Source: Guillardia theta CCMP2712 (taxonomy: Eukaryota > Protista > Cryptophyta). Taken from it: a stretch of 56,766 bases of DNA. Below are positions 1-56,766 of this stretch, in pieces. Below the pieces are notes generated by a model. It ran no database searches and was not told the origin of the DNA. It saw only the letters and a program-made list of their open reading frames with translations. Each line of letters opens with the position of its first letter. The stretch's first letter is position 1. The translations under genes and the position numbers were made by a program. The DNA lies in assembly GCF_000315625.1 (NCBI RefSeq), contig NW_005434665.1:1-56766 (forward strand), written 5' to 3'.

Positions 1-754
1 CGATCGTGCACGATGCTCACATGTACAGCTGTGAACTTGCGACCATCGATCGCGAAGTCCTCTCTTCCCTGCCAGAGCTTCTCCGCTTGTGCATTGCGGA
101 GGAAGGAAACAGTCACCGGGATCTCCTCAGCACTCGCTATCTCGGGTCTATACGGAGCCTTCCACATGATTGCTTTACTCTCTTGCACTGAGTCTACGAT
201 CAGTCCGATCTCTTCAAATTTCTTCTTCAGCTTTTCTTCATGGTTGACATACACCGAGGAGATCGGATGCCCAGGAGAGTCATGGAGATGAAGGAAGTCA
301 CCTCGTTGCCTGCTGAGGCGGTGTATGTCTCGACCTTCTCTTTCTTGGCTTCTTCAATCTGCTGCATAAACCACTCTCTGGACTCGGGATGCGTCACTCC
401 ATCCAGTCATCGCTTCTTGCAGAAACTCACGTCGTGCCTGCTGACATGTCGAGCGGATGGCTTCAGCGATAGCGTCGGGGGTGCATCCCTCCACAGCCTT
501 GCAAGCCTGGGCTGTCCTGCTGTTCGGATAACGCTTCGCGAAGCTCTTCACCCTCTCGACGAGATCAGCTTCGAGGACAGAGGCATCCACAAGTCCGCTC
601 TGCGTGTATTGGCATGATCTCCGATACAGCAGGTTGCGAACATTTTCATCATACTGAAGAACCATACTTAGAAAGCTATTTGAAGTATACAAACCTCTTG
701 CTTGCAGCTTCCTTGGCGCCCTGGCGGCTTCCCCTACACCTGACGAGGAGCCAT
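1..754 (-). CDS. Hypothetical intron-containing protein, 5' part (runs off the left edge)
   Basis: ATG at 754 (MAPRQ), then a plausible GT..AG intron joining in frame to YDENVRNLL... of ORF 354-692. A further open minus-strand frame continues to position 1. No family recognised. Confidence 0.5.
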
Positions 755-755
755 G

Positions 756-1077
756 CTGCCGAAAATAACGGCGCCTGCCGAAAATAACGGCGCCTGCCGA
801 AAATAACGGCGCCTGCCGAAAATAACGGCGCCTGCCGAAAATAACGGCGCCTGCCGAAAATAACGGCGCCTGCCGAAAATAACGGCGCCTGCCGAAAATA
901 ACGGCGCCTGCCGAAAATAACGGCGCCTGCCGAAAATAACGGCGCCTGCCGAAAATAACGGCGCCTGCCGAAAATAACGGCGCCTGCCGAAAATAACGGC
1001 GCCTGCCGAAAATAACGGCGCCTGCCGAAAATAACGGCGCCTTGCCGAAAATAACGGCGCCTTTAAAATAACGGCGC
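756..1077. repeat. 19-bp tandem array (CTGCCGAAAATAACGGCGC): 15 perfect + 2 degenerate units
   Basis: Period 19 from 756 to 1040, a +T variant at 1041-1060 and a degenerate unit at 1061-1077. Confidence 0.97.
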
Positions 1078-1268
1078 TGTCCTGCTGTTCGGATAACGCT
1101 TCGCGAAGCTCTTCACTACAGCAGGTTGCGAACATTTTCATCATACTGAAGAACCATACTTAGAAAGCTATTTGAAGTATACAAACCTCTTGCTTGCAGC
1201 TTCCTTGGCGCCCTGGCGGCTTCCCCTACACCTGACGAGGAGCCATGCTGCCGAAAATAACGGCGCCT
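1076..1268 (-). pseudogene. Internally deleted duplicate of the 5' end of the neighbouring gene
   Basis: 1076-1116 = 511-551 and 1117-1268 = 625-776, identical as read. The junction creates stops immediately after ...VRNLL. Confidence 0.85.
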
Positions 1269-1333
1269 CCTAAACCCTAAACCCTAAACCCTAAACCAGG
1301 CTATCCGAGGCTAACTAAACCCTGAACTAAACC
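1269..1333. repeat. Interstitial telomeric tract (CCCTAAA)~4 plus degenerate copies
   Basis: cctaaaccctaaaccctaaaccctaaacc at 1269-1297; ctaactaaaccctgaactaaacc at 1311-1333. Confidence 0.9.
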
Positions 1334-1390
1334 GGGTACCCTGATGATACTCCTGATGATACCCGTGGATACTCGTGGCATAAGGACAAG

Positions 1391-2415
1391 ATGCACTGCT
1401 CAATGCGTAAGCGTGTCTGTATGCCGATGCTGATGTTTCATATGCTCATGCATGTCGAGCTTTCATCAAGCTTCCTCTCTTGCAAATTACCGGTCCCAAC
1501 TAGGAATTGCGTGCTCAGCCATTGCTTGGTAAAAAGAGCAAAATTTGATCGCCGACAACTACTTATGAACTACGTTACCATCGATGTAGGAAACATTAAA
1601 AAGGAACAAAGGCTTCCCATCAGCATGACAGAATCGTTTCAAAAGTGGATTCTTTCTGAAGATGAATTGAGGCCTTTCTTCAACAGGTAAAATGGGGACT
1701 TAATCGTTAAAATATGTCTGATTTTTTTCTTCGTTTTTCAAGTGCATCTTATGGAAAAGAAAGTGGTTGGGTAGATCCCTTCTCATTCGACGAGGCATGG
1801 TTGCCGACGGATCTTCCTCTCCCTCTGATGCGACCAGCTATTGGGGCCTTGACGAAGGATGGACAAGTCAAATACCTCATGCCGGCACTGGATATGTGTG
1901 TGCAGGCGGGAGGGAAACTTTGGTGGAATCGAGGCATCAACTCAGTCCCACTTGCTAAGAGATGGCTGGATGTGAATTGTGCTGATCTAAGTCGCATGTC
2001 AATCCAAGCTTTCTGCCAAGGCGGGTATGAAGATGCAAAACGAGCTGTAAAGGAGCTGGGCGATGATCACCCTGATAACGAACTTGGACCCTGGAAAAAG
2101 TTGTGGGAAGCGCCGGCAGCGAAAGGAATAGTAGAGCTTGTTGAAACCCTCTCCGATGACAAAGGTGCATGTGTAGAGAAAGGGTATCATATCATCGTCA
2201 TCCCATTGCCCGAAGAGCCTTTGCGCGAAGCTCCTGATGCTGGAAATAGACTTCGCTTATGTTTGTCTGCGGCAGGAGCTATAGACCCGTTGCAGGATGG
2301 AATAGAAACGACATACTCAGAGTTGAATGTGCTCTTCCGAGCAACCATGCCAGGGAATGAATCTGAACATATGCCACAAGTGTACAAAGAACTTTTCAAC
2401 CTTGCGGGCTCATGA
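1391..2415 (+). CDS. Hypothetical protein, possible bipartite (signal + Phe-transit) plastid presequence
   Basis: ORFs 1391-1690 and 1714-2415 are joined in frame by a GT..AG intron at ~1687-1742. Hydrophobic N-terminus ends SSS|FLS. Confidence 0.7.
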
Positions 2416-2552
2416 AGTGATCGAAGCGCAGTCAGAAGTGATGAAATTGCAGACTCACAAGTCGAGAAACTGGGAGGAATCACGCGTTTGCATGAATAAA
2501 TTGCAAAAAGTTGACTGTTAGGACATACGCAGTCTAAGCTTACACGAAAATA

Positions 2553-4150
2553 CTAGAAGACATAACGACGCCTGCCGCTTTCAAGGCGCAAGTCAGTAGA
2601 CTGATCCCCCTCGAAGTACATAAGGGACTTGTGACTTGAAGACTTGGAACGAGGAGTGAACTGAAGGTTTGATAACAAGCTGCTCAACTGCCCAAGCTGA
2701 TCCATGGCGCTGCTGCTGATGCTGCTGCTGATGCTGCTGCTGCTGCTGCTGGGCATCTTCTTGGAACCTTCCGACAAGAAGCTACTGAATTCTTGTCTGA
2801 GCGGAGCAAGTCGATCTTGACTTGTTGATGACCTTGCTGTCTCGTCTGTCGATGAATCAATCTCGTCCAATTTGAACACGTCATCTTCACCGATGTCCTG
2901 CAAGATCCGCACATCCTTCTCCGACGTAGATATCACCGACCCTGCTCTATCGTGTTCTGAAGTCACATGGCAACCATATTGAGCTTGATGACCATCTTGT
3001 AATATTGACACCATCTTTTGAGCTTCATGGAGCCGATTGATAGCCAAGCTTATCTTCGTTCTCTCGGCATTAAGACCATCCATTTGAACAAGCAGCCAAT
3101 CCAGCCAAAGCGTGCACTCCAGAGTTTTTTCTTTATCTTTGCATGTGTCATACTCTTTGCTCAACTTCAAGAGGTCTTCTTCTTTTTGACGATCCAATCG
3201 CAGCAACCTGAAACTGAAATGAGACCCCCAAAGCCGTAGAGCCTCAAACCTCCGCCAACTCACAAAGCAACTTGTGTTTGAAGTGTGGGAACATCAGTGA
3301 TCAGTTCTGGCAGCCTAGCTCTGTTGTTAAGTCGCTCTTTTCCAAGCATGTACTCGCGAATGTCGGCATTGAACGTCTCCCTGCTCTCGTTTGCTGAATG
3401 TTGCATGAAAAGGCGTCCGAATTTGACAAGGGCCATCAAACAATTGGGTCTCTCAAAAACCTGAGGGTGGTTTGAGAACTGCCACGGCAGGGCAGAGTAG
3501 AGCAGGAGGAAGAGGAGAGGCAGAGTAGAGCAGGAGGAAGAGGAGAAGCAGAATAGAGCAGGAGGGAGAGGAGAGGCAGGATAGAGCAGGAGGAAGAGGG
3601 CAGGCAGAATAGAGCAGGAGGAAGAGGAGAGGCAGAGTAGAGCAGGACGAAGAGGGCAGGCAGAGTAGAGCAGGAGGAAGAGGAGAGGCAGAATAGAGCA
3701 GGAGGAAGGTCCCTTGCTTGCCTTGGAGGAAAGGAAGTCGTATCTGAGGTGGCTCTCGGAGTCTAAACTTTCAAGAGAAAAGAATTGCTTCAACAATTTC
3801 ACTTGGTTCAACATTTTCTGATCCTTGCAGAAAATTTCATAGAGCTAATCTGAATCACCAAGCGATGAAAGAAGTCAATAGTCTCTTGGAGAGGAGCAGA
3901 GCCATGGGATCAATCAATTCAGCCGACGAATATCCGACGAATATCCGAAGGCACTTGAAACCATGGCAGTCCGGCATGCGTATGCTAGCCAAAAGAAAAG
4001 GTACGAAAAATTCGTAGAGGTGATCCAACCCTCGCACTCTTCTGTACGTGTTCTAGCAAGCCACCAAACAACGCTGGAGGATCAAAAAAAAATATTCTCG
4101 TAGGTCCCTTTCACAAGGTCAAAGGCGAGCACAGCATCCCCGCACATGCT
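2553..4150 (-). CDS. Hypothetical coiled-coil protein (multi-exon; start approximate)
   Basis: Adjacent minus ORFs 2553-3263, 3260-3814 and 3855-4037. The repeat block at 3480-3721 fits an in-frame GC..AG intron. Confidence 0.55.
3487..3708. repeat. Degenerate ~27-32 bp purine-rich minisatellite (GGCAGAGTAGAGCAGGAGGAAGAGGAGA-like), intronic
   Basis: About 7-8 imperfect units visible. Confidence 0.85.
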
Positions 4151-4324
4151 CATCTAGTTTCTACAACCCTTTTTCTACCATCAGCCACCGAGGCTGCTCA
4201 CTGTTCTTGTTACGTCTCTGCACCGTCCTTGCTTGCCCTTCCCCTCTTTCCAGCCATCCTTTCCCACCTTTAGCTCGCACTGGCCATTTGGTCCATCCCG
4301 TACATTTAAATACGGTTAGCAAGG

Positions 4325-5545
4325 ATGCCCTTTGCCTCTTTCATCCATAGGGATGAGAGTGTGGCCCAGCAAGTTATCCAAGAGATGCTGCCGATGCAAG
4401 ACATTCACGACGTTCTCAACGATTTGCATTCGTCACAGAGCAGCAACGAACAGGAAATGAGAATGCACATCCTTCAGCTCAGGACGATGATGAAGAGTCT
4501 CATAAACATGGCAGAAGTGGCATGCCATGAAGTTGAGAGGCGTTGCCAAGCTCTGCATGATCTGCGGAGTTCAACCTCAGCAGATTCAATAACAAACAAA
4601 AGTTTTCAGAACAAGGATGAAGGCGAACGACATGTTTACGACCCTGAAGTTTCAGAATTATTTCCCAACTTCATCTCCTTCAACTCAGATTCAAGTCCTA
4701 TACCCTACCTGCAAACTATTCAGAGTCTCGTTCGATCCAACCAGCTCGGAGAACACTGGGACCTTCTGCAGGACAATGTGAAGCGAAGAGGATTCAATAC
4801 GACTATAGGAATTCGCCTTGCAATGAACTCGAATGCGGCCGATCTCAGGCCTCTTCAAGTGCAGCTAGTAATTCCAGGTAGCCCCGCTCATGTCTGTGGT
4901 ATGCTAGATCGAGGAGATGAGATTGTCGCTGTGGACGGCGAAAGTGCATCGGAGGCGACGATCGTGAGCCAAGTGAGTGGAACTGACGTGGTTGGCTCGA
5001 GAGTGACGCTCACTATCAAGAAGAAGGGATCTGACCGAACGTTTGACATCCCTCTGGTCAGGGTTTCATGGAGTGTCGTTGAAGCGAAGGAAAAGATTTT
5101 TATACTGATGGAGCAATTGATGAAGCAGATCAGTCAAGATGGGTCCAAGAGGATCTCTCAGGAATATCTTTCCCTCTTGTACACAGAAATGAAAGAGTAC
5201 GAGAAATTCCGTGCTATCAACGAGATGCACGTCCAGGATCGCTTGTACGAGCTAAGGTCTTCTATTCTGCAGCTGGCTCAAGAAGCGTTGGAGCATTCTG
5301 AAACAATAATTCGAGTATATAATCGGGCTTTGATGCTTTTAGGTAAGAACAAGCAAGAAGTCTTCAGAGACCGTGAAACATATCTGAAGGCTCAAGTCAG
5401 AGAGCGCGAGAATAGGTTGGGTACAATGAATATGGAGAACGAAGCTTTGAAGCAAAGATTACAGAAATCTGATAAGCTGCTGCTGGGTATGGAGAAAATG
5501 TGTCAAATTGCTTTTCGAAAGAAAGGAGCAATGGAGAATTCATGA
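4325..5545 (+). CDS. PDZ-domain and coiled-coil protein
   Basis: 406-aa ORF. IGIRL...VIPGSPAHVCGMLDRGDEIVAVDG...GSRVTLTIKK is a PDZ signature. Confidence 0.85.
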   Translation: MPFASFIHRDESVAQQVIQEMLPMQDIHDVLNDLHSSQSSNEQEMRMHILQLRTMMKSLINMAEVACHEVERRCQALHDLRSSTSADSITNKSFQNKDEGERHVYDPEVSELFPNFISFNSDSSPIPYLQTIQSLVRSNQLGEHWDLLQDNVKRRGFNTTIGIRLAMNSNAADLRPLQVQLVIPGSPAHVCGMLDRGDEIVAVDGESASEATIVSQVSGTDVVGSRVTLTIKKKGSDRTFDIPLVRVSWSVVEAKEKIFILMEQLMKQISQDGSKRISQEYLSLLYTEMKEYEKFRAINEMHVQDRLYELRSSILQLAQEALEHSETIIRVYNRALMLLGKNKQEVFRDRETYLKAQVRERENRLGTMNMENEALKQRLQKSDKLLLGMEKMCQIAFRKKGAMENS

Positions 5546-5589
5546 ACTGTGACTACACGACGCACGTTGGGCAAAAAAAATCCGATTAG

Positions 5590-6618
5590 TTGATCATTTA
5601 TTGGCTCCATGACAAGACATCATGTCATCTCTTTCTGTACAAATTGATGAATACTGACGAGTTGATAAAGTCACTGTTCAAATTGGCAGGAGTTATCTTG
5701 CTAATCTGTTGGAACTTCTTCTTAAGCCAGAAGAAAAATTTCTCTTCGTCTAAGCCTCTTTTGAAACAAAGCGAGTTACGAACGTTTAAAATGAATGTGC
5801 AATGATCAACCTGGGCTTGTATGCGAGAATCAGAGTACCCTCCGGTGAGAGGAGTTTGTCTATCGTTTCGATAAGCGGTTTGAATAATCCCTTATTGTAA
5901 ACAACTGCCAACAAATAATCACATCACCCGAACAGTGGAAGATAGACAAAACGATTTTACCGTCGGACCCAACGACAAGATCAAAAGATGACGCTTCAAA
6001 CGATTCTATATCATTTGTTCCCCATCCTAATTGTTTGACGTCTACACACTGGGAGGAGTTGTCTCCTCGCACATTGTGGTCAACATTCACACGTGCCAAC
6101 TTTAGTACACGCTCATCATAATCTGTTGCTGTCACTTTTCTCGCTCCAAATCTTGCGCAGACGACTGAAACAAGTGCATGTCCTGCTCCTAATTCTAGCA
6201 CGTGCTTTCCTCTCACAAGCTCAGGATTCTTTGCAAGGTACTCAGATAGCAGAATAGCGGCATCCCATACAGCTGCTCCCGTCCATTTCAAGCCCGTAGG
6301 TTCCGGCTCATCATCTGCACGCTCGTCCCAGCTTTGCCGTATCATAAAGCTTTCACCATCGATAAGAACAGGACGAACTTTCAATCTGAAATTGTCTGCA
6401 TATGGATTCGTATTCGAGAACGGAACCAAAGAAGTGCTTAATGCGATGGCATTTGGATTTGGATCTTGCATTGCAAAGTACAAGACTAAAAATTGAATCG
6501 AATGTTTGAAACAGATACTAGTCATGGGCTGCAGATTTCATATTCCAGGCTTCAGAGCCAGCAACATCTGCAGTTACCTCGCCATCGCCATCCCTACCTG
6601 CGCCACACTGGCGGCCAT
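5590..6618 (-). CDS. METTL21/family-16 SAM-dependent protein lysine methyltransferase (ends approximate)
   Basis: TGAAVWDAAILL, VLELGAG, VTATDY, LGWG and DLVVGSD|VVY (across an intron) motifs. Confidence 0.9.
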
Positions 6619-6649
6619 CCCCGATTTTCCATTGACCGATTTTTTAAAC

Positions 6650-8270
6650 TTTGAACTTTCACAGCATGGAGAAACCTAAGTTGAGCTCAAAGTTAGTTGA
6701 AAAGTTGAGCTATCATACGGTACGATCTAGGCGGCCCCGCGTCCTACTACGTAGTACCGGTCGGATTCAACGTACTACACATTTTTTTTTCTATCAGGTT
6801 TATATGCCGGGCCGCCCGCGGCGCCCGGCCGGCGCCGGCCCGGTGACTCCCGGGCCGCCGCGGCACTGCGGCCGCATGCCCGGTGAGGTGCCAGTGCAAC
6901 CGGAAGAGGCCAGTAACTTTCAATGACAAACCGTTGAACAGCCGCAATAATTGCCGCAGTTGAACCTTGCCGCCTGATGACAGTGAGCGGCGGTCATGGC
7001 ATGATGGGATGTTTGATCGAAGCATTTTTGAAAACTTTCCAAGTTCCGAGTCCGGCGGTTTATTCACTTGCCAGTGACTCTTATCATGGCATGATGGCAC
7101 TAAAAACGGGGGAGTTGACCGTTGGTATCCACCCGGGGGCCTCCCCCGGCCTGAGAAACGAATTACTATCACAAATATCGGATGATCGTCGGATTTGTTA
7201 AGAAACGACTTCCACAAAAGCCTCCTGAATGTCGAGTCGGGCACTCCGATCAGATCGGACCGTTCCGAGCTCCGCTGAGCGGCGCCCGGCCGGCCAACCC
7301 GTTGGCCAGTGAGCGCGCCGGGCCCGGCCACTGCCACCGGAATATCATGATCGGACCACTTTCAATCCGACGGTCACCGGGTTCAACTTGACGTATTCAA
7401 GTATTTAAGTTATTCCCGGCGGATGATCATGCGGCAGATGCCCCCGGCGTTCAGGTTCGAAGTTCAACGGTTTCAGGGCCCTTCAATTTTCCGACGGCGA
7501 TTCCCGGAAGTTCCACCGCGGGGGGGCCCGGCCGCCGCCCGGCCCGGGCGCGCCCGGCGGACTCGGAGGCTCGCCGGAGTCCGGCGTGACGGGTCAGGCC
7601 GTAGTACCGTTCTACCGCCCGGGCGTACGGACGGCAGGGTGACCGTTACGGGGACGGCTCCGATGGTCTGTGACCCGGTACCCGATGACAGTACGGTCGT
7701 TAGTCTGGTACCGTACTGGAATGGATAGTACTGACGGTACTGCCGCCAAGAGTTACGCACAAGCGTGATGTTACCGTACCAGGGCTGGTACAAACAGGGG
7801 CCAATATGATACCGGCCTAGTAGTACGGCACTGCCGTACCGCGGGCGGCTGAGCTCTCAGTGACGGAGAGGGGCCCCTACAAACAGACTTGGCAGTCGCA
7901 TTATTATTTTAACTACTACTGAGTCAGTTATTGCCGCTGCCGCTCTCAACGGCTCAGTAAGACAGTCCGTCAGTTACCGTACTGACTGAGACTGCGGCCG
8001 GGGGGTCCTTTGAGGTCACTAGGGCCCACACGGTAGGTCTGACGCCGCCGGGTGACCCCTACCTACTCCTACAGGCTACCAGTAGAGAGTACGATGCGTC
8101 GCAGGATCTTTCAGTAGTACTACCCACCTGACCGTAGTAGTACTACTGAGTTGTACCCCCAAATCCCTCCCCGCCTGGGAAGTCCTAAATCTAGTGCGGC
8201 CCTTCCCTTGACCCCTCCCAAACCCCTGGGCCCACCCCCTTCCCCAACCCACCCCATCCATTACACCCCA
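6650..8270. promoter_or_regulatory. GC-rich, palindrome-dense non-coding island between divergent genes
   Basis: Lies between the methyltransferase (-) and kinase (+) starts. No credible protein; many short inverted repeats. Regulatory role is inferred from position only. Confidence 0.55.
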
Positions 8271-8439
8271 AAGAAAAATAAAAATCCGCGGCAGCACAAG
8301 AGGATCAGGTTTGCTGCGAGGGACTTTGGCCCAAGGAAAGCTGCTGCACGAGTAGTACAGTCAGTGCAGGCAGAACTTGACGAACAGCAGCAACACTGTG
8401 ACACATTCAACTTGCTCTCAACAACTGCCTCGAGTCATT

Positions 8440-10705
8440 ATGCAACGATACCTACAAAAGGGAGGGGCGGCAGGGAAGGTGTACGTGGCGTCCCCTGCAG
8501 ATTCTTCACTTCAATCTCTACTTCATGAATCCTTCAAGATCATGGAGCTTCGCTTTGCAAACTATGACCACGATGGAGTTGGAACTTTGATGTTCCGTGA
8601 GCTTCAGCGCGAGCTTTCGCTTGTCGGGTTTACTGACATGGAAAAGCTGGAAGATGCTTTCCAAAAGATCGATTTTGATGGAAACGGAACGCTGGACTTC
8701 TCTGAATTCATATGCTTGTTGTATTATTGGGTAAATGTTGGAGATTATTCACAATTCTTTCGACATACGGAAAATGCGAAAATTGTGCATCAAGCATTCA
8801 ATCTGATGGAAACTTCCATGATTCGATATGACGCGGATCGCAACAGGCGTCTTTCAAAGAAGGAATTGGATGCCTTTTTCACGGATCAGCTTCCTAAGAC
8901 AGTGCCCTTCTATCAAAAGGTCTTCAACGAATCGGATCTCATTCAGCCTCCCCAGGTTGGTTGTGAAATGTGAAGACATAATACATCTAACCAATATTTT
9001 TCCACAGGGCGAGTCCGAGATCAAGTTTCCAGCATTTATGTACTTGATTTATGAAGTTCTTTGCGAAATGCCTGGTTCAAGTATATCAGGGAAATTCCGT
9101 GGGATTTCATTCAAACCTGCGAAGGCAACGCCAGGATCAGCAGCTGTTGGAGAAAATAGCGAATTTTGGAAAGAACTGAACAGTGCATTCAGCGTCCTCG
9201 AAGCAGATTTTGTTCGATTTGATCAGGATCGAAATGGTTTTGTCGATTACACAGAGATCACAAATGCAATTCCACCGACGAGGCCAGGGTATGACAGGCT
9301 TGACACCTTAAGTCGACTTCAACATGCATTTCATCAAGTTGATTTGAATCAGGATCAAACGCTTGATTTCTATGAGTTCTGTTACCTTTGTTTTATGATG
9401 ACACAGAATGGTTCATACTTGGATTTGGTTCATCAGACAGAAGGGGCAGCCAAAGTCAAGAAAGCTTTCATCAACATCCACACCTGCTATCGCTCGTTTG
9501 ATGCCGATCATAACAACAGATTAACCTATGACGAACTGGAAATGTTTTGCAATTCCCAATTCGGCATTGTGCCCCCAAACCTACAGAGTCTTTTTGGTGA
9601 AATCGCACAAAAAAGTGCCTCAGCAGGCGGGCAGGTTGCATTAGATTTGGTCCGCTTCATGAAGTTGTTGTATGTTCTGGTGTGCCCAACAGCGCAGTTC
9701 GCTCCCACTCGTTATTCTCCAGGCAAAAGAACTGTGAATCAACAAGTGATTTCAATCTTGAAACCGCCAAAGTCTGATAGACCTCCGAGGTTCAAGGTTG
9801 TGGTCCCCTCCAAATTTGTAAAAGAGAAATTGCTGGGACAAGGTGGTCAGGGAACAGTTTACAAAGGCAAATATGAAGGATTTAGTGTTGCCGCCAAAAC
9901 GATGCTTGGCAATCCAGATGCACACCTGCTTGCTGACACTTTGAGGGAAGTCGATTTCTTTTTAAAGCTTGACCATCCTAATTGCCATTTTCTCCTTGGC
10001 GCCAAAACTACTCTGGAGAATGGTGGCATAATGCTTTTGACGGAGATTTGTGAAAGTGGATCGCTTTTTGATTGTTACTCGACGAAAAGGCTTCGATTTG
10101 ATCGTTGTACAGCCTGGCGGATCAGCAAGGAATGTGCCCTGGGATTCAAGGTCATTCACGATATGGGCTTCATGCATCGAGACATCAAATCCTTGTAAGT
10201 ACTGCCTTCCTCTGATAAACGCGTTTGACCTTTCATCGGCAGGAATGTGTTTATGACCAAGGATATGGTTGCCAAGGTCGCAGATTTTGGTATGTGTACC
10301 AATAATCCCACCGCAACAGACCCCATGGGTACACCACAATGGATGGCGCCAGAAGTGATATCGAACATGCTTGGAATCAGATGTCCATACAACAAAAGCT
10401 GTGACATATACAGCTATGGGATACTTGTTTGGGAGACCTTCGTAGCAATGATTCCGTATGCCAGCACAGGACTTAATCAATCGCAAATCGCCATGCAAGT
10501 TTATCGAAGCAACATCCGGCCACCGATGATCAGCAGCCTCCCTGCATCCATCAAGTCTCTCATTGCAGAGTGCTGGGATAAAAACCCTCATCATCGACCA
10601 AATTTCGATACGGTATGTCTTTTGTTTCAGTTTGAGTTCCCTTGACTGGTTTGATAGATTCTGCAAAAGCTGCAAGCAGCTGCTCATGAATGCAATGCGA
10701 GTTAA
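8440..10705 (+). CDS. Multi-EF-hand + TKL-group Ser/Thr protein kinase
   Basis: Introns at 8956-9007, 10195-10242 and 10613-10657. Six canonical EF loops (e.g. DFDGNGTLDFSE, DQDRNGFVDYTE). Kinase motifs GQGGQG, VAAK, HRDIKSLN, DFG, GTPQWMAPE. Confidence 0.93.
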
Positions 10706-10836
10706 GGGGCTGAAAAATTTCGTCGAGAAAACAAACATCGAAGCCCCAAATAATCATTTCTGTTTGCGACGGGCATGTGACCCTACCTAGACTCGGCTAG
10801 CGTTCTTAGAGCACGTAGATGCAATGTTGATTTCAT

Positions 10837-10873
10837 CTACTGCATCCTACTGCATCCTACTGCATCCTACTGC
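10837..10873. repeat. 10-bp tandem repeat (CTACTGCATC) x3.5
   Basis: Direct reading. Confidence 0.85.
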
Positions 10874-10899
10874 TATTATGACTATAACTGTTACTATTA

Positions 10900-12147
10900 C
10901 TGCATAAAAGGTTTCGTGTTGCATGAATAATTCAAATAAAAGCTCACAACTCATACTTTCTTCTAAGCATGTGATTCACATGGACGAATGCACATAACAC
11001 CGATTCCTGTTCATTGTGAGGTTCCACAGACAAAAATCAAGATTAAAATTCACCTCTTCGAAAAGGTTGTTGATGTCTGACATTCTGTTCTAGGTGAAGG
11101 TGTTTGCGATGGTGATTCCCTCCATCACCTCCAAGAATTTCCTGCAACAATTTAATCATCGAAAAACTGGATTAAACAAAATTTTGATCACCTGTGCTCG
11201 TTGTCGTATGCATGCCATATCCATGTAATGTAGAGGTTGCGTCGCTTTACAACGAGCTGTGGAAATACATGCTCTGTGGCAAAAGTGCACAGTCAGCGCA
11301 TTGTAACCGCCTAACTTAGACAACGTAGACTGTGAAAGTAAAAATGATTGATATGCTGGTGGTTCGAATACTGTCGCCTGTATGCGAGCCTGCAAAAATG
11401 TTTGAGACAAGGGCGGACAAAAAAATGCTGATTAAAAGCCTACCACTGGAGCAACACGGTTTGCTCTATCTACAGATCTCATATTTTTATGAAAATACAA
11501 GACTTTGGCAGGCCTGCGCATGTGATTCGTTAGAACATTTGGAATAACACAAAGCTCTAACCGTTTGGGATGGTATAAATGTGATGGCATAGTCTCCATT
11601 GTCTGTTGGATACTCATGAGAATACTGAAACTTATTCACAAGCTAACCGATCGGTGTGTATTCGCTCTCAACGCACTGAGTTGGGTGCAAATCACATATA
11701 CACAGGAACTATAGAACAAAGATAAAAAAGGCATTACCTTTGTGTCCCCATGTTTGATGCATGCTCCTTGTATCGTCTTTCCTGCCACTCAAGCTTTACA
11801 ACCTCGACTTGTTGGAGAAGGCAGGAAATTTTCACAAACCGTCTGGATGGTTTTAGGTTCAAAAGGAGATTTTAGATTGAGATTTAGCTTTGATATCAGA
11901 GGTAAAATCGTATGAAGCGCTGAAGACGAGTCTTGGCCGATATTTTGCACATTGCTTGGAGTGAAATTAGGAAATGAATTTCTAGAAAAACGCTGAACCT
12001 TTCGTCCACTGAGTCATCGGTGGTGGAAGGAGAGGAGAGCTCGTCATCAAACCTATCATATCTGCTCATTCTCTCTTCCGCCAGTCCGCTCTGACAAGGT
12101 CGGTGAACTTCATCCATTTCCAGCCCTCCTACAAACAGACGCGGCAT
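10900..12147 (-). CDS. Hypothetical multi-exon protein (3' end uncertain)
   Basis: MPRLFVGG... from 12147, followed by a chain of short minus-strand frames with splice-like signals. No family recognised. Confidence 0.45.
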
Positions 12148-12290
12148 TCTGCTCCTTGCTAACGCATTACGCTGTTGGGGGGTGGGGTGGGAATAAGGTA
12201 AAAATGGGGTGGTTTCATCAGAGGTGCGCACTGGGAAAAGCGGGGTAGGAAAAAGGGTGAGGGGTGGGTGGGTCATCACGGTGCGAGGAC

Positions 12291-13256
12291 ATGCTGCGAT
12301 CAGCCGTGGCCGCCATGTCGCGCGTCTGCGCTCGCCGTGGGGGATCCTATCCCTCGCTCTCGCGTGCTCAATATCTTACCCATGCTATCTCCTCCAAAAG
12401 CTATGCTGCTCTTCTGCTCCCCCTGCCGGGCTGCAGAACATTGTCTCGAGGACTCGCCACAGGTCCTGGTAACGACAAGCCGACGAGTGATGAGAGGAAG
12501 TCTGCGTCTCAGAATGAACCTCTGCCGAAGATGTCACAGATGAGGAAGACAGTCGTTGCGAAGGGTTCCGACAGATTGTCCAAAAAAAGACCGCAATATG
12601 ATCCGGTAAGACTTGATGCGCATATAGTTTTGTGGCTTACACCAGGGTGGTGCAGGAAATCCTCAAAGCCCTGGAAATAGATCACATTCCTGCCCACATG
12701 ATAGAAGAAACTCTACAAGGAGAATGCATGTCGCTAGAGGATCTCAAGTCTCTTGTTGATGCCGGCTTTCATCAAGGTCTTAGTGATCCGCAGCCTGATC
12801 CACAGCCAACATCGCAGTCAACCGAAGAATGGAGTGAAGATCTTGTTCAACAGCTGAATCCAAAGCGCATGTTCTATCCAGGACAGAGATACAGCCCAGA
12901 GGATCTCTCTCCTCACACTCGCGTCGACTACAGCAAGATTCGAGAGGAAAAGAAGCAAAAAGGTTGTCCTCTTGGAGGAAAAAAAGGACCAAAGATTGAT
13001 TTCACCAACGTCGCCCTGCTCTCAAGGTTTGTCCATATTCTTTGCATTCTTTTTGGTTTTGATAGAGTTTACTCTTCTATACAGATTCCTCACTGATGGT
13101 GGCAAGATCATGCCGCGCAGGAAGACGTTCGTATGCGCAAAGAAGCAGCGAGAACTAGCTCGTTGCGTGAAGCGCGCTCGACAGATGAATCTTATCCCAT
13201 ACATGGGTAAGCTACCTCAGTTTAGGAGACCTGATTTTTTTGCGGAAAATGCTTGA
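12291..13256 (+). CDS. MRPS18: Mitochondrial ribosomal protein bS18 with N-terminal presequence/extension
   Basis: CPL...[12 protein letters not shown]|[38 protein letters not shown]. Arg/Ser/Ala-rich N-terminus; two short introns. Confidence 0.9.
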
Positions 13257-13463
13257 ATGAGGAACCCGGAATCAAATCTTGGTACATTTCTCTCAAGGAA
13301 ATGATAACCAAGGTCAAATAGCTTCTTTGCAGAATAAATATGCATGACCTCTCTACTGTTGTTAAGCACCAGGGGAAAACCAGCAAGCTCGGATACAAAA
13401 TGGGAGGAAAGCTCTCTGAAAGATTATCCCGAAAGTATCATTATCATCAAAAATTGAACATTT

Positions 13464-14569
13464 CTACTCTACGACATTTTCCCTGATGTGTACAATCCTT
13501 TTTCGAAAATGCTCATCTGCTATCAACCATTATGCGCCAAAACAGATTCATGGTATGTGACTCACATGACAGAAAAAAACTTGAGCACCAAACTATCTTT
13601 CTCCAGAAAACTGGAACAAACCCTTTGTACAAGGCACCGACCCCTTCGTTCTTGAATATGGAAGTGAAAGCATGGAACATCCCGCGATACTGAGATATTC
13701 AAGTGAGAAGGGTAAGATGAAGAATAGGAATGAGATGCCAAGAATGATGGAAAGAGACGAGAAGAAGTTGGATAAGGCAAGGGGAGGGGATAGGAATGGG
13801 ATAGAACATAGAGGCTGTGTTGACTGACCTCATGTTGTTGTCCCGCTTGATTCATCAGCCTCGTTTTGACGACATCTGCAGGTGTAGATGTGCTTGCCGA
13901 TGCCAGTCCAGCAATCGCACTGGCCGACAAATGAGCTAGAGGGCCGTCTGTAAACACTCCCTGCGATATTAGCATGTGCTTCGCTTGATCGTATGTTCCC
14001 AACTCAGCTGCACACACCAGGAAGGTCCGTGTAACGTTGGGTCGAATGCCCGCCCAGAACCCAACTATTCCCTCCTGCGACCAAACATCCACCACAAGTT
14101 TCCTCACGCTCGTTGATGACGTATTCCCTTGCATCTTTGTTTTGATCACCTCAGCAGGATTCATCACGGTGATTCCTATCGCTCCTGCCGTCCCTCCAGC
14201 AATAAGTCGATTCATGAACCCAGCGTCGGGCCCTTTTCCACTCATGGCGTCGCGTATTGGCTCGTAGAGGACGAAGCTAAGTCCCGTGTAGCATATCTGC
14301 CGGACCAATGCAGGACCCAACCCCTTGAAGAGAGCTGTCGCTCCTTCCTCCTTGTAGATCAAAATCATGCAGTCCATCATGCCTTTGTACTGGCGAATAT
14401 TTCTTGCTCCGGATTTCTGTAGCTGAAGACGAACTTTGGCGGTATCAATGGGAAGGGTGACGGTTTCAGCTATAGTAGCTCCACCCGTGCTTGCTATCAG
14501 CCTTTCACCCGATGGGCTTAGAAGCGACGCCTGCCATGATCGCCGCCGCCGGTCCTCACCTAACACCAT
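13464..14569 (-). CDS. Mitochondrial carrier, uncoupling-protein (UCP)-like
   Basis: Three PX[DE]XXK carrier signatures (PIDTAKVRLQLQ, PAEVIKTKMQ, PADVVKTRLMNQ), AAELGTYDQAK and GALYKGFVP. Confidence 0.92.
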
Positions 14570-14680
14570 GCCGTCAAATCGATTCCTCAGGTTCGAGCCG
14601 GTTCCTTATATATTCTCTCCGGTTCCTTGGATTGGTTCCTTATATTGAGGAAAAGTTCCTTAGCTGCCTACGCCTGCGCA
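14570..14680. promoter_or_regulatory. 111-bp bidirectional promoter with repeated GGTTCCTT(ATAT)
   Basis: Between divergent ATGs at 14569 and 14681. Motif at 14600, 14621 and 14634, with a variant at 14654. Confidence 0.6.
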
Positions 14681-17600
14681 ATGGCGGATCCCTTCGACCC
14701 TTTTGGACCGACGGCGACGAGCGGAAGCTCCTCGTCGGCGCTTCCGCCTGCAGATCCCTTCTCGAGCTCCTCGTTTTCGCAGCCGACGGTAAGTTTGAGC
14801 ATGATGGTGATAATGAGTGCGAGAGCATGGTGGTGACACGTAGACCCAACTGTTTGTATGCGGAGGAGAGGTTTTCTACTTGCTTATGCCTGACTCGTCC
14901 ATTCTAGAGCGACCCTTTCGGTGGAGGGTTTGACATGAAAGCTTCTGCTTCTTTCTCCAGCGATCCCTTTGGTTTCGGCAGTGCAGCACCAGCAGGCATG
15001 GATCCTTTCGCATCTGCCCCCATGGCAGGAGGAGGGGGTGGTGGCGGTGGCAGCGGCGGCTTTGACCCTTTTGCCGGACAAGCATCTTCATCATCTGATC
15101 CATTTGGCATGGAATTTGGTGGAAGTACACTCACCTCTGCAACACCCGCTCTGGCATCACAAAGTCTACAAGGCCTGGACGCCTTTGGCGCTGTGCCTGC
15201 CCTCTCGAATACGCAGGTGAGGACCTTTTCATTCGCTTGCACCCTCCTAAACCCTAAACCCTCCGTCTTTGCTCGGTTGACTTACATTGTCTCCCATCAG
15301 AATGTTGCGATGGATTTTGGCGGCAACAGCAGCGATCCATTCATGTCGATCTCAAGTAGCTCTTCAAACCAGGTTGCAGCCCCCACCACTGCGTTTTCAG
15401 ATCCTTTCCTTGAGGCATTTGGTGATGCTCCAGCTACTCAAACGACCGCGTCTGCCGCTCCCACCTTGTCCAGCATTGCTTCTTCCTCCTTCGATCCCAA
15501 TCCTGCTCCTGCTGTTACAGCTCAGTCTTCGAGACCGCCAGCCAAGTCTCTTCCTGTGGCTCCAGCTCAAGTTGGCGACCATATCAACGCTGCTTCTGAT
15601 CCTTTTGCTCCTCAACCACTGAAGCAAAATAAGGCTGCTGCTTTTGCTGTCCAAGATTTGTTTGCAGATCCAGCTCCTGCAGCAGCAGCACCCACGTCTA
15701 CAGCTCCTGCTGCAGCGATTCCGAATGTGTCTATGGACGCAAAGACTGCAACGGAATCATCAGTACCAAAGCAACGCGCTCCTGTTCCTCCTGCACAGAA
15801 ACCTGTACAGATCGATTTGTTCTCTGCTCTCGAATCGGAAACAACACCCAAGAAGCCGGTCTCTACTCAGCGAGCTCAAGGGCATGGAAAGACAACGCAG
15901 AGCAAGCCTATGTCTTCTGACATGCTTCTGTCGGGTGGAGGAGGGCCTCTTGCGGGGCAGGGCGGTGTTGTCCTTGAGGTCGTGAAGGGGAATATGCGCG
16001 GAAGCGCAATGTGGAGGAGGTGAGAAACAACCCGGCGGGGAATCCGACCTCTGCTGTCTGACTTCTTCGTGCTGGCAGATTGGAGAAGTTGAAGAGCATT
16101 CCTCCCTCTGCAGGATTGAACATTCTCAAGCACGGAAACGATGCACCCGGTGTCCTCCGTCAGTTTTGTGGAAACAATCTCACATGAACCGCAGGTCTGG
16201 AAGCACAAGCACGTGAAAATCCGACACAAAATATCAAGACAGGGTGAGAAATCTGTTTTGCAAGCGTACCAGCTGCTCTCTGCAGCTTCTCTTACCAACT
16301 TTGCTATCTCTTCAGGTCCGGGAAGGAACCAGATGCAGGTGCGGAGCGGGTGACGAAGGCAATCCGAGCAGCCGACGAAAGGATCTTCGAGCCCTTATTT
16401 GCTTGCCGATCGCTCCAAGACAAGCGAGTGGCTCTTGACGCTGCGATTCGTCTGACCAACAGGTTGACATCGGATCCTGTCATTGGGACGCATAGTGACG
16501 TTTGCTGCTCTAGGGAGATCATTTTGCACATCGTTCTTTGGGTGAGAGAAACATTGAAGCACGATCTTTTCATGGAAGAACTTTCTCTCCGACCTAAGGT
16601 GAAATTCATTCCTGTCTTTCCCTTGTCTGATTTCTACCAGGCCGTGCTTGTATACGCCAATTATTTGCGTGACGCCAAGAGGTGACAAGCAGGATGACGT
16701 GTGGTCCCTGACGATAAGCAGGTGGGAGCAGCTGGAGACCTTTTGGCTCGCTATCAGGAACATCGAGGTTACGCGCTACCGTGATCGCCCGCAGCTTCAC
16801 AGGAACGAGGCTTCGACGGAGCTTGCGCTATGCATGGTTCGACGAGCCTTGTGGGCCTCCACTCCCGACAGTCAAATAGCGGCTCTGAAAGAGGCACGTT
16901 GCTGTCTCGCCTTCAATGCTATCGCATAGTCCTCTCCCTCTGCCCCCCCCTCTCGGCAGCATTGGCTTCTCCCGTCGCTGTTATTTCTCCCGCAAGTCAA
17001 GTGACTGGCTCTCAGGTGGTCGATTTTGCCTCCACTATCCCCAAAGGCAGCATCTTGAGCGGCGGGTCGCATGAGACGGAAGTTGAGATGATCAGTCAGT
17101 ATTGCGTTGAATGGCAAGAACTCATTCGCCGACAAGTGAGAGAAAACATTCACTCCTTCTCATTGCTTTGTACTGCTTTGCTGATAGAGTCACATATTCC
17201 TCTCATTTGCTTTCCATTCTCCGGGTCATTGTTATCTGCTTCTTGGAATATGTTTCCCCCTACAACATCACCATCTTTCTTCGCTGATACATGCACAAGG
17301 TGGAAATCGAAAAGATTGATTTACAGCTGGAAAGCAAGCAGACATCTCATGCTCAGGCTTCACTCACCCATCTAAATTTTGATTATGATAACACTTATTT
17401 CTACAGGAGACCAACCTGTCGAACCTCACGGAGGTCGTTCAGGTGAGAGTTTTGCTGATCCTTGGTGCTGTCTTCATTCTCTTTCAGATTCCTATTTGGA
17501 TCAAGTTTCCTCGCAAGCCTGTCATTGGCATTCCTGTCCTTGAGCTATTGCAGTACCTTGCACTGTATCACCCTAACGACAGGTTGACAAATTAGCTTTT

Positions 17601-18719
17601 TCTTACTTGATGTCATCTTCATCATCACCACCATCACCATCACCACCACCACCACCATCACCACCTGTCCTTTTGAACACCATGTTAGGGAAGAGAATGT
17701 TACATCACCGAAGGGACTCAAGAAGGGCATCAACGTCTCCGAGAAGATGTTTTGGTTTGCAGCCTTCACTTCGCTTGCGAGGTCAGTCCTATGCACTTGA
17801 TCTCCTTTTCGCTACCTTTCTTGTTTTCACAATCTCTGTTGGCTGCCCTTCCCGTGCTCTAAGTCTGGTGCACAGAGCCGGCATCTGGGATGTTGTTCGC
17901 AAGGCAACAGAGTCCAAGTCGATGTTTTCGGGTGCGACGAGGTTTGAACTCGCTGGTCCGCTGACTCCACCCAAGGAAAGACGTCAGAAAAGTCGCCCAT
18001 CGGGTGGAGGCCTCTCTTCAACCTCGTGAGCTCCTCATGCTTCTGCGCTGCTGGGACGTCCTCTGACCTGTCGCTCTAGGCCTACGAGTATGGAGATCCC
18101 TCGAAGGATGCTGACATAAGAAAGCTTGCAATCTACTTCGCTGCACACATGGAGGATAGAGATGAAGCGTAAGAAGAAACCGTGTTCTCTTCCTTTTGGC
18201 TTCCTCCTCACTTCCTTTCAGATACACTTTATGCGTCCAGAAAGGATTGTGGGAGGGCGCCATCCAGGTTCAATCAGCATTGTTCCTTGCTTGCTGTGCT
18301 TACCCTGTCGTCTGCTGCATTCCTTCGCGTCCTCCGTCGGCTCGTCTGACCACGTGACAGGCATGTGTGGACATGAGGGACGAGGACAAGTTGATTGAGC
18401 TCCGCGTTGCCATCACAGAGAGCGGTGAGATCGATACTGCAGCAGTAGAGACGCGGGAGTGAGAGAGGAGCAGGTGGCGAGGTCAGGAGCTTCATTCAGA
18501 TGATCGATGAAGTCTATGCCGACAAGAGGATCAAGTGGAAGACTGACCTCACGGGGGTCACGGTTCTCCTGCTGTCACGGTCCCTGACGTGTCGCTGACG
18601 TGCTACTCCTCTTTCAGCCGACGCTCATGGGATCAAAACGCCTCGCGTCAGTTGGAGGCATCTTCAAGTCTGCCTTCTCCAAGGCTCCCCATCACCCTCC
18701 TGGTGCTCTACTGACTTGA
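14681..18719 (+). CDS. VIPAS39: VIPAS39/SPE-39 (Vps16B)-like protein with a long DPF-rich disordered N-terminus
   Basis: RSLQDKRVALDAA...IILHIVLWVRETLKHDLFMEELSLRP and VIGIPVLELLQYLALYH...SPKGLKKGINVSEKMFW...LAR match my recollection of the SPE-39 core. Many introns. Confidence 0.78.
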
Positions 18720-19053
18720 AAGCAGGTCACCAGCAGTGTTACCGAAGTCCATTCCAAGACCAAGGAGGCGTCGGCTCCATCTACTCCCGTGATTGCAGGC
18801 GGTATGTTCGATGGCACACTCAAGCATGTGTAGGTTGTGCAGGAGCAGCCGAAACGGAACATGGTGTTTGGAGGAGGTCATGCGCGTCTGTGAATGCGGG
18901 ATGGAAATGACAGTCATGCAGGAGCTGGAGGCCTGGTGGAGGATGACTGAATAAAGGCTGGAGGAGCACAACAATGCTGTAGCTGCTTGATGAACAATCC
19001 AATCCGTCTCTTGCCTAAATATAACCCTCCTGCTCTACCGCTCTGCGTCTCCT

Positions 19054-19523
19054 TTACTCAACTCCGCTGATACATCCGAAGGGCTTGCAACCTCCGAGCG
19101 TCTTGTCCACCGCGTGATCCACAACCTTCTTGGCCAGCTGGGGATGGTCGTCCCAGGTAAGGTAACCGGCGTAGGTGCCTGACCCCTGCCACCATCCTTC
19201 AGCCACATACTCCTCATAACTCCTCATACAGCAGTCCACCCCAAACCACAAAGTGCACAGAACAAAAAGCTCAGAAACAAAGCAAAGGCCACTTCCAACG
19301 ACAGGAGTGCACAGAACAAAAAGCTCGCTGGAAATTGCAACTTACACTCTTTCCATTGGTTACTAGGTATCCCGAATCAGAATGCATCTTGACCTTTCGT
19401 CAGTTCGAGTCGGAAACAAGTTTCTTGTGATACCTGGGTAGCATAAATGCTTGCAAAGTGATCGTTGCCGTAGTAACCCTTGGTAGAGTTCAAAAGCTCG
19501 AACATCCTGAAGACAGAAGCCAT
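19054..19523 (-). CDS. Small hypothetical protein (~95-100 aa, 3 exons)
   Basis: MASVFRMFELL...YATQ | MHSDSGY... | ...EEYVAEGWWQG...CKPFGCISGVE*, with GT..AG introns. Confidence 0.55.
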
Positions 19524-19985
19524 GAGCAAACAATGTGACAACAAACGTTGAGACCGAGTATCATTATCCAAACCTATACTATCTCAAAGAGCAACAAGAT
19601 ACGACCCGACCGCCTCAATATCCTCCTCACATATGATTTTCTATAACAATTCCAATCTCCCATGTCTTCGAATGCTCAAACATACTTCTCTTCCATCCAC
19701 TGCCCCTCCTATCTCTCTCCATTTCTTGGCGTTGACGTTGTTTGTTCCCCTAGATACTCATTTCTTTCTTGGCTGCTCTTGCATGAATATTCATCGACTG
19801 CCTCCACTTCTTCTTCTCACTCTTTCATCGCACTTGCTCGGTCTTCTCTTCTGATCTCCTGTCCTCTGCCATTCAATCATCATCTGTTGCCATGAGGTTT
19901 TTCTGCTCTATTTTGGGTGTCATGGCGAGTGGGCCTGAGCGGGGATGAGTCACGAGAGGTTGGTGAGGCGGGTGGACGGCAAGCA

Positions 19986-20901
19986 ATGCTTCCGGTCGGG
20001 GCAGTCGTTGCCTTCTCGGCCATGGTCCTCAAGGCGAAGAGCGCGTGGGTAGTGGGAGCAAGTGACATGAGCAAGAAGAAAGTCAGAGTGAGTGTACTCC
20101 CTCTCCTCCTTCCTCCGCTTCTCGCTCCCTCTCTTTTTATCCCTCTCCCTCCCTCCTTCCGTGTTTCTTCTACACACCTCTCATTCTTCCCTATCCTATC
20201 AGAAGGACCCTTGGGCCTTGCCCGTGGATCTGACGACTGAAGAAGAGAAGCGAAAGGCTGCACAGCGAGTGCTTGAGGCTGCGGAGTCATCATCACATGA
20301 TCAGCAACTTCATGCTCGCAAGGATCAGCAACTTCATGCTCGCAAGGTTGTCGTGAAATCGAAGCTCCCTCATCGGTCGTTGGCCAATGATCAAGTCAAC
20401 GCGCCACATGTCAGCTTGCATCAGACTCGATCGCCCTTTGTTTTTCCTATTGACACCTCCAACATCGCCAAATTCATGGCAGAAAGCAAAACTCCGTTCA
20501 ATGCATTCTTGATCACAGAAAACAAGGAGACGCCAGAATGGTATAAGATTTTTGCATCTGAGAATGATGGTGTTTGCACTTTTGGGGAGATACGATGTAC
20601 AGATGACCAGCTGATGAAGAGCTTTGCTATCTCCATTACAGATCCTCTTCCCGTGATCATCGTTATGACTGGATATGCTGAGGCGATCAAGGCATGGCGC
20701 TTGTACAGTTTTTCGCTTTTCATGTACAAGCCGAACGAGGGAATGGAATCATTTTTTGCCTACAAGTCTGCGGCGCTGACCCCCGAGAGCCTCATGAGCT
20801 GCCTTGACAAGGCCATTCGCGTTGACACGAAGCTGAGGGACGGGCAGTCAGCCATGCTGTCTACGCGATCTGAGCAAGACAAGGGCGGGAAATGGTATTG
20901 A
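19986..20901 (+). CDS. Hypothetical protein with a non-catalytic thioredoxin-like fold
   Basis: Long ORF 20092-20901 plus a short first exon. ...NAFLITENKETPEWYK...TFGEIR...LMKSFAI...LPVIIV resembles a PDI b-type domain; no CxxC. In-frame 24-bp duplication DQQLHARK x2. Confidence 0.65.
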
Positions 20902-20950
20902 ACCTCTGCAAGGAGGAATCGAGGAGCAGGCAGAGAAGCAGCAGAGACAT

Positions 20951-21298
20951 GCGGAAGTTGCAGGAGAGTTTCTTTCGCTGCGGAAGTTGCAGGAGAGTTT
21001 CTTTCGCTGCGGAAGTTGCAGGAGAGTTTCTTTCGCTGCGGAAGTTGCAGGAGAGTTTCTTTCGCGGCGGAAGTTGCAGGAGAGTTTCTTTCGCTGCGGA
21101 GGTTGCAGGAGAGTTTCTTTCGCTGCGGAAGTTGCAGGAGAGTTTCTTTCGCGGCGGAAGTTGCAGGAGAGTTTCTTTCGCTGCGGAGGTTGCAGGAGAG
21201 TTTCTTTCGCTGCGGAGGTTGCAGGAGAGTTTCTTTCGCTGCGGAGGTTGCAGGAGAGTTTCTTTCGCGGCGGAAGTTGCAGGAGAGTTTCTTTCGCG
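20951..21298. repeat. 29-bp tandem array x12 (GCGGARGTTGCAGGAGAGTTTCTTTCGCK)
   Basis: Exact period 29; only two polymorphic positions. Confidence 0.97.
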
Positions 21299-21432
21299 GC
21301 GACAAACATCTGGAGATGCGGAACAAGACGTTTTCTCATGGGTACGGCCTCCAGTATGACTGTGACCCTCCCGTAAGTTCACAAAGACTCTCAATGTTTG
21401 TCAGTATTACCACATGAAGGATCCACCACGGT

Positions 21433-24044
21433 CTAGGCCCTCCACCCGTTTCCTGCTTGTTCAAGTATCAGACACGTGCAGTTATGCGTCATGTGCTATA
21501 GGACAGTGAAGTTTCTCACGCGGTCTGTGCTCTGCCAGGCTTCTTTGTGGTCTTGCTGCGCCTGCTCCTGCATGTCCATGCGATGTTCTTTGATGATACT
21601 GGACAAGGCCTTGCTGTGCGTCAGGAGCAGGAACAAGAGTCGTAGTAGCTGCTCACCTGGGAGATGCTCTCCTGCATGATGGAAGGGTGAAGGCACGGCT
21701 TGAAACGAGGCGAGCCGGAAGGAGGCTGTACATCTGAGCCTCTGTCCCTCTCGTCGTCTTCCGTAAGACCTCGAAGGACGGACTCGACCATCTGCTTCTG
21801 CATCAAGCTTTCTCGATACTCCCTCACGGCCTGCTCGTGTTCCCTAAGAGCTCTCACGTGCTCGCTTTGCTTGCGACGGAATTCAGAGTATAAAGTTTGC
21901 CACTTGACGTTAGGAAACTTGTTGATTCTTCCGAGGAGACTGGTCTGTCTTGGATCCATGGTAACGTGAATGGTGTTGTGCAAGGCGATGGCCTCATCAA
22001 CAACAGGCTTCTTCATGATCACGCGCTGAGATCCGGCCAGTCGCACTTGCTTGTAGGGGGTCTTGGGCTCGGAGCTCAACAACTGAGACCTCGACCCGTC
22101 GGTAGAGGCTCCTCCAATCCCCAGAGAGTTGTTCAGCGTAGAGTTGGAATGATGCAAGTAGTAGTTGCTGATCCTCCAGACTTTTCCTTTCGACCGCAAG
22201 AAGATTACGGCTCGGTCCCATTGCCTGCCGGGTTATGTCAGACCCTTTCAGACGCAGAAGCAAATCGACCGAGAAAGAAGGGACATCCTTGCTTTTTGTC
22301 GCTTCAAATAGTTCATCCAACACCGCTGCAGCACCTTCACTTTGACGAGGTAGTTTGAGATAGTTTTCTTGACAGAGCTCATGCTCTGAAGTTCAGCTAG
22401 AAACATCTTCACGATCTTTATCTTTTTGTTCTTTCTGCTCAGAAGTTTCTCTTATTTCTAATCACGTTAAGTGCAAAGCCATCACCTTTTTATCCTCCAA
22501 TGACTAATGAGCTTCTGGAACGCTGGCCTCAATCGCGAAACAAGCTTTCCAAACATTTCTGTTGCATTCATGACAGTCAGAGGGGAGGGAGACTTAAGAG
22601 AGCGAGGTCTGCACGCTGACCTAGTTGTCGATTTATTCCTTGCATCCGTCTTTTGTACCTGAACGTCCTCTGAATGGCAGCAGCAGAAGGATGGTAAGTC
22701 TAAACATGTAATGTCAATGTCCGCACATGCTTTCCAACAAGCAACAAGCTCGACCTGCTGTAACTCGTCGATCATACGTCCAAACTTGATACAGATCTGT
22801 GTGTGTACCAGGAGTGTAATCCACATGCGCACAGAAGTCTTGCTAGCCAGCAATAAGCTCGTTCGAGCGCGGAAGACATCGCCGTGCCTGGCGGCAGCAT
22901 CGTAATGATGAGCCGATCTGTGACCAGTCTCCTTTCCACTTCCGGCAAGTTGCACTGCTGCCTCTTGTTGAATTTTAAGTAGCTTGGGTCTTCCCCTCAA
23001 CTTGAAACTGCCATGCCCGTCTGGTTCGTATCTTCCCCAGAAGATCTTATCCCGTATTAGCTTCTTGAAGGCCTTTCTGCTGAATTCAAATTGTTGGATG
23101 TCAAATGGCGTATCGAAGTCTGGAAAATCTAATTCCTCGCTCTCAGCAGCCTTCTCTTTCACCTTCTTTGGGGATTTGGTAGCCCCTTGCTCATGATGAG
23201 CGTCAGATTGTTTGTCTCGAATGGGAGGTACAGCAGGCTGTTTCGCTCTGATTGGATACCTTTGATGGTTGGACAGATAGCTGTCAGGCTTGCTCTTTCC
23301 TCCTGACAAGGAGCATGACGGTAGCATGCCGCTAGCAGTAGCATGCATCCTCGGCGTCCTTGGTAAGCGAAGTTCTCCTAGACTTCTGGGTGTGCATAAT
23401 GCCTCGTTGGAGTACTTGGATTCGCTCTTGAGATTACCATATTCTTTGACAGGTTCTTCACTGTCCTTGCAATTGGTATGTGCCGATGTATCATGAGAAG
23501 AAAAGTATGAGAGCTGAAGCGACTTCCGCCTGCTGCCATGCAAGGAACTTTCTGCCTGATTCGCCACCTTCACTTGTCGAGAACTTCGAGCAGTGAGCGC
23601 GTGCTTGCTTGTGGCCTTCTGGTCGGGAGGGCGTTGCTTGTAAACCGTCTGACCAAACATGTCTTTAGCGAAATGATGAACGGAATCATCATGAATTGAT
23701 GCATTATAGTCGCGAATGCGGCTGCATTTCAGGGTTGCTAGTCTTTTGTGCGACAAGCGAGGGCTGGTGGCAACTGAATGTACGTAGGGAGCTTTGGGTG
23801 AGGAGACATGCGAGGAGACATGCGGCTTCGCTCGTCGCTGTTCCGCTGGTGAGAGCTGCCGGGGTCTCGGGGAGGATGAAACGCGAGGAGATTCAGCAGG
23901 TTGCGACTTGAGCACAGCAGATATTCGGATGATGGGCATGGGACGAACCCCCTCGTCGACTTCTGCCATGTCTGTCGGTCTGCCGCTCGTTCCAGCCTTT
24001 GATCCGAGAGTCTCCAGCACTCTGAGTCTCCACTGGTTGGGCAC
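21433..24044 (-). CDS. Large hypothetical basic protein with IQ-like and coiled-coil segments (ends approximate)
   Basis: Minus ORFs of 520 aa and 192 aa plus linking exons; VKVLQRCWMNY is IQ-like. Confidence 0.7.
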
Positions 24045-24288
24045 AAGGAAAAGACTTCAGGCCATTCCACTCCGAGGATCAGAAGGTGAAGATCATGCGA
24101 GATTAGTCCGGTTGTCTGCAACTGAAGGCAGGCAAGACGAAGTTCATTGAGGTGCAAAATTCAGGTTTTCATCCTATCCTCTCGCTCTCGCTCTCCTTCG
24201 ATCTCCTCTTCTCTTCTCTCTCCCTCCTCCTTCCCTCTTCGCTTCTCTTCTCTCCCTCCTCTCTTTCCCCTCATTCTCAGGCCCTACC

Positions 24289-26608
24289 ATGGTTAGTGGA
24301 GGAAGTGCGGGTTGGTCAAAATTCGAGCCTGCCTCAGCGGGCCAAGAAGAGGTCAACGAAATGGTCCTACCACAAACTTGCCTGCTCAGGCGCCAACAAT
24401 GGCTGGGGGCAGGGGAGGCGGAAGGAGAGCAGTAGGAGGAGAGCAGTAGGAGGAGAGCAGCAGGAGGAGAGCTGTAGGAGGAGAGCTGTAGGAGGAGAGC
24501 AGAGGCAAAGGGTACAAAGCCAGAAATACATCTCCCTGTTTCTGTAGTCTCTACTACAACTGGCTGACTTTTATTCCTGCAAAATCAAGTTGAATTGTCT
24601 CTTCATACAAGCAGCTGGGCTATCTCTTCATATAGGAGACTGGTCTGTTCGACAGGGCTAATCTGAGGCATGTACACTGGCTGCACTGTTATGGTGGTTG
24701 AAGGTGGTGATATCTCCTTGGCGAGAAAGAAAATTTTTTATGACATATTGAAGAAGAATGGTGGGGTCACAGTCACCAATATTTCTAGCTCTTCAACTCA
24801 CCCAACTCACATCGTTAGCTCTCTGCCTTATGACACCCTCGAGCGAAAAGTCGGTGTCGGTATGCTGCAGAAATGTCCCTTTGTGGTGACTCCGAGGTGG
24901 TTGGAAGTGTGCAACTCCATGAAGAAGCGAGTGTGTGAAGATGAGTATGCCATAGCTCGACAAGAGCAAGAGGAGAGCTCGAAGCTCGTGCGTGAGATTC
25001 AGAATGAACATCGCGAGCGAAGTGATGTCAAAGATAACGTCGTGCATAACACTCCCCCTGACGAACACCACAAGTGCAGTGTGACATCTGACCGCAAGAG
25101 ATTTCGGGATCACGAGAGCGCTCGTCCGACATCAGAGGTTGGAGAAGACGCAAAGTTACCACGAAAAGAAGCAGGTGGTCTTGTCAGGGTCAAGTTGGTG
25201 ACATGGAACGCTTGCGGGTTGAAGGGGCGGAGGGAGGAGATGGAGGTGGGCAACGACTACGAGACGACCGACGAGGAGGAAGCAAGTCAGTCTGTTGATC
25301 CTGCTAGCCTGACTCATCGCACGTGCTCGCGCTCTTTCTTTGAATTCTTCAGGAGTCTGCGAGAGCCCAACTGCGAGTACCTTATTGGGATTACGGAGAC
25401 ATGGCTGTACCTTCTTATGACCTTCTTGATTGCCGTTTGACATGTGTTCTTCAGATGCGATGACGACAAGAACAGCCGATCACATCAAGAACGTCAAGAT
25501 CATGAGAGATGGTGGGAAAAGCAGGTGCAGAAAGTGTTTCCGAAACGTACATGGCATGTAAGTCAAATAATTTGACTTCTTTGCTTCATCACATTATTCC
25601 AGAGCATATGGAATCATAATCATCTGCACTCGCGCCATGGATGTGTTTTGTTTTCAACTATGAAGCCAATCGAGGTGGCGATTTATCCTTGCATCCTAAA
25701 GCAAAGGGTCATTTATCTTCATCATCGCCAACCAACACTTACACCGCCCTCTGTGTTGATGACACACCTTGCTTCAGGTTGAGTTTGGGCTTGACGGGTT
25801 GGAGCCCAAGAGGTGGTTGGAGCTGCGACATCGCTTTAGCTGCTCACGTCCCTTGCTGCAGGCAAAAGGGTCTTGAAACCCTCGCAGGCTTCAGTTCTTC
25901 TTTCTCGGATCCAGAAGGACGCCTGATCTCTGCTTCTTTCTCTCTCCTACACGCCTTCGTCTGCTATGTCCCTCATCCAGGTCAGGTCGACTCCTGTCCT
26001 CGCTCCATCCGCAACACCAACGGCCTCTGCAACCTTTCCTTCCGCCTTCTTCATTGGGACCGCCTGCTCCGAGAAAAGATCGCGCGCGCGAGCAAGCAGA
26101 GTCTTCCAGTGATTGTGCTTGGGGACCTCAACGTGCACCGAGGGGGGCGAGTGGAGGATGGAGCATGTGCAGCAACATGCGACAAGGAGCTGCAGAAGAG
26201 CCTTGAGCAAACTCTCGAGACCTGCGACCTCGTTGACGCGCATGATGCTTGTTGCTCGGAGGAAAGGGAGGGGAGCCGGAGGGAGGAGAGGCAGAGAGGA
26301 TGTACGTTCTGGAGCAGGAAACATGCCTCATGGTGGGCCCGACTTGACTACATGCTCGCGTCCAATAGCTTGTTGGATGGAAGTCGAGGTCGATTGCTGT
26401 CATGCGAGGCTCTCAAAGAAACTTTCGGCAGCGATCACTCGCCGGTGAGAAAATGTTGGTAGGATGAATGGAAGCTCTACTCTTTACCCCCTGCACATTT
26501 CATTCCTGTCGGCTTGCTGCGGTGAATACATCTTGATCTTACTTGCTCCAGGTTGTTTGTACAGTGGAGATCAGGAGCGAAGAGGGACTCAGGGGAGCAA
26601 AGAGATAA
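24289..26608 (+). CDS. BRCT-domain + exonuclease III/AP-endonuclease (EEP) protein
   Basis: BRCT-like ...KKNGG...THIVS...VVTPRWLEVC. EEP motifs TWNACG, GITETW, EGRLI, YVP, GDLNV, TFWS, RLDYML, GSDHSPV. Confidence 0.87.
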
Positions 26609-26784
26609 TTTCATGTTTATCATTGAGCTAGAAAGTACAAGTCATGTTACATGGATTGCTACGTTTTCTTTTTGATCTGACGAGAGGAGAGGAGCAAGGG
26701 GCCGATTGAGAGGAGGGGGAGGGTTTGACGGAATATGAGGGCAAGACACGAACGAGAGAAGAGGAACAGGCAAGGAGAGGATCG

Positions 26785-29700
26785 TCAGACATTCTCGGGG
26801 TTTTGCGGCTCGACATAGTCAGGACTTTCAACGGAAACGATCTGACCTGAAAGAGAGTCAGGCGGGAGGGGAGGGAGCAGCAAAAGGTAGAGGATGGTGG
26901 AGGGGGGAAAGAAAGAGACGCAAGAACAGAAAGGAGGGGGAGAGGAGGAGGATTCAGACTCACTGCAGCTGGAAGATGGCCCTACGGATGATGTGGGAGA
27001 TTCAGGAACAAGCACCTTGCTCAGGTTGCCTCCCGCTTGTGCGCTGCCCTTGCTCGCCTCCGACTCGAGGTCAAACAGCTGCAGAATGTAAGGCGAGGTG
27101 AAGGAGAGGGAGGGGAGGAGGTGAAGGATGATAGAGATAAGGAGGAAAGTTGAGGCAGGAGGAGGGAGGAAGGAGAGACGGTAAACCTTAAAGCTCGCGC
27201 GGTGAAGCTCCTTCTCCGCCTCAAAGAATTTTCGCATTTTGATCGCAAGCTGATGTATGGCGTTGTCAGCAGGGTTGTAGAGCATGGCGTTGTCGAAGGT
27301 CAAGAGCACATCTGCATCCCACTGCGCAACCCAGTCAGAAGGGGAGCAAGAGAAAGACAGTAGAGAGAAACGAGAGAAAACAGTCAGAAGCAAGTAAGGA
27401 GGAGGAGGAGGAGGAGGAGGAGGAGGAGGAGGAGGAGGAGGAGGAGGATTTGACTGAAAAATGTCAAGGAGAAGAAGACACAAGAGAAGGCGGAGAAGGG
27501 CAGGGAATTTACCTCCTTGTATGTGTTATATGTATTGGATTGTAGCTTGTTTGAGACAGTCTGCATGGACAAGGTCAGGCTGCTTGCATGATGACGAGCA
27601 GGGGTGTCGAAGGAGATTCAAACAAGAGAAGGGGGAGGAGGTCAGGCAAGAGTGAAGAAGGAGATAGAGGAAAGGAATATCTTCCTGAAGGTCCATTGGG
27701 TTTTTGATGACTTCAAAATAGTCAGGAATATTCAGCTCCACGGGATCAACCTGAAGAATCAAACATCATCTCCATCATCACCTCCATCATCATCTCCATC
27801 ATCATCATCATCACCTCCATCATCTCCATCTCCATATCATCATCTCCATCATCACCACCACCACCATCATCTCCATCTCCATATCATCATCATCTCCATC
27901 ATCATCATCTCCATCATCATCATCTCCATCATCATCATCATCTCCATCATCATCTCCATATCATCATCATCATCATCATCATCATCTCCATATCATCATC
28001 ATCTCCATATCATCATCATCATCATCATGATCATGATCATCATCATCTCCATCATCATCATCATCGTCATCGCCTCCTATCTGATCTTCCCATTCTCGAT
28101 CTCCTCCATTGTCACATCAGTTCGCTAATCATCTTCTCTATTCTCTGCACACTGTTTCCTCACAGGATCCAAGAAAGGCCACGAGAACTTGTGCTTGAAG
28201 AGCTTCTTCATTATCTTGGTTGCTCGGTTCACCCAAGGCTGCTATGTGAGATGAGCGTACACATCGATACAATCTTCACGCTCTCCACACGTTCACCTGA
28301 ATCTGCTTGATCGGCTTGCTGGGGCTCGCCTTCTGCTTGGGATGTCAGGCGCCGCTCACTCCGCAAGTCGCCTCCCACCTGCTGCCTCCCCGGCGTCCTC
28401 CCTCCCCCTTCGCCCTGAGCCTTCGCCTTCAGCTTCTGCTTTTCTGCCGCGAGAGCCTGAGCAGCGTCAGGTGGCAGTGAGGAAGAGGCAGGGAGGAGAA
28501 GGGGGGGGGGGGAGGCCGAGAGGAGGAGGCCGAGAGGAGGAGGCGAAGAGGAGGAGGCGAAGAGGAGGAGGCGAAGAGGAGGAGGCGAAGAGGAGGAGGC
28601 GAAGAGGAGGCAGGAGGGGGAAGCAAGCAAGCAGGAAAAGCGGCGCACCAGCTCGTACTCCTCTTTCTCATGCGGTTCCACGATGTCCCAAATCTGCGAG
28701 ACGGTGTGAGATCAAAGTGAAGCTTCAAACAGGAAGAGGAGGAGGGGGAGGGGAAGGAGGACCAGACGAAGATGTTAATGGTGAAGGGAGTCAGAGGAGC
28801 GACTTCACCTCCTTGTCCGCGTTGTTGGTTTTCCCCACAGTATACGCGAGGACCTTACCATCATCCTTACACACAGCAGCAGCAGCAGCAGCACGTCTCT
28901 ACCTGCTTGCATCTGCTGGCAGGGAGATCAAGCTCTCTCTCCTGTCCTTCGGGAACGAGCTGAGCATCATCACGTTCAGGTCCGTCGAGCTCCTTCCCCC
29001 ATCCTCACAACCTTGTATCTTGGTCGACCACTGCGAAACGTTTCCCCGGAGAAGACTCCCTTGGGTTGCATGGGAACGAGATGACACCAGTCCCTGCGAG
29101 AAAATGAGAAGAGAAGAAGTGGAGAGGATGAGACAAGGAGAGGAGAGGAGAGGAGAGGAGAGGAGAGGAGAGGATGAGAGGAGAGGAACGGGGAGGGGAG
29201 GGGAGGTGAGAAACATGAAATTTAGCAAGGTCAGGGCTATCGTCTCGTCAGCAGGCATCTTCATGGTATGGCATTACATGTCAACGATGTAGTGCAAGAC
29301 GTAGTAATACTTGATGTTGTACTTGTTGTTTGTGACCGTAACCACCTGCCACCAAATTCAATCCAAGTTTCTTTCACCAAAAATGATGAGATTCATCATC
29401 GGCATGTCAGATACAACACAACAGCATGAAGAGCAGCGTCGAAGAAATAAAGACAGTGTCTCTCAGGTTTAACAGTGGTACAGAACAAACATCAGAAGCA
29501 ATGACACACCTTGTTGTACATGCTGTTCTTCAATAGAGCCTGATTGACAAGCCCAGGAACAATCTGCAGAAGCGTGCAGATTAGCAACAGAGGGTTGAGG
29601 GACAAGAGCTAAAAAAGGGTTTCAAAGCACCTAACAAGAGACTGATGGCAGTACGAGAGTGGTGGCAAGAAACGTGGAAAGGAGCATCGGAAGGAAATGA

Positions 29701-32032
29701 AAGGAGAACGAGGTAGGAAGGGAGAGGAAGTGAAGAGAGCGAGGGAGGAGGGGAGAGGAGTGTGGAGTACCTTCTCGTTCCTCTTTGTCTCCGGCAGGAC
29801 GTCAGGCTCTCTCGTCACTTTCTTCGGTGGCATGTTGGCCTGCATCCTCGGCTTCAGAGTTTCCATCGCTCCTCCTGCCGGAGGAGATCTCCTGCTCCCA
29901 CGCGCGTCAGCACCGAAACTCGCTCTGCTACTGTTAGCTTCACTTGATCAGCCGACGAGCCATCATGTACGAAGGGTACAAGTCTTCCACTGACTGTTCT
30001 GGGAACGTCCAGTGACAGTATCTTGAACAAACTCGGTCAATCTCTGTTGCTTCACTCTCACTGGTATCACCCGACATATCCGGCAGCTCTCCGCAACGCA
30101 ACATTCTCCTCTGAGTGATCGTTCCAGTCCACATCATCGTCCTGGGACCTCGTCATCGAAGTCGGGGAGCAGAAATCGCAGTTCACCACAGATTTTGACG
30201 ACTTGCAGCCATTCGTCACATTCCACAGCCTCTTGACCTCACTGTAACAAGGGACTGTCAGTCTCTTGTGTTTTGATTTGAAATCTCGGCTTTCATGAAT
30301 CTCGGTGATCTCCTCACCTCATAGCAGAAAAACTTGAAACGCTGGAAGCTGTCGGTGACATAGCAGGTGAAATGTCTTCAGTCTTGATGATCTGAACAAG
30401 CATACGATTAGCCGGAAAGGAAAGGAGGCCGAACAACCTTCTGCAACGCTCTTTCAACCTCCTCCTTCTCGTTTACTATTTCCACAAAATCCGTCCTTCT
30501 CTTCCCCTTGCCGACCTTCCGCCACACAACTTGAACGGTGTGCAAATCCTTGAGAGGGATTTCTTCTGTGACCACCTGCAGTACGAGCAAGTGAGCAGAG
30601 AAAACAGCTCCTCCCTCCTCACCTTGTACGGGATGAAGCGAAGGGCGTCCTGCCCCCTCTCAATCGAGATCAAGTCGGGAGAAATAAGGTATTCCTGCAA
30701 CTTCTCTTGTGCTCCATGATGACTCTTGACTTGGAACAGGCGGACTTTCCTGTCGCTTCTCGAGACCAGGATCTTGAAGGGGTGAAGGTTTCTCCCAGGA
30801 GACATGCCCTTCGCGCCGTAGCCCTGCACGTTCTTGCCCGGGCTGGCTTTCTGCGCGCTCTTACCCTTGGTGCTGCCGACGACGAACTTGACTCGCTTGT
30901 TCTTCATCCACGAGGGGAGAGTTCCATCGTCAAACTCTAGCCGCCGCTTGTTCGCAGCCTGTGACAGCTTGCTCGGTGCCGGGTTGTCATCATCGCTGTA
31001 CTTCGCGACCGCACCGACTCGGATGAAGTCGAAAGACTCGTAGAAAGCAACTGAGTTGTCAGTCGCCTGCACGATGAGGTACTCGAACTTCCCTTCCTTC
31101 TCCAGCTCTTCGATCACCAGACGCACCAGCCACGACCCGCACCCGAGGCCTCCCAGCAGCGACAGCTCGGCCACGTGTGGCCAAATGATCCCTTCTCCGT
31201 CGGGGTCTCCGCTCCTGACCTGCTGGTCGAGCTCTTCAGCAAGCTTGTTGTCATGGTCCCAGTTCCTTCCCGTCATGTCTGACTCATGAATCCCAGCTTC
31301 TGGAGCAAGGGAGTGCCATCTGAACGCTCGTTGCCACACAGTGAAGGTCGTCATAGTGATGAATCCTTGCAGCCACCCCTCAGCTTCGGTTCTCACTTGG
31401 TACCCGTAGATCGGGTCGTCGGTGTCAAGCCTGTCTGCCATGTACTCCAACCCCAGCGGCTTCGTCTGAGTGCCGTCAGAGTTGTTCTTCTGGAACCCGA
31501 ACCTTTGAATCCTCCGACTCGCTGCTTCGTTGCAGAGCAGGAGCATCTCAGATAGCGATGCTACCCACTGCTCTCTGTCCTCCAGTCTGACGATCACAGA
31601 GCCCGACATGTCCTTGGAAGCTACTGGCACATCCTCGAGATCGTAGCAAGGAAGTCCTAGCTTCGACATGGGGCGCCGTTGGGCCATCATCTTGTTGGAG
31701 GGAGGAAACGTGAAAAGGAAGGCAAAGATTCAAATTCGGATGTCTTGCAGCAGCGCAAGCACTTGAGATGAGAGTATGATGAACGTACTCCACGGCACAC
31801 AAGACAGTCAAAGTCAGGTCTCCTCGTCTACCTGCTCGACGCTCTTGCCATGCTCGCCTTTTACTTCGTTGCTCTCCGTTTACCACGCCATTTCTCCCTC
31901 AAGCCAACGTCGCCTCTTGTCTGACCGATCAGACCGTCGCCTCAACACAAGCATCTTTCATGGTTCATCACAAACATTATTCGCCGACCAGCCGCTCCCA
32001 TACCGCCGCATCTTCGCGCTCTCCTCAGCCAT
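26785..32032 (-). CDS. GNAT acetyltransferase + C-terminal bromodomain protein
   Basis: GNAT: [16 protein letters not shown]...[16 protein letters not shown]. Bromodomain: SWPFLDP|[21 protein letters not shown]...[10 protein letters not shown]. Start approximate. Confidence 0.85.
27763..28075. repeat. Compound (CAT)n/(CATCTC) microsatellite, intronic
   Basis: Direct reading; splits the bromodomain exons. Confidence 0.9.
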
Positions 32033-32277
32033 CTTATGCTTGCTGCCATCCCCGCTTCCTCGCTTCCATTGAGCGGTCGACGAGGAAACTCTCAAGAATG
32101 GGGTGGGGTGGGTCATTGACTTGGTACCATGTCCGAGATGAGTAAACTTGTAAAAACCATTCTATTAGAAAATTTTCTATATAAAATATCTATCAACATA
32201 TTTAACTGATTGTTTAAATGGGTCTAGTCGTTGTCACCCTGACACTGGTGGAACCCAGCACCCCCGTCAGCGAAAAA

Positions 32278-32983
32278 ATGCAGGCCGAGGCACTGAGAAC
32301 GAAAGGAGATGAAACCACATGTACAACACGCTCAAGTGATCTGATGATGTGAAGAGGAGAAACAAAGAATTTGGAACGAGATGAGCTGATTGCCGATCGA
32401 TCGATGCTCGTCGTAAGCTATGCAAGACAAGTCGTACGGCGACACCCTTACGAACCTAAAAGTAACATCGTATTGAAACGTTCTTTGTGACATGCTCTTT
32501 GATCCTTGAAGAGCTCAGAGTGATTCTGTTCTATTACGCTCGATGTGAAAATTTGCAAAAATGCCAAGAAGCAAAACTCTATCATACTTGAAAATTAAAC
32601 GAAGATGTACATATATTGAATTCATTGATCAGGGTCGAGTTACAGACGAAAAAAAAAATTCACACTACACAAGTCTGCACATTCGAGCATTCAAAACTTA
32701 CACACTGGTGTTACAAACAGTTACAAACAATCCACTGCAACAAGCGACATGGACGATCTATGGAGTTCCTGGAGAAACATTCAGTCACCATAAGCAAGAT
32801 TGTACTTGTCAAGAGAATGTATGCAAAGACGAGAGCACACTTCCATTACAGCAGGAAGATGACCTGCTGAATGGGACAACACTTTTGCAACAGTTTCTTT
32901 CGCACGTGACAAGCTCGATCGACACCTCCCATGGCGAGGGGCTGTGGATCAGCGGGTTGTGCAGCACAGCAGACCAAGAGTGA
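32278..32983 (+). CDS. Possible hypothetical protein (strand not secure)
   Basis: ATG at 32278 after a promoter-like GGGGT/ACCCC zone and a 140-aa ORF at 32561-32983. Minus-strand splice-like signals also exist here. Confidence 0.3.
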
Positions 32984-33133
32984 GGATCAGGTAGACATAC
33001 TGGGTTGAAAGGAGAGCAGGGTGACAGCATGGGGGAATGCGGGAGAAAGTGAAGGGGAAAAGGCAGGCATAATGGAGGAAGGGTAGATTCAAACTAGCAT
33101 GCACCTTCAGCAGCAAGGGAAAAGGTTCCCGAA

Positions 33134-33800
33134 TTAGAGCTCTACCATCCGCTCGAGAGGACCTACGCCAGCTAGAATCACAATGCAATACCACGAAGCC
33201 AAAATCTCTCACCTTTGGATGGTTCGGATTCGGAAATTTCCTCCGAAGGATTCGTGTCTGCTTGCAACTTTGTATCTGCTTTCATACTTGCTTCAAGCTT
33301 CTGCTGCTCCGCAATGCCTTGCACCGCGACTGGTGCGCCAATGCCCAAAGCAGTTGCACCCACAAAGGCAAAGACACAAAAGCCGCCGCAAACACACATT
33401 GCTGCCGCGTAGGCTTGGCTGAAAGCGCAGACATGTCAGGAGGTAGATTCAAGAAGAATCAATTTGGTTGTTGATGCTAAGAAATGGCACAGAAGGAATT
33501 GGAGTAAGATCAATTAGATTGGAGCGAAAAACATAACATCAATCAAAATTCAATCATCTATGCAATAGAGTAACACCTGTGAATGAAGAGGTAAAGAAAT
33601 GCAGCGTATATTCGAGGTGTAATCACCCAAAAAAACAGTAGGGAAATATTGGAAGGAAAACAGGAGGTAGTTGAAACGGGGTGGGGAGAGAGGACTGAGG
33701 GAAGCTGCTGCTGCTGTAACAAGGGAAGATAACTAGCTAGCAGGGATGAGGCCGAGGAGAGCAAGAGGGGCCGAGGATGCAGCAGACGCGAGCCGGCATC
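33134..33800 (-). CDS. Hypothetical small membrane protein
   Basis: Hydrophobic CVFAFVGATALGIGAPVAV segment and a GT..AG intron to AGVGPLERMVEL*. Confidence 0.45.
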
Positions 33801-33839
33801 AAGTCGCGTGCATGGCCAAGGAGCAATGATCCAAGTTGA

Positions 33840-34320
33840 CGGGTCGAGTTCTCAAAAGGGGGGTGGTCAGATCTTGAGGGTGGTCGAATATTAGACCATG
33901 GGGTGTTCTGGAAGTAGAATAGGGGGGTACTTTATCAATGGGGGTCCAACACGAAGGTTCTGGGGGTGCTCCAGAAGTTTTAACCCCTGCAACTTGTTGG
34001 GGTAGGTAGGGGTACTAATGTCGTTCTCAAAGTACCCCGTACAATTACCATCCATTATGGGTACTTGAATCAGAGAGGGATTTGAGAGAAGGGACATGGG
34101 GTGGGGGTGGTAGAAAATAGTGAATATGATCAGGACCGGTATTTCAAAATGATATCAGACGGGTAGTACAGTATAGTACCCCTACCATCTCGAAATGACG
34201 GAACGCAGGGGGTTATATGATGGGGGTGGTAAATCGACGAATGAGCAGGTCGAAGAGCCGTCAGAGCTCATACTACCCCCTTTTTCAATAGGGCTAGGAG
34301 GGGTGGTAGTTCGGATTGCC
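33840..34320. promoter_or_regulatory. GGGGT/TACCCC-rich intergenic zone at a divergent junction
   Basis: Dense ggggt, ggggta, gtacccc and tacccc words; non-coding. Confidence 0.5.
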
Positions 34321-34329
34321 GGCGACAAC

Positions 34330-34680
34330 ATGTGGGGGATTCAGGAAATGCCGAGACGGCAACCAATGAGAAAGCAGGCTGCAATGGCAGCGGCAAAGGC
34401 AACTCCATCATATCAACAGGCGATCAAGAACCCTATGGCAGCGATGAGTGCAGTACTGACGGTAAGCATGTTCTTATCGGATGATTCTCTTTATATTTGT
34501 ACTTTCGTGCGATAACCTGAGTTGTTTGTGATGATGGTCCCATTTACTGTCGATAAATGCTGATCCTTCACTCATCATCTCATGACTTTCAGTATCTTTT
34601 TTGTCGCCTGATATCCATTCTGAACATTGTTCCGCAGATGTGCAAAGACCAGTCGGTCCCCAACGGCTTTTGTTAAACTC
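34330..34680 (+). CDS. Small hypothetical protein
   Basis: MWGIQEMPRR...AVLT followed by a strong GTAAG donor; second exon uncertain. Confidence 0.35.
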
Positions 34681-34833
34681 ATGCTGGAAAGCAACGCTCA
34701 TTATAACTGAAGCTGATCTCGTGTGTTTTCCTTTCATGTAACATATAGATTAGGAATTGATCTGATAACATTTTTTTCAACAAACGGTAAATAGTGAAAT
34801 AGCTACATCCAAAATGATACTTCGAATGCTATT

Positions 34834-37800
34834 TCAGCACATGCCTTTCCTGATAGAAAATATTGTATCCACAACATCCTAGCATCAAGAGTCAGAGGAG
34901 ATGGCAGACACAAAATCAGCAAATCAACATGATGGTTGTTTTTGAAGGCCTTCCGAGCTTCTTCAAAGGAGATTCCTGTTTGTTCCGCAATACACCTGCG
35001 CAACTTGGTTACACTTGGGTTAAATGGTGTTCGAAAACATCACCTGATGTCCATGTCCTGCTGCCGAAGAAGTTCTGACTGGAATGTTTGATTTGTACAG
35101 AGCAAGGATGAGGCCAGCTTTTGGGAAAGAGAGCTCTTGTCCTGGTCATGGTTCTGCTCGGGAGAATTCTTTGAGCTGAGAGAGCTTGTAAGGGGGAGAG
35201 ATTCCTTTGGTGATTTCGGGCTGGTTCTGTGAGAGGAGGGGAAAGGAAGGCTCATCGCAAGGTCTTGCTTCTCCTTCGTCAGCCCAGCAGTCATCATTCT
35301 TCTCCTCTCTGTTTCCCTGGACTTGAGTTCTTCTCCCTCCCTGAACTTGCGCTCTTCTTCTTCTTCCATCTGCCACTTGCTCGTCTCCAGAAGCTTCCCC
35401 AACTTTTCCTCGAGCACACCGAGCTCCAACTCTGCCCTCACCTCCTCTCGTGTAGCATCTGCAACTCTGAGCTTGGCAAGTGCTGCCTGCTCCTTGTGCC
35501 TCGGCGGCTCGACCCCCGGGGCGCGCTCGGTACCCTGTTGCCTTTGAGGTTTTGAGAGACGAGGGACGATCAGCTCCTGGGGTGCTCCTACTGTCCGGGC
35601 GCCAGCCATCTTCATCGGGTCCAGCATGGAAGCGTGGAAAGCAGGCTCTGGCGGAGCTCGGCGAGCTGGGAGGGGATCCTTGACCTTGGTGATGTTGGAG
35701 TGAATGCAGGGGGAGCAAGGAGGTGCGGGCTGGGGCTGATCCAGGAGGGCGGCAGGCAACTCTGACCGAGTCTCGGGGAAGACGATCTTTGACCTTATAG
35801 CCTGATGCGGGCCTGACTTTGCTCCTCCTGGAGACAAGCTCGAGCACGGGGAAGTAGCTTTGACGCTATCCTCCCATTCCTTGGCTGACTCAGAGGCAAG
35901 CTCGAAGCCTTTCGCTGCCTGCTGCTGGCCCATTATCGCCTCGTCCTGCTGCTCCTCTAGCATTGATTCGTTTGAGCTGTTCGTGCCGGGCCCGGCTGCC
36001 TCGCGTTGTGAGACGCACTGGCCAACCCAGTCCTCGCGGTGGGCCTCAACTCTTGAGTATCCCTGCGGTCCCTCAGACCTGGCTGGGCTGGGCTGCGTCT
36101 CGTCCTTTCCCGACCCGGTCACTTGCTTGGGCTCAATCGTTTGAGCCTCACAGACGCTCAGCGGCACTCCGCTTCTTCTTTGCACGAGAACCCACCTCGT
36201 CCTTGAGAACGCTCTGGTCTGCAAACCCAGCAGGACAGAAGAACCTTCTGGGCCCGTGATGATGGACAGAAGCTCGTTGCGGGAGATGTCACACACGTCC
36301 ATCGGGTCGACCGCAAGCAGCTCGTCGCCCTCCAACACTCCGGCCTTGAAGGCTGGACTTCCATGGATGACAGTAGAGATCCGCGTGGACTTTCCGTCCT
36401 TGTCGGTGAATGAGAAACCGAGGGGAGTCTTCTCAGAGTAGCGGCTGATTTCAATCCCGATCACCTGGAACCTTCGCTTGACTACGATGTACATCTTTAG
36501 ACCAGCACCAGTCACAAGCTTGTTCAAGGAGGCGGCAGACGAGCCCTCAGGGATCAGCTTGTCTGTTGCTGACTTTAGGATCTCTCCCGGGATAATGCCT
36601 GCCCTCTGTGCTGGGCCATTGAAGACTACAGCCGCTACAAGGAAACCACTTCCGCCTTCGGCATGCTTGAACTTGATGCCTAACCCGGCCATCTTCGCCA
36701 TATTCTCATTTGTGGGAAGAAATTCAAGGTCCTCGGAACAGGGGCTTGATCCAAATCTGGAGATGTCGCACGAGTCAACCGTCATGTTGGACATTTCGCT
36801 GATCGTAACACTGATTGTCTCCGAGGTGCTATCAAGATCTTGAAGCGAGTAATAATCGGACATCACAGCCTCCTCTTTCACCTGATGACCAGTTGCCGCC
36901 TCAACGGTGTTGTGATTCGCTAGCTCTTGCCTGTCATCATGGTTTTCTTCGATCGCGAAAGAAACATCGTTGGACTGATCGCCCACGTGCAGGTTTTCCA
37001 GTATCATGTTCTTACTGTTGTCATGGAGAGCATCGAGATTGCTTCTCAAATCCATTTTGCTCTTCTCCAGCAGGCTCAAAGATGTAGACAAATCGTAGGA
37101 ACCTTGGAAGAGGGATTCGGCAGTTTGATCTACAGTACTCAACGGTTTTGAAAGCGGCTCCTTCAGCTTCTGCTTATCAAGATTCTTCAAGAAGTCTGAA
37201 CCTGACAGCAGAAGAGAAGACGCAGCATTCCCCTGCCCCCTCCATTCCTCTCTCTTTGATCCCAATGGATTCTCCCAGGACTCACTCGGCTTTCGCACCT
37301 GAATACCCTGATCCTGGGCATAGATCAGCACAACAAACAACATGGAATCCGATCAGCTGATGAATTCATATCTACCTTGTCGCATCCTTCGTACTCCTTT
37401 GTTCGCTTCTGATGTACTTTTCCTCGATCGCCATCTTTACTCGCTAGCGCTACTGGCTTTGAAAGATCTTTGTTGACTAGCTCACCGAGACTGTTAACCT
37501 GCACATCACATCAGAGAGCATCTGATGGGGCTGGGAGGCATACGAGAGCATGACGATCCAAATGAGGTTCAGTGTTGATGGCTGATCTGTCAATATGCTG
37601 ATTACGAAGCAATGCTGTAGAGTTTCCATTCGCGTCTACGTCGCAGTGATCGAAACTGTTCTTGGTCCAAGATCCATTTTTCGACTTTTTCAAGAAACCA
37701 GCTTTTCCTCCAAGTGCCGTGTCAGAAATCTCCCTGAGTGGTTTCAGATTCGATATATTCGTTTCGATCTTGTTGATGTCAACGTCTGTGAGTGGCTTTC

Positions 37801-38150
37801 GAAACCCCCCTTGCTTTGAGGAAGCAGACAAACTTTTCTGCGACTTGTAATCCCGGTCGCTCGCATACTCGTCCTGGAAGATGAAAATGCTTTTCATCGT
37901 AGAGACGAATGAAAGGCTGCCAGTAATCAAATAAGCGAACAGAACTTGTTTTCATAAATTTGAACAATGCATACATGCAAGCACAAAGATATCTATCAAG
38001 TTTCCACTGCAATGCAAATAGCCCACAGGTGGCTCATTCATTGGATCATCTCCTGAAATCGTCCAGACAATTCCTCTAACAAGATCTGGTACCTATTCCC
38101 TTTGTAGCCTCTCATCTGCATACTTTTGTCTACGCTTCGTCCTCCTCTGC
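34834..38150 (-). CDS. Tandem-PDZ protein with C-terminal UBA-like (NAC/HYPK-type) domain
   Basis: 767-aa ORF with two PDZs (GLGIKF...GPAQRAGIIPGE; LGFSF...GSPAFKAGVLEGDELLAVD). Last exons IAEQTGISFEEARKAFKNN..DVVDTI. Start approximate. Confidence 0.8.
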
Positions 38151-38199
38151 CTCTGACCATCTCCACACATCGCTACTCGCATTCTCGTACCTAACAAAT

Positions 38200-38965
38200 C
38201 GAATTTCAATTCTTTACCCGCCCTCATACTACCCCACCCCTCTCCTGATCATAGAAGCCAGCTACTACCCTCTCTATATGCATTATGACCTATACCTTTC
38301 ACAAGTGTACCCTTTTCTTTCCCTGTGTCTACCCCTCTAATATTGACAACCCTAATCATGTGGACACCTACCCCTACCTTTTCTACCCCACCCACCCATC
38401 ACGGGCGAGCGGCGGGGCCCCGGCCGGCCGGCCGCGGCCCGGGCCCGGCGCTCGGGCCGCTCGGACAGTCACCCAACGGGCCAATGCGCGGCGGCGGCCC
38501 CCCCGCCCGGTGGCGGCGGCACGCCGTGACGGCAGTGAACGGGCTGGGCCCGCGTTTTAAGAAACCGTGGCAGCCGCCAGCACTGGGTGACTTCTGAGTG
38601 CCACGCCGCTGCTGAGCCGCTCCGAGCCGCAGGCCGGGCCCGGGCCGGGGGAATAGCCGGGACGTGACGGTTCCGTTGGCGCCTGAGCAGCGCACTGCAG
38701 GGGGAAGCAGGAGTTGGGAGGCTTCGGAAAGCTTGGAACTTGCGGGGGCCGCGCCGCCGCCATTTAGTAATTTCAACTTGCGGCCCGCCGGGCGAGGCGC
38801 CCGGGCCCCGGGGCCCCGGGGCACGGACGGTCGATCGGACCAACCGTTACCGGTGCATAAGGTTCAACGGATCCGTTACACTCCTTGGTGGATGCAGGAA
38901 CGGTTATTTTAAGTTAATAAGAATCGCGTGAGGCAATTGACAGTGTAACGGTTGGTAACCGTTCT
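38200..38965. promoter_or_regulatory. Zoned GC-rich palindromic island between divergent genes
   Basis: TACCCC zone, then CCGG/GGCC core, then AACGG zone. Confidence 0.55.
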
Positions 38966-39889
38966 TTTTTCTGAAAAAAGAAAGAGGCTCGTGAACGAGC
39001 GGAGGAGGCGGCATGCAGGAGAGGCGAGGGGGGGCGAAGGATGGGAGAAGAAGAGGAGGAGAGGAGGAGAAAGCTTAAAGGAGCGGTGAGAGATGAAGAT
39101 ACATGTAGATAGATCAGGTTGAAGAAGAAGTATCAAGAGAAGAAGGGATAGAGATACGATGTTAGACGCAGGCATGAAGGAAAGAAGGGGTGCAATGCGC
39201 GGTGTGATCGTGGAGAGAGGACGGTGTGGTGTGATACAAGAGGTGTCAGAGATGTACGGCATGCAGGATTCATCGACATGCATGTTGGAAAGATGGCAAT
39301 GCAAAAAAGAATCGATGTACAGCTAGCATGGTGTGGTATTTGATCTTTCCTTGAACAATCCTGACATCAGTTAATGAGTTGGACTTTCCATGTAGCAATG
39401 GAGAACAACACCTTTCTTTGTATCACTTGATTTTATTTACAGAATCTTTCTGTACGGTTGGTTGGCTGTCCTGTTGCAACTTGTTGCTTGTGTACGTGTT
39501 TGCAATGAAGCGTCGCCTCTGAGTTTCACAAATTGGTTTGGTTTCTGCAGTGAGTTTCTTTAACTTTCGTATTTCTTTCCATCATTTGAGTGCTTTTGCC
39601 TCGTTACCCATTCATGAGAGTGGATGTTTATGTACTTTGAGTGTAGTCTTGGTTCCAATTTTGATTTGACAAAGTGCAACAAAATTTTGTTGCGCACGAA
39701 TTCAATGTGTATCATGTTTCTAGTCCAATTATTGTAATCTGATTCTCTATCTTCGAATGTATTTATTTGTCATTCAAAGGTTGTGAGGTGCAAGGTTACA
39801 ATCAAAAGAGGCAGCTGGTAGTCTGTTCTGAGTTAGGGAATGTTACGAGAATCGCTTGCTTGCACACATTCTGACGCTTCCTGCTCAGC

Positions 39890-40675
39890 ATGGTTTCCCT
39901 CCGGCTGCAGAAGCGCCTTGCTGCCTCCGTGCTCAAGTGCGGCAAGGGTAAGATCTGGCTTGACCCGAATGAGGTCAACGAGATCTCCATGGCCAACTCC
40001 CGCCAGAACATCCGCAAGCTGGTTAAGGACGGTTACGTGATCCGCAAGCCCGTCGCCATCCACTCCCGCTCTCGCGTGCACCGAAAGAACGAGGCGAAGA
40101 GGAAGGGAAGACACATGGGCTTCGGTAAGCGCAAGGGTACCGCCGAGGCTCGTCTCCCCACCAAGGTCATCTGGATGCGTCGCCAGCGTGTTCTCCGCCG
40201 CCTCTTGGCCAAGTACAGGGAGCAGAAGAAGATCGACAAGCATCTCTACCACGTTCTCTACATGAAGTGCAAGGTGAGGAGGAGAAACGAGGAGGAGGAT
40301 GGGGGGAGGACAGGAATGCTGACAAGAGGGTCAGGGTAACGTGTTCAAGAACAAGCGCAACCTCATCGAGTTCATCCACAAGGCCAAGGCCGAGAAGGCT
40401 CGTGAGAAGTCGCTCGCTGATCAGGCTGAGGCTCGCCGTAACAAGGCTCGCCTTGCTCGTGAGCGCCGTGCCGCTAGGTGAGAGCGAAGGAGGGGGAGGA
40501 GAGCAACGTCTGACACTGGTGCAGGGTTGATGAGAAGCGTGGAGTGTCAGAGAAGGAAACACCTAAGGATGAGCCCGCTGAGCAGGTGAGAGGAGGAAAA
40601 GAAACTAAAGAGGAGCTGACGTGTTTTCAGCCGGCCGCGGAGAAGCCCAAGAAGGAGAAGAAGAGCAAGAAGTAA
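39890..40675 (+). CDS. RPL19: 60S ribosomal protein L19 (eL19)
   Basis: [28 protein letters not shown]...[10 protein letters not shown]...K|GNVFKNKR; three short introns. Confidence 0.99.
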
Positions 40676-40723
40676 ACTAGAAGGGAAATTCTCTTGATTC
40701 ATTAAAACCCGAAAAGACATACT

Positions 40724-42163
40724 CTACATGTGCCACGGACAAGCAGCACCTGCTCGATCTCTTCAACTCTCTCCTTCCCCTCCTCAGTTCACCTGTTAGT
40801 CGCTTCATGTCTGCCCCAGTTTCCTCCTCCAGCAGCGTCAGGAGGAACATCTGCATGTCGTCAGAGCCCACCAGCACTGGCCGTCCTAACCGCAAGTCCC
40901 GCAAAGCCCTCGAAGAGCGAGCAGGGGCTGCAGACGGTCAGAGGTGTGAAGGGGAGGAGGAGCGTCACCGGTCGGGCGTCTGTAGCAGCTGCTGCTTCAG
41001 CGCTTCTGCTCCTGCACGGAAATCAAACCTGATGCTTCAACCTCTCAATCTCTATCCTCCACTCTTGTCTCCACTCCTCCTCTCCTCGGCATGCTCGCTT
41101 CTCGCTAGTCACCTCCTCCCTCCCCTCGCCCCCACTTCCCCTCTCCTCTCTCGCACCTTCACAGTTGGGCTGCCTGGCGAAGAGAGCAAAACGCTTGGCA
41201 GTGACCCTGACGCTGGAGGCTGGTGAGACGAGCAGGGGCGGGTGCCGATGAAAAGACCAGGGAGGGGGAGCTGAGGGAGAAGTCGAAGGGAGGGATTGAG
41301 GCAGAGAGCGAGCGAGCGAGGGACGGATGGAGGGAGCGAAGGAGGGAGCGAGGGAGCGAGGGAGGGTGCAAGGGAGCGAGGGCGTACTCTTCGTGTTTGA
41401 AAGTTCGATGCGAGCAGAGCAGAGACAAGCCATTCCCTGCGACTCCATGGCAGATGCCGAAGCCCTACTCGAACTGTCACAACCCCCTGCCCTCACGAGC
41501 TCCCTCTCTAGATTCACCTTCTTGAGGAGACCTCGCTCGCAGATGACCTGCAGCAGGACATGAGGGGGTGGGGGAGCGAGGAAGAGGGACAGCAGGGACA
41601 GAGGAGGGACGAAGGACGAGGGACGAGGCAGGAGGCAGGAGGGACGAGGCAGGAGGGACGAGGGACGAGGCAGGAGGCAGGACCCGTTGAGCATTTTTCG
41701 CCGCCTGAAGAAAGGCGTTCACTAGAAAAACACGAAATGGGCAAGAGGAAAAGGTGAGCGAGGAAAACCATACGACCAGGAGGGCAAGAGCACTCAAGAA
41801 GAGCAGGCAAACAGAGCGAGGGGGAGTTGGAGCAGAAGCAAGAGAAGGAGTAGCGGAGCTTACCATCTCGTAATGAGGTTCACCAAACTCTTTGTGAGCC
41901 TGCGCGAGGAGAGGAACAAGTCCTACGGAAGTTCAGCAAGACGTACAAGAGGTGAGACATATAAGGGGCGGAAAGAGAACAAACAAGAAGGAGAAGCAGC
42001 AGCAGTATGGGGTCGAGCAACCTGGAGCGCCATGGCACCAATGGACGAGCTTGTCTTGAGCTGAGTGCGGGAAGTCAGTGGACAGGAGGATCGAGCAGAA
42101 AAGGAGAGAGGGAGGAGAGAGGGAGGAGAAAGGGAGGAGAGAGGGAGGAGGAGGAGGAGGAGG

Positions 42164-42205
<42 letters not shown>

Positions 42206-44503
42206 AGGAGGAGGAGCAGGAGCAGGAGCAGGAGCAGGAGGAGGAGGAGGAGGAGCAGGAGCAGGAGCAGGAGGACCATTGCCCATGGAAGAGGGAAGGT
42301 TTCCAGACTCAAATTGTGATGCAATCAATGCATCGACGCATCCTATAAGGAAGTGGAATCAACACAGGAGAACGAAGAAAAGAAGTTGGGGGAGGGGAGG
42401 AGGGGAGGAGGAGAAAGCGCGAAGATGAAGAAGATGGGGCGAGACAAAGGAGGAGAAGGAGATAGGATAAGAGCGATGAGGGGAGGGACAAGGAGGATAA
42501 TGGAGGAGGACGGGAGGCGGCGAGGAATCTTACCCTTCACTCTCTTCTCACAGCCGAACCCATCTGCATCCCCGTCAAACTCTTAGCTCCTTTGACTTTG
42601 TTCTCACCGACGAGCTTGCGGAAGTAGAGGAGGATGGTGAGTATGCCGCACAGACCTGTTGCAATGTGAGACGAGGCAATCACATGACATGGGGAAGTGA
42701 GAAAGGAGAGATGAGAGGATGGAGGAAGGGAGGAGCAGGGAGCAGGGAGCAGGGAGCAGGGAGCAGGGAGCAGGGAGCAGGGAGCAGGGAGCAGGGTGGA
42801 GCGAGGAAAGGATGAAAGGAGGGAGGAGAAGGGAAGATGGAAGGAGGAGAGAGGAGAATGGAAGGAGGCAGGGGGCAGGAGGAAGAGGAGAAGGAGCATG
42901 CCATGAGCTGCTCCGAAATATTTCTTGTCATGCCACTCCCACATCAACGGAAATCTGTTGAGCAATCAAAAACGTCCACCCTCATCCTCCTACTCCTACT
43001 CCCATTCCCTGCCTTCCTTGTTGCGGTTGGGGATACTGCACCATCACGGGTCAGCCATGAACACGTCAAGCTTGCTTGAATCACTTGGACACATCCTCCT
43101 CGTTATATGACACACTGTGACACAGCACAGTTACAACACAAATCTTGTCGAGAGACGATCCTTTACCTCTCTTGCCATGCATTCTGCCACTGCACCGGGT
43201 CATATGAGTAGGTGTTACTGGGTGTCTCCTCCGCTAGAGCTCGTGCGTCGTGATGGTTCTCTTCAAACTCATCATCCGAGTGCCCAGTGCCTGAAGGTTT
43301 ACAGCTCACATCGTATCGCAGAGCAAAAGACAAGCCCTCCACCATTCTNNNNNNNNNNNNNNNNNNNNNNNNNNNNNNNNNNNNNNNNNNNNNNNNNNNN
43401 NNNNNNNNNNNNNNNNNNNNNNNNNNNNNNNNNNNNNNNNNNNNNNNNNNNNNNNNNNNNNNNNNNNNNNNNNNNNNNNNNNNNNNNNNNNNNNNNNNNN
43501 NNNNNNNNNNNNNNNNNNNNNNNNNNNNNNNNNNNNNNNNNNNNNNNNNNNNNNNNNNNNNNNNNNNNNNNNNNNNNNNNNNNNNNNNNNNNNNNNNNNN
43601 NNNNNNNNNNNNNNNNNNNNNNNNNNNNNNNNNNNNNNNNNNNNNNNNNNNNNNNNNNNNNNNNNNNNNNNNNNNNNNNNNNNNNNNNNNNNNNNNNNNN
43701 NNNNNNNNNNNNNNNNNNNNNNNNNNNNNNNNNNNNNNNNNNNNNNNNNNNNNNNNNNNNNNNNNNNNNNNNNNNNNNNNNNNNNNNNNNNNNNNNNNNN
43801 NNNNNNNNNNNNNNNNNNNNNNNNNNNNNNNNNNNNNNNNNNNNNNNNNNNNNNNNNNNNNNNNNNNNNNNNNNNNNNNNNNNNNNNNNNNNNNNNNNNN
43901 NNNNNNNNNNNNNNNNNNNNNNNNNNNNNNNNNNNNNNNNNNNNNNNNNNNNNNNNNNNNNNNNNNNNNNNNNNNNNNNNNNNNNNNNNNNNNNNNNNNN
44001 NNNNNNNNNNNNNNNNNNNNNNNNNNNNNNNNNNNNNNNNNNNNNNNNNNNNNNNNNNNNNNNNNNNNNNNNNNNNNNNNNNNNNNNNNNNNNNNNNNNN
44101 NNNNNNNNNNNNNNNNNNNNNNNNNNNNNNNNNNNNNNNNNNNNNNNNNNNNNNNNNNNNNNNNNNNNNNNNNNNNNNNNNNNNNNNNNNNNNNNNNNNN
44201 NNNNNNNNNNNNNNNNNNNNNNCTCGGGTCCGTTTCCCCCCCCCCCTCCTCACCTTTCATCTGCTAGCTTCACCCCATCATTCAGAATCATCTGGATTGT
44301 CGTCGTGATGATTTCTCCGCAGTCCTGCCGCGCGTGTCAAACTCAAATCTCAACCGACGGGTCAAACCTTGAGATCAAGATCTGCATGCGCCGACAGGAA
44401 CAGCAGGCAGGAAAGGTACCCGCACCTCCCGTAGAGCAGCTCTGCCACCCATCAGCATGGGAACAAGAGCAGCAGCGATAGCATCAAGCATCATCATCAT
44501 CAG

Positions 44504-44576
<73 letters not shown>

Positions 44577-44737
44577 GGCAGCAGCAGCCGCAGCAGCCCG
44601 CAGCAGCCCGCAGCAGCAGCAAGTGAAGGAAAGACGAAGTGCAGGAGCAGGGGCAGGAAGAAGTGCAGCAGCAGCAGCAGCAGCACAAAGTGAAAGAAAG
44701 ACGAGGAGCAGGAGGACGAGCAGGAGGAGGAAGAAGT

Positions 44738-44821
<84 letters not shown>

Positions 44822-46650
44822 GGAAGAGACCGTTTGGAACTCCTTCCGTCACGCACGTGGGAGCTAAGTCCAAAACCTTGATGAATGAAAGAGTGAGGTA
44901 AAACGGAGGAGAAGGAGGAGAGGAGAGGAGAGGCAGAGGCAGAGGTAGAGGCAGAGGCAGAGGCAGAGGCAGAGGCAGAGGCAGAGGCAGAGGCAGAGGC
45001 AGAGGCAGAGGCAGAGGCAGAGGCAGAGGCAGAGGCAGAGGCAGAGGCAGAGGCAGAGGCAGAGGTAGAGGCAGAGGCAGAGGCAGAGGCAGAGGCAGAG
45101 GCAGAGGCAGAGGCAGAGGCAGAGGCAGAGGCAGAGGCAGAGGCAGAGGCAGAGGCAGAGGCAGAGGCAGAGGCAGAGGCAGAGGCAGAGGCAGAGGGAG
45201 GAGGGGGGAGGGTAGGAGGCAGGAGGCACAAGATTATGAGGAGGAAGAAGGGAGGAGGATTCAGTTAAGATAGCTCTATTTTCACCTCCTTTGTCAGCCT
45301 TGCAACCCTGATGATGTGAGTCAACAACAGTGAATGTCGCCAGCGCGCTCCCTCCTCCCCTTCCCTCCTCTGCTCTCCTCCTCCCCCCCGCCCTCGGAAC
45401 CCCCACCTGCTCTACCTCGTGCTCTCTTTCTTTGTGAACGCAATTGCGGCAGCAACAGCGTAAACCCCCGCGATCCCCGTCAAGAAAGTAGAAGTTCTGC
45501 CAAGGCGTAAGAAGATTCTCAGAGCAATGAAACATGGATAGATTCTGAATCTCTTTCCCCCCCTCCTCCTCATCCTCTTCTCTCTTCTCTTCTCTCTCCC
45601 CCCATCTTCTCCCCTCTCCTCTTTCCTTGCTCTTCTCCTCCCCTCTCTTTCCTCACCTCAACGACTTTCCTGGAGGTTTTGACATTCTGAGAGCAGCACT
45701 GATGTAAGCTTCAGACTTGTCCAAATATTCTTGCTGCTCAGAACGAATCAAGAACCAAGCCATGATGTTGACAACATAGAACAACAGAACAAGATGTAAA
45801 GGGAGAAGCAGAGAGTGAGAAGGAGGAGGAGGAGAGAGAAAAAAGTGAGGAGGAGGAGACGGAGCAGGATGAAAGGCTGAATCTCACCTTCTGCGAGACG
45901 AGGGGACAAGTCGTCGTTGCAAGTCTCCAGTACATATAAGCAACACCAGCAGCACCTGCAAGGAAATGAAATGAGAGAGACAAAACATTCATCAGAAGCA
46001 TCACGATCATCAAAATCTGCATCGTCGTCATCACCATCACCATTATCCTCACTTCTATCACCACCACTCACAACAACTTCTCGTTCATCATCGTCATCAA
46101 TAGCAGTAGCTGCTGCACAGGCAGCAGAGGCAGAAGCAGAGGTAGCAGCAGCAGCAGCACCTGTATAAACACTTGGGTCTTTCATCTCCAACTGAAATCA
46201 AAGCATCATTTCCATCATCTAATTTTGCTCCTCTCACCAACTCACACCGCTCTCCCCACCCTTCACTTTTCAGCATGTTCTCACCCTGGTCTCCTTGCTC
46301 TCCTCTTCCTCGTTCTTCTTTCTATCTCCCTCGTTGCCCTCTCCCACCCATCCTTCCCTCCTCCCCTCCCCTCCCCTCCCACGCTGAGCGATCACCTCCC
46401 TCACCGCTGCTCGGGTCGGATAATATTTTTCCATCATGCTCGGGATCTTTGAGAGTTCTTCCGCGAACATTTTCTGGCAAACGCTGGAGTCTGCAGCAGT
46501 CGTCGATGAAGATGGCAAAAGACCAGGAAGTCACTGAACCTGTTGGGAGAGAAGGCAGCCATGTAGGAGGGTGAAATCGAAGGCTCGCAGCTTCACCTGA
46601 CATCCTGAATTCCATCTCATCGTAAGAAATGATTCTGACTTGCTCCATCG
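40724..46650 (-). CDS. LanC-like protein (LANCL2/GCR2 family), spans the assembly gap
   Basis: Spliced motifs SVYTGAAG, TFLTGIAG, ELLYGRCGY, YFGAAHGLCG, GNLPSS, VHWCHGAPG, RGLLKKGFGICHGVAGN, SLFEGFAG. Ends approximate. Confidence 0.93.
42143..42275. repeat. (GGA)n/(GCAGGA)n compound microsatellite, intronic
   Basis: Direct reading. Confidence 0.9.
43349..44222. other. Assembly gap (N run)
   Basis: Continuous Ns. Confidence 1.
44489..44820. repeat. (CAT)n and (CAG)n microsatellites, intronic
   Basis: Direct reading. Confidence 0.9.
44930..45197. repeat. (GAGGCA)n hexanucleotide array, intronic
   Basis: About 44 units; GAGGTA variants at ~44942 and ~45062. Confidence 0.95.
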
Positions 46651-47066
46651 CTCCAGCGTGCCCCTCTCTGCCTTCCTCTTTCCCTCTCCCCCTAGTCAAT
46701 CCGTTCTTGTCGCATTCCCATGATTTCCCAGTTTTCGTTTCTCCATCTTCTCCTCTCATCCCTGTCCTCCTCGCTTCTGCTCTCCATCTCTTCTTGTGTA
46801 TCCACCCTTCCTCTTCTTCTCCTCGTCCACCACCACCACCACCACCACCACCACCACCACCTCCTCCTCCTCCTCCTCCTCCTCCACCACCACAACCTCC
46901 TCCTCCTCCTCCTCCTCCTCCTTTTCACTAACGCGTTCATAGTGCTAGTTTGTCTTAGAGGGTCGCACCTCCAGGTACCGGTATTTTGACAGTCAAAAGG
47001 AGGGGTGATGATATTGGACATATGAAGAGCGGGTAGGCACAAATAAGGGAAGATGGAGGGAGAGGA

Positions 47067-49271
47067 ATGAACAAGGAGAGGAGGGGGAAGGAGGTGGCAG
47101 GGCTAGAGGGGAGGGTACTGGTCGACGGCTTCAAGTATGCAGACAAGCAGGTAGAGGCCTTCTTTCTCTCCCACTTCCATGGCGATCACTACGACGGCCT
47201 CTCGGAGAACTTCGATGGTCCCGGGAGGATCTACTGTACCAAGACTACAGGGGACCTGGTGGTTCAAGAGCTGAAGGTCAGGAAGGAACTGGTCGTGTGC
47301 TATGAGTATGGAGAATCTGCGCATGTATGTGGAGCTAAGGTCACCTTCCTGGACGCGAATCATTGTCCAGGAGCTGCGCTTTTGCTATTTGAGTTGGAAG
47401 ACGGTACGGTTCACTTACACACAGGGGACATGCGATATGACAAGAAGATGAAGGAGTATCCTGAGCTTGTCTGTAGGAGAGGGCTCATCGACCGCGTGTA
47501 CTTGGATACTACTTACTGCCATCCCAAGCACGTGTTTCCTGGACAAGACAAGTCCATCGACATCATTGCGTCAGACGTGGTGGAGTTCTTGCAGAAGGGA
47601 AGCACGCAGGATGAGCAAGAAGCAATCGATGGAGCACAAGAGAATCGAGATGGAGATGATCCAAGTCGTCGTCTTGTTCTTCTCAGTGCATACAAGATTG
47701 GCAAAGAGCGCGTGATATGCGAGGTTGCTCGAAGAGCCAAGGCGAAAGTTTACGTCGATGAAGCCAAAATGCGTGTGATGAGATGTTTGAGAATGTCTGA
47801 AGAAGATCTCTCTGTCTTCACCTGCAACATGAGGGAGAGTCAAATTCACATCTGCAGGTAATTGATTGGTTCCTTTCCTCTCCTCTTTCTTCGCGCTTTC
47901 CTTCGCTACCTTGCCCTAGGTTGATGTGATTAACAGGATGGGATTTGCGGGGGATATTTGGCCATTTTTCCGTCCAAACTTTGTGAATATCGAGCGGTAC
48001 ATCAAAGACAACGATCTTCCCTTCACTTCCTGCATGGCATTCATTCCCACGGTGAGCAAATGCAGAGAAAGGAGATATGTGGCTCGAGGTTCACAGAGAA
48101 ATACAAGGTTGAAAATAAGAATGGTACGCTCGATGAGAGGAGTTGATATCGTTAGACGAGGATTGTATTGATTTCAGCCTCCACCCTCACGTCAACCCCA
48201 ATGTTGAGATTCGTTGACAGGGTTGGGCTGATAGCAGCAACTACAACAAGAAGAATTCGTTGCAATTCAAGGGGAACTTTTCTGTCAAGTGTGTCCCATA
48301 CAGCGAGCACTCAAATTACAATGAACTCGTCGAATTTGTTGAATTCCTAAGGTCTAGCATTATCAGTATTCCTCCTCCATCACTCTCCTCCTCCTCCTCC
48401 TCCTCACTCTCCTCCTCCTCCTCCCTCTGCTCCTTCTCCTCTTCCTCTTCCTCCTCCTCCTCCTCCTCCTCCTCCTCCTCCTCCTCGCCTCCTCCTCCTC
48501 GCCTCCTTTTTTCCCCCCCCCCCCCCCCCTCTCCCCCCCCCCTCTTCTCAACCTCCACCTTTTCTCTCCCTCCTCCTCGTCCTCGTCCTCGTCCTCCTCG
48601 TCCTCGCCCTCCTCCTCCTTTCCTCTCTCATCTTTCTTCATCCCTGCACCAACATCCTTGCACGTGTATTCTTCTGCTGACCTCCTCAACAGACCGAGGA
48701 ACGTGTTCCCAACCGTCTTCACTGATGAGAAGGTGAGAAGAGGAGGAGGAATCGCCTGCTGGTTCTCCTTATATCTTCTCAGGCACGCCGGACAATGATC
48801 TCCAGGTTCTCTCGCTATGTCGACAGCAACGCCGTGAAGAAAGCGTTCGTCACCTCGATGTTTGCGGGAGCTGGAGGCAAAGTCAAGGACGAGAGCGGGA
48901 AGGGGAAGGAGGACAGGGGGAAGAAGGAGGTGAAGAGAGCAGCGAACCGGGTGAAGGAGGAGAGATCGGAAGGGAGGAGACTCACGTTGGTCAAGGAGGA
49001 GGCAGTTTTTAGCAGTTGCGACGTGATTGACTTGTGCGGCGACGACTCGTCCAGTGGAGGGGAGGAGATGAAGGTCAGTGAGGTGAAGGTGGAGGTGAAG
49101 GAAGAGGAGGGGGTGGGGGAGGGGGAGGGGGAGGGAGATGCTGTCAAGCGAAGCGACGGAGCAAGAGGGTCGAGGAAGAGACTACAAGTAATCGACGTGC
49201 CTGAGAAGAAGAAGCAGAAGCAACAGCAGACGCTGTCTACCTTCTTCTCACCTGCTGGAGTGAGGGATTGA
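47067..49271 (+). CDS. SNM1A/PSO2-like DNA cross-link repair nuclease (metallo-beta-lactamase/beta-CASP)
   Basis: FLSHFHGDHYDGL, DANHCPGA, HTGDMR, YLDTTYC, YKIGKE, VPYSEHS. The true start may lie slightly upstream. Confidence 0.94.
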
Positions 49272-49538
49272 AGGTGCTGTTACTGCAGCAAGGAAGTGCA
49301 TGAGGGAGGGGGAGGAGATTCGTTGTATACAACAATTTATTCATTTTCATCGAAATCTTTCGAAGAAGGCAAGAAAACTTCTACCTCCCATGCTGTTAAC
49401 TCCCCAGCATCCTCCCCTCCCTCTTGCTTCCTCCAGCTCTCGCTCCGCCTCGATTACTTCCTGCCACATATTTACATCCTCCTCTCGACGTCTCCTCCTC
49501 CCCCTTCAGAAACAAGAGAGACGGCAGGGAGAGGAGCG

Positions 49539-50513
49539 TCAGTCTTCGGGGGTGATGACCACAGGATCGCCGGGGCGCCACATGGCGGGCATCTCCGGCA
49601 TGGTCACAGCACAGTTGAAGTTCTCGTCGAGGTCCCCGAGCACTTGAATGTTCTTCTCCTTCCACGAGCTCTCCTTGATGCACATGGAGAAGGGCTGGAT
49701 CACGAACTGCTTCTTGCGGGGCCTCGCAGGCTCCTTCATCACCTCGTCCTCCTTGTCCTCCGCGTCGGCTTCACTCTTCTCCTGCTCGGCGTCCTGCAGC
49801 GGGTAATTCCAGATCTTGAGCATCTTCTCCTCCATCTCATCCTCGGGCGACTGTCGCTTCCCCAGGTTGGTGTCCACCTGGCTGGCTGCCATCGCCTCCG
49901 ACAAGTCCAGCTGTATCACTGCCGAGCTGCTCTGAACCGGCTCTCGCTCCACCCGTTTCGGCCGAACGGCGGAGAAAAGGCGACTGCGGGCCATGACATC
50001 GGAGTGAGGAGCGGGAGGAAGCGCTCCGACGAGAGGCGTGTTGGGCTCCCAGCCCTCCTGCGCCGAGGAGGTGTAGCTGATGACATGCGCGTACTTGATC
50101 AGATCCTCCACCTCCACTTCCACCACCCTCTCAGTGTTCGAAGAAGTCTTAAGGGCCTCCTGCAGGACCCCAGCTGCATCCTTGAGGCTTCGACCGAACG
50201 TCTTGAGCGCTGCATCGCTGTCATCGATCTTGGACTTGACATCGTCGATCTTCTTCTTCACTTCGACAATCTTGTTCAGCTCCGCGACGTTTTCTCGCAG
50301 CTCCACCTGGAACGAGCAGAGCAAGTGGAGGAGCCCGTCGCGCTGATTCGTGAGCGACTCAAATTTCTCCACTTCTTCCTTGGCTGTCTTCGACGTGTGC
50401 TGCAGGTTTCGGAAGATTTCTTTGGCCACATCTCTCATCTTCGTCAAGTTTGAAACAGCACGAGCCTTTAGGTTAGTTCTAACGTTCTGTAGCGCGCTAG
50501 GTTGTCCCGACAT
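49539..50513 (-). CDS. MED4: Mediator subunit 4
   Basis: Coiled coil followed by LIKYAHVISYT...GALPPAP...MARSRLF, and a plant-like C-terminal PAMWRPGDPV. Confidence 0.82.
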   Translation of the reverse strand: MSGQPSALQNVRTNLKARAVSNLTKMRDVAKEIFRNLQHTSKTAKEEVEKFESLTNQRDGLLHLLCSFQVELRENVAELNKIVEVKKKIDDVKSKIDDSDAALKTFGRSLKDAAGVLQEALKTSSNTERVVEVEVEDLIKYAHVISYTSSAQEGWEPNTPLVGALPPAPHSDVMARSRLFSAVRPKRVEREPVQSSSAVIQLDLSEAMAASQVDTNLGKRQSPEDEMEEKMLKIWNYPLQDAEQEKSEADAEDKEDEVMKEPARPRKKQFVIQPFSMCIKESSWKEKNIQVLGDLDENFNCAVTMPEMPAMWRPGDPVVITPED

Positions 50514-50709
50514 CGTAACGAATGTCTCAGGAAAAACAAGTTCTAGGCTTATGAAAAACTATCAGATCTGATCGGACTGTTAACGAAGGATTCAAGCGCT
50601 CGGTAGCAAGATCCTCAGGAAGAGCGCATCCGGATCAGAATCAAATGCTCCTGCCTCCCCGATCTCAACGTCCAGTCGGTCCCAAGCTCACAAGAACATC
50701 CGGATAACA

Positions 50710-51517
50710 CCGAGCACCTTCAACACACACCAACTTCACGGCTCGAAGCTTCACAAGGCATGGATCATGTGCAGCTCGTTCTTCTCACCCAAGACACTCC
50801 AATCCAAGCTCCCTCTGTCAACTGAGAAGTGAAGTGTCAGCAACACTCATGATGTAAGTGTGTAAACAAAAGTTGTTTGTACAATGAAAGAGAAAGTCAA
50901 ACTAAGCATGCAACCGAAAGTTTGGTCAAGAACAGAGATCATGCATTCTCCAACAATCCTCGAATGTTTACAGAACATATGGGGCGCGGGGGATACCACT
51001 CATGCAAAATCGTTCAAATTTACAACGGCAAGGACATGGACAGAAGAATAGGAGAAGAAGCCAAAAACATGTTTCACAAGAAGGAACCATGATAAGCAAG
51101 AGATAGAGAACACATACCAAGGATGAAAAACTGATAGCAGTCAAAATATCTAACGTGAAACTCAGGTTGGTCTTAACAAGCAATTAGCTTTTGATGAGAG
51201 ATATTTTCCATGTGGATGAACACAAGGACACAAATATGATTGATAACGCATATTTTTTTGTGTTTGCACTGAGATTTTACATCAGGTCCATGACAAGATC
51301 TCTCTGGGTCCCAAGAAAGGTTGCCAACACATTCAAGGCAGGATGAAGTCGGTACCAAGCATCTTCAGTGCAAAGCAGAGATCGAGCATCTATCAAAGAA
51401 AGCGAGCGAGCGGGTCAGGAGGAAGGCCAGTCACGTCATGGAAGTGGAAGGAGGGGGAGGGGGAGCGGCAGCGGTCGCATGAGGAGGCAAAGATTGAGGA
51501 ACCGCCGCTGCCGCCAT
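50710..51517 (-). CDS. Possible small multi-exon hypothetical protein
   Basis: MAAAAVPQ... start. Strong minus-strand branch/acceptor near 50822 leading to LTEGAWIGVSW|VLGVIRMFL*. The full model could not be assembled. Confidence 0.35.
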
Positions 51518-51544
51518 CGGACGCGGCTGAGGGGCGGCGCGAGC

Positions 51545-52130
51545 AGAAGCTCAATAACGCGGAATAACGTTTGTAACGTCATATAACGGTTAATTTTGAA
51601 ACGGAGACTTGCCAGTGTGGCACTCAGTGACTGCCGCCCGTCGCGGGCCCGGCCGCCGGGCACACAGGCTGCTGGCAGTGCGGCGGCACTGCCGCAGTGC
51701 GGCACCGCGGTACTGACCTAACTTCCTAGGCGGCCCGGACTCCGGTGGTCCGACGGCGTACTACCGTGTACTTTGTCAGTCACGAAAAATCGTGTACACG
51801 GTGGCTAGGTGCGGTCCCGGCCGGGCCGGAGCCCGGCCCGCGGCCCGGCCGCCCGGCCTGTCACACGGAGGCTCAGAGTCACCGACGCGTTCCTGCAGGG
51901 ACTCCGACTCGCGGCCGTCGGCGGCGACCCGGCAGTGGCGGGGGCCGCCGGGCGCGGCGAACCGTTGCCCGGCCGGGCGGTAAGTTCGTTACAATAAGAA
52001 ACTGATGTAACGCTCCTTTCCGTTGCAACATGGGAGTCATGGACGGGGTCATCTTAATGAGGGGTCCTTTGACTTGATATGAAGCTTTTCTGTGGGGTGG
52101 GGGTTAACATCTGTAGGGGTAGGGGTTCCT
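51545..52130. promoter_or_regulatory. Zoned GC-rich palindromic island between divergent genes
   Basis: TAACG zone, CAGTG/GGCAC zone, GTAC zone, CCGG core, second TAACG/CGTTA zone, GGGGT zone. Confidence 0.55.
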
Positions 52131-52606
52131 CTTGCCGATCGGTTGAAAATGCTCGATCGAATTTCCAATGAGCATCTTCAGCAGCTGCTTCAACTTCGCC
52201 TTCCTCTTTCCTCGTCTCGTCCTCCCTTGCACACATACACACTCCTCAACCCGATCCTTCTTGACATCTCTACGTCCCCCGTTGCATTGTCATGTGCTCC
52301 CTGGACGCTTTTTTTCAGTCTTGGTACTCTTTTCTTGCTCACAAAAACCTCTATTTCCCTGCTCCATATGCCCCTCATGCTCTCAATAGCAACATAACCG
52401 AATATAGCATCTTCTATCTCTTTGCCCCTCCTTTTCATCATCTCACTGGCAACATACACTGGAGCACTATTCATTTTAGCTTTCCTGCCAACTTTCTCCA
52501 GCACAAGAGAAAAATTGTGAAAATGTGTTTGTATACTAAACTGATGGCAGAGCTCGTCCTCTCGATGAACCTACCGCTCAAGAATTAGACTTGATAGCGC
52601 GAAACA

Positions 52607-53680
52607 TGTCCTCTCGTGGTAGAACTCAACCAAAAGAAAAGCACAAGGTAGAGGAGCGGGAGCGAGGGTTCGAAGTTCGTTCTGCGCCAGGTCAGACTTT
52701 GCCCTTGCTGAGGGTGTGGAGATGTGGAAAGTGTTTTGACTGCTGTAAACAGCTCCTCTGCCTCGTTACGATGCTCTCCGCGACACAAACTTGCGGCAAT
52801 ACTTCGAATCCAAGACAGTGCAGAAGTACTTGCAGAAGATGGGATGGGTAGACAAGGAGGGAAAGATTGTCGATCTTGACAAATTCCGGTGAGGGTGTGG
52901 ACACATGTTGGCTGGTAGTCGCTGAGAGAGATGGCAGGGGAAAACTTAACATAATCGAACAAGAGTTCAAGTATGCAGAGAAAACTGAGTTCTGGCGGCT
53001 GAAGGAGGAGGAGGAGATGCGTCGAACTCACCAGGCGAGGAGGGAGCGAGCGCTAGAGGAGGCGAAGAAGTTGGAGAGAGCCAACAGAATCCGAGAGGAG
53101 AACAGGATACGACGAGGAATAATCTCCGCTGTCAAGAACCAATCTTCGCACGAGCTCAAGAAGCTGACCCACGACATGTCAGTCATCTTCCTCCTCCTCC
53201 ACCTCCCCTCCTCCTCCACCACCACCACCACCTCCTCCTCCTCCTCATCATCATCATCATCACCATCTTTCCTCCCCTCTCCTCGCTCCATGTCCCTTCG
53301 TCCGTTCCTCTTTTTGACCCTCTTCCTCCTCTCCTTCTCTGCTTCTCTCCTCCTCCTCTGCCTTCTCTTTCTGATTCTCTCTTCTATCACAGCGGGAAGA
53401 CCAAGGTTGTTGAGAGCGGCAAGGACGAGCAGGAGAAGGAGGGAAGGAGGGAGCAGGAGCAGGAGAAGGAGAAGGAGGGATATGACGAGGACTTCTCGCC
53501 AGAGGAAGACGTCCACGAGGACACGGAGGAGGCAGACGAGGCTGGCGGATTCTTTGTTACTCAGCATCCGGGTGACTGAACGGAGAGAGAGAGGGAGGAG
53601 GAGGAGAAGCAGCAGCAGCAGCAGCTGAAGGAAGAGCAGGAGCGGAAGGAGGGGAGGAGGTGCGGAAAGAATCAACTAGT
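52607..53680 (+). CDS. Coiled-coil protein with ERICH3-N-terminal-like motif (likely ciliary)
   Basis: YDALRDTNLRQYFESKTVQKYLQKMGWVDKEGKIVD followed by a charged helix. Family resemblance is from memory. Confidence 0.6.
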
Positions 53681-54035
53681 TTTAATTGACGTATCTTCAC
53701 CTCTTTCCCCCGCCATCTCCGTCGCCTGCAGTCGCTGCTTCCTACCCACCTCCTGCAACTCCAAGGCCGAAGGACCCGTCTTGCTTCCCTTGACCAAGGG
53801 GGACGAATCTTGAGGATGGATTAGCACGGTACCTCAGAGCAAGTTTACAACCTCTTCGTCCTCCTCCTCTGCTCTGCTCCTGTTTCAGACTCACACTCCT
53901 CGTCAAGCGCTGTACTGCCTCCACCTGTTGTCATGCTCAGAAATACCTCCTTGCTGTCCTCCTCCTCCTCCTCTCCGCAGCCCCACCCCCTTCCGTCTCT
54001 CCCTCCTGCCACAATCCTCCTCCTCCTCCTCATTG

Positions 54036-54188
54036 TCATCGTCTTCCTCCTGCTCCTCCTCCTCGTACCCCATCTGACGTCCGAACTTGAAGTCGCTCCT
54101 CCTCCGCATCCAACTCATTGGGGATCACGTTGGCAATGATGGGAATCTGTGGAAGCGATGAGAGATGTAGATGATAAGCGAGAAAACA

Positions 54189-54220
<32 letters not shown>

Positions 54221-54793
54221 AGCCAGGACGAGGACGAGGAGCAGGAGCAGGAGCAGGACGAGGACGAGGAGGAGGAGAGCAAGTAGTAGTAGTAGGAGGA
54301 GGAGGAGAGCAAGTAGGAGGAGGAGGACGAGGAGAGCGAGGAGGACGAGGAGGACTCACAGGAAATTGGTCGAGCTCAGAGAGGACCAAGAATTTGTCTT
54401 GAAAAGAGCCCAGCTGTGTCGCCTGCACCTCAACCTCGATGCTCACGCTCATGCCCGCGGCGATCTGACAGGGTGAGTAGAGGACGGACACCTGAGATAA
54501 GGAAATCAAACACGAGGAGAGGAGAGGAGAGGAGAGGAGAGGAGAGGAGAGGAGAGGAGAGGGAGAGGGGAGGGGAGGGGAGGAGAGGAGAGGAGATATG
54601 AGAGGAGCAAAGGAGGAGAGGAGGGGACGAGGAAGGGGGATGCAGATGCTCTACATTCGAGCTGCTTGGCTGGCGAATGCGGAAGCGAGAGAAATCAACT
54701 CCCGTGTTGACAACTGTCAACCTCGACCTGCTCTGAATCAGACATCCCTCCTGCTCCATCCCCTTCCCCCCATCACAAGACTCCTCCTCATCT

Positions 54794-54837
<44 letters not shown>

Positions 54838-55049
54838 ATCTTCGTCCTCGTCCTCGTCCTCGTCCTCCCCTCCTCTCTTGCCGTCCTTCCTCCCTTCCCT
54901 CTCCTCTTTCCTCTCTTCTCTCCCCTCTCCTTCCTTTCACCTGTACACGTAGCCTGCATAAAGATCTCCAAAGTCGACGAGGCCTGAGAAAATGCTTAGG
55001 GGTGAAGAAGAGTGTTGGAGGTCGAAAAGAGACAGAACAAAGCAAAACC

Positions 55050-55142
<93 letters not shown>

Positions 55143-56179
55143 AATCAGGAGGAGGAGGAGGTGATGATGGTGGTGGTGATGGTGTTGGTGGTGGTGGCAG
55201 TGATGGTTCAGGACGGGAGAGGAGGAAAGGAATTCCTACCTGGCATGCAGGTGAAAACTTTGCCTCTGGCCACTTTTTGTTTGATCGGAGCTACTGAAAA
55301 AGATGAGAAAATAGAAAGAAACGAGGGGGAACAGTACTAGGAGGAGGGATAGTTCTGGAGACGATCAGGAGGAGGAGGAGGAGGAGGAGGAGGAGGAGAA
55401 GGAGGAGGAGGAGGAGGAGGAGGAGGAAAACCTTGAGTAATTTCCGGTGTTGAGGAAGCAGAAACACGAAAAGAAGACTCAGACGTGTCTGCGATCAGCA
55501 TAAAAGGAAGGAGAGGAGAGAGAAGAACGGAAGAGTTGGAAGAGCAGAGGGGGGAAGCGAAGGACAAAGAGAGAAGAGTGGTAGTGGTGGAAGGGGAGGG
55601 AGGAGAAATGAGAGAGGAGAGAGGAGAGAGGAGAGAGGAGAGAGGAGGGAGAGAAGAGAAGAGAGAAGAGGAGTGGAGGAGGAGTGGATGATTGTGGGAG
55701 ATGAAAGGCGACAGCAGCGAGGAAGGGAACGCAAAGGGAGGAAGAGGAGGAGACCTGTATGGAGGGCAAACGTCGTCTTAAGAGAGGCCTAGAAGAAAAG
55801 TGAGCAAGGAGTACGCGCTAATGAGGGGAGGGAAGGACGATGGTGGGAGAGGAAGGAAGAGAAGGAGCGGAGAGAGGAGAGAAGAGAGAAGGAGGAGAGT
55901 AGAGAGGGGAGAGGAGAGAGGAGAGAGGAGAGAGGAGAGAGGAGAGAAGAGAGAGGAGGAGAGGAGAGAGGAGAGAGGAGAGAAGGAAGAGAGTAGAGAG
56001 GAGAGAGGAAAGAAGGAGGAGAGGAGGAAGGGAGGGGGAGAAGGCAAGTGGGGAGGAGAGGGAGGGAGGAGGGGAGGAGGGGAGGAGAGAAAGAAATTTA
56101 CAGGTGCGATGGATTGAGAAGTCACTTGCTTGTTGACATTCACTTGAGATAGAGCCTGGATGCCTAATTACTATTGCGT

Positions 56180-56225
<46 letters not shown>

Positions 56226-56766
56226 TCCTCACTGTTCCATCCTCTTCCTCCACCTCCTCTCTCCTTCCTACTCCTCTTTGAACCAGCTCTCTCCCTCCTC
56301 GTCCCTCCAGTCCTCTCCCTCCTCACCTGAGCTATGCGTGCTCGCACTGTCTGCTCGCTGGTCAAGTTCTCATCCGAGCGATCGTCGCGCACGTAGAGAG
56401 CTTCTGCCTCCTCCTCCAGCTTCTTCTTCCATGCCCTGTGCTGCTCCACTACGTTCCTGCCGTGACGTTGAGCGGGAGACGGAAGGAGGAGGAGAAGCAG
56501 TGAAGAAAGTCCATGCTGGTGGACGAGCACAAGAATGAAAAGTAGGGGTGGGACAGGAAGAAGGGGTGAGGAGGAGATGGTGGAGCAGGAGCAGGAGCAG
56601 GAGGAGATGGTGGAGCAGGAGGAGGAGGAGGAGGAGCAGAAGCAGGAGGAGGAGGAAGAGGAGGAAGAGCATACCTGACGAGGATCATTTCTCTTTTGGC
56701 TCAAGGTCGGGAACATGACAAACTTCTGGAGGCAAATTCCCATCCTCTAAGATGAGGCGTGAGAAA
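54036..56766 (-). CDS. SPAG17/PF6-like protein C-terminus with ASH/PapD-like Ig domain (5' part outside window)
   Basis: Spliced VDFGDLYAGYVYR-SRLTVVNTGVDFSRFRIRQP...VLYSPCQIAAGMSVSIEVEV resembles the SPAG17 C-terminal domain. Confidence 0.6.
55051..55142. repeat. (GAT)n microsatellite, intronic
   Basis: Direct reading. Confidence 0.95.

What the first reader, a model, noticed from the sequence alone, without database searches (positions are those of the whole stretch)
1..56766. Near-strict strand alternation: genes arranged as head-to-head pairs across the window
Seen: from 1 to 32 kb my 15 gene models run -,+,-,+ without a break. That is 14 consecutive switches; 2^-14 is about 6e-5 if orientation were independent, though four of the models are only moderately supported. 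Alternation continues through PDZ-UBA(-), RPL19(+), LanCL(-), SNM1(+) and MED4(-), and again at 51.5(-)/52.6(+)/54(-) kb. One likely exception is two minus genes at 49.5-51.5 kb, and the strand at 32.3-33 kb is unsure. Inference: transcription may be organised in obligate bidirectional-promoter units with shared convergent terminators, the opposite of dinoflagellate/kinetoplastid unidirectional blocks. I do not know whether this has already been reported for the organism.
Basis: partly seen in the sequence, partly recalled or inferred. Interest (0 to 1): 0.8.

Follow-up and report, generated by a model that had tools for sequence, protein, structure and literature searches.

The report
Alternating gene strands in Guillardia
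In this 57-kb piece of the nuclear genome of the alga Guillardia theta almost every gene lies on the opposite strand to its neighbours, a regularity stronger than in any of 64 surveyed eukaryotes and, if it holds genome-wide, an undescribed way of laying out a chromosome.

Summary
The window is Guillardia theta scaffold JH992973.1, bases 1-56766. One same-strand pair is a single LanC-like gene cut in two. The bromodomain and GNAT pieces are one GCN5-like minus gene (about 26.8-32.1 kb), so the plus gene at 28.3-29.3 kb is an antisense artefact. A small, highly expressed minus gene (32.6-33.8 kb) sits in tandem with it, so alternation is not obligate. My best count is 24 of 25 pairs. Using only well-supported genes it is 17 of 20. 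Tail-to-tail coding gaps are short (median about 200 nt) and transcripts of two such pairs appear to overlap. Head-to-head gaps are longer (median about 900 nt). In 64 eukaryotes the opposite-strand share ranges from 2 to 66%. I could not measure it genome-wide here. A second locus is consistent, and at least nine other windows of this genome carry the same unchecked note from this scan. Nine literature searches found no description. Shared promoters and co-regulation remain untested.

The parts
21..665 (-). G1, small gene model (179 aa); low confidence
   Evidence: NCBI call only; ORF 6-353(-) has a positive codon score; no Pfam hit
1625..2415 (+). G2, 244-aa gene
   Evidence: NCBI call; 234-codon ORF, correct strand in the leave-one-out codon test
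2553..3406 (-). G3, 265-aa gene
   Evidence: NCBI call; ORFs of 246 and 194 codons on the minus strand
4325..5545 (+). G4, PDZ protein, 406 aa, single exon
   Evidence: Pfam PDZ; the exact ORF is in the MMETSP transcriptome set; NCBI has a truncated model
5786..6525 (-). G5, lysine methyltransferase (Methyltransf_16)
   Evidence: Pfam E = 5e-17; NCBI call; the same convergent PDZ/methyltransferase pair lies on metagenome contig L010
8440..10645 (+). G6, EF-hand protein kinase
   Evidence: Pfam; MMETSP protein P0007 at 100% over the query and Hanusia phi orthologue P0008; both map to the plus strand by tblastn
11896..12147 (-). G7, 83-aa model; low confidence
   Evidence: NCBI only, not in MMETSP; the surrounding 159-codon ORF beats 494 of 500 shuffles; no relatives in the Atlas
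12357..13256 (+). G8, mitochondrial-type ribosomal protein S18
   Evidence: NCBI 60-aa fragment with Pfam Ribosomal_S18; the 262-aa relative P0069 maps to 12357-13253 on the plus strand
13513..14569 (-). G9, mitochondrial carrier
   Evidence: Pfam Mito_carr E = 1e-54; NCBI call
14681..18946 (+). G10, 855-aa Vps16/VIPAS39-like gene
   Evidence: NCBI call; plus-strand ORFs
19054..19505 (-). G11, 81-aa model; low confidence
   Evidence: NCBI call only; no ORF support above shuffles; no Pfam or Atlas relative
19986..20901 (+). G12, 266-aa gene
   Evidence: NCBI call; 269-codon ORF with codon score 26
21433..23969 (-). G13, GUITHDRAFT_133784 (555 aa)
   Evidence: NCBI protein P0065, Hanusia orthologue P0066 and ENA relative P0064
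24670..26608 (+). G14, Exo_endo_phos protein (504 aa)
   Evidence: Pfam; NCBI call
26788..32081 (-). G15, one GCN5-like gene (GNAT plus bromodomain)
   Evidence: RNA contigs of 5021 and 3807 nt with 10 CT..AC introns, ending at 32081. The spliced 646-aa ORF runs 31729 to 28870. Bromodomain in ORFs 26788-27525 and 27529-27765. NCBI has only an 89-aa fragment. The link from 28.9 kb down to the bromodomain is inferred.
28255..29289 (+). Spurious 345-codon plus ORF, antisense to G15 exons
   Evidence: All RNA junctions here are on the minus strand; no Pfam hit
32607..33814 (-). G16, small highly expressed gene, in tandem with G15 (the exception)
   Evidence: Two CT..AC introns; in the stranded run, 44 of the 45 reads spanning the 32767-33104 intron lie on the minus strand; NCBI 71-aa model 33134-33399; 32.1-32.5 kb is silent
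34314..34807 (+). G17, small unannotated gene
   Evidence: GT..AG intron 34460-34637, stranded reads on plus, poly(A) loose end at 34807
35040..37897 (-). G18, PDZ-UBA-type protein
   Evidence: 770-codon ORF with Pfam PDZ; Hanusia orthologue P0006 maps to the minus strand; a 3330-nt RNA contig joins it to G17
39890..40675 (+). G19, ribosomal protein L19e
   Evidence: Pfam; NCBI call
40724..43345 (-). G20, LanC-like gene, split into two NCBI models
   Evidence: NCBI calls 40724-41866 and 42996-43345; LANC_like profile positions rise toward lower coordinates
43349..44222 (.). Assembly gap (N), probably inside or just upstream of the 5' end of G20
   Evidence: profile positions 1-146 of LANC_like are unaccounted for to the left of the gap; continuity not testable here
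44308..46470 (.). Two NCBI models, 44308-45268(+) and 45265-46470(-), in microsatellite-like DNA; low confidence
   Evidence: the translations are homopolymer or dipeptide runs
47067..48798 (+). G23, SNM1/DRMBL nuclease
   Evidence: NCBI call with Pfam DRMBL; weak Lactamase_B_2 hit, E = 8e-5 and below the curated cut-off
49539..50513 (-). G24, Mediator subunit 4
   Evidence: Pfam Med4; the exact ORF is in NCBI and MMETSP
52606..53579 (+). G26, 215-aa gene
   Evidence: NCBI call; 258-codon plus ORF
53742..55246 (-). G27, PapD-like / HYDIN-type Ig protein
   Evidence: NCBI call with Pfam PF14874 and PF22544

Best explanation
Shown: this stretch of the Guillardia theta nuclear genome is a chain of genes that switch strand at almost every gene boundary. 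It reads as tight tail-to-tail pairs separated by longer head-to-head spacers. The tail-to-tail pairs have coding regions about 50-500 nt apart, and the transcripts of two pairs appear to overlap. The head-to-head spacers are about 0.1-2 kb.

Inferred: this is a property of the whole genome. It is kept by selection against co-directional neighbours. With 3' ends packed this tightly, read-through from an upstream gene would run into a downstream promoter on the same strand. A converging neighbour only meets the other gene's tail, and a diverging neighbour only shares upstream DNA. On this view the divergent spacers hold two promoters back to back, whether or not they are one shared element. Rare tandem pairs survive where a spacer of about 0.5 kb insulates them. 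Alternation is therefore a strong preference, not a rule.
For: - Public gene calls: 21 of 23 neighbouring pairs are opposite (p = 3.3e-5). One same-strand pair is a single split LanC-like gene.
- RNA: G15 is one minus gene, G16 is minus, G17 is plus. The best count is 24 of 25 (p = 7.7e-7).
- Strands of the larger genes are backed by Pfam, by G. theta transcriptome proteins and Hanusia phi orthologues, and by a leave-one-out codon test that placed 19 of 19 ORFs on the right strand.
- Spacers differ: divergent median 919 nt, convergent 206 nt, Mann-Whitney p = 0.0075.
- RNA contigs bridge convergent neighbours.
- Second G. theta locus L003, on another scaffold: the first five well-supported genes run -,+,-,+,-.
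- Baseline: the opposite-strand share in 64 eukaryotes is 2-66% (Table S1 of PMC2871058).
- At least nine other windows of this genome carry the same first-reader note. These are leads only.
Against: - No genome-wide count was possible.
- The window was picked because it looked odd, out of about 1000 windows of this genome.
- With only well-supported genes the count is 17 of 20. That is p = 0.0013 against 0.5 but p = 0.054 against the 66% of Cyanidioschyzon.
- Three small minus models that keep the alternation unbroken (G1, G7, G11) have no transcript or homologue support.
- The three ~2-kb divergent spacers (6.5-8.4, 37.9-39.9, 50.5-52.6 kb) could hide unannotated genes.
- L003 has two same-strand pairs in the raw calls.
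- The selection mechanism is inference only. No read-through, TSS or 3'-end data were obtained beyond one 6-kb stretch.
- Contigs that join two genes do not prove that transcripts overlap.
Confidence: 0.55

Rival explanations
1. Local fluke plus model bias. The genome as a whole has an ordinary share of opposite-strand neighbours (50-65%). This window, chosen because it looked regular, sits in the tail. Small antisense or ab initio models pad the alternation.
For: About 1000 windows of this genome were read. Dropping the five weak models leaves 17 of 20, which is not significantly above 66%. The public annotation misses large genes: G15, G17, and the PDZ-WW gene in L003.
Against: The public calls were not made by merging strand blocks, yet give 21 of 23. 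Even 17 of 20 has p = 0.0013 against 0.5. A second scaffold starts -,+,-,+,-. At least nine further windows drew the same remark from independent first readers.
Confidence: 0.13
2. Obligate bidirectional units. Each head-to-head spacer is one shared, co-regulating promoter and each tail-to-tail spacer is one shared terminator, so genes can only exist in such pairs.
For: The layout matches. Some head-to-head spacers are very short, 112 nt and about 210 nt. Convergent transcripts appear to overlap.
Against: A tandem pair exists and both genes are expressed. The measured divergent transcript ends are about 500 nt apart with silent DNA between them. Three head-to-head spacers are about 2 kb. No co-expression data were obtained. 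The contig depths of G16 and G17 differ 2- to 24-fold between runs, though depth is a poor measure of expression.
Confidence: 0.12
3. Mutational origin. Alternation is a by-product of how this genome rearranges or duplicates, by inverted duplications and palindromic or fold-back events, and has no transcriptional advantage.
For: Other first readers report paralogue clusters in alternating orientation and nested palindromes in this genome (unchecked). EF-hand kinase paralogues lie tail to tail in Baffinella (L007) and on the cryptophyte-like contig L005.
Against: The neighbours in this window are unrelated genes (PDZ, methyltransferase, kinase, S18, carrier, L19, LanC, SNM1, MED4), not inverted duplicates. 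Random inversions drive orientation toward 50%, not toward alternation.
Confidence: 0.1

Closest known systems
Bidirectional (head-to-head) promoter gene pairs of mammals, yeasts and diatom or eustigmatophyte algae
   Same: Adjacent genes on opposite strands with their starts less than about 1 kb apart. Seven of the eleven head-to-head spacers here are 1 kb or less.
   Different: In those genomes such pairs are a minority class on a roughly random background. The opposite-strand share was 48-66% in the organisms listed in Table S1 of PMC2871058. Here nearly every gene takes part, and sharing of a promoter is not shown.
Convergent gene pairs with overlapping 3' UTRs and bidirectional termination zones in yeast (PMC3900390; bioRxiv 10.1101/2022.11.02.514956)
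   Same: Tail-to-tail genes with very short gaps, and transcripts that appear to overlap.
   Different: In yeast this covers about 20% of genes, according to the abstract of PMC3900390 as listed. Here almost every 3' end faces another 3' end.
Unidirectional gene arrays of kinetoplastids and dinoflagellates
   Same: Gene orientation along the chromosome is strongly non-random.
   Different: It is the opposite extreme. Leishmania has 2% opposite-strand neighbours; this window has about 85-96%.
Cyanidioschyzon merolae, Monosiga brevicollis and Cryptococcus neoformans, the highest opposite-strand shares in the 64-genome survey
   Same: Fairly compact genomes with an excess of opposite-strand neighbours: 63-66%.
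   Different: That is a much weaker bias. By the NCBI calls and by my best count the window exceeds 66% (p = 0.006 and 0.0004). By the conservative count it does not (p = 0.054).

Membership tests
Bidirectional-promoter gene pair | Two adjacent genes on opposite strands, head to head | tested here: met
   Eleven head-to-head junctions
Bidirectional-promoter gene pair | Transcription start sites no more than about 1 kb apart | tested here: inconclusive
   RNA ends are known for one pair only (33814 and 34314, about 500 nt apart). Gaps between coding regions are 112-2095 nt, seven of eleven at or below 1 kb.
Bidirectional-promoter gene pair | One shared regulatory element, with co-expression of the two genes | not testable with these tools
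   Needs TSS-seq and multi-condition expression data. Contig depths are not a measure of expression.
Convergent overlapping gene pair / bidirectional termination zone | Tail-to-tail genes with a short gap | tested here: met
   Twelve tail-to-tail junctions, median 206 nt between coding regions
Convergent overlapping gene pair / bidirectional termination zone | Mature transcripts overlap at their 3' ends | tested here: inconclusive
   RNA contigs run across G17/G18 and, by length, across G15/G14. The G17 poly(A) site at 34807 is 233 nt from the G18 stop. A contig across two genes is not proof of overlapping transcripts.
Genome-wide strand alternation (the architecture proposed here) | Opposite-strand share far above the known range (over 66%) in the whole genome | not testable with these tools
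   Only about 78 kb of G. theta DNA could be fetched (the window plus L001 and L003). The window gives 85-96%. L003 gives 3 of 5 in the raw calls, and 4 of 4 among its first five well-supported genes.
Directional (polycistronic) gene clusters | Long runs of genes on one strand | tested here: not met
   The longest same-strand run is 2 genes

The most novel reading that the evidence does not exclude
The Guillardia theta nuclear genome as a whole is built as a near-regular alternation of gene strands, with 80% or more of neighbours opposite. That would lie outside the range seen in any surveyed eukaryote. It would reflect a lineage-specific way of starting and ending transcription: promoters used in both directions, and termination that depends on a converging neighbour. 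It may be strong enough that even new gene copies persist mainly in inverted orientation.
Probability: 0.45. Interest if true: 0.85.

Novelty: new variant of a known kind. Interest (0 to 1): 0.7.

Why it matters
Gene orientation is close to random in most eukaryotes. The known exceptions are one-directional arrays in kinetoplastids and dinoflagellates, which are tied to unusual transcription. A genome at the opposite extreme would be a natural experiment on several questions:
- transcriptional interference;
- promoter directionality;
- termination between converging polymerases;
- antisense or double-stranded RNA arising from overlapping 3' ends.

There are practical consequences too. It gives a strong prior for annotating cryptophyte genomes. 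Here the public annotation splits or misses several genes, and a same-strand neighbour pair may flag such an error, as it did for two of the three cases here. It also points to compact two-way promoter and terminator cassettes for cryptophyte engineering.

Tried and rejected
- **Homemade codon-usage strand caller.** It was right on long ORFs but misled by purine-rich low-complexity DNA: it preferred plus ORFs over the real minus LanC-like gene. I did not use it for counting.
- **Pfam on 40 short ORFs in the doubtful stretches.** Almost nothing was found.
- **Atlas look-ups for G7 and G11.** No relatives.
- **Exact-sequence look-ups of 20 ORFs.** Only four were on record.
- **Sampling more of the genome.** Only one G. 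theta paralogue at another locus could be reached (P0052, giving L003). The 767-aa PDZ query returned no G. theta model.
- **Relatives.** The Baffinella frigidus locus L007 holds too few genes. L004 (GCA_027487435.1, organism not identified) and L005 (a cryptophyte-like metagenome contig) have prokaryote-style ORF calls. L005 shows about 5 of 8 opposite pairs, which is not informative.
- **Promoter motif search.** All nine TACCGG sites avoid gene bodies and eight lie in head-to-head spacers. The total count is at chance level, one site falls inside the first exon of G8, and L003 does not repeat the pattern. I do not claim a motif.
- **Rfam and tRNA scans.** They found nothing in the spacers.
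- **Literature.** Nine searches found no report. The genome paper itself (Curtis et al. 2012, cited from memory) is not held.


Full report
**Identity of the window.** Exact-sequence look-ups placed two ORFs of the window on a 1,138,462-bp NCBI contig. Fetching the DNA around them showed that the window is bases 1-56766 of Guillardia theta CCMP2712 scaffold JH992973.1 (GCA_000315625.1), in the same orientation. Earlier notes of this scan also name the genome as G. theta.

**Independent gene calls.** The public NCBI/JGI models were read from three overlapping loci (L002, L008, L001). Converted to window coordinates they are:
- 21-665(-), 1625-2415(+), 2553-3406(-)
- 4325-4781(+), 5786-6345(-), 9902-10645(+)
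- 11896-12147(-), 13074-13256(+), 13513-14569(-)
- 14681-18946(+), 19054-19505(-), 19986-20901(+)
- 21433-23660(-), 24670-26608(+), 27223-28214(-), 33134-33399(-)
- 33.7-39.5 kb could not be fetched
- 39890-40675(+), 40724-41866(-), 42996-43345(-), 44308-45268(+)
- 45265-46470(-), 47067-48798(+), 49539-50513(-)
- 52606-53579(+), 53742-55246(-)

Of 23 adjacent pairs, 21 are on opposite strands (p = 3.3e-5 against 0.5). These models were not built by merging same-strand blocks, so they are free of the bias that makes alternation appear by construction.

**The two same-strand pairs in the public calls.** The first is one gene cut in two. LANC_like profile positions 147-168 lie in 42540-42965(-) and positions 213-232 in 41936-42358(-). 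The C-terminal part is in the 40724-41866 model. So one LanC-like gene runs on the minus strand from at least 43345 down to 40724. The second pair brackets 5 kb with no public model.

**RNA evidence for 28.9-34.9 kb.**
- Logan RNA contigs from three studies carry ten introns between 28959 and 30620, all CT..AC, which means minus strand. The contigs reach 32081.
- Removing the ten introns leaves a single open frame of 646 codons from 31729 to 28870 on the minus strand.
- The ORFs 27529-27765(-) and 26788-27525(-) carry the two halves of a bromodomain, and the 30.5-31.7 kb ORF has a GNAT hit.
- I read this as one GCN5-type acetyltransferase gene, about 26.8-32.08 kb, minus strand. The link below 28.9 kb is inferred from the contig length of 5021 nt and from the domain order.
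- The 345-codon plus ORF at 28255-29289 is therefore an antisense artefact.
- A small, very highly expressed minus gene occupies 32607-33814, with introns 32767-33104 and 33160-33211. In the stranded run, 44 of the 45 reads that span the first intron lie on the minus strand. This gene is in tandem with the GCN5-like gene, and 32.1-32.5 kb between them is silent. That is a real exception.
- A small unannotated plus gene follows at 34314-34807, with a GT..AG intron, plus-strand reads and a poly(A) loose end at 34807.
- After it comes the minus PDZ-UBA gene at 35040-37897. Its strand is fixed by a Hanusia phi orthologue.

**Counts.**
- Best estimate for the window: 26 genes, 25 adjacent pairs, 24 opposite (p = 7.7e-7).
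- Five models rest on the public annotation alone: 21-665; 11896-12147, whose 159-codon ORF does beat 494 of 500 shuffles; 19054-19505, which has no ORF support; and the two models in microsatellite-like DNA at 44.3-46.5 kb.
- Dropping all five gives 17 of 20 (p = 1.3e-3).
- Leaving out the pair that spans the assembly gap gives 20 of 22, 23 of 24 and 16 of 19 for the three counts.

**The assembly gap.** The gap at 43349-44222 begins 3 nt after the upstream LanC fragment. LANC_like profile positions 1-146 are not accounted for to its left. The gap therefore probably lies inside the 5' part of that gene. I had no read call left to test continuity or orientation across it. A wrong orientation of the right-hand piece would flip all strands to its right together and would not change the alternation within either side.

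**Support for individual strands.**
- Pfam domains on long ORFs: PDZ, Methyltransf_16, EF-hand with Pkinase, Mito_carr, Exo_endo_phos, L19e and Med4, plus a weak Lactamase_B_2 hit below its cut-off.
- Exact or full-identity G. theta transcriptome proteins for the PDZ gene, MED4 and the EF-hand kinase.
- Hanusia phi orthologues for three genes.
- A 262-aa relative that defines the S18 gene at 12357-13256.
- Two metagenome contigs from a 90-96% identical relative keep the order and orientation of G4/G5 and of G12-G14.

**Anatomy of the spacers.** Head-to-head gaps between coding regions are 112-2095 nt, median 919. Tail-to-tail gaps run from an overlap of a few bases to 1251 nt, median 206. The Mann-Whitney test gives p = 0.0075. 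RNA contigs bridge G17 with G18. By its length, the 5021-nt contig must also run from the GCN5-like gene into the converging Exo_endo_phos gene. That points to overlapping 3' ends, though a contig across two genes is not proof. In the one divergent pair with RNA ends, the transcripts start about 500 nt apart with silent DNA between them.

**How unusual this is.** Table S1 of PMC2871058 lists neighbour orientations for 64 eukaryotes. The opposite-strand share runs from 2% in Leishmania to 66% in Cyanidioschyzon merolae. Yeast has 56%, Thalassiosira 61% and Monosiga 65%. Against 0.66 the window gives p = 0.006 for the public calls, 0.0004 for the best count and 0.054 for the conservative count.

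**Is it genome-wide?** I could not compute this.
- One other G. theta locus was reachable, L003 on scaffold JH993003.1. Its raw calls read +,-,+,-,-,-.
- With Pfam-supported ORFs its first five clear genes read -,+,-,+,-. These are an 882-codon ORF, the EF-hand kinase, an Ephrin_rec_like protein, an abhydrolase and a PX protein. The rest is ambiguous without RNA.
- At least nine other windows of this genome carry first-reader notes of near-perfect alternation. Several further notes report paralogue clusters in alternating orientation. All of these are unchecked leads.
- So this scan has flagged the same pattern before on other DNA of this genome, and none of those notes showed a follow-up.

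**Interpretation.**
- The pattern is real here and very probably reflects a genome property. I put the odds of a genome-wide share of 75% or more at about 0.65.
- The most likely reason, in my view, is selection against co-directional neighbours in a genome whose 3' ends are packed so tightly that read-through would hit a downstream promoter. Back-to-back promoters would sit in the larger divergent spacers. This step is inferred.
- The rivals are a local fluke with padded models, truly shared promoter and terminator units, and a mutational bias toward inverted duplication.

**Literature.** Nine full-text searches, combining Guillardia or cryptophyte with bidirectional, head-to-head, convergent or divergent, strand and alternation terms, found no description. 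A 2025 chromatin preprint that uses G. theta does not comment on orientation. The 2012 genome paper is not held, so a remark in it or in its supplement cannot be excluded.

**Verdict.** The finding is a quantitatively extreme form of known head-to-head and tail-to-tail gene pairing. Its weight depends on the genome-wide count, which is a simple computation on the public GFF file.

Noticed in passing
window 26788-32081 (-): A GCN5-type histone acetyltransferase gene (GNAT plus bromodomain) with at least 10 short introns of 45-207 nt. In the public annotation it is represented only by an 89-aa bromodomain fragment. RNA contigs show the rest.
   Followed up: partly
window 32607-33814 (-): A very highly expressed small gene (71-aa public model) with a 336-nt intron. 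Separate RNA contigs (32741-33133) cover the intron, suggesting intron retention. The identity of the protein was not determined.
   Followed up: no
window 34314-34807 (+): An unannotated small spliced gene with a poly(A) site at 34807, only 233 nt from the stop codon of the converging PDZ-UBA gene.
   Followed up: partly
window 6800-7650, 38400-38850, 51600-52000: GC-rich islands full of GGCCCGG/CCGGGCC palindromes. They occur only in the three ~2-kb head-to-head spacers, apart from two overlapping sites at 35986-35989 inside the PDZ-UBA coding region. No Rfam or tRNA hit. The 96%-identical metagenome relative (L010) stops aligning at 6548, just before the first island.
   Followed up: partly
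window 1488, 6755, 7675, 7810, 12603, 34136, 38848, 46976: All nine TACCGG/CCGGTA sites avoid gene bodies and eight lie in head-to-head spacers; three are preceded by AATATGA(T). The total count is at chance level and locus L003 does not repeat the pattern.
   Followed up: partly
window 20950-21301: A 29-nt tandem repeat with 12 copies at 97% identity fills the tail-to-tail spacer between G12 and G13. The related metagenome contig L009 aligns across only part of it, which suggests a shorter array there.
   Followed up: partly
L009 and L010 (ENA, PRJEB17505 metagenome): Environmental contigs 90-96% identical in DNA to this scaffold, intergenic DNA included. They come from a close relative or another strain of G. 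theta in that sample.
   Followed up: partly
L007 10001-17892 (Baffinella frigidus) and L005 8495-13611: EF-hand kinase paralogues lie tail to tail, as an inverted pair, in another cryptophyte genome and on a cryptophyte-like metagenome contig.
   Followed up: no
window 43000-47000 and 54700-56766: Long microsatellite-like tracts (GA, GCA, CT, poly-purine) give open frames in several frames on both strands. The public models 44308-45268 and 45265-46470 lie in them and are doubtful.
   Followed up: partly
L003 3729-6932 (-) and 17752-20607 (-): On scaffold JH993003.1 an 882-codon ORF with an internal duplication and a PDZ-WW-WW gene of over 860 codons have no public gene model.
   Followed up: no
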